Source of the DNA: an uncultured candidatus Porisulfidus sp.
GTDB lineage: Bacteria > Pseudomonadota > Gammaproteobacteria > Poriferisulfidales > Poriferisulfidaceae
Length of the DNA: 64,000 bases
Assembly (NCBI GenBank): GCA_965116025.1
Contig: OZ220480.1
Location: 864,001-928,000 of the forward strand
Direction: 5' to 3'
In this document: piece by piece, positions 1 to 64,000 of the stretch
Numbering within the stretch: the stretch's first letter is position 1
Layout: each line of letters begins with the position of its first letter
Made by a program: the position numbers and the translations under genes
The notes under the pieces: model-generated
Databases searched by the model: none
Told to the model about the DNA's origin: nothing
Seen by the model: the letters and a program-made list of their open reading frames with translations, nothing else

Positions 1-39
1 GACCGCATACGCGCGGAGACCCTGCGCTATACCGAAGGC

Positions 40-2664
40 ATGGTCCAGCGGCTGGGCGGGCTGCTGATGAAGGTCATTCGCCGGCGGTCCCCCGAGATCG
101 TGCAGATCGTCGAGAGCCAAGGGCCGATGACCCCGACGACCCGCCTGCGCGTCCTGCAGGCGTACGGAATCGGTTTTCAACTGTTCAACATCGCGGAGCA
201 GAACGCCGCGGTTCGCCGCCGTCGGGCGATCGAGCGCGAGCTCGGTCCGCGGCGGGTTCCCGGCTCCTTCTCCGCGGCGCTCGCGCGCGCGCGCGCCGTC
301 GGGCTTGACGCCGAGGCCGTTCGCGAACGACTGGAGGACGCGCAGGTCGTGCCGGTGCTGACGGCGCACCCGACCGAGGCCAAGCGGGTGACGGTGCTGG
401 AAATCCATCGCCGCATCTACGTCCTGCTCAAGGAGCTGGAAGAGACCCGCTACACCGAACGCGAGCGGCGGCGCACGGTCCGCGCGATCCGCGAAGAGAT
501 CGACCTGCTTTGGATGACCGGAGAGATCCGGCTGACTAAGCCCACCGTGACCGAGGAGGTCGCGTGGGTTCTGCACTTTTTCGACGAATCCCTGTACCAC
601 GGCGCGCGCGATCTGTTCTGGCAGCTGTCGCAGGCGCTGGAGGAGCACTATCCCGACGCCCGCTTCGAGACGCCGCCGCTACTGCGCTTCGGTTGCTGGG
701 TCGGAGGCGATCGCGACGGCAACCCCCACGTGACCCCCGAGGTGACCCGGGAGGCCCTCGAGGGCTACCGAAAGGCCGCGCTGGAGCGCCTGCGCCGGCA
801 GATGGCCAAGGCCCGAAGCCGGTTGTCCATCGCCGCGCACGCGGTGCGCGTGCCAGGAGAGTTTTTGTCTCGGCTCGACGTGATGCTGGGCGGACAGGAG
901 GACGCGGACGCGTTGCGCGCCCGAAACCCCCAAGAGGTGTTTCGGCAATACCTGAACCTCTTGATGCGCCGTCTGGACGCGACCCGAGACGAGCGCCCGG
1001 ACGGTTACGCGAACGCGGCCGAGCTGGTGGAGGACCTCAAGGCGCTGGAGCGGGCCCTGCGCGATACCGACAGCGACTCCATCGCCGACTCGCTGGTCCG
1101 CCCACTTCGCTTGGAGGCGCAGGTGTTCGGCTTTCACACCGTGAGCCTGGACGTTCGGGAGAACAGCACGGTCATCAACGATACCTTGAGGGTCCTGTAT
1201 CGCCAGCTGGAGGAAGAGGACCCGCCGACGGCGGAGAGCGAGGCCTGGCTGGAATGGCTGAAGCGGCGGCTGGGCGAGCCCATGGAGGACCTCCCGGAAT
1301 TTGATCTCGAGGACGGAATGGCGCGCAAGACCATGGAGCTGTTCCGCCTGATCGGTGAGGTCGCGCGGCGGAGCGGCATGGAACCCTTCGGAGCCTTCAT
1401 TCTGAGCATGACGCACACCCAAGCGGATTTGCTGGGAGTGTATCTGCTGGCGAAATACGGCGGGTTGTTCTCCGACCTCAAGAATTGCGAGACTTGCCGC
1501 CTGCCGGTGGTGCCGTTACTGGAGACGATTGAGGATCTGCGCCGAGGGCCCGGGTTGCTGCGCGACCTGCTCGACATCCCACTGGTGCGGCGCAGCGTCC
1601 GCGCCGGGCCTGGCGTGATGGAGGTGATGGTGGGCTACTCGGACTCCAACAAGGATGGCGGTTTCCTGTGCTCTAACCATGAGGTGGCGCTGGCCCAGTC
1701 GCGGATGCGCCGAGTGGGCGAGGAGAAGGGCGTGCCGGTAGCGTTTTTTCATGGCCGCGGCGGCTCGTCCTCGCGCGGTGGGATGCCGGCGGGCCGAGCG
1801 ATCGCCGCCCAGCCACCCGGCACCATCGGTGAGCGGATGCGATTGACCGAACAAGGCGAGGTCGTGTCGGGAAAATACGCCAACCGCGGCTACGCGGAGA
1901 CGCAGTTGGAAATCCTCGCGGCCAGCGTGCTGGAACATTCCTTGCCGAGCGAAGAGGACCCGCACCCCGGCTTCGAGGAGGCCATGGAAGCTCTGTCGCG
2001 CCTGTCGCACACCGCCTATCGGAAGCTCGCCGACCATCCCGGACTGGTCATGTTCTACCAGGATGCCTCGCCGGTCGAGGAGCTGGCGTTGCTCAAGATC
2101 GGCTCGCGCCCGATGCGCCGCTTCGGCGCCAACACGCTGGACGATCTGCGCGCTATTCCCTGGGTGTTCGCGTGGACCCAGAACCGCATGATGATTCCGG
2201 GGTGGTACGGGGTGGGCGACGCGATCTCGGAGTTCCTTCGGGTGCGCGGCGAGGAGGGGGAAAGCCTGTTGCGCGAGATGTTCGAATCTCACCGCCTCTT
2301 CCGGCTGGTGATCGACGAGGTCGAGAAGACTCTGTTTCAGGTCCAGCTCGATATCGCGCGGGACTACGCCGCGCTGGTTCCGGATCCCGAAGTCGGTGCC
2401 GAGATATTCTCCATGATCGAGCGAGAGTACGAGCGGACCCGAGAAGCCGTGCTTCAGGTATCCGGCAGCGAGGACCTGTGCGACCGCTTCGTGATGTTTC
2501 GCGACCGCCTGTCGAGGCGCTTGCCGATCATCAACCGGGTTAGCCGCGAGCAGGTCGAGTTGATCAAGCTGTGCCGGGGCGAGGAGCGCCCGGAGACCCA
2601 GGACCTGGTTCCGTTGTTGCTGTCGATCAACTGCGTGGCGGCCGGGCTCGGCTGGACCGGATGA
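40..2664 (+). CDS. ppc: Phosphoenolpyruvate carboxylase (serine-cycle-associated type; may begin upstream of the window)
   Basis: VLTAHPTE, VMVGYSDSNKDGG, FHGRGG and LRAIPWVFAWTQ motifs; C-terminus GLGWTG rather than RNTG; frame is open back to position 1. Confidence 0.95.
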   Translation: MVQRLGGLLMKVIRRRSPEIVQIVESQGPMTPTTRLRVLQAYGIGFQLFNIAEQNAAVRRRRAIERELGPRRVPGSFSAALARARAVGLDAEAVRERLEDAQVVPVLTAHPTEAKRVTVLEIHRRIYVLLKELEETRYTERERRRTVRAIREEIDLLWMTGEIRLTKPTVTEEVAWVLHFFDESLYHGARDLFWQLSQALEEHYPDARFETPPLLRFGCWVGGDRDGNPHVTPEVTREALEGYRKAALERLRRQMAKARSRLSIAAHAVRVPGEFLSRLDVMLGGQEDADALRARNPQEVFRQYLNLLMRRLDATRDERPDGYANAAELVEDLKALERALRDTDSDSIADSLVRPLRLEAQVFGFHTVSLDVRENSTVINDTLRVLYRQLEEEDPPTAESEAWLEWLKRRLGEPMEDLPEFDLEDGMARKTMELFRLIGEVARRSGMEPFGAFILSMTHTQADLLGVYLLAKYGGLFSDLKNCETCRLPVVPLLETIEDLRRGPGLLRDLLDIPLVRRSVRAGPGVMEVMVGYSDSNKDGGFLCSNHEVALAQSRMRRVGEEKGVPVAFFHGRGGSSSRGGMPAGRAIAAQPPGTIGERMRLTEQGEVVSGKYANRGYAETQLEILAASVLEHSLPSEEDPHPGFEEAMEALSRLSHTAYRKLADHPGLVMFYQDASPVEELALLKIGSRPMRRFGANTLDDLRAIPWVFAWTQNRMMIPGWYGVGDAISEFLRVRGEEGESLLREMFESHRLFRLVIDEVEKTLFQVQLDIARDYAALVPDPEVGAEIFSMIEREYERTREAVLQVSGSEDLCDRFVMFRDRLSRRLPIINRVSREQVELIKLCRGEERPETQDLVPLLLSINCVAAGLGWTG

Positions 2665-2717
2665 TATCCACGGTCGGGCGCGCCGTCGCTTAAAATCCTC
2701 ACGACCAAGGAGGATCG

Positions 2718-3578
2718 ATGAAGAATCTGCTCATTCATCTGGATACGGACGAACGGCCATCCGCTTTTGATCAGGTGGTCGCCTACGATGGCGGGGCGGA
2801 CGCCGTGCTGGCCTATGGCGGGGTGGACGCCGACAACTGCTTCTCCCTAGTGGAAGGCGCGATCTTCACGCGCCCGTCGAAACGCAAGCGCCACACCGCG
2901 ATTCTGGTCGGTGGCAGCGATCTGGCGAAGGCCCAGGCGCTCATGGAAGCCGTGCGCTCCCAGTTCTTCCAGGATTTTCGGGTGTCGGTGATGCTGGACG
3001 CCAATGGTTGCAACACCACGGCGGCGGCGGCGGTCGCGACGTTGGGCGCCGCGGTCCCGCTGGAAGGCGCTCGCGCCACGGTGCTGGCGGGAACCGGGCC
3101 GGTCGGACAACGCGCGGCCATGATGCTCGCGCGATCAGGAGCGAAAGCGCGCCTGAGCTCGCGCCGGCTCGAGCGCGCGCGTCAGGCTTGCGAGGAGATC
3201 GCGACGCGCTTCGGCGTGGAAGTGGAGCCCGTGGCGGCGGCGGACGCGGCCGGGACGGCCGCCGCGATCAAGGACGCGACCATCGTCTTGACGACGGGCC
3301 AAGCCGGGGCTCTGCTGTTGCCGTGCGAGATTTGGGAGGCGTCCTCTAGCCTGCGCGCGGTCGGGGACGTGGGCACCAGCCCGCCACTGGGCGTGGAAGG
3401 CATGGAGCTAACCGACAAGGGGCGGGAGGCGAGCGGGATCCTCCTGTTCGGCGGGCTGGCTATCGGGGCCCTGAAATTGCGTTCTCATCGCGAGGCGGTC
3501 TCGCGGATGTTCGAGAGCGCCGATCAGGTTTTGGACGCCGAGGAAATCTTGGCGCTGGCCCGTGAGCTTTACGACTGA
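2718..3578 (+). CDS. mtdA: NADP-dependent methylene-H4MPT/methylene-H4F dehydrogenase
   Basis: DTDERPSAFDQVVAYDGGAD, FRVSVMLDANGCNTTAAA, VLAGTGPVG and DAEEI motifs closely follow MtdA; SD AAGGAGG upstream. Confidence 0.88.
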   Translation: MKNLLIHLDTDERPSAFDQVVAYDGGADAVLAYGGVDADNCFSLVEGAIFTRPSKRKRHTAILVGGSDLAKAQALMEAVRSQFFQDFRVSVMLDANGCNTTAAAAVATLGAAVPLEGARATVLAGTGPVGQRAAMMLARSGAKARLSSRRLERARQACEEIATRFGVEVEPVAAADAAGTAAAIKDATIVLTTGQAGALLLPCEIWEASSSLRAVGDVGTSPPLGVEGMELTDKGREASGILLFGGLAIGALKLRSHREAVSRMFESADQVLDAEEILALARELYD

Positions 3579-4240
3579 CGCCGCCGCAACTCGGCATCGA
3601 TCCAGTCGATCCGCTCTCTGATATCTTCGGTCTGATAGCTGGCTTCCAGCCGCTCTCGCGCTTCCCGCACCGCTCGATAGGTTTCCCGCAGACGTTGGGA
3701 ATGCTGGCCGAGCTCCGTCCCGGGATCCTCATGATCCCGCAGCATGCGGTCTCGGACATCCGGTTTTCTCTGCATGATGCTCATCATCGCGGCGTAACTG
3801 ACGCCAAGGCGGAAATCGTACGGCTTGTACCGTTGCAGCGTGGTCACTTCCGGACGCAACTCCTCGACGATTTTGATCAGGGTGGACCGGAAGCTCATCA
3901 AGTCCTCCCGAAGGGTTCCCTCGACTTCGTATCGCTCGATGATATCCGGGATCATGTCGATGATCTGGATTCGCTCCTCGTCGTAGACCAGTAGCGCCCG
4001 AAGCAGTTGCTCCTCGAGCTCCTCGGTCGATGTGGCGGACGCGGCGCCTAATTGCTTCGCGTAGGCCTCGCGCTGGGCCCGAAGCTCGCTGACCGTATCG
4101 TCCCGCAACGATTCCGCGGATGGCAGGGACGCGCGTGGGATGTCGACGACCGGGTGCGGAGGCTCGCCTTCCGCGTTGGCGAGGAAGGGAGCGGCGGCCA
4201 GCAGGGCGCCGAGGAGGCGGGAAGAGGCGCGAAACGGCAT
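3569..4240 (-). CDS. Hypothetical exported helical/coiled-coil protein
   Basis: 223-aa ORF with Sec-like signal (RLLGALLAAAPFLANA) and charged helical body. Confidence 0.6.
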   Translation of the reverse strand: MPFRASSRLLGALLAAAPFLANAEGEPPHPVVDIPRASLPSAESLRDDTVSELRAQREAYAKQLGAASATSTEELEEQLLRALLVYDEERIQIIDMIPDIIERYEVEGTLREDLMSFRSTLIKIVEELRPEVTTLQRYKPYDFRLGVSYAAMMSIMQRKPDVRDRMLRDHEDPGTELGQHSQRLRETYRAVREARERLEASYQTEDIRERIDWIDAELRRRQS

Positions 4241-4380
4241 GAAGAAGGGAGCGCTTGAGCGGACAGTATAACCGGGAAACCGGGAGTCCCGTGGAATGGC
4301 GCCCGCCAGTTTCTTTCAGTGAGTCCGAAAGCCTTGCTAAACGACCAGAATCATGGCATCATCATCAATGAGATTGAGCC

Positions 4381-5235
4381 ATGAACAAACGAATAGCGGA
4401 CTCCCCGGAATTTGGTGGGGAGTGGACGACGAAAAAGCTCAATATCCTTGAAGATTATCTTAATGCGTATACGACTGCGCTCAAAAGCCAACTGTTTGAT
4501 CTATGGTACATAGATGCCTTCGCGGGTACTGGCGATATTGATACTTCGACTAGCGATCAAAACGAGTTTCGTCTCTTCATTGAGGGATCGGCTAAACGAG
4601 CGATCAGCGTTAAGGACAAGCCATTCGACAGATTGATCTTCGTTGAACGAGATTCTGATCGGTGTTTCCACTTAGAAAAACTGCAGAGAGAGAACAAAAG
4701 CAGGAATATTGAGATCAAAAATACTGACGCTAACCAATATCTCTCGAATTTGGAGGGAAACTGGAACAAACGGAGAGGCGTGCTTTTCTTGGATCCATTC
4801 TCTATTCAAGTCGAGTGGGCCACCCTGCAGAAAGTCGCGGCTTACGAAGCGCTTGACACTTGGATTCTGTTTCCCGTCTCGACGATCGCGCGGATGCTTC
4901 CACAATCGCGAAGTCCCGAGGATATAGATGTTAGATGGGCGTCTCGTCTGACATCTGTTTTTGGAAACGCAAGTTGGCGGGGCCTGTACAAGAGAAGGCT
5001 CCAACACGATTTGTTTGATCCTGACGCGCAAGAAAGAGAGCAGGGCATAGAAGGGATTCTTGGATTGTATAAGGACAGGCTTTGGGAGTTATTTAGAGAC
5101 AGATTCCTTGATAGATCTTGGACGCTTAGAAACTCTAAAAACTCTCCATTATTCGAGTTCTTGTTTTGCGCGGGGAATCCGAAAGGGGCCGAGGTCGCCA
5201 AGAGAATCGCGAAACATCTCTTGAAGAATACCTAG
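4381..5235 (+). CDS. tcmP: Three-Cys-motif partner protein (TcmP, SAM-methyltransferase-like fold)
   Basis: WTTKKL..L..Y, YIDAFAGTG and LFLDPF motifs; adjacent to DUF5131 gene; lower GC than flanks. Confidence 0.8.
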   Translation: MNKRIADSPEFGGEWTTKKLNILEDYLNAYTTALKSQLFDLWYIDAFAGTGDIDTSTSDQNEFRLFIEGSAKRAISVKDKPFDRLIFVERDSDRCFHLEKLQRENKSRNIEIKNTDANQYLSNLEGNWNKRRGVLFLDPFSIQVEWATLQKVAAYEALDTWILFPVSTIARMLPQSRSPEDIDVRWASRLTSVFGNASWRGLYKRRLQHDLFDPDAQEREQGIEGILGLYKDRLWELFRDRFLDRSWTLRNSKNSPLFEFLFCAGNPKGAEVAKRIAKHLLKNT

Positions 5236-5238
5236 ATT

Positions 5239-5952
5239 ATGGCCGCTCGCTCAAGCATCGAATGGACTGACGTTACGTGGAACCCCGTGACGGGTTGCAC
5301 CAAGATAAGTCACGGATGCAAACACTGCTATGCGGAACGGATGTCCAAGAGATTGCAGAAAATGGGTGTGAAGAAATATAGAGAGGGATTCTCGATCTCT
5401 ACGCACGAATCCATCCTTGAGGATCCGTTGAAATGGAAATCTCCCCGATTCGTTTTCGTCAACTCCATGTCCGATCTTTTCCATCAATCGGTTCCAACCG
5501 AATTCATAGAAAAGGTGTTCTCCGTCATGAATCGGGCATCACAGCATAAGTTTCAGGTTCTCACCAAGAGGCCAAGCCGAGTCGCGCGCTTGAACGATAG
5601 CCTGCGTTGGACACCGAACATTTGGCTTGGCGTCAGCGTCGAATCCGAGCGGTGGACGGAACGTTTGCTTCTTCTTAAAGAAACGAGTGCGGCTGTGAAG
5701 TTCTTATCTCTGGAACCCCTGCTTGGGCCGCTTCCAGATATGAATCTCGATGGCATTGATTGGGTGATCGTTGGCGGTGAGTCAGGTCCACGCGCGCGAT
5801 CAATGGAAGCCGATTGGGTACGTGACATCCGCGACCAGTGCGAAAGGAAGAGCGTGCCATTCTTCTTCAAACAATGGGGTGGCGTCTTCAAGAAGAAAAC
5901 TGGTCGAACGCTGGATAATCGCGTGTGGAACGAGATGCCCCGCCTTACGTGA
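5239..5952 (+). CDS. DUF5131 / phage Gp37-Gp68 family radical-SAM-like protein
   Basis: SIEWTDVTWNPVTGCTKISHGCKHCYA (three Cys), FVNSMSDLFH, LTKRP, WVIVGGESG, FFFKQWGG. Confidence 0.9.
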   Translation: MAARSSIEWTDVTWNPVTGCTKISHGCKHCYAERMSKRLQKMGVKKYREGFSISTHESILEDPLKWKSPRFVFVNSMSDLFHQSVPTEFIEKVFSVMNRASQHKFQVLTKRPSRVARLNDSLRWTPNIWLGVSVESERWTERLLLLKETSAAVKFLSLEPLLGPLPDMNLDGIDWVIVGGESGPRARSMEADWVRDIRDQCERKSVPFFFKQWGGVFKKKTGRTLDNRVWNEMPRLT

Positions 5953-6168
5953 TAGCATGCGGGGAAAAGATAGAGACCAAGTCTAATTGTCATCAGGCGG
6001 GCTTGGCTTCGCATTCCCGAATCGCAATCCACAAATCCGCTATATTTTGTCTCGCTCATCCCAAGTCTCAGGCTGGCTAATTTGCGTTACTGCGGGATCA
6101 GTTCGACAGTGCTCAATAACGAACGAGGAACGCCACTCGAAACCGAAAGGGCCAGTGCTGAAATCCAT

Positions 6169-7257
6169 ATGCTGAAATCCATAAGGATACAGAACTTCCG
6201 CTGTTTCCGTGATCTTGAGATCAAGGATCTGGCTCGCGTCAATATTTTCTCGGGCAAAAACGATTCCGGGAAAACGAGTTTGCTCGAAGCGCTGTACTTG
6301 CTTTCGAACGCCATGAATCCGTTGGTCGCTAGAGACCCCAAAGTGGCACGCCTTCCCGACCCTCCATTCCCGCAGACTATTCCCGAAATCGTTTGGAGGC
6401 CGCTTTTTCACGATATGAAAGCGCGGGAGTCTATCCAAATTCATGCCGCTGACGTTTCGGGCGATGAGTGGGAATTGACGGTCTCGTTCACCGCTCTCTC
6501 CTCTCCTGTTCGGGAAAATCTGAAAGAGAGCCAAGAGGAAACCTCGCGATTGAAAGATGCCCCGCGGTCTCAAGGATTTGGTGCCCAACTGCGGTTTGGT
6601 TTCCGGAATTTGGAGCGCGAGGTCGAGACTTGTATTTCTGTGGAAGAGGGGCGCTTTCGGGTAGAGTCGAAAAACGATCATCTCGAAAAACCCTTCCCTG
6701 CCGAATTGATTTTCCCGCGTGAGCAGGAAAGAGATCTCGGGATAGATGCGGGTCGTCTGTCAGGGTTGCGAAAGATTAATGGGATCGACGGGATGCTTGA
6801 TCTCATCTCGATGGTGGAGCCGAGTTTCCTGAACATCAGAGGGGGGCCAGCATTCCGAACGGGAATGCCCATGAACCAGGTCGATATTGACGCCATTACC
6901 GAATTGATGCCACTGTCGGTCATGGGAAACGGAGCGCAACGCATCGTTCGCCTCGCTTTGGCCGTGCCGTGCATGTCTGGCGGACTCGTTCTTGTAGATG
7001 AGTTCGAAAGTTGCCTGCATCACTCAATGCTCGGTCCGGTATGGACGGAGCTTGGCAAGGTTGCGAAAGAATTCAATACGCAGATCGTCGCGACCACGAA
7101 CAGCTATGAATGTTTGTCGGCCGCCCAAGAAGCGCTCGACGCCGAAGAGTTCCGCTTTCATCGGCTGGATGTCGAGGAGCTTGGCGAGCGCGTCTGCGTG
7201 GCGTATAAGCCCCGTGAAATCGCCGCCGCGATCAAGCACAATTCCGAGGTTCGTTGA
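6169..7257 (+). CDS. ABC-type AAA ATPase (AAA_15/AAA_21, AbiEii/OLD-like)
   Basis: MLKSIRIQNFRCF start, Walker A GKNDSGKT, Walker B VLVDEFE, C-terminal EVR. Confidence 0.8.
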   Translation: MLKSIRIQNFRCFRDLEIKDLARVNIFSGKNDSGKTSLLEALYLLSNAMNPLVARDPKVARLPDPPFPQTIPEIVWRPLFHDMKARESIQIHAADVSGDEWELTVSFTALSSPVRENLKESQEETSRLKDAPRSQGFGAQLRFGFRNLEREVETCISVEEGRFRVESKNDHLEKPFPAELIFPREQERDLGIDAGRLSGLRKINGIDGMLDLISMVEPSFLNIRGGPAFRTGMPMNQVDIDAITELMPLSVMGNGAQRIVRLALAVPCMSGGLVLVDEFESCLHHSMLGPVWTELGKVAKEFNTQIVATTNSYECLSAAQEALDAEEFRFHRLDVEELGERVCVAYKPREIAAAIKHNSEVR

Positions 7258-7646
7258 GCACGCCAACCGGAGAGCGTCGCGCGGGTTTCAAAGTTCTTCT
7301 TGCTCGCCGTTGGCATATGGCCATGAGAGCGGGCTGGGCGCGTTGTTTCGCGAGCATGCGCGAAGAGCGCAGCCGTGCCGGCGCGGGCATTCGCGTCAGG
7401 AACGATCTTGGAGCCATATGTGGCCCGTGGGTTTGGGTTGGTTGATCCGCCTTTATACGCCCGGGCATAAGGAGCGATACTGGATATCGATCCCTCAATA
7501 GGCGGCCGAAATCCTCGTACGAGCGGCTGAAAACAGCCGCCGCGCGCGTGTCCTCCGGTGCCGAAAATTTGCCAATCCCCCCACTTCCGTAGAAAATACG
7601 CGGCCTGTCGATGATTCCGTCTCGAGACCCTTCCTCTTCCCGTCCG

Positions 7647-9647
7647 ATGCCAGAGCGACGAGCGCTCGCGAACGCCATCCGCGCGCTGAGCATGGACGCC
7701 GTGGAGCGGGCCGCTTCCGGCCATCCCGGCATGCCGATGGGCATGGCGGACATCGCGGAGGTCCTGTGGCGGCGGCACCTCAAGCACAATCCCGCCAACC
7801 CGCGCTGGCCCGACCGCGACCGCTTCGTGGTCTCCAACGGACACGGCTCGATGCTGTTGTACAGCCTGCTGCATTTGACCGGCTATCCATTGTCGATGGA
7901 GGACCTGCGGGCGTTTCGGCAGATGCGCTCGCGCACGCCCGGGCACCCGGAGCTGGACCTGGATATCGGGGTCGAGACCACGACCGGTCCTCTGGGGCAG
8001 GGGTTGGCCAACGCGGTCGGGATGGCGCTGGCGGAGCGCCTGCTGGGCGACCGCTACAACCGCGAAGGACATTCGGTGGTCGATCACCGGACCTACGCGT
8101 TCGTGGGCGATGGGTGCCTGATGGAGGGCGTCTCGCACGAGGCGTGCGGTCTGGCCGGCGCGTTCCGCCTCGGCAAGCTGATCGTGTTCTACGACGACAA
8201 CGGCATCTCGATCGACGGCGAGACGAAAGGCTGGTTCACCGACGACACGGCCGGACGCTTCTCGGCCTATGGCTGGCATGTGGTTTCGGGCATCGACGGA
8301 CATGATCCTGAGGCGGTGGACCGGGCCATTCGCGAGGCGCGCTCGGATTCCCGCCCCTCGATTTTGTGTTGCCGGACCGTGATCGGCTACGGCTCGCCGG
8401 GGAAGCGCGGAACCGCGGACGCCCATGGCGCCCCGCTCGGCCCTGAAGAGATCGCGCGGGCGCGGGAGACTCTGGGCTGGCCCCATCCTCCGTTCGAGAT
8501 CCCGGACGAGATTCGGGAAGCCTGGGATTTCCGGGAGCGGGGAGCGGAGCTGGAGGCCCGGTGGCGGGCGGACATGGACGACTACGCCGCGCGCTATCCG
8601 GAGGAAGCGGCTGAATTGGGGCGGCGATTGGAAGGCGACTTGCCGGACGCGTTCGCGAAAGCGATCGACGCGCACATCGAGAGTCAGGTCGCGGACTCGC
8701 CGAAGGCGGCGACCCGCAAGCATTCCGGCAATGTTCTGGACGCGGTCGCCGACAGTCTGCCGGAGCTGATCGGGGGCTCGGCCGACCTTACCGGTTCCAA
8801 CAACACGCGACCCAAGGGTAGCCGCGCGGTCAGCGCGGGCGAAGACGGCACGTACATTTATTACGGGGTCCGGGAGTTCGGTATGGCCGCCGTTATGAAC
8901 GGCTTGGCCCTGCACGGCGGGTTCATTCCGTATGGCGGGACGTTTCTCACGTTCTCCGACTACGCCCGGAACGCGATTCGCATGGCGGCGCTGATGCGCC
9001 AGCGGGTGGTCTTCGTGCTGACGCATGATTCCATCGGTTTGGGCGAGGATGGCCCCACCCACCAAGCGGTGGAGCATCTGGCGAGCCTCCGGCTGATTCC
9101 GGGGCTTGACGTTTGGCGCCCGGCCGACGCGGTGGAGACGGCGGTCGCTTGGAAGCGCGCGCTCCAGCCGGGCCAGGGCCCGACCGCGCTGGCGTTGTCG
9201 CGGCAGTCCGTGGCGCGTTTGGAGCATACTCCAGAGACCGTCGCGCTGTCCGCGCGCGGGGGATACGCGCTGGTGGATTCAGAGGGGCCACCGGAACTGA
9301 TTCTGCTCGCCACAGGTTCCGAGGTGGGCTTGGCTGTCGCTTGCGCGGAAGCGCTTGACGGAGCCCGGATTCGAGTCGTGTCGATGCCCTGCATGGAGTC
9401 GTTCGCTCGGCAGGATCCGGACTATCGCGAGTCGGTGTTGCCAAGCGACGTCTCCGCCCGGATCGCGGTGGAGGCGGGCGTGGGCGAATCCTGGCGACGT
9501 TGGGTTGGTGATCAGGGACGAATACTGGGCGTCGAGGAGTTCGGACACTCTGCGCCAGGAGCCCGGGTGATGGAGCGCTTCGGGATAACTTTGGAAAATT
9601 TGACGAAAATGGCCCGCGAGACGCTGGGTCAGGGAGTGACAACATGA
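7647..9647 (+). CDS. tkt: Transketolase
   Basis: [37 protein letters not shown] motifs. Confidence 0.97.
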
Positions 9648-10660
9648 GCATTCGCGTAGGAATCAATGGCTACGGACGGATCGGGCGGAATATCTTGCGC
9701 GCCCTCTACGAGTCCGGGCGACAGAGCGAGATCGGCATCGTCGCGATCAACGACATCGGCGATCTGGAGGTCAGCGCGCACCTGACCCGCTACGACTCGG
9801 CGCACGGGCCGTTCGACCGCGAGGTCGAGGTCGAGGGCGACGCCATGAAGGTGGGAGGGGACCGCATCCGGTTCACCGCCTGCCGCAACCCGGCCGACAT
9901 CCCCTGGAGGGAGTCGGAAGTGGACGTGGTGATCGAGTCGACGGGGCTGTTCGCGTCGCGCGAGAAGGCGCAGGGGCACTTGGACGCGGGAGCGCCCAAG
10001 GTTCTGATCTCGGCCCCGGCCGGAAAGGACGTGGACGCGACCGTAGTGTACGGCGTCAACCATGACCAGCTGCGCGCGGATCACACCGTGGTCTCCAACG
10101 CCTCCTGCACCACCAACTGTCTCGCGCCTTTGGCCAAGGTGCTGATGGAGTCCGTTGGCATCGAGTCCGGCATCATGACGACCATCCACTCGTACACCAA
10201 CGACCAAGTGCTGACGGACGTGGCGCACGGCGACCTGCGCCGGGCCCGCTCGGCGACGCAGTCGATGATTCCGACCGCGACCGGCGCGGCGCGCGCGGTC
10301 GGGCTGGTATTGCCGGAGCTGGATGGCCGCCTGGACGGATTCGCCATCCGCGTGCCGACCATCAACGTCTCGGTGGTGGATCTGAGTTTCGTGGCCGGGC
10401 GGGAGACGGACGCCGAGGAGGTCAACGCGGCCGTCCGCGCGGCCGCCGAGGGGCCGCTCGCCGGCGTGCTGGCGTACAACGAGGCTCCGCTGGTGTCGAT
10501 CGATTTCAATCATAATCCGGCATCGTCCACGTTCGACGCCTCGCTGACCAAGACGCTTCCCGGAAACCTGGTCAAGGTCCTGTCGTGGTACGACAACGAG
10601 TGGGGGTTCTCCAACCGCATGCTGGACGTCATCGCCGCCTGGACGCGCGCGGGCGCATGA
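9644..10660 (+). CDS. gap: Glyceraldehyde-3-phosphate dehydrogenase (type I)
   Basis: [31 protein letters not shown]. Confidence 0.96.
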
Positions 10661-11829
10661 GGATTCCCCCCGGCCTGCCGGGCCGGCTTCCGCCGGGCGG
10701 CCGGGCGCTGTTGCGCGCCGACCTGAACGTGCCGATAGCGTCCGGGCGCGTGGCGTCGGATGAGCGGATTCGCGCGAGCCTTCCCACCATTCGTCGCCTG
10801 CGGCGGGCGGGTTGCCGCGTTCTAGTGATGTCGCATCTAGGTCGTCCTCGAGCCGGACGGCGCGACGCCTCCGCCTCTCTGAAGCCGGTGGCGGCGGAAC
10901 TGGCGCGGCGGCTGGAAGAGCCGGTGGGATTCCGGCGCGATTGGATCGATGGCGCGAGAACCCGCCCCGGCAGCGTCACGTTGCTCGAGAACGTCCGCTT
11001 TCTGGAAGGGGAGATTGAGGACGACGATGATTTGGGCAGGCGCATGGCCGCCTTGTGCGACTTGTACGTGATGGATGCCTTCGGTAGCGCGCACCGCGCG
11101 CACGCCTCGACGCATGCGGTCGCCCGACACGCGCCGCGCGCCTTCGCCGGGCCGTTGCTGCGGCGCGAGCTGCGCATGCTGGCGCGCGCTCTGGAGACCC
11201 CGGCGCGGCCCTTGCTGGCGGTCGTCGGGGGCGCCAAGGTTTCCACCAAGATCGATGTTCTGGAGCGCTTGGCCGGGATCGCCGACGAGTTGATCGTCGG
11301 GGGCGGGATCGCCAACACCTTCCTGAAAGCCGCGGGCCGGGATATCGGGGATTCCCTGCATGAGCCGGCGCGGCTGGCCCTCGCCCGGCGCCTGATGGCG
11401 TCATCCTCCCGCCTCCGCGCGACCGTCTCCCTGCCTCGGGACGTGGTCTGCGAGGTTCCGGGCTCGCGCGAGCCGGTGATTCGGATGGCGGACGAGACGC
11501 GACCGGGCGAGCGGATCATGGATGTCGGGCCGAAGACCCGGAAGCGGTACGATCAGCTCGCGCGCGCGGCCGGGACGGTGATCTGGAACGGCCCTCTCGG
11601 CGTGTTCGAGGATCCGAGTTTCGCGGGCGGGACCGAGGCCTTGGGCCGTTCTATCGCCGCCTCGCGGGCGTTCTCCATCGCGGGCGGGGGCGATACGCTG
11701 GCCGCCGCGAGGAGGTTTCGGATCAAGAGCGCGATATCGTATCTGTCGACGGGCGGCGGAGCGTTTTTGGAATACGCGGCCGGGCGCGCGCTTCCGGCCG
11801 TCGACGCGCTCAACGAGGCGACGTCATGA
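10657..11829 (+). CDS. pgk: Phosphoglycerate kinase
   Basis: [39 protein letters not shown]; ATGA overlap with gap. Confidence 0.96.
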
Positions 11830-13307
11830 CCGCGCCGAGATCCGACTTGCGCCACCGACGCACCAAGATCATCGCCACCTTGGGGCCGGCGACGGATTCC
11901 CCGGAGAGGTTGCGCGGACTGATCGACGCGGGGGTGGACGTGGTCCGCCTGAACTTCTCCCATGGCTCTCGGGACGAGCATCGCGAGCGAGCGGAGCGAA
12001 TCCGCGAGATGACCGAGCCGAACTACCACCTGGCGATTCTGGGCGATCTCCAGGGACCGAAGATTCGCATCACCGGGTTTCGGGATGGCTCGATCATCCT
12101 CAAGCCGGGCGATCCCTTCGTGCTGGACCCGGACATGGATCCGGACGCTGGCACGGGCGAGGCCGTCGGGCTGACCTATCCGGATTTGGCCGAGGACGTG
12201 CGCGTCGACGATGATTTGTTGCTGGACGACGGTCGTCTCGTGTTGCGGGTCAAGGCTCTGGAATCCGGTCGCATCGTCACCGAGACCGTGACCGGTGGGG
12301 TTTTGCAGAACGCCAAAGGCGTCAATCGCGCGGGTGGCGGCCTGTCGGCGCCCTCGATCGCCGCCAAGGACCATGAGGACATCCGACTGGCCGCGGAGAT
12401 CGGAGTGGACTATCTCGCGGTGTCCTATCCGCGCAATGGGAGCGACATCTATTACGCGCGCGAGTTGCTACGCGAGGCGGGCGGCAACGCGCACCTGATC
12501 GCGAAGATCGAGCGAGCCGAGGCGGTCGAGCGAATCGACGAGATTCTGGATGCGTCGGACGCGATCATGGTGGCGCGCGGCGACCTCGGCGTGGAGATCG
12601 GAGACCCGGAACTGCCGGCGGTGCAGAAGAGCCTGATTCGCAAGGCCTGGCGGCACAACCGGGTGGTGATCACCGCGACGCAGATGATGGAGTCCATGAT
12701 CACCAGCACCATCCCGACTCGCGCCGAGGTGTTCGACGTGGCCAACGCCGTGTTGGACGGGACCGACGCCGTGATGCTGTCGGCGGAGACCGCGGTTGGG
12801 GAGAACCCGGTCGAGGCGGTGCTGGCGATGAGCCGAATCTGCGTGGGCTCCGAGGGCAACGCCGCCGGAGACATCCTGGAACTCGCCGAATCCGAAGAGG
12901 ATCTGCTCGACGCGGACGAGGCGATCGCGCTGTCGGCGATCTTCGCCGCCAACCACTTGGACGTCAAGGCCATCGCCGCCTTGACCGAGTCCGGCTCCAC
13001 GCCGCGGCAGATGTCGCGCTTTCGCTCCAGCATCCCGATCTACGCGGTCTCCCGCAACCTCGAGACGCGGAGGCGGGTCAACCTGTACCGCGGGGTGTAC
13101 CCGGTCACCCTGAGCGACATCAGCACCGACCACGCGCAGCTCAACCGGGATCTGGTCGGCGCGCTGAAAAATCGAGGCGTGGTGGTGGATGGCGACCGGG
13201 TCATCATCACCAAGGGCGATTTGGCTGGGGTGCAGGGCGGAACGAACGCGCTGAAGATCGTGGAGGCGGGCGCGATGGCCGAGACGCGCGGCGTCGCGGT
13301 CGAGTAG
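11826..13307 (+). CDS. pyk: Pyruvate kinase
   Basis: RRTKIIATLGPA, RLNFSHG, DLQGPKIR, MVARGDLGVE, DAVMLSAET. Confidence 0.96.
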   Translation: MTAPRSDLRHRRTKIIATLGPATDSPERLRGLIDAGVDVVRLNFSHGSRDEHRERAERIREMTEPNYHLAILGDLQGPKIRITGFRDGSIILKPGDPFVLDPDMDPDAGTGEAVGLTYPDLAEDVRVDDDLLLDDGRLVLRVKALESGRIVTETVTGGVLQNAKGVNRAGGGLSAPSIAAKDHEDIRLAAEIGVDYLAVSYPRNGSDIYYARELLREAGGNAHLIAKIERAEAVERIDEILDASDAIMVARGDLGVEIGDPELPAVQKSLIRKAWRHNRVVITATQMMESMITSTIPTRAEVFDVANAVLDGTDAVMLSAETAVGENPVEAVLAMSRICVGSEGNAAGDILELAESEEDLLDADEAIALSAIFAANHLDVKAIAALTESGSTPRQMSRFRSSIPIYAVSRNLETRRRVNLYRGVYPVTLSDISTDHAQLNRDLVGALKNRGVVVDGDRVIITKGDLAGVQGGTNALKIVEAGAMAETRGVAVE

Positions 13308-13358
13308 AGTTAAAATGATCTTCCCTGAACCTTCCACCCCGCAATCCGAGTTTTTCTC

Positions 13359-14378
13359 ATGAACCGTGAAACACTAAGCGCGACCGCGCGCGCCATGGTG
13401 GCCCCCGGCAAGGGCATCCTGGCGATGGACGAGAGTCACCCGACCTGCAAGAAGCGTTTCGACGCCTTGGGCATCGAGTTCACCGAGGAGAACCGCCGCG
13501 CCTACCGCGACATGCTGGTCACTGCGCCGGGCCTCGGCGACCATATTGGCGGCGCGATCCTCTTCGACGAGACCCTGCGCCAGAGTCTGCTGGACGGAAC
13601 GTCGTTCCCGAAGCGTCTGGAGGCGCTTGGAATCGTGCCGGGCATCAAGGTGGACAAGGGCGCGAAGGACTTGGCTGGCCACCCGGGCGAGAAGGTGACC
13701 GAGGGGCTGGACGGATTGCGCGATCGCTTGGCCGAGTACGCGGAACTAGGCGCGCGCTTCGCCAAGTGGAGGGCGGTCATCGCCATCGGCGACGGTCTGC
13801 CGAGCGACGCTTGCCTGGAGGCCAACGCCCACGCTCTCGCCCGCTACGCGACCTTGTGCCAGGAAGCGGATCTGGTACCGATCGTCGAGCCTGAGGTGCT
13901 GATGAATGGCGCGCACGATATTGACCGTAGCCAAGAGGTGACCGAGCGCGCCCTGGAGACGACGTTCGATCAACTGGCGCGTCAGGGCGCGTGGCTGGAG
14001 GGCATCGTGCTGAAGCCCAGCATGGTGATCTCGGGCGATCAGCGCGCGGAGCGCGCGGATGTCGAGACCGTGGCGGCGCGCACGGTCGAATGCCTGAAAA
14101 AGACGGTTCCGGCGGCGGTGCCCGGGATCGCGTTCCTGTCCGGTGGGCAGAGCGACGAGGAGGCGAGCGCGCATCTGAACGCGATCAACCAACACCCCGA
14201 TCTTCCTTGGGCCGTGACCTTCTCCTACGGCCGCGCCTTGCAGCAGCGGGCCATGAGGTCTTGGGGAGGAGTCGAGGCCAACCGCGGAGTTGGGCAGGCC
14301 GCGATCGCCAAGCGCGCTCGCCTGAACGGGGCGGCCGCGCGCGGGGCGTACGAGGAAGGGATGGAAAGAGCGGCCTGA
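13359..14378 (+). CDS. fba: Fructose-bisphosphate aldolase class I
   Basis: GKGILAMDES, GIKVDKG, FAKWRAV, PIVEPEV, FLSGGQS, TFSYGRALQ. Confidence 0.95.
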   Translation: MNRETLSATARAMVAPGKGILAMDESHPTCKKRFDALGIEFTEENRRAYRDMLVTAPGLGDHIGGAILFDETLRQSLLDGTSFPKRLEALGIVPGIKVDKGAKDLAGHPGEKVTEGLDGLRDRLAEYAELGARFAKWRAVIAIGDGLPSDACLEANAHALARYATLCQEADLVPIVEPEVLMNGAHDIDRSQEVTERALETTFDQLARQGAWLEGIVLKPSMVISGDQRAERADVETVAARTVECLKKTVPAAVPGIAFLSGGQSDEEASAHLNAINQHPDLPWAVTFSYGRALQQRAMRSWGGVEANRGVGQAAIAKRARLNGAAARGAYEEGMERAA

Positions 14379-14387
14379 TTCGGGTCT

Positions 14388-15440
14388 ATGGCGACGGCCC
14401 GGCTCTGGAATTCCGAGCGCTCGTTCGAGGTCCAGGGGAACGAGAGCCTGCTGGAGGCGGCCATCCGAGACGGCGTCAGTCTCCCGTACGGGTGCAGCTC
14501 CGGAAACTGCGGCTTGTGCCGCGCCCGGCTGGTGGAGGGAGAGCTCAAGGAGGTTCGCCATCACGACTTCGCGCTCACCCAGGCCGAACGGGCGGCGGGC
14601 GCGTTCCTGATGTGCAGCGAGAGCGCGTCCGGCGATGTCGTGATCGAGGTCGAGCTGGAAGACGATCCCGAAGCCATCCCGTGGCAGACCCTGCGAACGA
14701 AAGTCAAGACCGCGGAAAAACTCGGCGAGCGCCTGTTGTGGCTGAGGTTGCGCGTCCCGCGCTCGTCGCGCTTGCGCTTCCTGGCTGGGCAGTACGCGAC
14801 CTTGACGCTGGAGAATGGCGCGAGGAGCGACAGCGCGATCGCCAGTTGCCCGTGCGACGAGCGAACCTTGGATTTTCATATTCGCCGCCTGCCGGACGAT
14901 GATTTTTCCGATTACGCCTTCGAATCCCTGCGGCCGGGACAGGCCGTGACGGTGGAGGCGCCCGGCGGGCGCTTCGCGTTCGACGAGGATTCCGACCGCC
15001 CGGCCCTGTTCGTGGCCTTCGACACTGGGTTCGCGGCCATCAAGAGCATGCTGGAGCATGTCACCGCGCGCGAATCCGAGCGTCCGCTGCGCCTCTACCG
15101 AATCTGCTGCGGAGAAGACGATTTGTACATGGACAACTTGTGCCGCTCGTGGGCGGACGCGCTCGACGAGTTGAGCTACACGCCTCTGGTGATCGACGAG
15201 ACCTTCCATGAATGGGCCGCGAACGAGATGTCTGGCATGGACAAGGTGGAGAGCATGCTGCGTCGCGTCGTGGAGACCTGCCCGGACCTGCCTGGAATGG
15301 ATGTCTACCTATGCGCGCCGGAGCCGGTGGTGGAGCTTTTCGACGCGCTGGCCATGGGGTGCCGGATGACGCGGGAGGGCTTTCACGCCGAGATCATCCG
15401 GGGCAACTCGTACACGCGCTGCCTGGGAACGACGGCATGA
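14388..15440 (+). CDS. 2Fe-2S ferredoxin fused to FAD/NAD(P)-binding oxidoreductase
   Basis: CSSGNCGLC...C ferredoxin motif followed by FNR-like domain (FLAGQY, DTGFAAIKSM, VYLCAP). Confidence 0.85.
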   Translation: MATARLWNSERSFEVQGNESLLEAAIRDGVSLPYGCSSGNCGLCRARLVEGELKEVRHHDFALTQAERAAGAFLMCSESASGDVVIEVELEDDPEAIPWQTLRTKVKTAEKLGERLLWLRLRVPRSSRLRFLAGQYATLTLENGARSDSAIASCPCDERTLDFHIRRLPDDDFSDYAFESLRPGQAVTVEAPGGRFAFDEDSDRPALFVAFDTGFAAIKSMLEHVTARESERPLRLYRICCGEDDLYMDNLCRSWADALDELSYTPLVIDETFHEWAANEMSGMDKVESMLRRVVETCPDLPGMDVYLCAPEPVVELFDALAMGCRMTREGFHAEIIRGNSYTRCLGTTA

Positions 15441-15812
15441 GCGAGCGCCGCTACAGCGAGGATCATCTCTGGGTGGAGCCCGACGGCTCCGGCATGGTCC
15501 GGATCGGGGTGACCCGCTACGCGCAAGAGGAGCCTGGGCGACATCCTGTTCGTGGAGTTGCCGAAGCCCGGGGCGGGGCTGGCTTCGGGCCAGAGCTTCG
15601 GGGTTATCGAATCGGTGAAGACCGCGTCGGATCTGATCGCGCCGGTCTCGGGCGAGGTCGTGGAGGTCAACGCGCTTCTGCGCGAGGAGCCGTGGCAGGT
15701 CAACGATTCGCCGGAAGGCGCCGGCTGGATCCTGAAGGCGCGCCTTTCCGGGCCAGACCCGAGCGCGTCCCTGATGGACGAGCGCGCCTACCGGAAATTG
15801 ACCGAAGGATAG
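15437..15812 (+). pseudogene. gcvH: Glycine cleavage H / lipoyl-carrier protein with a +1 frameshift (or sequencing error)
   Basis: MSERRYSEDHLWV...YAQEE continues as LGDILFVELP...IESVKTASD only after removing one C at 15533-15534. Confidence 0.85.
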
Positions 15813-15822
15813 TCCGCGCTCA

Positions 15823-16173
15823 TCAAACGTAGTGCCGGCGGTATGATCGGCGGGTCCCGGCGCGTTGGCTGATGACGCCGAGAATGCTGGAGGGCCCGCC
15901 GATCTCGATCACGGGATAGCCGGGGTTGACGGGGCGGAGCCAGTGCCGTCCGTCCTCGACGTGGTATTGGCGAAAGATCGGCTCTCCATCCACTCTCGCC
16001 ACCACGTAGGAGTCGGGCGCGACATGCCCGGCCGGGTCGACGATCACGATGCAACCGTCCGCGAACTCCGGCTCCATGCTGTCGCCAAGCACGCGCAGGG
16101 CGTAGGGCTCATGCGCCGCGCAACCGGCGTCCTCCAGCACGGGGTTTTGGGGGTGGGGGTTGGGATGACTCAT
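15823..16173 (-). CDS. Stand-alone peptidase S24/LexA C-terminal-like domain protein
   Basis: YALRVLGDSMEPEF, IVIVDP and LRPVNPGYPVI motifs; no HTH domain. Confidence 0.8.
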   Translation of the reverse strand: MSHPNPHPQNPVLEDAGCAAHEPYALRVLGDSMEPEFADGCIVIVDPAGHVAPDSYVVARVDGEPIFRQYHVEDGRHWLRPVNPGYPVIEIGGPSSILGVISQRAGTRRSYRRHYV

Positions 16174-16348
16174 CGCGGATCATTACAGCACATCACCGTT
16201 TCAATTCATAGGTGCACCGGTGTCCGCGAAGCATCTGAAATATCACGCGGCGGCGACGCTCCGCGAGATCGCGCCGGAGATCGCGGGCGCGAGCGTGACC
16301 GCGAAGACGCTAACCGATCAGTGGATGGCCGGTCATAAAGCCGGCTTC

Positions 16349-18213
16349 CCTCGATATCCGAGCTATAAGGAGTGGAGGTCCCGGCTGATGCCTATTCCAC
16401 CGAGGGAATCCGGTAGAATGGAGGTAGAAAACCGTTCACCCATCGGGTGAACGAAACGACAACCAACCGGGAGCCTCATTATATGTCGAAATTCACCTCT
16501 CCGGTCGTCGTCACCGGCGACGACAAGATGAGCCGAGTCAGCCCTGACGGCGGCGCCATCATGCTGCTGGAGCTGCTGGGCAAGGCCCAGATCCTGCGCG
16601 ACCTTCCGCGGTCCCTGCCGGAGCCGTCGCGAGGCTGGACCAGCGGGCAGATGCTGCTGACCTTGCTGCCGCTCCACGGGCTGGATCACGAATGCGTCTC
16701 GGACGTGGACGAGCTGGAGGAGAACGAGGGTCTGCGCGAGCTGGTTCGCCTGCATGAGCCGGGCCTGCTGGGGGTCGAGGAGGAGGAGCTGGCGGCGCGC
16801 TTCCGAGGCGGGCGCGGGCGCGTCTTCCCGTCGGCGAGCTCGCCGCATGACTGGCTGCGGCGCTTCCACGACATGGACGCCGACCCGGAGAGCGCGGACC
16901 CGCGCCCGTCCCAAGCGTTGGGGCTGATCCACGAGGCGCGGTGGCGGCTGGCGAAGTTCCTGATCCGGGCGCGCGGCCTGAAGGAGCTGACGCTGGACAT
17001 GGACGCGACCATCGTCCGGTCGGGCAAGCGGGAGGCGCGCCCGACCTACCGCGCCGCGACCGGGGCGGTTCCGGGGGAGCGGGGCTACCAGCCGCTGGTG
17101 GTGTACTGCCAGGAACTGGACATGGCGCTGGAGACGGAGTTCCGTCCGGGCAGCGTTCCGGCGTCGAAGCGGAACCTGGAGCTGCTGAAGAAGACGCTGG
17201 CGAAGCTGCCGCCGCAGATCACTCGAGTGAACTTCCGCTCCGATGGCGCGGGCTATCAGCGCAAGCTGACGCGCTTCCTGAACGATCCGAAATCGAGACC
17301 GAAGCGGTTTCGCCGCTTCGGGCCGATCCCGTTCGCGATCTCGGCGCCGCGGGACGCGCGCTCGCGCGCGAGCGTGGAGCGGGCGACCGACTGGATGCCG
17401 GTTCCGGGGAAGCCGGGAATGGAATGCGCGGAGCTGGACTTCCTGCCGGAGTGGAAGTGGCAGGATCGGTCGCCGCTGCTTCGCTACGTCGCGACCCGAA
17501 CCGCGCTGGAGGGCGAGCTGGGGGTGGGCCACGACGAGATCCCGGCGGGAGGCGGGCGCGCGGCCTCCCGCTTCCGCGTCTACGTCACCAACTTCCCGCA
17601 TCGGAACGCTCCGCGGGAGGGGGCCGGGAGGTGCGTGATGGACGCGGCGACCGTGGTCCGCTTCGCGCACGAGCGGTGCGGGCGCGGAGAGCGGATCCAC
17701 TCCGTGCTCAAGCGCGACATGGCGGGCGGGCGGATGCCGTCGGGCAAGTTCGCGGTGAACGCGGCATGGTGGCATCTGGCGGCGCTGGCGGCCAACCTGC
17801 GCTCGGCGGTGCGGTACTGCGCGCTGGGGCGGAACTGGCTGCGGGCGCGGATGAAGCGGGTGCGGCGGCGCTGCCTGCGGCTGGCGGCGCGGATCGTTCG
17901 CCACGCGCGCAACGTGGAGTTGCGGTTCTCGACGAAGGACGCGGAGTTCATCAAGCGCGCGTTGCTGCGGATCCACTGCGCCTGTCCGCCGGGCGACACG
18001 TCCTGACCCTGCGGGTCGGCGCTCTTCCACCTCGATCTGACCTCGCCGCCTCGCGCGGCTGGCGGAGCCCTGCGCGGGGGCGAGTTTTTCGTCAGAAAAC
18101 GCTCCGAAAGCGCTCGTTTCCGATCCGAAATCGCGCCGAATCCTTGCCGCCGAGCCCGCGCGAAATCCCGGACTGACCAAAATCGTCAGAATCGATTAGC
18201 TCGGAGATCGAGG
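16349..18213 (+). mobile_element. IS1380-family insertion sequence, 1865 bp
   Basis: 17-bp imperfect terminal IRs (CCTCGATATCCGAGCTA at 16349; TAGCTCGGAGATCGAGG ending 18213, 16/17 match) and 5-bp TSD GCTTC at 16344-16348 and 18214-18218. Confidence 0.9.
16447..18006 (+). CDS. IS1380-family DDE transposase
   Basis: LTLDMDAT, GYQPL, FRSDGAGY, MPSGKFAVNAAW and AARIVRHAR motifs; alternative start ATG 16483. Confidence 0.88.
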   Translation: MNETTTNREPHYMSKFTSPVVVTGDDKMSRVSPDGGAIMLLELLGKAQILRDLPRSLPEPSRGWTSGQMLLTLLPLHGLDHECVSDVDELEENEGLRELVRLHEPGLLGVEEEELAARFRGGRGRVFPSASSPHDWLRRFHDMDADPESADPRPSQALGLIHEARWRLAKFLIRARGLKELTLDMDATIVRSGKREARPTYRAATGAVPGERGYQPLVVYCQELDMALETEFRPGSVPASKRNLELLKKTLAKLPPQITRVNFRSDGAGYQRKLTRFLNDPKSRPKRFRRFGPIPFAISAPRDARSRASVERATDWMPVPGKPGMECAELDFLPEWKWQDRSPLLRYVATRTALEGELGVGHDEIPAGGGRAASRFRVYVTNFPHRNAPREGAGRCVMDAATVVRFAHERCGRGERIHSVLKRDMAGGRMPSGKFAVNAAWWHLAALAANLRSAVRYCALGRNWLRARMKRVRRRCLRLAARIVRHARNVELRFSTKDAEFIKRALLRIHCACPPGDTS

Positions 18214-18375
18214 GCTTCGAGGCCGCCTATTCCAAGTACTCCTAATCTGCTACACTAGCCGCCGGACTCGCGTCCGCGTAATAATTCAGCATAAGTCCGG
18301 GCATGGCCTGATAGACATTATGCCGACTTACACGCGGGAAGTCCGAGAATAACAAACAACCTGGAGGACAGGATC

Positions 18376-19548
18376 ATGGGCGCACCATCACGCGAAGGAA
18401 ATCACGAAAACAATACGCTCGAAGGCTACGGCGGAACCGACTATATGTACGGCCGCGGTGGACACGACACAATGTACGGATACGGAGGTGCCGATTGGAT
18501 GTGGGGGCATAGCGGCGATGACCGAATGTGGGGGGGAGATGGAGGCGACCGGCTGTGGGGCGGTAGCAGCACTAGTGAAGGATGGGACTATCTGAACGGC
18601 GGCGCGGGCGACGACATTCTGGAAGGCGAAGCGGGAAGGGACACTCTGGTCGGCGGCGCCGGCAACGACACGCTGTACGGCGACGATTGGCTCTACTCGC
18701 GCCGCGCGCACGATCCCGCCGTCGTGGGCGACGACTTTCTATACGGCGGCGCGGGAGAGGACACGCTATACGGCGGGCCGGGCGACGACTATCTGTATGG
18801 CGATAACTGGTCGGCCATCCTAACGCGCGCGGTGAAGAAAGATGATAAGTACGACGACACGCTGCACGGCGGTACTGGCAACGACTACTTGTACGGCGGC
18901 GAGGGAACCGACAAGCTGCACGGCGGCGAGGGCGACGACTTTCTGTGGGGCGATCGCTGGACGCCTCTCGTGGGCGGGGCGAAGGACCACCTGTGGGGCG
19001 GCGCGGGCGGCGACTCGTTGTATGGAGGCGAGGGCGGCGACTACCTGTACGGCGAAGACGGCGACGACTCGCTGTCGGGCGACGCGGGCGACGACACGCT
19101 GGACGGCGGCGCGGGCACGGACGAGGTGTATGGCGGCGATGGCGTCGACACGCTGATCGGCGGAACCGGCACGGACTATTTGTATGGCGACGCGGGCGAC
19201 GACACGCTGAAAGGCGGCGCGGAACGCGATCTGCTGTTCGGCGGCAAGGGCGCCGACACGCTGATCGGCGGCAAGGGCAACGACTGGTTGCAAGGCGACG
19301 CGGGGATCGACGATTACGAGTTCACTAGCGGGGATGGCCATGACGTGATTTACGCTTTCGAGGACGGACGCGAGAAGATAACGTTCACGGGCAATGCCGA
19401 CTTGGACTACGACGACCTGAGAATCGTGGACGATGCGAACGCGCGCGTGGCGATCATCACCGGCTACGGCGGCGCCGGCGATAGCATCAAGGTGTACAAC
19501 GTGGAAGCGTCCGACTTGACCGAGACCGACTTCATCTTCATGGGCTGA
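18376..19548 (+). CDS. RTX (hemolysin-type Ca-binding GGxGxDxLx repeat) protein 1
   Basis: Many nonapeptide repeats; C-terminus DLTETDFIFMG; SD GGAGG. Confidence 0.9.
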   Translation: MGAPSREGNHENNTLEGYGGTDYMYGRGGHDTMYGYGGADWMWGHSGDDRMWGGDGGDRLWGGSSTSEGWDYLNGGAGDDILEGEAGRDTLVGGAGNDTLYGDDWLYSRRAHDPAVVGDDFLYGGAGEDTLYGGPGDDYLYGDNWSAILTRAVKKDDKYDDTLHGGTGNDYLYGGEGTDKLHGGEGDDFLWGDRWTPLVGGAKDHLWGGAGGDSLYGGEGGDYLYGEDGDDSLSGDAGDDTLDGGAGTDEVYGGDGVDTLIGGTGTDYLYGDAGDDTLKGGAERDLLFGGKGADTLIGGKGNDWLQGDAGIDDYEFTSGDGHDVIYAFEDGREKITFTGNADLDYDDLRIVDDANARVAIITGYGGAGDSIKVYNVEASDLTETDFIFMG

Positions 19549-19597
19549 TTTAAGGTTTAAGGTATCCTGTATATACCGATCCAATGAGGAAAAAATC

Positions 19598-20365
19598 ATG
19601 GCCAAAATTTCAGCGTGGAGAAAATGGAAGAAGGACTTTCTTGCCGAGCAAGGCGATCCCGATCCGAACAACCCGGATATCAATAATCTTCCCTCCAATG
19701 AGGAAAGCCGAACGCTGACCGGCACGGAGGGCGACGACCGGCTGGAAGCCGGCAACGGCGGCGACACGTTGTTCGGCATGGGGGGCGCCGACTCGATGGC
19801 CGGGAGCATAGGTCACGACGTTCTGTACGGCGGGGCCGGGCGCGATACGATGGCCGCCGGTCCGGGTCACGACATTCTGTTCGGCGGGAACGGGAACGAC
19901 ACGCTGGACGGCTCTTTTGGCAACGACCATCTGTACGGCGGGCGCGGAAAAGACACGCTGAACGGCTCATACGACAACGACGTTCTTCGAGGCGGGCGCG
20001 GAAACGACACGCTGGAGGGGGGATGGGGAGCGGATCGCTTCGAGTTTCACCGCTATAGCGGCGAGGACGTGATTACGGACTTCCTCGAAAACAGTAGCAC
20101 CCACATATACCCAGACCCGGAAAATGAAAAGTTGTCCATCACCAAACAGGCCGGCCCAGGGAATCACGACTCGCAAGGAAACTACCATGCCGACTGGCGC
20201 GACAAGCTGGTGTTCTACGGCAAGAATTTAGATTACGAGGACTTGACGATCGTGGACAGCGAGGCGGGCGCGGTGATCACCGGGTACGGGGCGGGCGCGA
20301 GCGTCACGCTCACGGGGATTAGCGCGGACGATTTGACGGAATCCGATTTCGTGTTCATGGGGTGA
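19598..20365 (+). CDS. RTX repeat protein 2
   Basis: GGxGxD repeats; C-terminus DLTESDFVFMG. Confidence 0.9.
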   Translation: MAKISAWRKWKKDFLAEQGDPDPNNPDINNLPSNEESRTLTGTEGDDRLEAGNGGDTLFGMGGADSMAGSIGHDVLYGGAGRDTMAAGPGHDILFGGNGNDTLDGSFGNDHLYGGRGKDTLNGSYDNDVLRGGRGNDTLEGGWGADRFEFHRYSGEDVITDFLENSSTHIYPDPENEKLSITKQAGPGNHDSQGNYHADWRDKLVFYGKNLDYEDLTIVDSEAGAVITGYGAGASVTLTGISADDLTESDFVFMG

Positions 20366-20580
20366 TGGAAGACCCGAAGCGAGACTGGGAGCGAGGCTTT
20401 ATCCAAGATAAGGAAGCCTACCCGGAGCAAGCGGGCAAGGCCTCGATGATTCGCGTTCTGTACGAGCGGGCGCGGGCGGGCGAGGAGCTCAAGCCTAGCG
20501 AGTACCAACTGCTGTTCGTTCACGCGGACGCGACGATCGCGGCGCTGGAGCGAGCGCTAGCGATAGCGCGAGGGGCGTAG
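20362..20580 (+). CDS. Small hypothetical protein
   Basis: 72-aa ORF overlapping the RTX2 stop (GTGA), followed by a terminator-like hairpin. Confidence 0.45.
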   Translation: MMEDPKRDWERGFIQDKEAYPEQAGKASMIRVLYERARAGEELKPSEYQLLFVHADATIAALERALAIARGA

Positions 20581-20601
20581 TTTCCGAAAGACTGAAAGAG
20601 G

Positions 20602-20626
20602 ACGGGCGGCATTGGCCGCCCGTTTC
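20602..20626 (+). terminator. Terminator-like hairpin
   Basis: ACGGGCGGC-ATTG-GCCGCCCGT followed by only a short T run. Confidence 0.5.
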
Positions 20627-20660
20627 ATATCCCCGCGAGGGCGGGATAAGATGATTGCTC

Positions 20661-20954
20661 ATGGGCAAGCCGGTACCGGTAACGTTGACCGATGAGGAGC
20701 GCGCGGAGCTGGAGCGGCGGGCGCGCAAGATGAGCATATCGCGGGCGAAGTCCGAACGGGCGCGGGTCGTGTTGCTCGCGGCGGAGGGATTGAGCAATCC
20801 GCGCATAGCCGCGAAGTTGGGCGTTCACTATTTCACGGCGCGGAAGTGGCGCAATCGCTTCGCGGAGCGGGGGATGGCCGGCCTCGAGGACAAGCCGCGT
20901 CCGGGCCGCCTGCCCTGGAAGAACGTAGGTGACGACGCGGGGCGTATAGAATAG
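20661..20954 (+). CDS. IS630-like transposase N-terminal HTH domain only (remnant or stand-alone HTH)
   Basis: LTDEERAELE...RARVVLLAAEGLSN..IAAKLGV...KWRNRFAERGMAGLEDKPRPGR; no DDE domain follows. Confidence 0.75.
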   Translation: MGKPVPVTLTDEERAELERRARKMSISRAKSERARVVLLAAEGLSNPRIAAKLGVHYFTARKWRNRFAERGMAGLEDKPRPGRLPWKNVGDDAGRIE

Positions 20955-21134
20955 GGGGGCAAGGCCGCCGACAACGCTGGCGCGCTTGACGGGATGTTCT
21001 TCCCGTCTTAACAAAATTGTGGCCGTTTAGTGGCGGCTAGGAGTCTGGGAATGCCCGTTTATTAATGGGCGCCAGCGCCGGCCTATATTCGCGGGCAGGC
21101 CATGCGCGGCGCCGCTATCGCATGGGAGTGCGAC

Positions 21135-21483
21135 ATGGACAATCTTACTATCCTTGAACGGCATCCGCTATCGGCGGCGTTCGGAACGATGGGCGAGGCG
21201 GACCGGGCGGAGCTGAAGGCGAGCATCAAGACGGACGACGGCTCGGTGGAGATCACGCTATACGAGGGCAAGGCGCTGGACGGCTGGCATCGGTACCGGT
21301 GCATGCTGGCGCTCGGTAGAGACCCGGCGCCGTTCATGCGCGAGTTCGCCGGCGATGACCCGGCGGCGTTCGTTTTGCGGGTGAATGACTGGCGGCGCCA
21401 TGTTGAGCAAGCTGGAGCGGTGCAAGACGCGCATACGGGTATACCGATGGCGGGCGGAGCGCGACAGCATTGTAACGCGGTGA
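21135..21483 (+). pseudogene. Phage-type ParB-like N-terminal domain protein, frameshifted
   Basis: HPLSAAF, LDGWHRY and DPAAFVLRVNDWRRH motifs; expected RRHL continuation requires removing G21402. Confidence 0.6.
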
Positions 21484-21865
21484 GAACGGCAAGAAAGGTA
21501 GGATGGAGAAGAGGGGCGATCGCCGGGCTGGTCGGCTGGCCGGCAGGCGTGGCATTTGGAGCGGCTCTTCATAAGGCGATGAGAGGGAAAGGGCGGCGAA
21601 CGTCGGAGCGAGCGTGGGAGAGTATTTGGGTCATTGCCGCGTCCTGTGGGAGAAGGTGGAGGCGTCGCTGGAGGGCTTGCTCTAGTGCGCGGAGCGGGCG
21701 CCCGCTCTTTCCCGCGAACGCCCATCGCCACGATGGGCGGAGCGAAATCATGCGGAAATTCTCCGAGCGAGGGTCAATCCTCATTTTGGGCTATGCTATA
21801 CTCCCTCCGGGATTTAGGCGAATGTCAAGTCTCAAGCCATTGTTGCAACGTATTTCCTAGTCTAA

Positions 21866-22282
21866 ATGAGAAATCACCTTACCGCTTCCAACGCCGCTCG
21901 CGCCGCGCTTCGCGGGGGATTGACGTGGACCTGGGTGGATATTGACGGCTTCGCCGACGTGTCGGGCATCACTGGGAGCGGTCGGGTGTCGTTCCGCTCG
22001 GAGGACAGCGCGCGGGCGCGGATCGGGGCGTTATTGGAAAACGGCCAGACGTACGCGTCATTGGACGTGGAGCGTGAGTTCTCGGAGAGCCGGGAGGTGA
22101 TGGCGTCGGGAGCGCGCCTGCGCTCGGAGGCGGAGTCGACATGGGCGCGATTGGGCGTCGGGGGCGTGATGACGCTGGACGCGCGCGGGGAGTCGACGCT
22201 CTCGGGAGACGCGCACTACGCGGCGTCGGACGGCGACAATGAGGATTACGGCGCGAGCGTCCTGCTGAAGGTTCGCTTCTGA
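21866..22282 (+). pseudogene. Internally deleted autotransporter paralogue (leader fused to last part of beta-barrel)
   Basis: 5' end resembles leaders at 32999/49875; from 21911 the DNA is nearly identical to 53003-53374; ends YGASVLLKVRF. Confidence 0.88.
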
Positions 22283-22352
22283 CCTTGGCGTTTGGCGAGT
22301 CTCACCGAACTAAAAATCCAAACAAAATCTGGGACAAAACAGGGAGGATGAA

Positions 22353-23099
22353 ATGAGCAGCTGGAAAACCGGACACCCGATTCTGACGGACGATTCATTT
22401 CTGAAATGGTGGCAGGACTACAACGCGGACTACCATTATGTTGGTACCGTAGGCAATGACTTTGTCGGTCGCGGCGATGGCGACGACAAGATGTTCGGCG
22501 GTGACGGCGACGACCGGCTAGGGGGGCGCGGGGGCGATGACGTTCTGAAAGGCGGCAAGGGTGATGACCGCTTGATGGGTGGCGAGGGCGACGACATGCT
22601 GAAAGGCGGCCGGGGCGATGATGAGCTGTACGGCGGCGATGGTGCTGATCGGATGAAAGGCGGCTGGGGCGATGACTACTTGGTCGGTGGCAATGGCGAT
22701 GATCGTCTGGTCGGTGGCAAGGGCGATGATCGTCTGGTCGACGGCAAGGGCGCTGACATGTTGAGCGGAGGCCGAGGCGATGATTGGCTGTTTGGCGGCA
22801 AGGGCGCTGACATGTTGAGCGGAGGCCGAGGCGATGATTGGCTGTTTGGCGGCAAGGGTGCTGACCGCTTCACATTCTCTGGTGAGAAAGGTAACGACCA
22901 GATTGGAGACTTCCAAGACGGCAAGGACACGATAGTGTTCGCGCGGGAAATGGGCTTGACGTTCGAGGACTTGACCATCAAGGCGAACAATTGGCGAGAC
23001 GACGCGGTAATCACCGGGCCCGGCGATGACTGGAGCATCCATTTCTGGGGCGTAGAGGTTTCGGACTTGACCGAGTCCGATTTCGATTTCATGGGGTGA
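22353..23099 (+). CDS. RTX repeat protein 3
   Basis: GGxGDD repeats; C-terminus DLTESDFDFMG; SD GGGAGG. Confidence 0.9.
   Translation: MSSWKTGHPILTDDSFLKWWQDYNADYHYVGTVGNDFVGRGDGDDKMFGGDGDDRLGGRGGDDVLKGGKGDDRLMGGEGDDMLKGGRGDDELYGGDGADRMKGGWGDDYLVGGNGDDRLVGGKGDDRLVDGKGADMLSGGRGDDWLFGGKGADMLSGGRGDDWLFGGKGADRFTFSGEKGNDQIGDFQDGKDTIVFAREMGLTFEDLTIKANNWRDDAVITGPGDDWSIHFWGVEVSDLTESDFDFMG
22743..22858 (+). repeat. Exact 54-bp tandem duplication inside RTX protein 3
   Basis: Unit starting GGCAAGGGCGCTGACATG at 22743 and 22797, partial third start at 22851. Confidence 0.9.
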
Positions 23100-23148
23100 G
23101 ACGCGAGCCTCACCCTATCCGATAATAACAAAGACACAGGAGTGAAAA

Positions 23149-24354
23149 ATGCCTAAATCCAACTGGAATGAAGTCGAGGGAACTGATCAGAGTGACCGGA
23201 CGCCGCCCTTGGAAGGCACTTCGGGGAAAGACCGGATGTTTGGGTATGAAGGCCGTGATTATCTGTGGGGCTTTGGAGGCGGTGACGTCATTTTCGGAGG
23301 CTTGGGCAACGATTACATTTATGGAGGTGATGGTGATGATCGGCTGTTCGGGGGCGAGGGCGATGACATAATGCAGGGCGATGACGGCAATGACAGGATG
23401 AAGGGAGAAGCTGGCGGCGACTACATGCAGGGCGGTGCGGGCAAGGACACGATGAGCGGAGGGGATGGCGTTGACAAGTTGTTCGGTGATACTGGCGATG
23501 ATGATATTGAAGGTGGGGCTGGCGTTGACACGATACACGGAGGATCGGGCGGTGACACGATCAAGGGAGGAGGTGGTAAAGACGTTCTGTTCGGTGATGC
23601 TGGTGATGATGATATTAAAGGCGAGGCTGGCGGTGACACGATACGCGGAGGATCGGGCGGTGACACGATCAAGGGAGGGGATGGCGACGACATCATATAC
23701 GGCGACATGCTCAAGGATGGCTCCAACCCGCGACAGACTCCCGAAGGCGAAGGCCAAGAAGGTAGCGAGGGGAACGACACGATTGACGGCGGCAAGGGCG
23801 ATGATGAGATATACGGTGGGGGTGGCAACGATACGCTGAAGGGAGGCGATGGCATTGACACTATGGAAGGCGGTAAGGGCGATGATGATATGGAAGGCGG
23901 CGCGGGCGTTGACACGATACGCGGAGGGGCTGGCAACGACACGATCAAGGGAGGCGATGGCTGGGATACGATGGGCGGCGACGAAGGCGACGACACACTG
24001 AATGGCGGCAAGGGCAATGACCAGATAGATGGCTATACAGGCGATGACACGCTGAACGGCGGCGAGGGCTTTGATACGCTTCGCGGCGGTACGGGAGCGG
24101 ATACTTTCCTCTTCGGAAGCAAGAGTGGACACGACCAGATCATGGATTGGGATGACGGGGATATGATCAAGTTTGCCGATGGACGCTCATACGGCTACGA
24201 TGACTTGAGGATCGACCGATCCCATCACGATAGAGACGATTTAGTGATAAAGGCGAAAGCGATAGACGATCAAGACTGGAGCATCACGTTGAAGGATACT
24301 GACTTCAGTGACCTGCAGGACGATTCCAGCGATTGGGACTACATGGGTGGGTGA
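23149..24354 (+). CDS. RTX repeat protein 4
   Basis: Long run of GGxGxDx(I/M/L) repeats; acidic C-terminus DWDYMGG. Confidence 0.9.
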
Positions 24355-24643
24355 TCCGCGAGTGAGCGAATGGCCTATCAAGTCGGGCGCGCTCGGACGG
24401 CGAAGCCTCGCCGCACGTTGGCGAAAATATTTGATGTTGTCGCGCATCACCAAGGCGCCATGGGCGCGGGAAGCGGCCGCCATCGCGATGATCGGAGTCA
24501 AGCGCTTTCGCGCATTTCCTCGGGCGAGGAAAACGTTGGCGTACGCGAGCGCCGCGCCGAGGCGGACCCGGATTTCGGCCACGCGGCGAAAGAAATATTA
24601 AACGCTAAACCCAGTACAATGCGCGGAGCTGCCAGCGCCGCCC

Positions 24644-25984
24644 ATGCCCGATTCCTGCCTCATCATCAACGCCACCGCGGTCAACGAGGGCCGCGTGTTC
24701 GAAACGGATCTCTTGGTCCGTGGCTCCAGGATCGAGAAGATCGGCCCCGGCTTGTCTGGCGAGCCGGCCGACCAGGTTCTAGATGCGACCGGGCTCCACC
24801 TCCTCCCCGGAATGATTGACGGTCAGGTGCATTTTCGCGAGCCGGGCCAGACGGAGAAAGGGGGCTTTCGATCCGAGTCCCGCGCTTCCGTCGCGGGCGG
24901 CACGACCACCGTCATGGACATGCCCAACAACCAGCCTCCAGTGGTCACGCGCGAGCGGTTGGACGAGAAGCTGGCGCGGGCCGATGGCGCGATGCACTCC
25001 AACTACGCGTTTTATTTTGGAGCGACCAATGACAACGCGGACGAGGCGTGCCGTCTGGATCCGGAGAAAGCGTGCGGACTCAAGATCTTCATGGGGTCGT
25101 CGACCGGAAACATGCTGGTCGACGATCCCAAGGCGCTGGAGCGGCACTTCGCCGAATGTCCTATCTTGATCGCGACGCATTGCGAAGACACCCCGATGAT
25201 CGAGGCGGCTCTGGCTGATCATGTCCAGCGATACGGCGAGCGCATTCCGATGCGTTGCCATGCGCGAATCCGCAGCCGGGAGGCGTGTCTCGCCTCCTCG
25301 TCCCTAGCGGTGGATCTGGCACGGAGGTTCGACTCGCGACTTCATGTGCTCCACCTGACTACGGCGGACGAGTTGCCGCAATTCGCCGCCGGGCCGGTCG
25401 AGGGAAAGCGGATCACCGCCGAGGCCTGCATCCACCATCTCATCTTCACGGACGCCGATTACGAGCGGCATGGCGGACGCATCAAGTGCAATCCCTCCAT
25501 CAAGACCAAGGCGGACCGGGACGCGCTGCGCCAGGCGGTGCGCGAGGACCGAATCGATGTCATCGCGACGGACCACGCGCCGCACTTGCTGTCCGAGAAG
25601 GAGGGGCCGTACCGGAAGATCGCGGCGGGTTTGCCGATGACCCAGCACGCGCTACCCGTGCTTTTGGACTTGGCGCGCCAGGGGGTTTTCAGCTTGCCGG
25701 AGATCGTTCGGAAAACGGCGCACGCGCCGGCGCTTTGCTACGCGGTTCGCGACCGTGGGTTTTTGCGCGAGGGCTATTTCGCGGATTTGGTTTTGGTGGA
25801 CTTGTCGGAGCCGGTCGCGGTGGAGACGGAGAACTCGCTTCACCGGTGCGGCTGGTCGGCTTTCGAGGGACGGACGTTGCGCGCTCGGATCGACGCGACC
25901 TTGGTGTCGGGCCGAATCGCGTACCGCGATGGACAGGAAATCCCGCCGCCCGCCGGAATGCGGGTCGAATTCGACCGCGGATGA
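24644..25984 (+). CDS. pyrC: Dihydroorotase
   Basis: LLPGMIDGQVHFREPG, DMPN, KCNP and ATDHAPH amidohydrolase motifs. Confidence 0.9.
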   Translation: MPDSCLIINATAVNEGRVFETDLLVRGSRIEKIGPGLSGEPADQVLDATGLHLLPGMIDGQVHFREPGQTEKGGFRSESRASVAGGTTTVMDMPNNQPPVVTRERLDEKLARADGAMHSNYAFYFGATNDNADEACRLDPEKACGLKIFMGSSTGNMLVDDPKALERHFAECPILIATHCEDTPMIEAALADHVQRYGERIPMRCHARIRSREACLASSSLAVDLARRFDSRLHVLHLTTADELPQFAAGPVEGKRITAEACIHHLIFTDADYERHGGRIKCNPSIKTKADRDALRQAVREDRIDVIATDHAPHLLSEKEGPYRKIAAGLPMTQHALPVLLDLARQGVFSLPEIVRKTAHAPALCYAVRDRGFLREGYFADLVLVDLSEPVAVETENSLHRCGWSAFEGRTLRARIDATLVSGRIAYRDGQEIPPPAGMRVEFDRG

Positions 25985-25999
25985 GCGCCGGGGCGGTCG

Positions 26000-26482
26000 C
26001 TACTCGCCCGCCTTCTCGTCCGCCTGGAGCAACCCGTAACGCTCGATCCCGATCCGGTCGATCAGTCGCAGTTGCGTCTCGATGAAGGCGATGTGCGCCT
26101 CCTCGTCCGCGATCAACTCCTCGAACAGGCGCATGGACGCGTAGTCGTCCGCTTCCCGACAGGCATCGCGGCCTTCCCGGTATAGGGCGTGCGCCTCGTT
26201 CTCGGCCGCGAGGTCGCACTCCAGCGTTTCCCGGATGTTCTCGCCGATCCGCAGAGGGTCCAGGGTCTGCAGGTTGGGATGTCCCTCCAGGAAGATGATT
26301 CGCTCCACGAACCGGTCCGCGTGGCGCATCTCCCCGATGGATTCCTCGCGCGCGCGTCGCGCGAGTTTCGGGTAGCCCCAGTCCTCGAGGAGCCGGTAGT
26401 GCACCCAGTATTGGTTGACGGACCGCAATTCGCTGGCGAGGCTGCGGTTCAGGTACTCTATGACTTTCTCGTTACCTTTCAT
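26000..26482 (-). CDS. bfr: Bacterioferritin
   Basis: [35 protein letters not shown] ferroxidase motifs. Confidence 0.95.
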
Positions 26483-26697
26483 GACGATGGCCTCCTTGTT
26501 TCCGCAGGCTTGGCGTCGTCCGCCCGCGCCTGCTTGATGATTTGGTTGATAAGGGATCGGCAGTTTCCGCACCGCGCCCGCTTTCCCATCTGGCGGTAAA
26601 CGGAACGGAAATTCACGGGCGTTCCCGCCTTGGCGATGGCCTTTGCCGAGGCGCGCAGTTCCCGGTCACTGACGCGGGCGCAGGAACAGACGATCAC
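26479..26697 (-). CDS. bfd: Bacterioferritin-associated ferredoxin
   Basis: IVCSC...CGNC; directly upstream of bfr. Confidence 0.88.
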
Positions 26698-26785
26698 GCG
26701 CGGAAGAAGCGGGTCCGCGGGCCGGGTGGGCGGGTGAGGGAAAGGCGTCTCGAAGGACGGGCGGGAGGAGATGGCGCGGCATGGC

Positions 26786-27112
26786 TCACGTCATTTTCAT
26801 GTTCTCGATCGCGCCCTGCTCGAAATCCACCTCAACGACCAGATCGGACCTCAACTGAGACTGGCAGGCCAGGACGTAGCCCTTCTTGAGCATGTCGGCG
26901 TCCAGCACATAGGCGAAATCGTTCAACGCCTTGACCTTGCCTTCCTTAAGGACGCATCGGCAGGTCCCGCAGCTCCCCACCTTGCAGTCGCAAGGCCACT
27001 TGATGCCCGCGTTCAAGGCCGCCTGCAAAAGGTTGATCTTGCCAGGCACCTCGAAGGTCTCGCCCGTGTTGGCGATGGTGCATTTAAAATCCTTTTTCTT
27101 ACCGAAGAACAT
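26786..27112 (-). CDS. 2Fe-2S ferredoxin
   Basis: CKVGSCGTC...VLACQ; probable start MFFGKKK at 27112. Confidence 0.85.
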   Translation of the reverse strand: MFFGKKKDFKCTIANTGETFEVPGKINLLQAALNAGIKWPCDCKVGSCGTCRCVLKEGKVKALNDFAYVLDADMLKKGYVLACQSQLRSDLVVEVDFEQGAIENMKMT

Positions 27113-27176
27113 CCTGAGTCCTAAGAATATGGATGGGGCTTGGTATTCTACATCAGAGAGGCTGCCGGGGGGCGGA

Positions 27177-27974
27177 TCAGGTCGGGGAGGAGTTCGCGGG
27201 CGCCCGCGCGTCCTTGAGGAAGCGGCGAACGTAGCGCGGGGCGATATTGGCGCGGTGGACCAGCACCAGCATGTCGGCCACGTTGAACTTGCGGTCCCAG
27301 CACGGAGCGCCACAGATTCTCGCGCCAAGATTGAGGTACGCTTTCAGCAAGGGCGGCAGAACTCTCCGGACCGAATCGGAAAGCTCGATGGTCGCGCTCG
27401 CGGCGGGCTGGTCCGGCTCGGGCAGGGGAACGCGCGGATGAACGTCCAGCTCCAGATTCACCAGACCGCGCTCCAGCGCGTCTTGGTAGATGGCGTGGGC
27501 TTGGCTCCCGCCGTCCGACATGTCCACGCTGGCGCACCCGAACAGGTATTCGTAGTTTCGGGAGAGCGTGAACCCGGCGAGGCCCAGCCACAGGCAGGCG
27601 ATGGCGCCGCCGCCGCGGTGCTCGGGATGCACGCAGGTTCGGCCAACCTCCAGCTTCTTTCCGGCGAGCCCGCGCAAGCGGCCCAGTTTGAATTCCGACT
27701 GAGTGTAGAACCCTCCAGCCTGCGGAACGTCCTCGTCCGAAAGAACCCGAGTGCAAGCGACGATGTCTCCCATGGTCGCGTCGGACACGGTCAGATGCCG
27801 GCAGAACGGGTCATAGGGATCCGAATCGATCTGCTCCGCGGCGCTTTCCAGGGACGCGCCCATTTCCAGCGCGAAAACGCGGTAGCGGAGGCGCTGGCAC
27901 TCGGTGATGATGGACGCTTCCGTGGCGATCTCGAACTTATATCTGCTTGCCATGGGCGAGAGACGGGTTGACAT
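27177..27974 (-). CDS. olsB: GNAT N-acyltransferase, ornithine-lipid synthase OlsB-like
   Basis: QRLRYRVF, EVGRTCVHPEHR, YLFGCAS, PPLLKAYLNLGA motifs. Confidence 0.75.
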   Translation of the reverse strand: MSTRLSPMASRYKFEIATEASIITECQRLRYRVFALEMGASLESAAEQIDSDPYDPFCRHLTVSDATMGDIVACTRVLSDEDVPQAGGFYTQSEFKLGRLRGLAGKKLEVGRTCVHPEHRGGGAIACLWLGLAGFTLSRNYEYLFGCASVDMSDGGSQAHAIYQDALERGLVNLELDVHPRVPLPEPDQPAASATIELSDSVRRVLPPLLKAYLNLGARICGAPCWDRKFNVADMLVLVHRANIAPRYVRRFLKDARAPANSSPT

Positions 27975-28252
27975 GGGAAGTGTATCCTATTTTTAGGCCG
28001 TTACATTTCCGTGAAAGACGGAGGAGGCTACGTCCGCCGGAGACGCCTTGATATCCCGCCCGTGGCCGAGGAGCGATCCGAGGGCCGCGGATGCCGCGCC
28101 CGCCTTCCGAAAGCCGCGATGTCGGAAGGGTTGTTTCCTGATCGCGTGGTATCATCGCCGATGCTGGCCGGGCGAGAATCGAGCGGGGCCTTTCATTTTG
28201 GCGCGACCTTCGCGCGAAGCGCCCGATCAACGCTCGGCATGAAGGACGTGAC

Positions 28253-28531
28253 ATGATGAAACAGCTTCCCGGCGAGGTCTCGCTCTACGCGAAATCCCCG
28301 GAGTTCAACCAGGACACGATCCCGGAGAACGCTCGCGGTTCGCATCGCACCAAGCCCGGCACATGGGCGAAGATCAGCATCCTGGAAGGTCGGTTGCTCT
28401 ACCGCGTCCTGGAGCCTGATACGCGGGAGTATGAGCTGTCTCCAGAGAATCCTGGCATCGTCGAGCCGGAAGTCGCCCATCAGGTCGTTCCCGTTGGCCC
28501 GGTGCGCTTCTTCATCGAGTTCTACAGCTGA
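28253..28531 (+). CDS. DUF1971 (TehB N-terminal/YeaR-like cupin) protein
   Basis: HRTKPGTWAKISILEG, PEVAHQV, FFIEFY. Confidence 0.8.
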   Translation: MMKQLPGEVSLYAKSPEFNQDTIPENARGSHRTKPGTWAKISILEGRLLYRVLEPDTREYELSPENPGIVEPEVAHQVVPVGPVRFFIEFYS

Positions 28532-28652
28532 GGCCTCGCGACGCTTGGCTCCACCCGGAGCCCATGGGCTCCGGCCCGGTTATCGCGGGCCCCGAAGGCC
28601 AAAGCGGTAAAATGTCAAATCCGCCCGTTCCCGCGGGAACGAACGCCCGCTC

Positions 28653-29969
28653 ATGGCCAAACTCCTTGATCGCCTGTCCGACGCCGTCCTGAAGCGCGCG
28701 CGCGGCGACCTGCGGGTCGTGGAGGCAAACGAGCATGGCATCGACCCTTCCGACGTCTCGGCGGGCGCTCGGCACGTGATCGAGGTTTTGGCGGAGGGGG
28801 GCTACGAGGCGTACGTCGTCGGCGGCGGCGTTCGCGACCTGATGCTGGGGCTGCATCCCAAGGATTTCGATATCGCGACGAACGCTCGACCTGAGCAAGT
28901 TAAGAACCAGTTCAACCGCTGCCGGATCATTGGCCGGAGGTTCCGGCTCGCCCATGTGCAGGTGGGGCGCGAGCGGGTCGAGGTCGCGACGTTTCGGGGA
29001 GGGCACCGCTCGCGCTCCGGGCGCGCTCACGTCTCGGTGACCTTGGGGGGACGAATCCTGCGCGACAACGCCTACGGAACCATCGACCGCGACGCGGAGC
29101 GGCGGGACTTCACGGTCAACTCTCTGTTCTACGATCCGATCCGCGACACCGTGCTGGACTTCGTCGGCGGGGTCGAGGATCTGAGGCGTCGCCGCTTGCG
29201 CATGATCGGCAAGCCCGCGTCGCGTTTCCGCGAGGATCCGGTTCGGTTGCTGCGGGCCGTGCGCTTCGCGGCCAAGCTGGATTTCCAGCTTGATCCGGCG
29301 ATCCGGCAACTGATTCCCGAGATGGCGGGCTTGCTCGATTCCATCTCGCCGGCCCGGCTGTTCGACGAGGGCGCCAAGCTCATGCACAGTGGCGCGGCGG
29401 CGCGCACGTTCGATCTGCTGTGCGAGAAAGGGTTGCTGGGGCAGCTGTTCCCGCGCACTGAAGCGGCGTTGGAGCGGGATCACCCCGAGGATAAGGAATT
29501 CATTCGCGTGGCGCTGGAGAACACGGACGAGCGGGTGCGCGCGGGCAAGCCGGTATCCCCGGCCTTCGCCTACGCGGTGTTGATGTGGCCTTGCGTCCGG
29601 CAGTTGCTGGACGAGCTGGACCCGGGCGAGTTCAGCCCTCGCGACGCGCTGGCGGTTTGCGCGAACCGGGCCTTGGAGCATCAGGCGCGGACCATCAGCG
29701 TCCCGTTTCGCCATGCCCAGATGATCCGCGAGATCTGGATCCGTCAGCCGCAACTGGAGGCCGGCCCGCGTGGCCATCCGGAGCGCGCCATCGCGCGCGC
29801 CTCGTTTCGGGCCGCGTATGATTTCCTCGGCTTGCGCGCGACGCTGGACGAGCGTCTGCGAGACGCGCACCATGCGTGGACGAAGGCCCAAGAGGTCCAT
29901 GTGGCGGATTCCGATGATGCGCCGCCGCGCCGGCGCCGTCGGCGGCGCCGGCGTGGACGCGGGAGGTGA
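28653..29969 (+). CDS. pcnB: Poly(A) polymerase I
   Basis: VGGGVRDL, PKDFDIAT, IIGRRFRLAHV, DAERRDFTVN, EDPVRLLRA; Arg-rich tail. Confidence 0.95.
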   Translation: MAKLLDRLSDAVLKRARGDLRVVEANEHGIDPSDVSAGARHVIEVLAEGGYEAYVVGGGVRDLMLGLHPKDFDIATNARPEQVKNQFNRCRIIGRRFRLAHVQVGRERVEVATFRGGHRSRSGRAHVSVTLGGRILRDNAYGTIDRDAERRDFTVNSLFYDPIRDTVLDFVGGVEDLRRRRLRMIGKPASRFREDPVRLLRAVRFAAKLDFQLDPAIRQLIPEMAGLLDSISPARLFDEGAKLMHSGAAARTFDLLCEKGLLGQLFPRTEAALERDHPEDKEFIRVALENTDERVRAGKPVSPAFAYAVLMWPCVRQLLDELDPGEFSPRDALAVCANRALEHQARTISVPFRHAQMIREIWIRQPQLEAGPRGHPERAIARASFRAAYDFLGLRATLDERLRDAHHAWTKAQEVHVADSDDAPPRRRRRRRRRGRGR

Positions 29970-31144
29970 CCGTGCTCCAGGACGGCGTCTACATCGGTCT
30001 TGGCAGCAACCTGGACGAGCCGGTCGAACAGGTTCGCTCCGCCGCGCGCGAGCTGGGGCGGCTTCCTCAAGTCCGCCTGATCGCCTCCTCGGGGCTTTAC
30101 CGCAGCCCCCCGATGGGGGGATTGGATCAACCGGACTATGTCAACGCGGTGGTGCGGGTCGAGACCGACCTGAAGCCGGAGCAGCTGTTCCGGGAGATGC
30201 GGGAGATCGAGCGCCGGCACGGAAAGGAGAGGGGGGCCGAGCGGTGGGCGGCGCGCGCGCTGGACCTGGACCTGCTTCTATGGGGACGGGAGCGCTTGGA
30301 CAGCGAGACGTTGACGTTGCCGCATCCGGGCCTGCATGAGCGCGCGTTCGTGCTGGCCCCGTTGCGCGAGATCGACGCGGATCTGGACGTGCCCGGCCGG
30401 GGGGCCGTGTCGGATCTGCTTCATGAATGCAAATATCCCCATGTGGACCGAATAGGCCCTTGCCAAAGCCTGCCCGATTCGGCCCACCTGATCGCCGTGG
30501 AGGGGCCTATCGGGGTCGGAAAAACCACGTTGTGCAACCGTCTGGCGGCGGATTTCGACGGACGGCTGATGCTCGAGAACTACCAGGAGAACCCCTTTCT
30601 TCCAGATTTTTTCAAGGATCCCGAGAAGTCCGCTCTGGCGGCGCAGCTGCATTTTCTGACCAGCCGGGTTTGCCAGTTGCGGCGACGGAACCAGGCGGAT
30701 CTGTTCCAGCCGCGCGTTTTCACGGACTACGTTTTCGAGAAAAGCGACTGGTTCTCCCGCCTGTCTCTGCGGGGCGACGAATACGATCTTTGGCTGAGCC
30801 TCTACACCCACATGTCCGCTGGCCTGCCGCGGCCCGATCTGGTGATCTACCTGCAGGCTCCGGTTCCGATCCTGATGCAGCGGATCGCCATGCGGGGGCG
30901 TCCGTTCGAGCGAGCGGTTCGCCCGGATTTCCTGGAGGCGCTGTCGGAATTGATGGCCGAGCACTTCCGCGGTTATTCCGGGACCGTTCTGACGGTCGAT
31001 ACGTCCTGCGCCAACCTGGCGACGGGCATGCGGGACTACCAAAGTTTGCTGACCGCCCTGGATGGCCTGACCCGGCCCGGCCAATACTTTCATGATCCGT
31101 CCCGGTCGACGGGAATGCTGGACGGCGCGGTCGCGGCCAGTTGA
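29966..31144 (+). CDS. folK: FolK (HPPK) fused to deoxynucleoside kinase
   Basis: YIGLGSNL, RALDLDLL, LPHPGLHERAFVL, then IAVEGPIGVGKTT and PDLVIYLQA in one ORF. Confidence 0.88.
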   Translation: MTVLQDGVYIGLGSNLDEPVEQVRSAARELGRLPQVRLIASSGLYRSPPMGGLDQPDYVNAVVRVETDLKPEQLFREMREIERRHGKERGAERWAARALDLDLLLWGRERLDSETLTLPHPGLHERAFVLAPLREIDADLDVPGRGAVSDLLHECKYPHVDRIGPCQSLPDSAHLIAVEGPIGVGKTTLCNRLAADFDGRLMLENYQENPFLPDFFKDPEKSALAAQLHFLTSRVCQLRRRNQADLFQPRVFTDYVFEKSDWFSRLSLRGDEYDLWLSLYTHMSAGLPRPDLVIYLQAPVPILMQRIAMRGRPFERAVRPDFLEALSELMAEHFRGYSGTVLTVDTSCANLATGMRDYQSLLTALDGLTRPGQYFHDPSRSTGMLDGAVAAS

Positions 31145-31161
31145 TAACGCCGGCGCGAGGC

Positions 31162-31950
31162 ATGGGCGAGCCAGACGACCGCGTGACGCTCGACGCCTTG
31201 CGCCAGATCGCCCGGAAAGGAAAGCGCCGGCTCGCGGGCCTGACGGCCTACGACGCGACGTTCGCGCGCGTTCTGGACTCGTGCGGGGTGGATTTCGTTC
31301 TCGTCGGCGACTCTCTTGGCATGGTCGTCCAGGGCCACGGCTCCACCCGGCCGGTGACGATGGACGACATGGTCTATCACACGCGGTGCGTCGCCCGCGG
31401 GACGCGGCGCGCCTTGCTGATCAGCGATTTGCCGTACAGGAGCTACGAAGATCCGTCCATGGCCCTGGCCAACGCCACGCGGCTCATTCGGGAAGGCGGC
31501 GCGCGGGTGGTCAAGCTCGAGGCGTCACGGGAGCAGGTCGAGATCGTTCGCGCCCTCTCCGGGCAAGGCCTTCCGGTCTGCGCGCATCTTGGTTTGCGCC
31601 CGCAGAGTCTGACCCGGCTGACCGGCATCCAGAAGCGCGGGCGCGCCTCCGGCGAGGCCGCCGAGCTGCGAGAGGCGGCGCTGTCGCTGGAGCGAGCGGG
31701 GGCGGATTTGCTGTTGCTGGAGTGCGTGGTCGACGATCTGGCCAAGGAGATCGCCTCGCGGGCGAGGATTCCGGTGATTGGCATCGGTTCCGGCGCGGCG
31801 TGCGACGGGCAGATCCTGGTGTTGCACGACTTGCTGGGACTGACCGACCCGATGCCGAGACACGCGCGCGGTTTTCTAGGCTCCGGCGATGGGGTCGCGG
31901 AAGCGGTCCGGGCCTACGTGGAGGCGGCGCGCTCCGGAGCCTTCCCATGA
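31162..31950 (+). CDS. panB: 3-methyl-2-oxobutanoate hydroxymethyltransferase
   Basis: LTAYD, LVGDSLGM, AHLGLRPQ, IGIGSG..CDGQILVLHD. Confidence 0.95.
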   Translation: MGEPDDRVTLDALRQIARKGKRRLAGLTAYDATFARVLDSCGVDFVLVGDSLGMVVQGHGSTRPVTMDDMVYHTRCVARGTRRALLISDLPYRSYEDPSMALANATRLIREGGARVVKLEASREQVEIVRALSGQGLPVCAHLGLRPQSLTRLTGIQKRGRASGEAAELREAALSLERAGADLLLLECVVDDLAKEIASRARIPVIGIGSGAACDGQILVLHDLLGLTDPMPRHARGFLGSGDGVAEAVRAYVEAARSGAFP

Positions 31951-32792
31951 TCCTGTGCCGTGCGGCGGCGGAGCTTGAGGCCGCGCTAGCTCGACGGCCC
32001 GGAGAGCGGACGCTGGTTCCGACCATGGGCGGCCTGCACGCCGGGCACCTGAGCCTGATCGCGCGCGCGCGCCGTCGTTCAGGCGTCGCGCTGGTCACGA
32101 TTTTCGTGAACCGCTATCAGTTCGACGACCCGGAGGATTTCTCGCGCTACCCGCGTGAGGAGGAGGTGGACTTTGATCTGCTACGCCAGGCCGGGGTGGA
32201 TATCGCGTATGTCCCGGACGAGCGGGCGGTATGGGGAGATCAGGCGCCACGGCTGGAAGATTTCGAGATGTCGGGGCTGACGGACGCGTTGGAAGGGCGG
32301 TATCGCCCGGGCCACCTGACCGCGGTCGCGGCGGTGGTTGATCGGCTGTTCGACCAGACGGGGCCGACGGCCGCGGTGTTCGGCGAGAAAGACTACCAGC
32401 AACTGGTTTTGGTGCGGCGCCTGGCGGAGCGCCGCGAGCCGCCAGTGCGCGTCGTGGCCGCTCCGGTCGTTCGCGAACCGGACGGACTGGCGATGAGCTC
32501 CAGAAATCGAAGACTGGATCCCCAGTCGCGCGAACGAGCCGCCGGACTGTACCAATCCCTGATGACGGCGGCTGAATCCGTCCGGAATGGGCTCGATTTA
32601 GATCTGGCGCGAAAGCGGGCGTTCCAAGACTTGATCCGGGCCGAATTCGAGCCGGACTACGTCGAGGCGCGCGCGGCTGATTCTTTTCGCCCGCCCGCCG
32701 CGGGCGATCAGAATCTCGTCATGCTGGGAGCGGCGCGATTGGCGGGCGTCCGTCTGCTGGACGCCGTTCGGTTTGGGTTGGAAACGCCTTGA
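31947..32792 (+). CDS. panC: Pantothenate synthetase
   Basis: VPTMGGLHAGHLSL, FGEKDYQQ, REPDGLAMSSRN; ATGA overlap with panB. Confidence 0.95.
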   Translation: MILCRAAAELEAALARRPGERTLVPTMGGLHAGHLSLIARARRRSGVALVTIFVNRYQFDDPEDFSRYPREEEVDFDLLRQAGVDIAYVPDERAVWGDQAPRLEDFEMSGLTDALEGRYRPGHLTAVAAVVDRLFDQTGPTAAVFGEKDYQQLVLVRRLAERREPPVRVVAAPVVREPDGLAMSSRNRRLDPQSRERAAGLYQSLMTAAESVRNGLDLDLARKRAFQDLIRAEFEPDYVEARAADSFRPPAAGDQNLVMLGAARLAGVRLLDAVRFGLETP

Positions 32793-32998
32793 ATCCGCCT
32801 GCGTCCATTCTACGATAGTCCGCGCTTCAATATTATGGTGCGCAATGGCTCCAAGGGGAAACGTCGTCTCGATTTTTGAGGGGATGGGAGGGGAGATTCC
32901 GGCGGACGCCGGTTTCGCCATCAAGGTTTCGGCGGCGATGTTGTACAATTCTCCGCCGCGTATTTAACTCATCGTCTTATCGTAATGAGGTGACTCAG

Positions 32999-35900
32999 AT
33001 GAAAGCTAGTCCTTCCGTTTCCAATGCCGCTCACGCCTCGTCGCGCGGGGCTTCGTCGTCCTCCCGCATAGGGGGGGGGGGGGGGGGGGGGGGCATAGCC
33101 TCCGTTTCCTGACCGTTCTGGCCGGTTTCACGGCCTTTCTCTCGATACCGCTAATTCCAAGCTCCGCCGTGGCGGGGACCACGGGGAATTGCGGCGACCC
33201 CAGCGCCAACGCGGTCACCTGTAGCGAAGCGAGCTACACCAACGACGACGGCTCCCCGATCAAGTACGAGAATCAGAACAAGGGTCTGACCTTGACCGTG
33301 AAGCCTACCGGGGTGGGCACGGTCACCATCACCGCCTCGAAGCTTCCTGCCAACGCGCGCGAGGAATTCCCGGGGATCCACCTGGACGGACACGGAACCC
33401 TGAAAGTCGTTCTGGATGGTTCCGTGAAAGTCGTGAACGGGGCGACCCGTACGACGGTGGAGGCCACGTTTGGGGATGGGAAGGAGACGTTCATCCACCC
33501 GGATCACAAGCGCGGCTCGCAAAACGACGGGGTGTACGTGGCGTACGACAAGGACTCCGACCGGGGGACGACGGAGGGCATGGTGGAGGTGATGGTGGGG
33601 AAGGACGCGATGATCGGGAGCGCGACGGCGCCGGCGGGACGGTTTGGGGTTCACGCGGCTTTTCTGGATGCGGACAACAACAGAAACTACCCGGCCGGGA
33701 AGATCAAGGTGACGAACGCGGGGGAGATATACGGCCATTACACGGGGATTTACGCGAAGCACGACGGGGCGGGCGCCATCGAGATCGAGACGTTGGAGGG
33801 GAGCGTGACGTCGATGGGTATCCGGGCGATCTCGAACGAGGCCAACAGGAACAAGCGAGGCGGAGACGTCACCATTCGCCACCATGGCCGGATCGTGTTC
33901 AAGGATCCGGTTCGGTATTTGGACTCCCTGAAAACGAACGCGCTGACGACGACCACGCCGTTGGAGGCGGACAAGGTGGACTATGCCGATAGGCACAGAG
34001 GCGGGATCTACGTGGAGCACAACGACAAGCGGAAGGGCACGGCCGCGAAACCCAGCAGCTCGATCTCGATCGAATCGAGCGGGGATATTGGGGCCCGCGA
34101 GTTTGGCGCCTACGTCATCACGTATGGGGCCTCCGGTTCCGTCGTGCCGATCACGGTCGACGTGACGGGGGGCGTCATCATGGCGGGCGGGCGGAATACG
34201 GAGAGTTTGGGAGACGGAATTTACGTTTATTCCTTTGGCCACAACGGCGGGCTCATCAAGGTGGATCTCGCGGGCGAGATCGCCTCGACGGGGACCGAGG
34301 GGGACGGGATCTACGTTTTACGGGCCACGTACGACGACAGCCAGCGTGGTGACATCAACCGGGACATCGAGGTGACGCTGAAATCCGGGGCGCGGATCGG
34401 CATGGAAGGAGACGAGCCGACCGTGGGTCGGCATGGCATGTATGTCATCCAGCAAATCCACGAGGGGACGATCCGGGTGGCCGTGGAGTCCGGGGCGCGG
34501 ATCGGGACCGCCGGGGCTCCAGTCGGCGGGCATGGCGTGTTCGCCGAGACCATAGCCTCGGACAACGAGATCCCCGTCATGATCACCAACGAGGGTCTGA
34601 TCCACGCGAAAGGCTCTGGGGTCTTCGCGTTGCATACCAGTTGGGGCGAGGTGGACGTGAAACATTTGGCGGGGAAGATCATTGCGGGCGACCTGTCCGA
34701 CGTCTTCTCCTCCTCCTCGCTCTCGGCGGATCACCAGACGAAACTGGCGGACCTGAAGGATCGGACCGCCGGCATTCTCGCCATCCATGGGGGCGCGGAG
34801 TCCCAGACGCTTCCCGGCAAGGAGTTTAATGAGGAGGACCCCGAGACCTACACCGCCGAGATCGGGGAGATCAAGATCATGTCGAAGGCGGACATCACGT
34901 CGAAGGGCGACGGGATTCTGGCCTACGTGAAAGACCTGGACAATACGGATGATGTAGATCCTCTGAAGATGATCATCCCGGTCAAGATAGACGTTTCGGG
35001 CGGGACGATCATGGCGGACGGGCATGGGGTCTACGCGGAGACGGCCACTCCCTATGACGATCCTGCGAAAGCCGGGAAGATAGAGGTCACGGTGGGGGAG
35101 ATGGCGACGATCCGAGCCAAAAAGGACGGGGTGCATGTCAAGGGCATGCGGACGTTCGCGTCCGACCACGCCCGGACGGGGCAATACGACCAGACGGTCA
35201 CGATCAACGGCAAGGTGATGGGCGGCGGTGGAGACCACGCCGGCGTTCGGATGGTGAAGGGCGGGACGCTGGTGATCGGGAGCGGCGGGCCGGAGGCGCG
35301 GCTCGGGGCGACCTCGGGCGTGGCGGTCCACGCGGACGGGGCTCTGACCATCACGATGAGCAAGACCGCCGACGGGCGCATCGGCTGGGTCGTGGGGAAG
35401 ATCCAGAATGGCGACAGCGCCGACACGACCTTCGCGGGCGTGGAAGTGGGGAAGACGTACCTGCTTCAGGATCGGGAGGAGACGAAGGGGATTTTCGACA
35501 CGACGATCGAGCGGAAGGTGACCTTGAGGGAACGCGCGGACGAGGACTATCACGAGTTCGAGCTGGTCTCTCAGGAGGAGATCGTTCGGGAGTACCATGA
35601 TCGGGCTCGGGTGTACGAGGCGCTGCCGTCGGTGCTGCTGGAGATGAGCGCGCCGGGCGGTCGTCAGGCGCGGTTGTCGGCGACGCGGGACGGCGGTGGC
35701 GCGTGGGCGCGGGCGCTGGCGAGCGACGGCGAGCGTGAGGCGGAGACGTCGACGACGGCGATGGACACGGCCGGGCATGATCTGTCCTGGGACTTCGAGC
35801 GCTGGGGCGTGGAGACGGGCTTCGCCGTTTCCACGGACCTGCCGGGCGTGACGCTGGGGGTGAGCGCGCACTACCGTGATGGCGAGGCGGACGTCGAGCG

Positions 35901-36498
35901 CGGCGGGAAGATCGAGGTCTCGGGCGTGGGCGTCGGGGTATCGGCGACTTGGTGGGGTGAGGATGGCTGGTACGCGGACGGGGAGTTCTTGTACACGCGT
36001 TTCGAGGACATTGACCTGAGCTCGGAGACTCGGGGGATGGTGGCGTCCGGTCTGGACGGAGAGGGTCACGCGATCGGCGTGGAGGTCGGCAGGCGGCTGG
36101 AGATGGACGGCTTCGCGCTGGTTCCGCGCGGAGGGTTGACGTGGACTTGGGTGGACGTCGACGGCTTCGCCGACGTGTCGGGCGTTTCTGGAAGCGGTCG
36201 GGTATCGTTCCGCTCGGAGGACAGCGTGCGGGCGCGGGTTGGAGCGCTGCTGGAGAATGGCCAGACGTACGCGTCTCTGGACGTGGAGCGTGAGTTCTCG
36301 GAGAGCCGGGAGGCGATGGCGTCGGGAGCGCGGTTGCGCTCGGAGGCGGAGTCGACTTGGGCGCGCTTAGGCGTTGGAGGCGTGATGACGCTGGACGCGC
36401 GGGGGGAGTCGACGCTCTCGGCGGACGCGCGCTACGCGGCGTCGGATGGCGACAATCATGACTATGGCGCGAGCGTCCTGCTGAAGGTTCGCTTCTGA
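32999..36498 (+). CDS. Autotransporter AT1, out of frame at G23 tract (putative phase-variable, OFF as assembled)
   Basis: ATG 32999 with GAGG SD; post-tract frame gives hydrophobic signal ending AVA; beta-helix-like passenger; C-terminal beta-barrel ending VRF. Confidence 0.88.
33071..33093 (+). repeat. Poly-G tract (23 G)
   Basis: Counted directly; context CATA-G23-CATAGCC. Confidence 0.95.
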
Positions 36499-36510
36499 CC
36501 GACTTGTGAT

Positions 36511-36541
36511 CGCGGCCCCGGCGTTTCAAGCCGGGGCCGCG
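36511..36541 (+). terminator. GC-rich hairpin after AT1 (related hairpins follow AT2 and AT3)
   Basis: Perfect 12-bp stem CGCGGCCCCGGC/GCCGGGGCCGCG; no T tail. Confidence 0.55.
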
Positions 36542-36676
36542 TCAACCGCGCGCTTCGAAAGCCTTGGCGAGGCGCCAAGCCGCGGGCTCGCATTGCTGCC
36601 CGCTACTTTCGTTCCGGTGTTGGGCCGCCGCTCTCCTCAAGTCAGCGGGAAGGCAGCAACTGGAAAGCTGCCGGAA

Positions 36677-36892
36677 GCCATCGTGGGTTTGTAGTCGTTG
36701 TTGAAGTATTCACTCGCGGTTATGCGAAGCGAAGGGAAAATCGCCTCGCGACGCGGAGCGTCCGGCCCCAGAGGAGAAATTTCCGGAATTTCTCCAGGCG
36801 CGTGCGCAATTTGTGAAACAGCATAGCCGGAAGTTAATTTTATGCATCGTGATTCAAATAGTTGCGAATACTTCAGCAGTGACCGCGATGGC
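36677..36892 (+). ncRNA. Candidate structured RNA or palindromic element of unknown family
   Basis: Nested helices 36677-85/36884-92, 36694-711/36866-83, 36717-25/36821-29 and 36773-81/36787-95; non-Watson-Crick positions are G-U on the + strand. Confidence 0.5.
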
Positions 36893-36946
36893 GCCATGTT
36901 TTGGCAGGTCGGGCCTGGTGGCTCCCGATGGCTGGCTGGCGCGGCA

Positions 36947-38161
36947 TCAGCCAGCGACTCGAAATGCCGTTTCATATATCTTGATATCGGGCGCGCTCAT
37001 GCCGAGGCGGCGCGCCTCTACACGCCAGTTCGCGAGCGCGGCTTCCTGCCGCGCGATCATGTCGTTCGCCTGTTTGGGGTTCAGCCCGAAGCGAGGCGCG
37101 GCGGCTCGGGCGAGGTCAAGGCTCGCGTCCGGTCCTTCTTCCGAGATCCACGTGCTCAGCTCGCGCGCCTTCTCGAACGCTGGAACCGGGTTCAAGTCGT
37201 AGGCTGGGGCGAGGCGCCACCACTCGCCCTCGGCATGGAGAAAGCCATGATTGCGCAGGTGGTCGTCGAGGTTCGAGACCAGAACGTTGAAGATCGCGCG
37301 CCCGAAAATCTCGCGCAGGTCCGCGGTCGGCGCGACGGAGCGCTTGCGTATCACCTCGGCGATATCGGTGTAGGTCGCCGTCTCTCCGTCCTCGAGTCCG
37401 AGCATCGTCATCGCCGAGACGAACGGGATCCGATCATCGCCGCGGCGATCGAAACGGGACACGACGGCGACCGGTCGTCCGGCGGCCACCTCGATGCGCG
37501 CCGGCGCCGCGTTCAGTCCGGCCTGGAGAGCCAGCCGCATGGCCAGCACCTCGCCGTGAGGGACGGATCGCTCGTCGTCGGGTTTCGGGAATTTCGCGAT
37601 GGCGAGCGAGCCGTCCTCGTCGCGCACGGCTGACTTCGGACGCGCCCCCCCGAGAGGCGATCCTTCATGCAGCAGAAGACGCAGGTCATCCGCGGACTCG
37701 GCGTTCTGGTGGATGGCGTCCGCCGCGCGACGTAGCGCGGGCAGTTGAATGATCGGGGGAACCCGGTGGCGCTGTCGCCCTGGCCCGAAGCCATCGTCGC
37801 CGGGACGCTCGCAGCGCAGCGCGCCAATCCGTGTCGAGTCGTCAAGGCCGAGCAGGTAGTCGATCTCGGAAAGAGAGCGGCGCTCGCCCGTCTTGCGAAA
37901 CGCGCGTTGGATCAATCGCCGCCCCCAGCGATCTGGAGCCGTGTCACGAATCGCGCCCGGCAGGGCGGATCGCCGGGCGAAGGGCCCGGCCCGCAAAGGC
38001 AGATTCTCGGGGTCGATGGCGAACGCTTCAGGGTCGCGAAGCCAGTCTTCGTCGTATTCGAAAACGCTCGTCGAGCCGCGCGCCTTGGATATATGGCGAC
38101 ACAAGCCGACCCGGCGCGTCGTTCCCCCGACTTCCATATGGATTTCCACGGTCTGGGTCAC
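36947..38161 (-). CDS. hipA: HipA-family serine/threonine kinase toxin
   Basis: DTAPDRWGR, GSPLGGARPK, IAKFP, NLDDHLRNHGF, LAPAYDLNP. Confidence 0.92.
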   Translation of the reverse strand: MTQTVEIHMEVGGTTRRVGLCRHISKARGSTSVFEYDEDWLRDPEAFAIDPENLPLRAGPFARRSALPGAIRDTAPDRWGRRLIQRAFRKTGERRSLSEIDYLLGLDDSTRIGALRCERPGDDGFGPGRQRHRVPPIIQLPALRRAADAIHQNAESADDLRLLLHEGSPLGGARPKSAVRDEDGSLAIAKFPKPDDERSVPHGEVLAMRLALQAGLNAAPARIEVAAGRPVAVVSRFDRRGDDRIPFVSAMTMLGLEDGETATYTDIAEVIRKRSVAPTADLREIFGRAIFNVLVSNLDDHLRNHGFLHAEGEWWRLAPAYDLNPVPAFEKARELSTWISEEGPDASLDLARAAAPRFGLNPKQANDMIARQEAALANWRVEARRLGMSAPDIKIYETAFRVAG

Positions 38162-38490
38162 GGCGACCTCTCACGGCGCCGACGGTGGATCGCGCGCGGC
38201 AAAGCCTCCTCCTCAAGGTCGAGGCCCAGCGCGTCGTCCCGGCGGTCCGCGACGTCTCCCAGCCTGTCGACGAGTCCCAGGATGGCGAGCGCGGTCGCAT
38301 AGGTTCCGATGGAGACGGCCGGGTCGCCACGCTCCATCCTATAGAGCGTGTTGCGACTGATGAAGGCCCGTTCCGCCATGGAAATCGTGGAGAGTCGTCG
38401 CTTCTTGCGCGCGACCGCGATATCCGCGCCAAGCTTAGCGAGGGCCGCGCGCGCCGCGCGCGGGAGGGCATCTCTGGATTTTGATCGCAT
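38158..38490 (-). CDS. HipB-like XRE HTH antitoxin
   Basis: LGADIAVARKKR, MAERAFISRNTLYRMERGDPAVS; 4-nt overlap with hipA. Confidence 0.88.
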   Translation of the reverse strand: MRSKSRDALPRAARAALAKLGADIAVARKKRRLSTISMAERAFISRNTLYRMERGDPAVSIGTYATALAILGLVDRLGDVADRRDDALGLDLEEEALPRAIHRRRRERSP

Positions 38491-38499
38491 TTTGAATTA

Positions 38500-38533
38500 T
38501 GTATCATACAAAAAATAGAATAATGCTCATTAT
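38500..38533 (-). promoter_or_regulatory. AT-rich promoter with two palindromes (candidate antitoxin operators)
   Basis: TGTAT-C-ATACA (38500-38510) and ATAATG-CT-CATTAT (38520-38533) upstream of the HTH gene. Confidence 0.5.
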
Positions 38534-38708
38534 ATAGCGCTTATCGTTGGATCCGAAGCCGTCTCCCGCGCCAAAGCGAGCCATGAGGTCTCGCTTTTTC
38601 CGGTCGGTTTCGGCATCGCGTCAAGCGGCTCGCGTCCGTCAGATTCCCGCTACGCCAAAATTGGCCAGAGCCTTGTCGCGATGTCTTCATTTGCTAAAAT
38701 CCAGCGCC

Positions 38709-39089
38709 ATGAAGCTGACGTTTCTCCGCGCCCGCCTGCATCGAGCCGAGGTGACTCGCGTCGAGCCGGACTACGACGGTTCGTGCGCGATCGATGGCGA
38801 GCTTCTTGAGACCGCCGGAATCGGCGAGTATGAGCGGATCGATCTCTACAACATCAGCAATGGGGAGCGTCTCACCACCTACGCCATCCAAGCCGACCGC
38901 GGCAGCCGCGTCATTTCGGTGAACGGCGCGGCGGCGCGCAAGGCGGCGCCGGGGGACCGGATCATCATCGCCGCCTACGCGCAACTGGAGCCGGAGGAGG
39001 TCGCTGGCTTCAAGCCGGTCCTGGTGTACTTGGGCGAGGGCAACCGCGTCGAGCGCGTCGCCCACAAGATTCCGGTTCAGGCCGCTTGA
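38709..39089 (+). CDS. panD: Aspartate 1-decarboxylase
   Basis: LHRAEVT, YDGSCAID (G-S self-cleavage site), NGERLTTYAI, NGAAAR. Confidence 0.95.
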   Translation: MKLTFLRARLHRAEVTRVEPDYDGSCAIDGELLETAGIGEYERIDLYNISNGERLTTYAIQADRGSRVISVNGAAARKAAPGDRIIIAAYAQLEPEEVAGFKPVLVYLGEGNRVERVAHKIPVQAA

Positions 39090-39090
39090 T

Positions 39091-41886
39091 TCAGCCCGTG
39101 TTTCGCATTCCCGCCGCGATCGCGCTGATCGACCGCGCGACGGCGCTCTGGTAGGGACTCGGATCGTCAGTCTCGCGCATGCGGCGCAGCAGACTGAGCT
39201 GAATCGCGTTGAGGGGATCCAGGTAGGGCTTGCGGCGGTTTAGCGAGCGGCGCAGCAGTTCCTGCGTTTCCAGAAGTCGCTCGCAGCCCGCCACTTCCAG
39301 CGCGAGCTTGCGGGTGAGATCGTATTCCCGCTTGATTCGCTCATAGATCCGCTCGGCGTCGTCCGGTCGCGAGCTCAGTCGCATGTACTCCCGGGCGATC
39401 GGCATGTCGGCCTTGGCGAGCGCCATCTGGATGTTCTGCATCAGGGTCCGGAAGAAAGGCCACCGCCGGTACATGAGGCGAATCTGGTCGAGCCCGGTGC
39501 GCGGGTGCGCCTTCAGATAGGATTCGAGAGCGGCGCCGATGCCGTACCACGCTGGTAGCGTGTGCCGAGACAAGGACCAGCCGAACACCCAGGGGATGGC
39601 GCGGATGGAATCCATGGAGCGGTCCACCGCGCGGCGGTGCGAGGGTCGGGAGCCGATGTTGATGTTGCCGATTTCCCGCACTGGGGTGACCTCGTAGAAG
39701 TAGTCCAGGAAGCCTGGCGATTCGAGCAACTCCCGGTAGGCGCGCTCGCCGTCCGCGGCGAGTCTCTCCATGATCCTGAGGTCGTCGGCGTATTCGTGGG
39801 CCAGCTTGTGGAACAGAAGGTGGCGGGAGGCCAGGATCAGGCCGGTCGCGCCCATGGTCAGCTCGTACACGGCCGTCTCGAGATTGGAGTATTTGTGCGA
39901 CAGCACCTCGCCCTGCTCCGTCAGCTTGATGGCGCCGCGGACCGTGCCGGGTGGCTGCGCCGTGATGGCCTCGTAGGTCGGTCCGCCGCCGCGCCCGATC
40001 GTTCCACCACGACCATGGAACAGGCGGAACCGCACGCCGTGACGCTCGGAAACTTCCTGAATCCGCTTTTGCGCTTGATAAAGGTTCCATGCCGAGGCGA
40101 GGATGCCCCCGTCCTTGCAGGAGTCGGAATAGCCCAGCATGACGTCTTGCGCGCCGCCCGACGCGTCGAGAAACGGGCGGTACACCGGATCCCGAAACAA
40201 CTGGTCCAGAATCTCCGGCACCTTGCGCAGATCCTCGATCGTCTCGAACAGAGGACAGATCTGCAAGAGACAGAAGCGTTTCCGCCCGTGGCCTCCGGCG
40301 AGACCGGCCATCCCCCCGAGAAACAGCGCCTCCAGGACGTGACTGGGCTCGTGGGTCATGGAGATGATGTACTGCCCGAATATCCGCGGGCTGGTTCGCT
40401 CCGGCGCTTCGCGCATGAGGGCGAACACGGCCAGGGTCTCGCGCGTGGCGGCGGACAGTTTCTCGCGCTCCATCTCGACCGGGCCGTCCATTTCCCTGAC
40501 GCGCCGCCGCAGGACCTGGACCCGCCCGGCCTCGTTCAGGGCGATGTAGTCGGTTCCATCCATGGCTCGCAGGATCTCGGCGACCGCCGCCGTGTGCCGG
40601 GGAGATTCCTGCCGAAGGTCGAGCCGCGCCAGGTAGAAGCCGAAAGTTTCCGCCAGTCGGATGAGGTCGGCCAGCTCGCCCTCGGCGACGCGTCGGTCGC
40701 CCTGCTCGATCAGCGCGTCGCGAATCAGCCGCAGGTCGTCGAGAAATTGGTCCTCGTCACGATAGCTGTCCGAGCTGTGCCAGGCGCGACCTTCCAGATG
40801 GTCGAGCCTGCGCCGTAGCCGGTACAGGATGATCTCCAGCTTGCAACGGTAGGGCTCGGTCTCGAACAGCGAGTGGGCTCGGGTGCGTATCCGGTCCAGC
40901 ACCTTGCGGTCATCCTCCAGGCTGGCGCGGAGGCGCTCGGGCAGATCGATCAGGTGGGAGGAGTGGCTGAGCATGCTTTCCAGCTCGCCCGTTCGGCGGA
41001 TGTACTCGCGGAGGATGGCGCGCGCCTGCATCCGGCATGCCTCGCGGGTGACGCGCGCGGTGACGTGCGGGTTCCCGTCACGGTCGCCGCCGATCCAGGA
41101 ACCGAACCGGATGAAGCTCGGAAGGGTCTCCTGCGCGTCCGGGTACGTCTGCCGCCAGGCGCGCTGCAGATTGCGGTACAGGACCGGAATGGCCTCGAAC
41201 AGCGATTTCTCGAAATAATGCAGGCCGTTCTTGACCTCGGTCTGCACGGTCGGCTTGCCCGGGCGGACCTCGTCGGTCTTCCACAGCAACTGGATTTCGG
41301 CCAGCAGGCGCTCGCGGGCCTCCTCGCGCTCCACTTGGCTCAGGGCGCGGTCGTCCGATGACTGCAGCAGAATGAAGACGCGCCGGAGCGCTTCTTGCAT
41401 GATGCGGCGCTTCGCCTCGGTCGGGTGGGCGGTGAAGACGGGCATGTACTCTGTCGAGAGCAACAGCTTCTGGGCCTTGGCGGCGCTGAATCCCTGCTCT
41501 TTCAGCGCGCGCAGGGTCGCCTCGAACGAGCCCGTCCACAGGGGGGTTCCGGTCTGCAGATACCGGCGGCGCCGATCCTGCAGCGCCGCCTCCTCGGCGA
41601 CGTTGACCAGACTGAAATAGGTGGAGAACGCCCGGATGACTTGGCCGGTGAGGTCTTGGTCCAGCCGGTCGATCAGGCGCGCCAGGCGCTCGCGGCGCCG
41701 CTCGTCCTCCTCGCGATGCAGGCGGATGTAGCCGCGGCGCAGGCGCTCCACGACCTGGAATACCTGAGGCGGGGCCTGCTCTTGGAGCACGAGGCCAAGC
41801 AGGCGACCCAGCAGTTTGACTCGTTGCCGTAACTTGCGGTCAATGGCGTCGCCTATCGACGGCGATTGGGAGGCCGCGTTAGGCAT
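39091..41886 (-). CDS. ppc: Phosphoenolpyruvate carboxylase (second paralogue, canonical type)
   Basis: VFTAHPTE, VMLGYSDSCKDGG, FHGRGGTIGRGGGP; C-terminus AAGMRNTG. Confidence 0.95.
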   Translation of the reverse strand: MPNAASQSPSIGDAIDRKLRQRVKLLGRLLGLVLQEQAPPQVFQVVERLRRGYIRLHREEDERRRERLARLIDRLDQDLTGQVIRAFSTYFSLVNVAEEAALQDRRRRYLQTGTPLWTGSFEATLRALKEQGFSAAKAQKLLLSTEYMPVFTAHPTEAKRRIMQEALRRVFILLQSSDDRALSQVEREEARERLLAEIQLLWKTDEVRPGKPTVQTEVKNGLHYFEKSLFEAIPVLYRNLQRAWRQTYPDAQETLPSFIRFGSWIGGDRDGNPHVTARVTREACRMQARAILREYIRRTGELESMLSHSSHLIDLPERLRASLEDDRKVLDRIRTRAHSLFETEPYRCKLEIILYRLRRRLDHLEGRAWHSSDSYRDEDQFLDDLRLIRDALIEQGDRRVAEGELADLIRLAETFGFYLARLDLRQESPRHTAAVAEILRAMDGTDYIALNEAGRVQVLRRRVREMDGPVEMEREKLSAATRETLAVFALMREAPERTSPRIFGQYIISMTHEPSHVLEALFLGGMAGLAGGHGRKRFCLLQICPLFETIEDLRKVPEILDQLFRDPVYRPFLDASGGAQDVMLGYSDSCKDGGILASAWNLYQAQKRIQEVSERHGVRFRLFHGRGGTIGRGGGPTYEAITAQPPGTVRGAIKLTEQGEVLSHKYSNLETAVYELTMGATGLILASRHLLFHKLAHEYADDLRIMERLAADGERAYRELLESPGFLDYFYEVTPVREIGNINIGSRPSHRRAVDRSMDSIRAIPWVFGWSLSRHTLPAWYGIGAALESYLKAHPRTGLDQIRLMYRRWPFFRTLMQNIQMALAKADMPIAREYMRLSSRPDDAERIYERIKREYDLTRKLALEVAGCERLLETQELLRRSLNRRKPYLDPLNAIQLSLLRRMRETDDPSPYQSAVARSISAIAAGMRNTG

Positions 41887-42046
41887 GAAAGATGTGGATG
41901 ACGGTGCGGGCGGCCATTATACAAGGCGCGCCCGGCAGTCGGGTTCCGTCGGCCCCTTTCCTGGCTCAACCGCACGCGAGCGCCGGGGCCGGGGTATTGT
42001 ACAATTCGCGGCTATCCGAGACTGATCCTCGAAGGAAGAATGAAAA

Positions 42047-45000
42047 ATGACTAAGAAGAATCAAAACCTGCTCGTTTCCGAGATTCGCGCCGCGCTCCAC
42101 GGCGCTTCGTCGTCTTCCCGCATAGGGGGGGGGGGGGGGGGGGGGGCATAGCCTCCGTTTCCTGACCGCTCTGGCCGGGCTGACGGCCGCTCTCTCGGTC
42201 GCGCTGACGCCGCATTCCGCTGAGGCGGACGAGTGCGGCGCGGTCAGCGCCGCCAAGACGGTCACCTGCGGCGCCGCGACCTACGGCGGGACTAATAACG
42301 CCGATGCCGATCCCGTCGACTACACGGGTCAGACGGGTGGCTTGACGCTGACCGTGAAGCCTTCCGGGGAGATGACGACCATCAAGTCGTTCTTGGGCAC
42401 TTCCTCAACTGATCGTCGCTCCGGGATCTATGTGACCGGCGCTAGCGCCTTGGTGGTGAAGCTGGAGGGCAAGGTGAGAATCGTGAACGAGGCCGGCGGC
42501 TGGACTTCACCCATCACGGGCACGTACACCACTCCTGGTGGCCAGCGGGTCAGCGCGACCTTCGTCGATCCTCAGTTCAAGGCGGGTCGCTGGAATCAAG
42601 GGGTTCACGTCTTGAACTCGCAAGGCCGCGACCGCACCGGCAACAGAGAGGACAAGATCGAGATCGTGGTCGGGGCCGAGACGAAAATCGGAACCGAGGA
42701 CGTTCCCGTGGGCCGGACCGGCGTGGTGGCGCATTACAGCAGCGCTTACGCCGTGGGCGACATCTCGGTCGTGAACCGAGGCGAGATCTACGGGTATTAT
42801 CGAGGAATCCATGTGGTTCACCAAGGGTTGTCCGGAGACGTCTCCGTCGAGACGGCGAAGGGCAGCGTGACCAGCAAGGGGATTCTGGTCTATCACTCCA
42901 ACCACTACGCCCTAGACAAAGGGGGCGACGTCACCATCACGAACCATGGGACGATCAAAAGCCTGAGGCAACGGCCTCTCTACGCGAACATGCTCACGGA
43001 CGGGGCGAACGGCAAGGTGGGCACGCTTTTGGATAGCGCCACCGCCTTCTCCGTGCACGGCATATACGTCGACCACAAGGACACGACCGCGCCGGGTTCC
43101 GGCGAGGATTCCAGCAGCGTGATCAAGATCACCTCGAGTGGTGACATCGCCGCTCGCCAGCATGGCATTACCATCGACACGTACGGAGACGCGGATTCGA
43201 TCGTTCCGGTGATGATCGACGTGACGGGGGGCGTCATCCAGGCCGGCGATGGGGATAACGGATACCAGGGACACGGGATCGAGGTTAGACACCGAAGACA
43301 CCTCGGTGGTTTGATCAAGGTGGATCTCGCGGGCGAGATCGCTCAGGCGGACGAGAGGCACGGGATTCACGTCTACCGGTACTCCGCCACCGACGCTCGC
43401 GACGGAGTCAATCGGGATGTCGAGGTGACATTGAAGTCCGGGGCGCGGATCGGCATGGACGGAGACGAGCCGACCGTGAGTTGGGATGGCGTGAACGTTG
43501 AGCAGCAAGCGGATGGAGGAACGGTCAGGGTGACCGTCTCCGAGGGAGCGATGATCGGGACTCGAGAGACTCCAGTTGGCGAGAACGGCGTGTTCGCTGA
43601 GAACGACAATCACGGTTCCGAGACCTACATCACGCTCGTCAACGAGGGCTTCATCCACGCGCGAAGCTCCGGGCTTGCCGCCTGGCATGTTGGGCAGGGC
43701 GACGTGGTGGTGGAGCATCTGAAGGGCGAGATCGTCGCGGGCGACGCGCCCAAGACGTTCAGCGCGAATTTCAGCGCGAGAACGGAGCTGGCGGCCCTGA
43801 AGCCTCGGACGGCTGGCCTCTTCGCTTTCCATGGAGGCGCCGAGCCCCAGGCGCTTCCCGGCAAGACGCTCAATGGCGGCGACCCCTCCACCTACACCAC
43901 CCGGATCGGGAAGATCAAGATCACGTCGAAAGCGGACATCACGTCGAAGGGCGACGGGATTCTCGCCTATGTGAGAGACTTGGACGATACGGCGTCGAGG
44001 ATTGCCAAGATGGTCATCCCGGTCATGATCGACGTGTCGGGCGGGACGACCACGGCGGACGGGCACGGGGTTTACGCGGAGACGGCCACCACCTATACGG
44101 ATACGGAAGCCCCCATGGCCGGGGAGACCATCGTCACGGTGGGGGAGATGGCGACGATCCGAGCCAAGAAGGACGGCGTTCACGTCAAGGGCATGCGGAC
44201 CTTCGCGTCCGACCACGCCCGGAAGGGGCAATACGACCAGACGGTCACCATCAATGGCAAGGTCATGGGCGGCGGTGGAGACCACGCCGGCGTTCGGATG
44301 GTGAACGGCGGGACGCTGGTGATCGGGCCGAAGGCGGAGATCGGCGCGACGTCGGGGATCGCGGTGAGCGCGGACAAGGCGCTGCATGTCACCCTGAAGG
44401 AGAACGCGCATGGGCAGATCGCGTTCATCACGGGGAAGTTCCTGAACAGTGGAGAGGACGCGCCGAACGTCTTCCAGCGCGAATCGATGGCGGGCATGAC
44501 GAAGGCGATAGCCGTGGGGGACGCGGTGAAGGCGACGTCCGGTAAGACGGGGACGCATGGGGTGTATGACGCGGTGTTCGAGCGGATGGTCACGCTGAAG
44601 TCGATCACGGGCGGGCACCAGTTCGAGGCGGGCGTGGAGAGGGAGATCAGCCGGACGTACCATGATCGGGCCCGGGTGTACGAGGCGCTGCCGTCGGTGC
44701 TGCTGGAGATGAGCGGCTCGGACGGTCGTCAGGCGCGCTTGTCGGCGACGCGTGGCGGCGGGGGCGCTTGGGCGCGGGCGCTGGCGAGCGACGGCGAGCG
44801 GGAGGCGGATATGTCCACGACGGCGATGGACACGGCCGGGCATGATTTGTCTTGGGACTTCGAGCGCTGGGGCGTGGAGACGGGCTTCGTCGTTCCCACG
44901 GACGCGCCGGGGCTTATGCTGGGGGTGAGCGCGCATTACCGTGATGGCGAGGCGGACGTCGAGCGCGGCGGGAAGATCGAGGTCTCGGGCGTGGGCGTCG

Positions 45001-45563
45001 GGGCCTCGGCGACTTGGCGGGGGGAGGATGGCTGGTACGCGGACGGGGAGTTCTCGTACACGCGGTTCGAGGACGTCGACTTGAGTTCGGAGACTCGGGG
45101 GATGGTGGCGTCCGGTCTGGACGGAGAGGGTCACGCGATCGGCGTGGAGGTCGGCAGGCGGATGGAGATGGACGGCTTCGCGCTGATCCCGCGCGGAGGA
45201 TTGACGTGGACTTGGGTGGACGTCGACGGCTTCGCCGACGTGTCGGGGATTACTGGAAGCGGTCGGGTGTCGTTTCGCTCGGAAGACAGCGTGCGGGCGC
45301 GGGTCGGAGCGCTGCTGGAGAATGGCCAGACGTACGCCTCGTTGGACGTGGAACGCGATCTCTCGGAGAGCCGGGAGGCGATGGCGTCGGGAGCACGGTT
45401 GCGCTCGGAGGCGGAGTCGACTTGGGCGCGATTGGGCGTCGGGGGCGTGATGACGCTGGACGCGCAGGGGGAGTCGACGCTCTCGGCGGACGCGCACTAC
45501 GCGGCGTCGGATGGCGACAATCACGATTACGGCGCGAGCGTCCTGCTGAAGGTTCGCTTCTGA
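42047..45563 (+). CDS. Autotransporter AT2, out of frame at G22 tract (putative phase-variable, OFF as assembled)
   Basis: ATG 42047; post-tract frame HSLRFLTALAGLTAALSVALTPHSAEA; passenger plus beta-barrel ending VRF. Confidence 0.88.
42125..42146 (+). repeat. Poly-G tract (22 G)
   Basis: Counted directly; context CATA-G22-CATAGCC. Confidence 0.95.
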
Positions 45564-46117
45564 TTAGTCCATGACGCGGCCTTGGCGTTTCCGGTCGGGG
45601 CCGCGTCGACTGCGGGCGGTCCTCTGGTCGAGTCTCCCGCGAGCCTTTCCAAAAAACTGGTTGGCTCTCGCTAGGGAAACCGATGCTCGCCTCGCGCTGG
45701 CCGGCGACGAGATCTTTCGGAAGGTCACCGAGATGAAGTGGCAAGCGGCGCCATCGGGACTTCTCTATGACGCGCTATGCCCGGTTACGCCGTGACGGTC
45801 TCGTATTATTCTGATCTTCCGACGCGTCTCCTGATGCCGAGCGCTGCCTGAGCGGATCTCGTGGAAAAACGCCGAGGCTAGTCCTCGCCAGAATCGTTGA
45901 AAATCGCCCCAGCGCGGCGGCGTTTCGCTCGCGCCAGGGCTCTCTTCCAGAATGGCCGCGGAAGTCTCCGGCGATATGGAGTTGGCGAATCGTCCGTCGC
46001 GGGAGCGCGTCGTCGGACGTGAGCCTGCGCGCCACCTTCGCCCAAGTAAAATGGGCTGGATCCACCCATTCCCGGCATCGTCGCGTCGCCTCGGTCCGTA
46101 TGGGAACGGATTTCGCC

Positions 46118-47662
46118 ATGCCTGACCTCTACCCCGAATCCCTGTTTCTCCACGCGGAGCGTCTGCGGAGCGTCTCGATGCGGGACCTGTTCGGACGGGG
46201 TCGGGACCGCTCTTTTCTGCGCCGCGAGATTGAGGGCATCCACGTGGACGCCTCGCGCCAGAGCCTCGACTTGGAGGCTTGGTCGGATTTGCTGAAGATG
46301 GCGGGGAGGCTGGAGCCCGCTCGGTCCAGGCTGTTCTCTGGCGCGACGGTGAACGTGACCGAGAATCGCCCGGCGCTGCATCCGGCCTTGCGGGACCCGC
46401 GTCCAAAGGGACTGGTCGTGGGCGGCGTGGACATCCTCGCCGAGGCGCGGCAGGAGCGTCGGCGGCAGCGCGCGTTCGCGCGCGAGTGCGCGGGGCGCTG
46501 GGAGACGGTCGTCAACCTAGGCATCGGCGGCTCGGACCTTGGTCCGCGCATGCTGTGCGAGGCGTTTCCCCAGGCGCGGGGAGCGCCGGACATGCGTTTC
46601 GTGTCGACGATGGACCCGGAGGAGATGGCCGCCGCGCTGCGTGGCCTCGACGCGCGGCGGACGTTTTTCATCGTCGCCTCAAAGAGTTTCGCGACGGAGG
46701 AGACTTCCCGCAATTTCGAGGCGGCCCGGAGGTGGTTGGAAGGCCAAGGGGTGGAGTCCGGGGCGGTGATGGAGCGCTTCGCGGCGACCACAGCCACAGT
46801 TGATCGGGCGCGGGAGAGCGGGATCGACGAGCGGAGAATCTTTCCGTTTTGGGACGGGGTCGGTGGGCGCTACTCGGTCTGGTCGAGCGTCGGCCTGCCG
46901 GTGGCGCTGCATGCCGGATGGGAAGCGTTCGAGGAGCTGCTCGCGGGCGCTCGAGCGGTGGACGAGCATTTTCGGGAGGCGGACGCGGAATCCAACGTCC
47001 CCGTGATGCTGGCTCTGCTCATGCTGTGGAACCATACGTTCCTGGGCGCGCCAACCCGCGCGGTGCTTCCGTACAACTACCGCTTGCGGAGCTTGCCGAG
47101 GTTTCTGCAGCAGCTGCAGATGGAGAGTCTCGGCAAGCGCGCCGACGAGCGGGGCGAACTGCGGGATGTCGCGGCGCCGGTCGTGTGGGGCGGCTCCGCC
47201 AACGATGGCGCGCACGCGTTCTTCCAGTCGCTACACCAAGGGTCGCAGACGGTGCCGGTGGACGTGATCATCGCGCGCCCGAACCTAGAGGACGACCGAG
47301 AGCGGGCGCTGCTGGCGCAGTGCCTGTCACAACTGGATTTGCTGGCGTCGGGGCGGTCCGCCGAGGAGGCGGAGCCAGCCGCCGGAGTGGCGGCGGGTCA
47401 CTACGCGCATCCCGGTGACCGGCCGAGCGCGCTGTTCTTGATGGACGACCTGAGTCCGCGGCGGGTGGGGGCGCTGCTGGCCTTGTTCGAGCACGCCACC
47501 TTCGCTATCGCCACGCTCTGGGGGATCAACGCCTTCGACCAGTTCGGGGTCGAGCATGGCAAGCGCCTATCGCGCTCCTTGGAGGAAGCGTTGCGGGACC
47601 CGGAATCTCCGGCGCCCGGACGCACTCTGGATGTCCTTTTGGACCGGTTGCGAGGTCGTTGA
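46118..47662 (+). CDS. pgi: Glucose-6-phosphate isomerase
   Basis: NVTENRPALH, LGIGGSDLGP, VGGRYSVWS, QQLQMESLGK, NAFDQFGVEHGK; exact start uncertain. Confidence 0.95.
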   Translation: MPDLYPESLFLHAERLRSVSMRDLFGRGRDRSFLRREIEGIHVDASRQSLDLEAWSDLLKMAGRLEPARSRLFSGATVNVTENRPALHPALRDPRPKGLVVGGVDILAEARQERRRQRAFARECAGRWETVVNLGIGGSDLGPRMLCEAFPQARGAPDMRFVSTMDPEEMAAALRGLDARRTFFIVASKSFATEETSRNFEAARRWLEGQGVESGAVMERFAATTATVDRARESGIDERRIFPFWDGVGGRYSVWSSVGLPVALHAGWEAFEELLAGARAVDEHFREADAESNVPVMLALLMLWNHTFLGAPTRAVLPYNYRLRSLPRFLQQLQMESLGKRADERGELRDVAAPVVWGGSANDGAHAFFQSLHQGSQTVPVDVIIARPNLEDDRERALLAQCLSQLDLLASGRSAEEAEPAAGVAAGHYAHPGDRPSALFLMDDLSPRRVGALLALFEHATFAIATLWGINAFDQFGVEHGKRLSRSLEEALRDPESPAPGRTLDVLLDRLRGR

Positions 47663-48438
47663 TGCGCTACTTGCTGTTCAGCGATGTCGATGGCACGATG
47701 TTGGACGGAGACACGTATCGATGGGATGAGGCGTTGCCCGGGATCAAGAGAGCGCGCGCGCGCGGAACGCCGATCATTCTCAACACGAGCAAGACCGAGC
47801 AGGAAACCCGGGCGCTGGCGGAGAGTCTCGGGATCGACGCGCCGTTCGCGATCGAGAATGGCGGCGCGGTGTACGTGCCGCCGGGGACGTTCGACGACGG
47901 CGAGGAGGAGGGACTGATTCCCTTCGGCGCACCCTTCCGGGAGATTCGGGACGCGCTGGACGAGCTGTCGGATTCGTTTCGGTTTCAGGGGATTTCGGAA
48001 ATGAGCGGGAAGGAGGTCGAGGAGGCCTGCGGCTTGCCGCCGGGCGCGGTGGCGGCGGCGCGCGAGCGCCGCTTCAGCGAGCCGCTGATCTGGCGGGACG
48101 AGCTGGAGCGCCTGGACGAGTTCGCGGCGCGCTTGCGCCCGCGCGGGCTGATCCTCAAGCGCGGGGACCGCTTCATGCATGTCATGGGGGAGACGGACAA
48201 GCGCGTCGCGCTGGAGCGTCTGATGCCACGCTATCGCCGACTGCATCCAGGGGTCGCGAGCGTGGCGCTCGGCAATGGGCCGAATGATTTAGGCATGATG
48301 GCGGCGGCGGATATCGCGGTCGTGATCCGCAACCCGAACGGGCGCGACATACAATATCCTGGCGCGCTCGTCCCGGAAGGGACCGGTCCGGCGGCTTGGT
48401 CGCGCGCGGTTCGAACGTTGCTGGAGGGGCGACCATGA
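47662..48438 (+). CDS. Mannosyl/glucosyl-3-phosphoglycerate phosphatase (HAD IIB)
   Basis: FSDVDGTMLD, NTSKT, FAIENG, RRFSEP, ALGNGPNDLGM. Confidence 0.85.
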   Translation: MRYLLFSDVDGTMLDGDTYRWDEALPGIKRARARGTPIILNTSKTEQETRALAESLGIDAPFAIENGGAVYVPPGTFDDGEEEGLIPFGAPFREIRDALDELSDSFRFQGISEMSGKEVEEACGLPPGAVAAARERRFSEPLIWRDELERLDEFAARLRPRGLILKRGDRFMHVMGETDKRVALERLMPRYRRLHPGVASVALGNGPNDLGMMAAADIAVVIRNPNGRDIQYPGALVPEGTGPAAWSRAVRTLLEGRP

Positions 48439-49649
48439 GCGATTTCTTCCAGAATGGGCAGATCGTCACGCTGCATGATCTAGCGGGGCGCCCGACCGAG
48501 GAGTTCGAGGCGGAGTTGCTGGAGTTCTCCCGCGACCGGCCGCTGGGGCTGGTGTTGCCCTCCCTGTATTCGGAGCTGGAGGGGCCCGCGCTGGGCCGGA
48601 TCGTCGAGGAGCTGGCCCGGGTCGAATACCTGAACGAGATCGTGATCGGTCTGGATGCCGCGGACGCGGAGCAGTTCAAGAAGGCGAGAGACTTCTTCTC
48701 CCGCTTGCCGCAGCCGCATCACGTGCTCTGGAACGACGGTCCTCGATTGCGGGCGCTGGCGGACGAGCTGGAGGCTCGGAGCCTGGCGCCGACCCGGCAT
48801 GGCAAGGGTCGCAACGTCTGGTTCTGCTTCGGGTACGCGCTGGCCTGCGCCCGGGCGCAGGCCTTGGCGCTGCATGACTGCGACATTACCACGTACGACC
48901 GTCGCCTGCTGGCGCGGCTGATCTATCCGGTCGCGAACCCGAGTTTCAGCTTCGCGTTCTGCAAGGGGTACTACTCGCGCATCTCCGGGCGGGAGCTGAA
49001 GGGCCGGGTGGCGCGCTTGCTGGTGGCGCCGCTGCTGCGCGCCTTGCGCAAGGTGTTCGGGCCGCGCGACTTCGTCGAGTACATCGATAGCTTCCGATAT
49101 CCTCTGGCCGGAGAGTGCTCGCTGCGCACCTACGTTCTGAAGGACTTGTATCTGCCGGACGATTGGGGACTGGAGATCGGTTTGCTCGCTGAGGTCCGGC
49201 GCATGCATTCCAGCCGGCGCGTTTGCCAGATCGACATCGCGGACTTGTATGATCACAAGCACCAGCAGATGGGGACGGCCGCCGCGCGGAAAGGGCTGTC
49301 GAAGATGAGCGCGGACATCTGCAACGCCATCTTCCGAAAGATGGCGATCGAGGGCGAGGTGTTTTCCGAAGGAGTGTTCCGCAGCCTCAAGGCGGCGTAT
49401 CTGCGGGAGGCGCTGGATCTGATCGAGCGCTACCAGAGCGACGCGGTGACCAATGGGCTGAATTTGGACCGGCACGCGGAGGAGCAGGCGGCGGAATTGT
49501 TCGCCAGCAACCTGCTGGTCGCGGGACAGGATTTCCTGTCGCGGCCGATGGAGAGCCCGTACGTGCCGAGCTGGCGGCGGGTTCGCTCGGCGATCCCGGA
49601 CTTCTTGCGGCGCCTGAAGGTGGCCGTGGAGGAAGATAATCAGGAGTGA
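48435..49649 (+). CDS. gpgS: Glucosyl-3-phosphoglycerate synthase-like glycosyltransferase
   Basis: MSDFFQNG, LPSLYSEL, GKGRNVW, LHDCDI, YPLAGE, DWGLEIG, YDHKHQ. Confidence 0.8.
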   Translation: MSDFFQNGQIVTLHDLAGRPTEEFEAELLEFSRDRPLGLVLPSLYSELEGPALGRIVEELARVEYLNEIVIGLDAADAEQFKKARDFFSRLPQPHHVLWNDGPRLRALADELEARSLAPTRHGKGRNVWFCFGYALACARAQALALHDCDITTYDRRLLARLIYPVANPSFSFAFCKGYYSRISGRELKGRVARLLVAPLLRALRKVFGPRDFVEYIDSFRYPLAGECSLRTYVLKDLYLPDDWGLEIGLLAEVRRMHSSRRVCQIDIADLYDHKHQQMGTAAARKGLSKMSADICNAIFRKMAIEGEVFSEGVFRSLKAAYLREALDLIERYQSDAVTNGLNLDRHAEEQAAELFASNLLVAGQDFLSRPMESPYVPSWRRVRSAIPDFLRRLKVAVEEDNQE

Positions 49650-49874
49650 TCTGACCAGTGGCGGGAACGCCGCCCGTTACCGCCTGGCGCGAGAAGGAGT
49701 TTCTCCGCGCCTTGATGCCGTAACTCAGGTCGCCGTCGTCCCATATCGTTCTTGATTTCGACGACTTATCCGGGTATGTCGAGACTTCTCCGCAAGATTT
49801 GGGAACGCGCCGGTGTGAGCTTATAATGCACGCTCATCTGAACGTTGGACCTATCCCATATTAGGAGAACAACA

Positions 49875-52800
49875 ATGACCAAGAGCCCGTCCGTTTCCAA
49901 GATTCGCGCCGCGCTTCGCGGGGCTTCGTCGTCCTCCCACATAGGGGGGGGGGGGGGGGGGGGGGGGGGGATAGCCTCCGTTTCCTGACCGCTCTGGCCG
50001 GATTGACGGCCATTCTCGCGGTTCCAAACTCAGCCCTCGCGGTAGACGAGTGCGGCGCTACCAGCCCGGTCACCTGTAGCGACGCGAGTTACACGTCCAC
50101 CAGCGACTCCCCGATCAAGTATGAGAATGAGACCGGGGGTCTGACCTTGACCGTGAAGCCTTCCGGGGCGGGCACGGTCACCATCACTGCCACGAAGCTT
50201 CCCGCGACCACGAGCGAGGCGTTCCCGGGGATCCACCTGGACGGGGAAGGGACTCTGAAAGTCCTCTTGGATGGCGCCGTGAAAGTCTTGAACGGGGCGA
50301 CCCGGACGACGGTGGAGGCCACGTTTGGAGACGGGAAGGAGACGTTCATCCACCCGGATCACAAGCTGGGCTCGCGGAACGACGGGGTGTACGTGGCGTA
50401 CGACAAGGATGACGACGCGGGGACGACGGAGGGCATGGTGGAGGTGATGGTGGGGAAGGACGCCGTGATCGGGAGCGAGACGGCGCCGGCGGGTCGGCAC
50501 GGGGTTCACGCCGCCTTTCTGGACGCGGACGACGACACCAACTATCCGGCCGGGAAGATTAAGGTGACGAGCGCGGGAGAGATTCACGGTTATTACACGG
50601 GGATTTACGCGAAGCACGACGGGGCCGGGGACATCGAGATTGAGACGGCGGAGGGGAGCGTGACGTCGATGGGGATTCGGGCGATCTCGTTCAAGAACCT
50701 GGATAATCGGGTCGGGAGCGTCACCATTCGTCATCATGGCCGGATCGTGGTCAAGAGTCCGGTTCGGTACGCGGGCGCGCTGACGACGGCGAACGTGGCC
50801 ACGCCGTTGGACACGGACCTGGCGACGACCAGGAGCGACGTGAACAAAGGCGGGATCTTCGTCACGCATCGGGATAGGCGGAAAGGCGCGTCCGCGCCCG
50901 CGGAGCCCAGCAGCTCGATCCTGATCGAGTCGAGCGGCGACATCGACGTGGTCGCCAATCCGACCCACAGTGAAGACGTGAAAGGGATCTTCGTGGAGAC
51001 CTATGGGGTTGGCGGTTATTCCGTGGTTCCGGTGACGATCAACGTGACGGGAGGGACGATCACGGCGAGCGACCAAGGGAAAACCAAGAGTGGGATTGGG
51101 ATTTACATCCATTCGTTGCATCACTACGGCGGTCTCGTCAAGGTGGACCTCGCGGGCGAGATCGCCCGGACCGGAAGCAAGGGGCATGGGATACTCATTT
51201 ACCGGGGCACGTCGTTCGACAACGACAAAATCGATCCCGACGTCAATCGGAACGTCGAGGTGACGCTGAGGTCCGGGGCGCGGATCGGCATGGATGGGGA
51301 CGAGCCGACCGTGGGTCGGCATGGCGTGTACGTTCAAAACCAGATCTACGGGGGAAAGACCCTGGTGGAGGTCGAGTCTGGAGCGCGGATCGGGACCATG
51401 GGGACGCCGGTTGGCGGGAATGGCGTGACCGCCGAGGCCATAGCCAACGACAACGATATCAACGTCATGATCACCAACGAGGGTCTCATCCACGCGAAAG
51501 GCTCGGGGGTGGTCGCGTTTCATATGGGTTGGGGCGACGTGGACGTGAAGCATCTGGCGGGGAAGATCATCGCGGGCGACCTGCCCACCAACTTCGGCAC
51601 GGTCAGTCTGGATCACAAGACGAAACTGGCGGAGTTGGACTCCCGGAGCGCAGGCATCTTCGCCGTTCATGGGGGCTCGAAGCTCCAGACGCTTCCCGGC
51701 GAGACGTTCGAAGGCAACGACCCCTCCACCTACACCGCCGATATCGGAAAGATCGAGATCACGTCGAAAGCGGATATCGCGTCTAAGGGCGACGGCGTTC
51801 TCGCCTATGTCAAAGACATTGATGTTCCAGCCGATATCGTGTTCATCCCGATCATGATCGACGTTGCGGGCGGGACGATCACGGCGGACGGGCACGGGGT
51901 CTACGCGGAGACCGCCAGCCCCTACGAGGACGAGGACGCGCCGAAAGCCGGGAGGATCGAGGTCACGGTGGGGGAGATGGCGACGATCCGAGCCAAGAAG
52001 GATGGCGTTCACGTCAAGGGGATGCGGACCTTCGCGTCCGACCACGCCCGGAAGGGGCAATATGACCAGACGGTGACCATCAACGGCAAGGTGATGGGCG
52101 GCGGTGGAGACCACGCCGGCGTTCGGATGGTGAAGGGCGGGACGCTGGTGATCGGGAGCGGCGGGCCGGAGGCGCGGCTCGGGGCGGCCTCGGGCGTGGC
52201 GGTCCACGCGGACGGGGCTCTGACCATCACGATGAGCAAGACCGCCGACGGGCGCATCGGCTGGGTCGTGGGGAAGATCCAGAATGGCGACAGCGCCGAC
52301 ACGACCTTCGCGGGCGTGGAAGTGGGGAAGACGTACCTGCTTCAGGATCGGGAGGAGACGAAGGGGATTTTCGACACGACGATCGAGCGGAAGGTGACCT
52401 TGAGGGAATACGCGGACGAGGACTATCACGAGTTCGAGCTGGTCTCTCAGGAGGAGATCGTTCGGGAGTACCACGATCGGGCTCGGGTGTACGAGGCGCT
52501 GCCGTCGGTGCTGCTGGAGATGAGCGCGCCGGGCGGTCGTCAGGCGCGGTTGTCGGCGACGCGAGACGGAGGTGGCGCGTGGGCGCGAGTGCTAGCGAGC
52601 GATGGCGAGCGTGAGGCGGAGACGTCGACGACGGCGATGGACACGGCCGGGCATGATCTGTCTTGGGACTTCGAGCGCTGGGGCGTGGAGACGGGCATCG
52701 CCGTTCCCACGGACCTGCCGGGTCTGACGCTGGGGGTGAGCGCGCATTACCGTGATGGCGAGGCGGACGTCAAGCGTGGCGGGAAGATTGATGTCTCGGG

Positions 52801-53374
52801 GGTGGGCGTCGGGGCATCGGCGACCTGGCGGGGGGAGGACGGCTGGTACGCGGACGGGGAGCTCTCGTACACGCGTTTCGAGGATGTCGATTTGAGTTCG
52901 GAGGCGCGCGGGATGGTGGCGTCCGGTCTGGACGGCGAGGGTCACGCGATCGGCGTGGAGGTCGGCAGGCGCATGGAGATGGACGGCTTCGCGCTGGTTC
53001 CGCGCGGGGGACTGACGTGGACCTGGGTGGACATCGACGGCTTCGCCGACGTGTCGGGCGTTACAGGTAGCGGTCGGGTGTCGTTCCGCTCGGAGGACAG
53101 CGCGCGGGCGCGGGTTGGAATGTTGCTGGAGAATGGCCAGACGTACGCGTCATTGGACGTGGAGCGTGAGTTCTCGGAGAGCCGGGAGGTGATGGCGTCG
53201 GGAGCGCGCCTGCGCTCGGAGGCGGAGTCGACATGGGCGCGATTGGGCGTCGGGGGCGTGATGACGCTGGACGCGCGCGGGGAGTCCACGCTCTCGGGAG
53301 AGGCGCACTACGCGGCGTCGGACGGCGACAATCATGACTATGGCGCGAGCGTCCTGCTGAAGGTTCGCTTCTGA
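49875..53374 (+). CDS. Autotransporter AT3, out of frame at G27 tract (putative phase-variable, OFF as assembled)
   Basis: ATG 49875 with AGGAG SD; post-tract frame SLRFLTALAGLTAILAVPNSALA; passenger plus beta-barrel ending VRF. Confidence 0.88.
49944..49970 (+). repeat. Poly-G tract (27 G)
   Basis: Counted directly; context CATA-G27-ATAGCC. Confidence 0.95.
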
Positions 53375-53474
53375 TCAGACTTGTGATCGTGGCCCCGGCG
53401 CTCAAGCCGGGGCTAGGTCTTGCTATCGGGATGGTCGCGCGGGCCCTCCCTCAAGTGATTCTCCGCGCTCAGCC

Positions 53475-53624
53475 AGCGGAGCCCTGCGCGAGGGCGTGTT
53501 TTGGTCTCGAAAACGCTCCCAAATCGCTCGCTTCCAGCCCGAAATCACGCCGAGCCCTCGCTTTTGAGCGAGCGAATTTTTGACGGGCGAAAATCGTCAG
53601 AATCGATCATCTCGGAGACCAAGG
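53475..53624 (+). mobile_element. Orphan diverged right end of the IS1380-like element
   Basis: Similar to 18061-18213, e.g. GCGGAGCCCTGCGCG, AAAACGCTCC, AAAATCGTCAGAATCGAT...CTCGGAGA..AGG. Confidence 0.8.
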
Positions 53625-53626
53625 AA

Positions 53627-53670
53627 TTGACAACCGGCGTGACTTCCTGAATAATAGTGATTCTCATTAC
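53627..53670 (+). promoter_or_regulatory. Sigma70 promoter overlapped by a Fur-box-like site
   Basis: TTGACA (53627) - 17 bp - AATAAT (53650); AATAATAGTGATTCTCATTAC resembles the Fur consensus; precedes the iron ABC operon. Confidence 0.75.
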
Positions 53671-53687
53671 CAGTCGCGTTTTCCCTC

Positions 53688-54704
53688 ATGCCGTGTTTCC
53701 TTATGGGAAAGGTCGCCCTTATTTCGCTAGCGTTCTTCGCTCTTTCGGTGGTCCCGGTCGCGGCCGACCCGGTGACCCTCACCTTGTATTCCTCGCGCAA
53801 GGCGCATTTGATCCAGCCGGTTCTGGACCTGTACACGGAGCGGACCGGCGTGGAGTTCCGTCTTCACACCGGAAAGCCGGGGCCGCTCCTGGAGCGCTTG
53901 GCCGCGGCGGGCAAGAACGGGGGGGCGGATATCCTGCTGACGGTGGACGCGGGCAACCTCTGGCATGCCGCCGAGCGGGGCCTGCTGGCGCCGGTCGATT
54001 CGGAGACGCTGAGAGAATCCATTCCTCCGGCCTTGCACGACCCGGAGAGCCGATGGTTCGGATTCTCCAAGAGGGCGCGCGTCATCGCCTACAACACCGA
54101 GCGCGTCTCTCCCGACCAGCTTTCCACTTACGAGGATCTGGCGGACCCGAAATGGCGAGGAAGGCTGTGCTTGCGCACCTCCAAGAAAGTCTACAACCAG
54201 TCGCTGGTGGCGACCCTGATCGCGCGCCACGGCGAGGCGGTGGTCGAGGAGATCGTTCGGGGCTGGGTCGCCAACCTCGCGGCCGAGCCGTTCTCCAATG
54301 ATACCAAGGCGTTGCGGGCGGTCGCGATGGGACGGTGCGACGTCACGGTCGTCAACAGCTATTATTACGGGCGGTTGGTGAGCGAGGAGCCGAATCTCGA
54401 TCTCGCCCTGTTCTGGCCCAACCAGAATTCCCAGGGCGTTCACGTCAACGTCTCCGGTGGAGGGCTTCTGACGGTCTCCCCGCGCCCCGAGGAAGCGCGC
54501 GCCTTTCTGGAATGGTTGGCGGGTCCCGAGGCCCAGGCGCTGTTCGCGGAACTTAACCTAGAGTACCCGGTTCGGGAGGACGTGTCCCCCGCGCCCGCGG
54601 TGCGCGCCTGGGGGAAATTCCGGGAGGATTCTCTGAATCTTGCGGAAGCGGGGCGGCTGCAGGCGGCCGCCACGCGCTTGATGGACCGGGCGGGCTACCG
54701 CTGA
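53688..54704 (+). CDS. fbpA: Fe(III) ABC transporter substrate-binding protein (FbpA/FutA-like)
   Basis: Signal peptide, YSSRK, ADILLTVDAGNL, YNQSL, NSYYYGR, GVHVNVSG. Confidence 0.9.
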   Translation: MPCFLMGKVALISLAFFALSVVPVAADPVTLTLYSSRKAHLIQPVLDLYTERTGVEFRLHTGKPGPLLERLAAAGKNGGADILLTVDAGNLWHAAERGLLAPVDSETLRESIPPALHDPESRWFGFSKRARVIAYNTERVSPDQLSTYEDLADPKWRGRLCLRTSKKVYNQSLVATLIARHGEAVVEEIVRGWVANLAAEPFSNDTKALRAVAMGRCDVTVVNSYYYGRLVSEEPNLDLALFWPNQNSQGVHVNVSGGGLLTVSPRPEEARAFLEWLAGPEAQALFAELNLEYPVREDVSPAPAVRAWGKFREDSLNLAEAGRLQAAATRLMDRAGYR

Positions 54705-54717
54705 GCTCCGCTTTCTC

Positions 54718-56337
54718 GTGACTTTGGCCGCCGGGAGTTCCGGCCGTTTCTGGCGCTGGGGCAGCCGGCTGTTGGCGGCGGCGGCTCTGGTTCCGCTGGT
54801 CGTGATCTTCGGGGCCTGGATGGCCCCGACCACTGAAGTGTGGGGACATTTGGCGGCGACGTCGTTGCCGACTCTGGTCGGAAACACAGTGACGCTGATC
54901 GTCGGGGTCGCGGTCGGCTCCTTGGCGCTGGGGGTCAGTCTGGCTTGGCTGGTCAGCAACTGCGAGTTTCCGGGGCGGCGAGGGTTCGATTGGGCGCTGA
55001 TGCTGCCGTTCGCCCTGCCCCCGTACGTCATGGCCTTCGTGTTTCTGGGGTTGCTGGACTTCCAGGGCCCAGCGCAGGCCTTGGCGCGGGAGGCGTTTGA
55101 TCTGCCGGAGTCTTGGAGCGTGGAGGCGCGGCGCCCGGCGAGCGTCTTGGCCATCATGACGCTGGTGCTGTATCCGTACGTCTACCTTCTGGCGCGCGTG
55201 GCGTTCCTGCGGCAGGGCCGCGCCGTGATGGAGGCGGCGCGCGCGCTGGGGATGACGCCTTGGCAAGGCTTCTTCCGGGTGGCGCTGCCGATGGCGCGCC
55301 CGGCGATCATCGCCGGCGTGAGCCTGGCCGTGATGGAGGCGCTGGCCGATTTCGGCGCGGTCGCCGTGTTCAACTACGACACGTTCACGACCGCGATCTA
55401 CAAGGCGTGGTTTGGCTTCTTCGACCTCAACGCCGCCAGCCAGCTGGCGTCGCTGTTGCTTACGTTCGTTCTCGTCCTGCTCTGCCTGGAGCGCTTCGGG
55501 CGCTCCCGGGCCCGCTTCGACGACTCTGGAACCTCGTCCGGGCGCCGCGCCTACCGCCTGCGGGGGGGTCGCGCGGTGGCGGCGAGCGCCTACTGCGGTC
55601 TGGTTTTGCTGCTGGCCTTTCTCATCCCGCTGGCGCAGCTTTTGCTATGGGCCCATCGCTGGATCGGCGATCTGGATTCCGGTTATCTGGCGCTGCTGGG
55701 CAACACCCTGGCGCTGGGCGCCATGGCGGCCATGGCCACCACGGCCGGAGGGCTCGCGCTGGCGCATGCCGCGCGGCGAGACGCGAGCTGGCTGACCCGG
55801 GCCAGCGTTCGCGTCGGAACTCTGGGCTACGCCATTCCCGGCTCGGTGCTGGCGGTGGCCGTGATGTGGTCGCTGTCTTGGGTTGATCGCGGGATCGCCG
55901 ACGCTTGGGCGTGGCTGACCGGGACCGATGCCTCATGGGCGCTCGTCGGCGGCGTGACCAGCCTCATGCTAGCGTATTTCGTTCGGTTTTTGGCGCTGGC
56001 CTTCAACCCGATCGACAGCGCGCTGGAACAGGCGCGCCCCAGCGTCCAGGAGGCCGCGCGGTCGCTGGGCCTGAAGGGAATGGAGCTGGCGTGGCGAATT
56101 CACCTTCCGATCTTGCGTCCGGGCTTGCTGACCGCGGGACTGCTGGTGCTGGTGGACGTGATGAAGGAGATGCCGGCGACTTTGCTGTTGCGCCCGTTTG
56201 GCTGGGACACGCTGGCGGTGCGCATTTACGAGCTGTCCTCCGAGGGCCTGTGGGAGCGCGCGGCGCTGCCCTCGGTCGCGTTGGTGGCGGTGGGCCTCGC
56301 GCCGGTGTTCTTGCTAGCGGCGCGCGCCCGGAACTGA
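54718..56337 (+). CDS. fbpB: Fe(III) ABC transporter permease
   Basis: Two EAA loops (EAARALG, EAARSLG), LYPYVYLLAR, KEMPATLLLRP. Confidence 0.9.
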   Translation: MTLAAGSSGRFWRWGSRLLAAAALVPLVVIFGAWMAPTTEVWGHLAATSLPTLVGNTVTLIVGVAVGSLALGVSLAWLVSNCEFPGRRGFDWALMLPFALPPYVMAFVFLGLLDFQGPAQALAREAFDLPESWSVEARRPASVLAIMTLVLYPYVYLLARVAFLRQGRAVMEAARALGMTPWQGFFRVALPMARPAIIAGVSLAVMEALADFGAVAVFNYDTFTTAIYKAWFGFFDLNAASQLASLLLTFVLVLLCLERFGRSRARFDDSGTSSGRRAYRLRGGRAVAASAYCGLVLLLAFLIPLAQLLLWAHRWIGDLDSGYLALLGNTLALGAMAAMATTAGGLALAHAARRDASWLTRASVRVGTLGYAIPGSVLAVAVMWSLSWVDRGIADAWAWLTGTDASWALVGGVTSLMLAYFVRFLALAFNPIDSALEQARPSVQEAARSLGLKGMELAWRIHLPILRPGLLTAGLLVLVDVMKEMPATLLLRPFGWDTLAVRIYELSSEGLWERAALPSVALVAVGLAPVFLLAARARN

Positions 56338-56346
56338 GGAAAGACG

Positions 56347-57402
56347 ATGCCGCTCCTGGAGGTGGAGAGAATCGCGTGCGTCTACGGCGATCATTCGGTT
56401 CTGAACGACTTCTCGCTTCGGGTCGAGAGAGGCGAGATCGCCGCTCTGCTGGGGCCGTCCGGTTGCGGCAAGACGACCGCGCTGCGCGCCATTCTGGGCT
56501 TCGAGGAGATCGCGCGCGGGGAGATCCGCATCGCGGGCGAGGTGGCGTCCCGGCCCGGCTTCAGCGTCCCGCCCGACCGGCGGTCAGTCGGCATGGTCTT
56601 TCAGGATCGGGCGCTGTTCCCGCACTTGACGGTGGCGCGGAACGTCGCCATCGGGATCCGCCGCGCGCCGAAGCGGGAGCGGGACCGGGCCGTCCGGGGC
56701 CTGCTGGATCTCATGGGGCTGGAAGGTCACGAATCTCGCTATCCGCACGAATTGTCCGGAGGGCAACGGGAGCGCGTCGCGCTGGCCCGGGCTCTGGCCC
56801 CGCGGCCCCGCCTGCTGCTGCTCGACGAGCCGTTCGCGGGGCTCGACATCGACTTGCGCGAACGCCTAAGCGTCGAGGTGCGCGATATCCTCAAGGAGAC
56901 CGGATCGACGGCGGTGGTCGTGACGCACTACCAGGACGAGGCCTTCGCCATGGGCGACTGTGTCGGGGTCATGGGGGAAGGAGCCATCCTGCAGTGGGAC
57001 ACGCCGTTCAACGTCTACCATCGTCCGGTCTCGCGGCGGGTCGCCAGCCTGGTCGGGCGGGGGGTCTTCATCAAGGGCGTCGCGCGCGAGGGAGGGGCGT
57101 TCGACACTGAGCTCGGGCGGGTCCGCGACGACCACGCCGCGCGCGCGAGTCCCCCGGGAACGCGCATGGACATCCTGTTGCGTCCGGACGATGTCCTGAT
57201 TGATCCAGAGGGAAAGATCCGCGCCACGGTGACCGACAAGGCGTTCAAGGGCGACGATACCCTGTACACGCTGCGCCTCGAGTCCGGCGTCCGGCTTCTC
57301 GCTTTGGCGTCCAGTCACAAGAACCTGGAGATCGGGGAGAAGACGCGCTTGGGACTCGACCTGGAGCACGTGGTGGCGTTTCCAGAGACGCGTGAATCAT
57401 GA
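56347..57402 (+). CDS. fbpC: Fe(III) ABC transporter ATPase
   Basis: GPSGCGKT, LSGGQ, LLLDEPF, TOBE-like tail. Confidence 0.9.
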   Translation: MPLLEVERIACVYGDHSVLNDFSLRVERGEIAALLGPSGCGKTTALRAILGFEEIARGEIRIAGEVASRPGFSVPPDRRSVGMVFQDRALFPHLTVARNVAIGIRRAPKRERDRAVRGLLDLMGLEGHESRYPHELSGGQRERVALARALAPRPRLLLLDEPFAGLDIDLRERLSVEVRDILKETGSTAVVVTHYQDEAFAMGDCVGVMGEGAILQWDTPFNVYHRPVSRRVASLVGRGVFIKGVAREGGAFDTELGRVRDDHAARASPPGTRMDILLRPDDVLIDPEGKIRATVTDKAFKGDDTLYTLRLESGVRLLALASSHKNLEIGEKTRLGLDLEHVVAFPETRES

Positions 57403-57406
57403 ACTA

Positions 57407-57421
57407 AGTTACACTATTACA
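57407..57421 (+). promoter_or_regulatory. Zur-box-like site
   Basis: AGTTACACTATTACA resembles TGTTATAnTATAACA; AT-rich and upstream of zur-znuCB. Confidence 0.55.
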
Positions 57422-57461
57422 GATTTTTCGGATCGCCTCACCGCTCGACAAGACCTTCGCG

Positions 57462-57971
57462 ATGGCGCAAGCGAACGTTGGCCCTACGTGGCCGCTTTCT
57501 CCGCATGATCATCGATCCTGCGTATCGAGCGCTTTGGCGCGCGCTGAGGCGGTGTGCGCGAGCCGCGGCAAGCGGCTCACCGAGAATCGCCGAGCGGTTC
57601 TGAGGTTGCTGCTCGATGGGCATCATGCCTTGGGCGCGTATCAGATCATCAAGCGATTCGATTGGAAGGGACGTAGCCGGGCGCCCATCCAGGTGTACCG
57701 GGCGCTGGAATTTCTGGAGGCCATGGGGCTGGCGCATCGCGTCGCGAGCAGCAACGCCTATGTCGCCTGTTATCAGTTCTCCGGGCAGCACGGCTCCGCG
57801 TTGCTCGTGTGCGAGGATTGCGGAGTCGTGGTGGAGAGCGGAGGGCCGGAGCTGGAACGCGCGGTGGGCGGGGTGACTCGACGGGCGGGCTTTCAGGCGC
57901 GGACCCAATTTCTGGAGGTGCTGGGGCTTTGCCCGAAGTGCGCCCGGAAGACGGAGGACGCCCGCCCGTGA
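57462..57971 (+). CDS. zur: Zinc uptake regulator (Fur family)
   Basis: HDHRSC, RLTENRRAVL, VYRALEFL, CEDC and CPKC motifs. Confidence 0.88.
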   Translation: MAQANVGPTWPLSPHDHRSCVSSALARAEAVCASRGKRLTENRRAVLRLLLDGHHALGAYQIIKRFDWKGRSRAPIQVYRALEFLEAMGLAHRVASSNAYVACYQFSGQHGSALLVCEDCGVVVESGGPELERAVGGVTRRAGFQARTQFLEVLGLCPKCARKTEDARP

Positions 57972-58693
57972 GATCGCCGCGCGCGCTCGTGCGCGCCCGT
58001 TCCGTGGGCGTTCACCGTGGTGGTCGCTGGCTGATCCGCGACGTCAGCCTCGAGATCCAGCCCGGCGAGGTCGTGACCGTGGTGGGCCCCAACGGGGCGG
58101 GCAAAAGCACCTTGCTGAAGGCCTTGCTCGGAGCGCTCCGCCTGGACGCGGGAAGCGTGACCCGCGCGCCCGGGTCGCGCGTCGGCTACGTGCCGCCCGC
58201 CGACCCGACCCAGTTCGATTTGCCGCTGACGGCGCGGCGCCTGATGACCCTGACCGCGCGCCACTCGACCGAAGCCATGGCCCGGGCCCTGCGCGAGACC
58301 GGCGCCGGGCATCTAACCGACTCCCAGGTCAGCGACCTTTCGCACGGAGAGTTCCAGCGAGTCATGCTGGCCCGGGCCCTATCGCTCGATCCGGACTTCC
58401 TGGTGATGGACGAGCCCCTGCGGGGCATCGATTTCTCTGGCGAGGCCGAGCTGCATCAATTGATCTCGGACATCGTGGAACGCCGGGGATGCGCCGCGCT
58501 GATGACCAGCCACGACCTCCACTACGTGATGAGCAGGACGGACCGGGTGGTCTGCCTGAACCGGGTGGTGCGATGCATGGGAACCCCGGAGGACACGGTG
58601 GACCATCCGGAGTTCCGCCAGCTGTTCGGCGCTCGCGCCGACGCCTATCGACTCGTCCGCCATCAGTGTCACGGCGATTCGGCGCGGAGCTGA
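57968..58693 (+). CDS. znuC: Zinc ABC transporter ATPase
   Basis: GPNGAGKST, LSHGEFQRV, MDEP, SHDLHYVM; GTG start overlapping the zur stop. Confidence 0.88.
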   Translation: MRSPRALVRARSVGVHRGGRWLIRDVSLEIQPGEVVTVVGPNGAGKSTLLKALLGALRLDAGSVTRAPGSRVGYVPPADPTQFDLPLTARRLMTLTARHSTEAMARALRETGAGHLTDSQVSDLSHGEFQRVMLARALSLDPDFLVMDEPLRGIDFSGEAELHQLISDIVERRGCAALMTSHDLHYVMSRTDRVVCLNRVVRCMGTPEDTVDHPEFRQLFGARADAYRLVRHQCHGDSARS

Positions 58694-58711
58694 CGCTCTC
58701 GCCCTTTCCCT

Positions 58712-59566
58712 ATGCTGGACGATTTCTTTTTCCGCGCTCTGCTCGCGACCCTGATCGTGGGACTGGTGGCCGGGCCGGTCGGCTGCGTGATCTTGTGGCA
58801 GCGCAAGGCGTATTTTGGCGATACCATGGCGCATTCCGCGCTGCTCGGGATCGCGCTTGGCGTGATCTTGGGAGTTAGTCCGGGGGTCGGGGTCTTCGGG
58901 GTCGCGTTCCTTGTCGCGTTGGCGGTGGTCGCGCTTCGGAGGACGACGCGCCTCGCGAACGACACCATCCTCGGGGTGCTGGCCCACTCCACCTTGGCGG
59001 TCGGTCTCGTCGCGATGGCGCTGACCGAGGGCGCTCGGCAATACGAGCTGCTCGCCTATCTGTTCGGGGACGTGCTGGCGGTTGGCCGAGAGGATTTGGT
59101 CTTGATCGGGCTGGGCGGGGCGCTCGCTCTCGCGGTTCTGGCCACGATCTGGCGCCCGCTGGTGGCCGCGACCCTGCACGAGGGACTGGCGGTGGCTGAG
59201 GGCGCGCGGCCCTTGCGCGATCAGTTGCTGTACATGGCGCTGGTGGCCGCCGTTGTGGCCGCCGGCATGCAGGTCGTGGGCGCCCTTCTCGTCGTCGCGT
59301 TGATGATCATTCCGGCCGCGGCGGCGCGGACCCTGGCCAGGACCCCGGAGCAGATGGCCTGGATCGCCGCCTTGGCCGGGACGCTCTCGGGCATCTTGGG
59401 ACTGTACGGCTCTCTCTGGCTGGACACGCCAGCCGGACCCTCGATCGTGACGGTGGCCGCGCTCGTGTTTCTGGGGTGTCTCGCGCTCGACTCGGGCGGC
59501 CGGTGGTTGCGCCGAAATCGAAGCGTCAGGCGTGATGCCGCTCGCGCTCCAGAAGGAGACGCTTGA
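58712..59566 (+). CDS. znuB: Zinc ABC transporter permease
   Basis: YFGDTMAHSALLG, YLFGDVL, VGALLV, DTPAGPSIV. Confidence 0.9.
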   Translation: MLDDFFFRALLATLIVGLVAGPVGCVILWQRKAYFGDTMAHSALLGIALGVILGVSPGVGVFGVAFLVALAVVALRRTTRLANDTILGVLAHSTLAVGLVAMALTEGARQYELLAYLFGDVLAVGREDLVLIGLGGALALAVLATIWRPLVAATLHEGLAVAEGARPLRDQLLYMALVAAVVAAGMQVVGALLVVALMIIPAAAARTLARTPEQMAWIAALAGTLSGILGLYGSLWLDTPAGPSIVTVAALVFLGCLALDSGGRWLRRNRSVRRDAARAPEGDA

Positions 59567-60035
59567 TCTCCAGGAGTCGCTCTCCCTTCTCGCGGATCAG
59601 CGGTCCTCCATAGCCCCCGAGTCCGCTCTTTCCCAGCACGCGGTGGCATGGCACCACGACGCAAAGCGGATTGCGTCCGTTGGCGGCGCCGACTGATCGC
59701 GGGCTACCGCCCGCCTGCCGAGCGACATCGCCGTACGTTCGAGTCTGGCCGTAGGGAATGGAGAGAAGCGCGCGCCACACCCCGCGTTGGTATTCGGTGG
59801 CCGGGCCGTCCTCGGCCAGCGTGGCGAGCGGAAGATCGAACGTCTCGCGGGCGCCTTCGAAATACTCTCGGAGCTGTCGCGCCGCGGCGCGGGTGGTGGC
59901 GTTCGGGCGCTCGGGACTCGTTCGCCGGGCATCCAGATCGAAATAGATCGCCGACACGCCATGCCGGCCGGCATGGATCTTGAGAGGCGCGTCGAGGGGC
60001 GTGTCGAGAGTCTGGAAGCCGACGTCGTCGAGCAT
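59526..60035 (-). CDS. ogt: Methylated-DNA-protein-cysteine methyltransferase
   Basis: QLREYFEG, IPYGQTRTYG, NPLCVVVPCHRV. Confidence 0.9.
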   Translation of the reverse strand: MLDDVGFQTLDTPLDAPLKIHAGRHGVSAIYFDLDARRTSPERPNATTRAAARQLREYFEGARETFDLPLATLAEDGPATEYQRGVWRALLSIPYGQTRTYGDVARQAGGSPRSVGAANGRNPLCVVVPCHRVLGKSGLGGYGGPLIREKGERLLEIKRLLLERERHHA

Positions 60036-60045
60036 GACCGCCGAA

Positions 60046-60402
60046 TCAACCGCCCAGCTTTTCCGGAATGCGGGCGGCCTTGCCGGTGCGGCCCCGCAGA
60101 TAGTACAGTTTCGCGCGCCGCACTTTTCCGCGGCGCTTGACATGGATCGAGTCGATCAGCGGGCTGTGCGTCTGAAAGACCCGCTCCACCCCCTCGCCGT
60201 GCGAGATCTTCCGCACGGTGAACGAGGAGTTCAGGCCGCGGTCGCGCCGGGCGATCACCACGCCCTCGAACGTCTGCAGCCGCTCGCGCTCGCCCTCTCG
60301 GACCTTCACCGCGACCGCGACCGTGTCGCCCGGTCCGAATCGGACCTCGGCCAAGTCCTGGCGCATCCGCGCGCGTTCCAGTTTCTCAATCGTCGCGCTC
60401 AC
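60046..60402 (-). CDS. rplS: 50S ribosomal protein L19
   Basis: [36 protein letters not shown]. Confidence 0.97.
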
Positions 60403-61147
60403 GTTCTCGCTCCTTCGATGTTGATTTCAGGTATTCGTCCAGCAACGCCCGATCCTCCGCCGACAACGCGGCGCGGTCCAGCAGGTCCGGACGGCGGCGG
60501 AAGGTGCGTCCCAGCCGCTCGCGCCGTCTCCAGCGATCTATTTTGCCATGATCTCCAGACAAAAGCACATCTGGAGCGCGCAGGCCCTCGATCTCTTCCG
60601 GGCGGGTGTAGTGCGGCCAGTCCAGAAGGCCCTCGCCGAAAGAGTCTTGCCGGGCCGATTCCGCGCACCCGAGAACGCCCGGCAAAAGCCGGACGATGGC
60701 GTCGATCACCACGGCCGCGGCCAGCTCGCCGCCGGACAGCACGTAGTCGCCGAGCGACCACTCGGCGTCCACGCGCCGGATCAGGAAGCGCTCGTCGATT
60801 CCCTCGTATCGTCCGGCGATCAAGATTAGTCCCTTCTCTTTCGCCGCCGCGCGCGCCCGCGCTTGGTTGAACGGGACGCCTTGAGGCGTCAGCGCGATCG
60901 TGCGGGCTTCCGGATTCGCCTGACGGGCCGAATCGTGCGCGCGCGCCAGAGGCTCGTACCGCATGACCATGCCTGGACCGCCTCCGTACGGGCGGTCATC
61001 CACGGCGCGGCGCGGGTCCTCGCAGAAATCGCGCGGGTTGACGCAACGCAACCGCGCCGCGCCGCGCGCGAGCGCGCGGGCGACCACGCCCCCGGCCGCG
61101 ACCGCCTCGACGATCTCCGGGAGTGGAGCGACGACGTCGAAGCGCAT
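60386..61147 (-). CDS. trmD: tRNA (guanine37-N1)-methyltransferase
   Basis: [39 protein letters not shown]. Confidence 0.96.
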
Positions 61148-61151
61148 CCGG

Positions 61152-61706
61152 TCACTCCCGCACGCCGTCCCAGCGCACGTCGATCCGGCGGCGTTCCAGA
61201 TCCACGCGCAGCACGGTCTCGCCTGGCGCGTAAGGGATCAGGCGCTCCTGATCCCCACGGACGAGCAGCACGTCATGGACGGCGGTTTCCAGAACTCGCT
61301 CCACGACGCCCAGCGTCCGCCCGCGCTGGTCATGCGCGGCCAGTCCCAGAAGGTCGCGGTGGTAGTACTCGCCTCGCGGCAAGAGCGGGAAGCGCGCCGG
61401 ATCGATCCAGATCTCCAGGCCCCGCAGCGCCGCCGCCTCGTCGCGGTCGTCCACGTCCCGAAGCTTCGCGATCAGGCCGCGGTGGACACGCCGCCCGGAT
61501 TCCAGATCATGAACGCGGTGGGCTCCGCCACCGCGCAACTGCCAAGGACGATACCGCAACAGGTTCTCGATGGGGTGGGTGTGCGAATGCACCTTGATCC
61601 AGCCGCGCGTGCCATGCATGCCGCTGACGTGGCCGCATAACGCGTATTCGGGAGCCGCGGAGCCGGAGAGGTCCGTGGCGAGGGAGCCGCTCGGCTGGCG
61701 CCTCAG
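61152..61706 (-). CDS. rimM: Ribosome maturation factor RimM (start uncertain)
   Basis: [35 protein letters not shown]; located between rpsP and trmD. Confidence 0.9.
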
Positions 61707-61957
61707 GCGGTTCGCGGTCTGGCGCGCTCGCGAATCAGCCACGCCGCGCGGGCGGAAAGTTTCGCGCCTCGGTCCAGCCAATGCCGCACGCGTTCCTGAT
61801 CGACGCGCGCGCCCTCTTCCTCTCCGGTGGCGAGAGGGTTGAAGAACCCGAGACGCTCAAGATAGCCGCTGTCGCGAGGCTTGCGCGAATCGGTGACCAC
61901 CAAGTGGTAGAAAGGACGCTTCTTCGCGCCGGCGCGGGCGAGACGGATCGTGACCAA
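61703..61957 (-). CDS. rpsP: 30S ribosomal protein S16
   Basis: [24 protein letters not shown]; TTG start. Confidence 0.97.
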
Positions 61958-62138
61958 GAGTGTGCTCCAAAAAGCGATTCCAAAGGCTCTGAGCCGCGCA
62001 TTCTAGCAGAATCGGAAACGCGCCCCCGCGGCCGCTCGCGCGGTCGACTCGCGGCGACCGGGCGGACCGCGACGGAAAAGCCCGCATGGAGCGACTTCGG
62101 CGCGACGCGACCCGCCCGTCTCGACCGTTCCCATCCAT

Positions 62139-63566
62139 TCAGCCTTCGTGCCCCGTGATCGCTTTCGTCTCAAGGAATTCCTCCAGGCCATACCGCCCGG
62201 ATTCCCGGCCATTCCCGGACCGCTTGTACCCGCCGAACGGCGCTCGGGGATCGATGAACGCGTCATTCAAGAACACGCTGCCGACCCGAAGGCGTCGAGC
62301 GAGCGCGTGGGCGCGCTCGGGGTCGCCGCTCGACACGTAGCCGGCCAGCCCGTACGTCGTGTCGTTCGCGACGCGCGCGGCGTCCTCCTCGTCCTCATAG
62401 CCGATGATCGTCAATACCGGGCCGAAGATCTCCTGGCGCGCGATGGTCATGTCGTTGCGCGCATGCGAGAAGACCGTGGGCTTCACGTAATGCCCGACCC
62501 GCGAGCCGTCCGGCCGCCCCGTTCCGCCCGTCTCCAGCCGCGCGCCCTCGTCCAGCCCGGTCTGGATCAAGGACCGGACGCGCTCGAGCTGCCGTCGCGA
62601 CGCTAGTGGTCCCATGTCGGTTTTCAGGTCGCGGGGAGATCCGACCTGGACCGCTTCCATCGCCGCCCGGGCCAGAGCCGCGGCCTCGTCCATCCACGCG
62701 CGCGGGACCAGCATACGGGTGGGCGCGAGGCAGGACTGTCCGGAGTTCGCGTAAACCCGAGCCACGTCGCGGGCGACGGCGCGCTCGAGGTCCGCGTCGT
62801 CGAGAATGACGCTGGCGGATTTCCCGCCCAACTCCTGCGCGACCCGCTTCACCGTGGGCGCGGCGTTTCGCGCGACCTCGACGCCAGCGCGCGTCGATCC
62901 CGTGAAGGAGATCATGTCGACGCCCGGGTGCGCGGACAGCGCGGCCCCGACGGTCGGCCCGTCGCCATGAACCAGATTGAACACGCCCGGGGGAATCCCG
63001 GCGGAGTCCAGGATCTCGGCGAACAGGATCGCGCTATGCGGAGCGATTTCCGAGGGTTTCAGCACCATGGAGCAACCGGCCGCGAGCGCGGGAGCCACCT
63101 TGCACGCGATCTGGTTCGCGGGCCAGTTCCACGGAGTGATGAGACCGCAAACCCCGATCGGCTCCCGAACGACGCGCGCGGAGCCGAGCTCCTCCTCGAA
63201 GGAGAACCCGCGCAGTGCCTCGAGCGTCGTGGTCAACTGTGCCAGGCCCATGGGGGCCTGGAACTCGCGAGAGAGACGCGTCGGCGCGCCCACTTCCTCG
63301 CGGATGGTATCGGCGATCTCGTCCAGGCGCTCCTCGTATCGGGCGACGACGCGCTCCAGCAGCGCGATTCGCTCTTCGCGCGTGGTCCGGGAATAGGAGT
63401 CGAACGCCGCCGCGGCCGAGCGGACGGCCCGGTCCATGTCCCGCTCTCCGCCCATCGCGACGGAGCCGATGGGCTCTTCCGTCGCGGGGTTGACGACGCG
63501 CCGGGTCTCGCCAGTCGATGGCGCGACCCAGTTCCCGCCGATGTAGAAGCGCGTTCGGTTCTCCAT
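62139..63566 (-). CDS. Aldehyde dehydrogenase
   Basis: ITPWNWP, LKPSE, FTGST, QELGGKS, NSGQSC, EIFGPV. Confidence 0.95.
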   Translation of the reverse strand: MENRTRFYIGGNWVAPSTGETRRVVNPATEEPIGSVAMGGERDMDRAVRSAAAAFDSYSRTTREERIALLERVVARYEERLDEIADTIREEVGAPTRLSREFQAPMGLAQLTTTLEALRGFSFEEELGSARVVREPIGVCGLITPWNWPANQIACKVAPALAAGCSMVLKPSEIAPHSAILFAEILDSAGIPPGVFNLVHGDGPTVGAALSAHPGVDMISFTGSTRAGVEVARNAAPTVKRVAQELGGKSASVILDDADLERAVARDVARVYANSGQSCLAPTRMLVPRAWMDEAAALARAAMEAVQVGSPRDLKTDMGPLASRRQLERVRSLIQTGLDEGARLETGGTGRPDGSRVGHYVKPTVFSHARNDMTIARQEIFGPVLTIIGYEDEEDAARVANDTTYGLAGYVSSGDPERAHALARRLRVGSVFLNDAFIDPRAPFGGYKRSGNGRESGRYGLEEFLETKAITGHEG

Positions 63567-63577
63567 GGCGTCGGCGG

Positions 63578-63654
63578 TGGTGGGCCCGGCAGGATTCGAA
63601 CCTGCGACCGAAGGATTATGAGTCCTCTGCTCTAACCAGCTGAGCTACAGGCCC
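63578..63654 (-). tRNA. ileX: tRNA-Ile2 (anticodon CAT, lysidine type)
   Basis: Cloverleaf GGGCCTGTAGCTCAG...CTCATAA...GGTTCGAATCC...GGGCCCACCA; Ile2 rather than Met inferred from sequence type and position after rpoD. Confidence 0.88.
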
Positions 63655-63682
63655 CCGGATGGCTCGCGCGCCCTGGCCCCGA

Positions 63683-64000
63683 TCACTCCCGGTCGAGGAG
63701 GCTGCGAAGCAGCTCGGATTCGGGGCGGCCGGGACGACGCAGCTTGCGCAAGGCCTTGGATTCGATCTGCCGGATTCGCTCGCGCGTCACGTTCAGCTGC
63801 TTGCCGACCTCCTCCAGGGTGTGGTCTTGATTGGTGCCGATGCCGAAGCGCATTTTCAGCACGCGCCGCTCGCGTTTCGACAGGTGCTTGAGCGCGTCGC
63901 GAATCGCCCTGACCACGGCGTCCCGGGCCAAGGCGTCGGCGGGCGATTCCTGCGTCTGATCTTCCAGACGATCTCCGATATGCAGGTCGTCGTCGTCCCC
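63683..64000 (-). CDS. rpoD: RNA polymerase sigma-70 factor, C-terminal part (partial)
   Basis: Region 4: DHTLEEVGKQLNVTRERIRQIESKALRKLR; runs off the window edge. Confidence 0.92.
   Translation of the reverse strand, partial: GDDDDLHIGDRLEDQTQESPADALARDAVVRAIRDALKHLSKRERRVLKMRFGIGTNQDHTLEEVGKQLNVTRERIRQIESKALRKLRRPGRPESELLRSLLDRE

Follow-up and report, generated by a model that had tools for sequence, protein, structure and literature searches.

Three autotransporter genes carry long G tracts ahead of their signal peptides

The stretch of DNA analyzed in this study (the window; 64 kb of an uncultured candidatus Porisulfidus sp.) includes three paralogous genes, AT1 to AT3, each of which is interrupted by a long run of G nucleotides located 69 to 78 nucleotides downstream of its ATG (Table 1). 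These G23, G22 and G27 tracts, which together span 16.9 kb (33071-49970), are the only homopolymers of at least 8 nucleotides in the window, and they reside within a common sequence context, cgtcgtcYtcccRcata-(G)n-(c)atagcctccgtttcctgacc. Given the base composition, G or C runs of at least 15 nucleotides are expected at a frequency of ~0.07 per whole genome, and therefore chance does not explain the presence of three such tracts at homologous codons. Both the tract lengths and the shared leader motif that had been described in the initial annotation were reproduced.

Translation from each ATG would terminate a few codons beyond the tract. For AT1, the ATG frame reads M..SSSSRI-G7-GIASVS before a TGA codon is reached. 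The hydrophobic core of the signal peptide and the AxA cleavage site (HSLRFLTVLAGFTAFLSIPLIPSSAVA in AT1) are encoded in another frame, which is open through the passenger and barrel domains to the end of each gene. Our reading of these frames agrees with the earlier description, including the tract lengths that would join the two frames, and all three genes are OFF as assembled. Public gene calls begin 3′ of the tract (e.g. P0001, 1109 amino acids; P0004, 1123 amino acids), as had also been pointed out, and the tract is hidden from the annotation as a result.

Hexamers resembling −10 elements (TATAAT or TACAAT) can be recognized by eye ~40 to 50 nucleotides 5′ of the ATG in most members of the larger gene family described below. 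Among AT1 to AT3, a formal promoter scan flagged only AT3, and it returned 4 sites compared to 2.1 ± 1.5 in shuffled sequences. In predicted RNA structures, the G run can pair with the pyrimidine-rich sequences that flank it on either side, but this pairing is unsupported, as its z-scores relative to shuffled sequences are 0.2 to 0.3. A terminator-like hairpin at nucleotides 33120-33135 was also rejected, as 12 such sites were found compared to 10.0 ± 3.9 in shuffled sequences, and its T-tail is not conserved in AT2 and AT3. A single methylene-H4MPT dehydrogenase domain in the window is the sole basis for the label 'C1-metabolising' that had been applied to the organism.

Table 1. Features of the three autotransporter genes and of a related remnant in the window.
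Feature	Position	Strand	Remarks
AT1 −10-like hexamer, TACAAT	32944..32949	+	50 nt 5′ of ATG; read from sequence, absent from formal promoter scan
AT1 leader, ATG plus 23 codons (MKASPSVSNAAHASSRGASSSSRI)	32999..33070	+	GAGGTG 6 nt 5′ of ATG
AT1 G23 tract	33071..33093	+	In frame at 21 or 24 G, giving Gly7 or Gly8
AT1 ATG-frame TGA	33110..33112	+	Six codons 3′ of tract
AT1 body: signal core and AxA (33094-33174), beta-helix passenger, helix linker, 12-strand barrel	33094..36498	+	Pfam match ~35704-36402
AT2 −10-like hexamer, TACAAT	42000..42005	+	By eye; absent from formal promoter scan
AT2 leader (MTKKNQNLLVSEIRAALHGASSSSRI)	42047..42124	+	Frame reading
AT2 G22 tract	42125..42146	+	In frame at 21 or 24 G; ATG frame ends at TAG 42149-42151
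AT2 body: signal core, passenger, barrel	42147..45563	+	Frame reading, Pfam
AT3 promoter-like site, TTGGGA-17-TATAAT	49799..49827	+	Promoter scan, 10/12 matches
AT3 leader (MTKSPSVSKIRAALRGASSSSHI)	49875..49943	+	Frame reading
AT3 G27 tract, no C following	49944..49970	+	In frame at 25 or 28 G; ATG frame ends at TGA 49986-49988
AT3 body: signal core, passenger, barrel	49970..53374	+	Frame reading, Pfam
Family remnant: leader MRNHLTASNAARAALRG joined to last ~123 barrel residues, no tract	21866..22279	+	PF03797, E 7.5e-6

The encoded proteins resemble classical autotransporters

AT1 to AT3 each match the autotransporter beta domain (PF03797; E values of 2e-23 to 4e-27), which is the only Pfam match above cut-off, and one paralogue matches TIGR01414 (E 1.3e-22). 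An AF2 model (pLDDT 80, pTM 0.71) places a helix at residues 811-827, followed by the barrel. The modelled barrel is similar to those of AaaA, Hbp, AIDA-I and NalP (Z scores of 24 to 26; 23.9 for NalP) and to that of BrkA (TM 0.7), whereas the modelled passenger aligns with Vag8 (Z 23.2, rmsd 3.8, 384 residues aligned) and with pertactin (Z 22.6, 412 residues aligned). Domain searches of these autotransporters revealed no protease domain and none of the Chlam_PMP repeats (GGA(I/L/V), FxxN). A search of one in-frame paralogue for the ESPR (PF13018) yielded no match at E values up to 1, under HMMER filters that drop most matches with E values above 0.1.

On the basis of these models, each gene is predicted to encode an autotransporter of the classical (type Va) kind, whose beta-helix passenger resembles those of pertactin and Vag8 and probably serves as an adhesin or a surface-coat protein. 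The signal peptide, as judged by eye, is composed of an Arg residue, a 17-residue hydrophobic core and an AxA site, and it is contiguous with the start codon only in four in-frame paralogues found elsewhere in the genome.

The genome carries a family of 24 tract-bearing paralogues

A genome-wide search for additional family members, as the initial annotation had proposed, identified 24 tract-bearing autotransporter paralogues in the 2.02-Mb genome, with tracts that range from G16 to G27. Together these genes occupy ~4% of the genome, and 22 of the 24 are co-oriented with replication. Of the 25 full-length paralogues, 24 share the same order of ATG, tract and signal core. As assembled, four genes are in frame and 20 are out of frame (11 would be restored by +1 and 9 by +2), and thus the earlier statement that the family is entirely OFF is true for the three genes in the window but not for the genome. 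The four in-frame copies encode unbroken preproteins of 1067 to 1186 amino acids that begin M..SSSSR(I/V)-G5-8-HSLRFL... Both wrong frames encounter a TAG or TGA codon 1 to 6 codons past the tract, and a TAG just before the tract closes the third frame.

The distribution of the 24 frames was compared to a uniform split (chi-square 3.25, 2 df, p ~0.2), and tract frames look free to drift across paralogues. The most common tract length is 23 (8 of 24 genes), which is one nucleotide below the in-frame length of 24. Two sets of alternative start codons were considered and set aside when these states were scored. ATGs located 47 nucleotides 5′ of the tract in some copies run into the conserved pre-tract TAG, and an ATG at −148 in copy 1011129 is in frame yet lacks an SD, so this copy was not scored as ON.

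The coding regions are open in all 24 paralogues (889 to 1166 amino acids), and the median dN/dS across the family is 0.18 for the barrel and 0.56 for the passenger. The overall values for AT1 to AT3 (0.48 to 0.51) do not depart from those of the family. Because all 24 ORFs are open and the barrel dN/dS is low, we conclude that the out-of-frame genes are not decaying.

Tract purity and tract length are informative as well. GGG accounts for 34.6% of the 3,697 Gly codons in the family genes, and internal runs of Gly mix their codons. The fact that the tracts are pure G therefore indicates that homopolymer purity is maintained at the DNA level. Copies 631630 and 1003940 carry G23 and G17, respectively, between exactly identical flanks of 39 and 196 nucleotides, and from this pair the tract appears to change faster than point substitutions accumulate. 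All tract-length differences described here are between paralogues or between assemblies rather than between alleles of one locus.

Long G/C tracts also occur at other contingency-type genes

Genome-wide, there are 45 G/C tracts of at least 15 nucleotides, all of which are 15 to 39 nucleotides in length, and there are no G/C runs of 9 to 14 nucleotides in the entire genome. The 21 tracts that lie outside the autotransporter family occupy classic contingency-gene classes. They are found in or beside genes for Mrr/ResIII, Eco57I-like, N6_N4 and N6 DNA methylase, and BglII endonuclease proteins, as well as two GT2 glycosyltransferases, a Kdo/WaaP LPS kinase, a T1SS pair, and the promoter spacer of an RTX gene. 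A scan of the genome for other repeat classes revealed no tetra- to nonamer arrays, and only (GC)7-9 was found. One pair of tracts outside the family (385736/1747365; G18 and G19) was considered as a test of mutability in recent duplicates, but the two are merely 89% identical and thus are uninformative. Genes for MutS and MutL are present with open ORFs, which argues that no mismatch-repair defect elevates slippage.

Homologues of the family in other assemblies provide a further comparison, although their tracts could be deduced only from protein N-termini. Of 12 homologues fetched from ENA, four carry in-frame Gly6, Gly6, Gly7 and Gly8 runs before (H/Y/N)..R(F/L)L..ALAGLT, and the remaining eight are called from a Met located after the signal peptide. 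In the congener G011 (a 120-contig assembly), a distantly related autotransporter gene begins ATG CCA TTG-C14-SNKPLFALFGVLA.. and is out of frame as assembled. Distant autotransporters with 32 to 34% identity over the barrel are present in 6 of 15 congeners. The family itself was not found at E values of 1e-40 or lower in the 52 other genomes of the order, and none of 40 relatives searched yielded the leader motif. Matches to this motif in two genome contigs and three metagenome contigs (Saprospiraceae, Parapedobacter and three JGI contigs) come from unrelated records and were taken as chance occurrences. Public sequencing consists of three runs from one study, which are stored as contigs, and none is listed as RNA. 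The run contigs that cover the window end at or near the tracts (e.g. one X1 record stops at 42129), but these breaks are uninformative because the flanking sequences are common to many paralogues.

Poly-G tracts as a proposed translational switch

We propose that each autotransporter is gated by a slipped-strand translational switch in the form of the poly-G tract that separates start codon from signal core, and we assign this reading a probability of roughly 70%. The phase-variation interpretation in the initial annotation gains support from the 24 paralogues, from the purity of their tracts, from the poly-Gly leaders observed elsewhere, and from the tracts at contingency genes. Each gene would be transcribed from its own promoter, and ribosomes would initiate at the SD-preceded ATG, read 20 to 26 codons, and then translate the tract as poly-Gly. 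Only a fitting tract length (a multiple of three, given the common leader) would allow ribosomes to go on to translate HSLRFLTVLAG..AxA and then the passenger and barrel, and so lead to export. Either of the other frames would deliver the ribosome to a conserved stop codon 1 to 6 codons past the tract. Replication slippage would add or remove G nucleotides such that the 24 loci flip independently and reversibly, and the population would become a mixture of surface-protein combinations. The architecture, the size of the family, the purity of the tracts, the intact ORFs and the length differences among paralogues are directly observed, and from these we infer the rate and reversibility of slippage and its effect on expression and export. 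Copies 545783 and 756392, which carry a passenger-frame ATG or TTG immediately 3′ of the tract followed by SRFLT.., could bypass the switch by use of this start.

The frame differences might instead be consensus errors in the assembly, in which case true tract lengths would be fixed and in frame (18, 21, 24 or 27), and the genes would be expressed constitutively as proteins whose signal n-region contains a poly-Gly spacer. Systematic under-calling of homopolymers would yield a modal length one below 24 and a large share of genes that need +1 (11 of 24), and two reports warn that G-tract lengths as deposited may differ from the true ones (PMC9187656; PMC3323650). However, errors of 1 to 2 nucleotides would be required at 20 of 24 loci and in both directions. 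A spacer that functions at the protein level would not remain pure GGG when only 35% of Gly codons are of this type and other runs are mixed, and the conserved stops in the wrong frames would be left without a purpose. Moreover, among the 12 homologues from other assemblies, the gene calls of eight look like those of out-of-frame copies and four are in frame, and the C14 tract of G011 is likewise out of frame. We consider a general artefact unlikely. Assembly error in individual ON or OFF calls is possible. Similarly doubtful is the idea that RNA polymerase or ribosomes slip on 22 to 27 G nucleotides and always generate some full-length protein, such that the tract sets an expression level rather than acting as a heritable switch. 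A tRNA-Gly should re-pair perfectly in any frame of an all-G run, and transcriptional slippage on long homopolymers is established for A/T runs. The 20 out-of-frame copies retain intact ORFs under purifying selection, but this is equally expected from switching at the DNA level. We are aware of no case in which efficient slippage at G/C runs was demonstrated, and the pili of Bifidobacterium breve were dependent on DNA tract length (PMC9187656).

Two further explanations carry very little weight. The out-of-frame copies might be young pseudogenes of an over-expanded family, and one clear remnant is present in the window (Table 1). Decay has also been reported for the Campylobacter G-tract autotransporters capC and capD (PMC7168839). 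The coding and dN/dS data presented above argue strongly against this view, since the tract is the sole lesion in each copy, the other 889 to 1166 codons are open in 24 of 24 genes, and AT1 to AT3 evolve like the rest of the family. Equally improbable is translation that begins 3′ of the tract and still yields an exported protein. Copies 545783 and 756392 do have post-tract starts, and the G run could serve as a Shine-Dalgarno-like element. However, no passenger-frame ATG, GTG or TTG precedes the hydrophobic core in AT1 to AT3 or in 16 of the 20 copies that are out of frame, and the first such start in AT1 (GTG 33169) is located 3′ of this core.

A more elaborate reading of the long tracts is also conceivable. 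The shortest run that can fold on its own into a three-tier G-quadruplex is 15 nucleotides by our arithmetic, which is the same as the minimum tract length seen. Long tracts might therefore constitute a distinct system in which instability or expression is driven or tuned by a G-quadruplex or R-loop that forms on the G-rich coding strand, and not by simple polymerase slippage, and the 24 autotransporters might form a combinatorial coat by which a sponge symbiont alters the surface that it presents to host cells and phages. We regard this proposal as speculative and probably incorrect.

Comparison to known phase-variable systems

Bordetella bapC, Neisseria nalP, Chlamydia pmp and Bifidobacterium pilus genes provide established precedents for the mechanism proposed here, and it is the scale that stands out. 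A repeat within the signal-peptide coding region sets the reading frame of Neisseria opa and pilC genes. The ~11 opa copies switch independently to create combinatorial surface variation, but they employ a pentamer repeat and encode small 8-strand barrels, and pilC does not encode an autotransporter. The Chlamydia Pmp proteins, like those examined here, comprise a multigene family of autotransporter-type surface proteins, although only some of their genes bear tracts, and Chlamydia has a low-GC genome and lives as an obligate intracellular pathogen. Several pmp genes carry long poly-G tracts, and the frame differed between two sequencings of one strain (PMC3323650).

Bordetella, a high-GC bacterium, likewise carries a type Va autotransporter gene, bapC (BP2738/BB2033), which has homopolymeric tracts in its 5′ coding region. 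A G11 tract places the reference gene out of frame, alleles from G10 to G13 coexist within individual colonies, and B. bronchiseptica RB50 has an orthologous tract of 35 nucleotides (PMC1891110). Unlike this single gene, the family described here has 24 members with a shared cassette, and its similarity to Bordetella autotransporters is at the level of the barrel (BrkA) and of the Vag8 and pertactin folds. An intragenic poly-C tract (C9-13) switches the autotransporters NalP and MspA of Neisseria meningitidis on and off (PMC5953494), but NalP has a protease passenger, a shorter tract and a single copy. In B. breve, a beneficial, high-GC and host-associated bacterium, a G tract likewise serves as a surface-protein switch. 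This tract lies between the Sec signal and the protein body of bbr_0113 and bbr_1889, and mixed G11/G12 populations were measured (PMC9187656). These are sortase-pilus genes of a Gram-positive organism, with tracts of 10 to 12 nucleotides at two loci. Campylobacter capC and capD form autotransporter families with a conserved poly-G in the promoter or coding sequence, but their tracts are ~G9, their genome is low in GC, and their inactivation has been ascribed mainly to decay (PMC7168839).

Implications

All these tract-bearing genes are called from starts located past the tract, and annotation practice of this kind conceals the switch as well as the signal peptides. Most documented cases of phase variation through slippage at repeats come from vertebrate pathogens and commensals. 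Our literature search found no paper on phase variation of sponge-symbiont autotransporters, and the papers listed for poly-G contingency loci in symbionts were unrelated. Here, ~4% of the DNA in a small 2.0 Mb genome is devoted to 24 putatively independently switchable autotransporters, and similar tracts are associated with restriction-modification and LPS genes. If switching indeed occurs, stochastic variation of the surface and the methylome would help symbionts of marine invertebrates to meet host recognition and phages.

Reading frames of the window autotransporter genes

Exactly three homopolymers of at least 8 nt occur in the 64-kb window, all of them poly-G, and each lies in the leader of one autotransporter gene (AT1, AT2 and AT3). 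Tract lengths and the common flanks, cgtcgtcYtcccRcata-(G)n-(c)atagcctccgtttcctgacc, read exactly as in the initial annotation. Each tract lies 69-78 nt from its ATG, and in AT1 this ATG has a GAGGTG 6 nt ahead of it. The ATG frame encodes M..(A/G)ASSSS(R/H)I plus glycines and is closed, as had been described, 1-6 codons past the tract. A frame shifted relative to the ATG carries HSLRFLT(V/A)LAG.., an AxA site and 1,130-odd codons, and is continuous through passenger and barrel as claimed; the third frame has a TAG directly before the tract. Recomputing the frames returned the lengths proposed earlier, namely 21 or 24 G's for AT1 and AT2 and 25 or 28 for AT3; the shift in AT3 arises from the missing C after its tract.

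In all three genes the passenger frame lacks any ATG, GTG or TTG upstream of the hydrophobic core. Public gene calls begin downstream of the tract (P0001, 1109 aa; P0004, 1123 aa), and the ORF track does, as noted previously, hide the putative switch. A GGCCG..CGGCC hairpin within the LAG(F/L)TA codons lies just past the wrong-frame TGA of AT1 and at the corresponding positions of AT2 and AT3; the T-rich tail that follows it in AT1 is not conserved. This hairpin could act as a terminator of untranslated transcripts, and a terminator scan that included it gave nothing above shuffled sequence.

The three genes stand among housekeeping genes, in the order panC, AT1, hipA, panD, ppc, AT2, pgi, HAD hydrolase, AT3, ABC transporter. 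The HipA-family kinase gene and AT1 lie between panC and panD and look as if both had been inserted among pantothenate genes. Within 40 kb the window has two full-length phosphoenolpyruvate carboxylase genes, and a gene with a methylene-H4MPT dehydrogenase N-domain comes after the first. A family member reduced to a remnant, with tract and passenger deleted, is flanked by four RTX calcium-binding-repeat ORFs (HemolysinCabind, E 1e-28 to 1e-82). Contigs of public run X3, from a ~95%-identical population covering window positions 33849-51241, join AT1, AT2 and AT3 segments in other combinations, which suggests that a related strain has a differently shuffled paralogue repertoire.

Coordinates of the features described. 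W, window; C, contig C1 of the source genome (G000:C1).
Feature	Position	Strand	Remarks
AT1 tract	W 33071-33093	+	G23; ATG 32999; ATG frame closed by TGA 33110; passenger-frame stop 36498
AT2 tract	W 42125-42146	+	G22; ATG 42047; ATG frame closed by TAG 42149; passenger-frame stop 45563
AT3 tract	W 49944-49970	+	G27; ATG 49875; ATG frame closed by TGA 49986; passenger-frame stop 53374
AT1 hairpin	W 33120-33135	+
Family-member remnant	W 21866-22279	+	leader MRNHLTASNAARAALRG joined directly to last ~123 barrel residues
RTX-repeat ORFs (four)	W 18376-24351	+
HipA-family kinase gene	W 36947-38161	-
Phosphoenolpyruvate carboxylase gene, first	W 40-2661	+
Phosphoenolpyruvate carboxylase gene, second	W 39091-41886	-
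Methylene-H4MPT dehydrogenase N-domain gene	W 2718-3575
Tractless full-length paralogue	C 508081-510720	-	880 aa; ordinary signal peptide
In-frame copies	C 1062605, 1471950, 1498267, 1586276		read through as 1067-1186-aa preproteins with G5-G8
Variant-leader copy	C 545783	-	G23-ca(A/T)TGtcccgcttcctgacc
Variant-leader copy	C 756392	+	G23-ca(A/T)TGtcccgcttcctgacc
Restriction-modification tracts	C 11481, 154914, 605518, 968262, 1038751		excerpts L082, L085, L088, L094, L095
Glycosyltransferase tract	C 90005-90034		G30; excerpt L083
Glycosyltransferase tract	C 97045-97083		G39; excerpt L083
Promoter-spacer tract	C 772596-772615 (L090:3001-3020)	-	ttgacaa-G20-tataat
Promoter-spacer tract	C 789208-789222 (L091:3001-3015)	-	ttgaca-G15-tatact; upstream of RTX-repeat gene

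A genome-wide family

The source genome is a single contig of 2,018,984 bp (62.7% GC, 99.4% completeness). A barrel query of it recovered 26 copies: 24 with the tract cassette (ATG leader, poly-G tract and signal core), one remnant, and one tractless full-length paralogue that is a natural 'always on' comparator. The proposed dispersed family therefore exists, and the 24 bodies total 26,845 codons, or ~4.0% of the genome by summed ORF length. Paralogues share 59-90% protein identity (median 67.5%), with the N-terminal half of the passenger most variable and the barrel 91-96% conserved. Copies that have otherwise diverged share exactly identical stretches of up to 576 nt, which points to gene conversion. 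Most copies have, by eye, their own TATAAT or TACAAT hexamer ~40-50 nt upstream of the ATG; a formal promoter scan flagged AT3 alone (TTGGGA-17-TATAAT). Cumulative GC skew locates the origin at about 700 kb and the terminus at about 1,700 kb, and 22 of the 24 genes are co-oriented with replication.

Tract lengths in the 24 copies are 16, 17 (three copies), 19, 20, 21 (two), 22 (four), 23 (eight), 24, 25, 26 and 27. From the canonical ATG, four copies are in frame, 11 need +1 and nine need +2, a split with no significant departure from uniform. The description of the family as entirely 'OFF' as assembled thus holds for the three window genes but not genome-wide. Each individual ON/OFF call depends on assembler accuracy at homopolymers of 16-27 nt.

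Evidence for the proposed selected, mutable switches

Several observations support the reading, already proposed from the window, that the tracts would be selected, mutable translational switches of these autotransporters. GGG makes up 34.6% of the 3,697 Gly codons in the family genes, and internal Gly runs such as a conserved GGGG motif use mixed codons (GGC GGC GGT GGA). All 24 leaders keep 16-27 uninterrupted G's although the genes have diverged to dS ~0.3-0.6. Protein-level selection alone on a poly-Gly spacer would not preserve the pure homopolymer. The copies at 631630 and 1003940 are identical for 39 nt before and 196 nt after the tract, yet carry G23 and G17. The near-uniform frame split, the conserved wrong-frame stops and the intact ORFs of the family point the same way. 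Because MutS (871 aa) and MutL (583 aa) are both present in open frames, hypermutability would rest on tract length alone.

If the tracts were instead of fixed in-frame length and miscalled by the assembler, the commonest length, 23, would fit, as it is one short of the in-frame 24. Tract purity contradicts this explanation, as do the stops that follow the tract in both wrong frames family-wide and the mixed frames in other assemblies, and we regard it as unlikely. The three public runs with window DNA come from one study and are stored as contigs that end at the tracts, breaks that the 24-fold repetition of the flanks would produce in any case. We assign a similarly low probability to leaky decoding through slippage of RNA polymerase or of the ribosome, which may coexist with DNA switching.

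Decay of the out-of-frame copies is highly improbable, since all 24 ORFs are open, with dN/dS of 0.18 in the barrel and 0.56 in the passenger. Initiation downstream of the tract is equally hard to credit given the absence of start codons. The two variant-leader copies are the exception, as an ATG or TTG directly past the tract lies in the passenger frame, making bypass of the switch possible there.

Tracts in relatives

A homologue search recovered 36 proteins, 12 of which belong to other ENA assemblies (contig sizes 1.05, 1.07 and 3.01 Mb). Four of these 12 have in-frame leaders at their protein N-termini, which further support switching: ..SFSFLK-G8-HSPRLLSVALAG, ..AFFSLM-G6-YSPRFLSVALAG, ..HFPYLK-G6-HSLRFLTVALAG and ..APAGH-G7-NKRRFLTVALAG. 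In the remaining eight, the called start is a Met downstream of the signal peptide, as would be expected of out-of-frame copies. Neither the leader motif, in the other genome and contig collections searched, nor the close autotransporter family, in 52 other genomes of the order, was found.

Thirteen of 15 congeners, 9 of 12 genomes in a sister family (f3) and 12 of 16 single-contig relatives contain runs of at least 14 G; no such run was found in the 12 genomes of a ~1-Mb family (f2). Where an assembly is fragmented, runs located at contig ends may be sequencing artefacts. Congener G011 carries a distantly related autotransporter, ATG CCA TTG-C14-SNKPLFALFGVLA.., out of frame. In congeners G003 (L030), G002 (L032) and G006 (L043), a G14-16 tract precedes ..LLFS...INAY.V.R.DVENLI.., with ..KWAGGKRQLL.. 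ahead in one; judged by eye, this looks like a 5' switch in a Dam-type DNA methyltransferase gene.

Other long G/C tracts in the genome

The homopolymer spectrum of the source genome has two separate parts, G/C runs of up to 8 nt and runs of 15-39 nt. Runs of 9-14 nt are absent genome-wide (composition predicts ~76 of at least 9 nt), and 45 runs of 15-39 nt are observed against 0.07 expected. Of these, 21 do not belong to the autotransporter family; they are without strand bias (10 vs 11) and lie in or beside contingency-type genes. Those in or next to restriction-modification genes (a Mrr/ResIII restriction enzyme, an Eco57I-like methylase, N6_N4 and N6 DNA methylases and a BglII endonuclease), some split into two ORFs at the tract, are candidates for phase-variable methylomes. 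Each of the two longest tracts overlaps the end of a GT2 glycosyltransferase ORF, the two ORFs being paralogous and 7 kb apart, and others lie in or beside a Kdo/WaaP LPS kinase gene and a T1SS ABC/HlyD pair. In two further cases the tract itself separates a TTGACA-like from a TATAAT-like hexamer, and these are candidates for switches of promoter spacing as in Bordetella fim. Contingency repeats are described in the same gene classes in Neisseria, Haemophilus, Campylobacter and Helicobacter (PMC5953494, PMC2823697).

Predicted nature of the proteins

The C-terminal ~230 residues of AT1, AT2 and AT3 match PF03797 (E 2e-23 to 4e-27); neither a catalytic nor an ESPR domain was found by profile search at E up to 1. 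In an AlphaFold2 model of AT1 (34 aligned homologues; pLDDT 80, pTM 0.71), a long beta-helix is followed by a helix at 811-827 and then the barrel. Structural comparison matches this barrel to the translocators AaaA, Hbp, AIDA-I and NalP (Z 24-26). Among the matches of the passenger are Bordetella Vag8 (Z 23.2), pertactin (Z 22.6) and, more generically, beta-helix lyases and tailspikes. From the profile match, model and structural matches, the three proteins are predicted to be classical type Va autotransporters with an adhesin-like passenger.

Comparison with known switches

The proposed mechanism is the classical one, and both tract position and tract length have precedent. In Neisseria opa and pilC the repeat is placed in the signal-peptide region. 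The Bordetella autotransporter gene bapC is described as having a G11 tract that leaves the reference gene out of frame; colonies contain a mixture of G10-13, and in B. bronchiseptica the tract is 35 nt long (PMC1891110). Neisseria nalP has a C9-13 tract (PMC5953494), and Campylobacter capC/capD are among the closest cases (PMC7168839). In the Chlamydia pmp family, long poly-G tracts gave different frames when one strain was sequenced twice (PMC3323650), and pilins of Bifidobacterium breve, a beneficial commensal, carry a G tract between Sec signal and protein body (PMC9187656). Compared with these systems, the present family is unusual in its copy number (24 genes with one cassette), its tracts, which are long throughout and never of intermediate length, and its intact mismatch repair. 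The main significance lies in the scale of this putative autotransporter switch family within a single genome.
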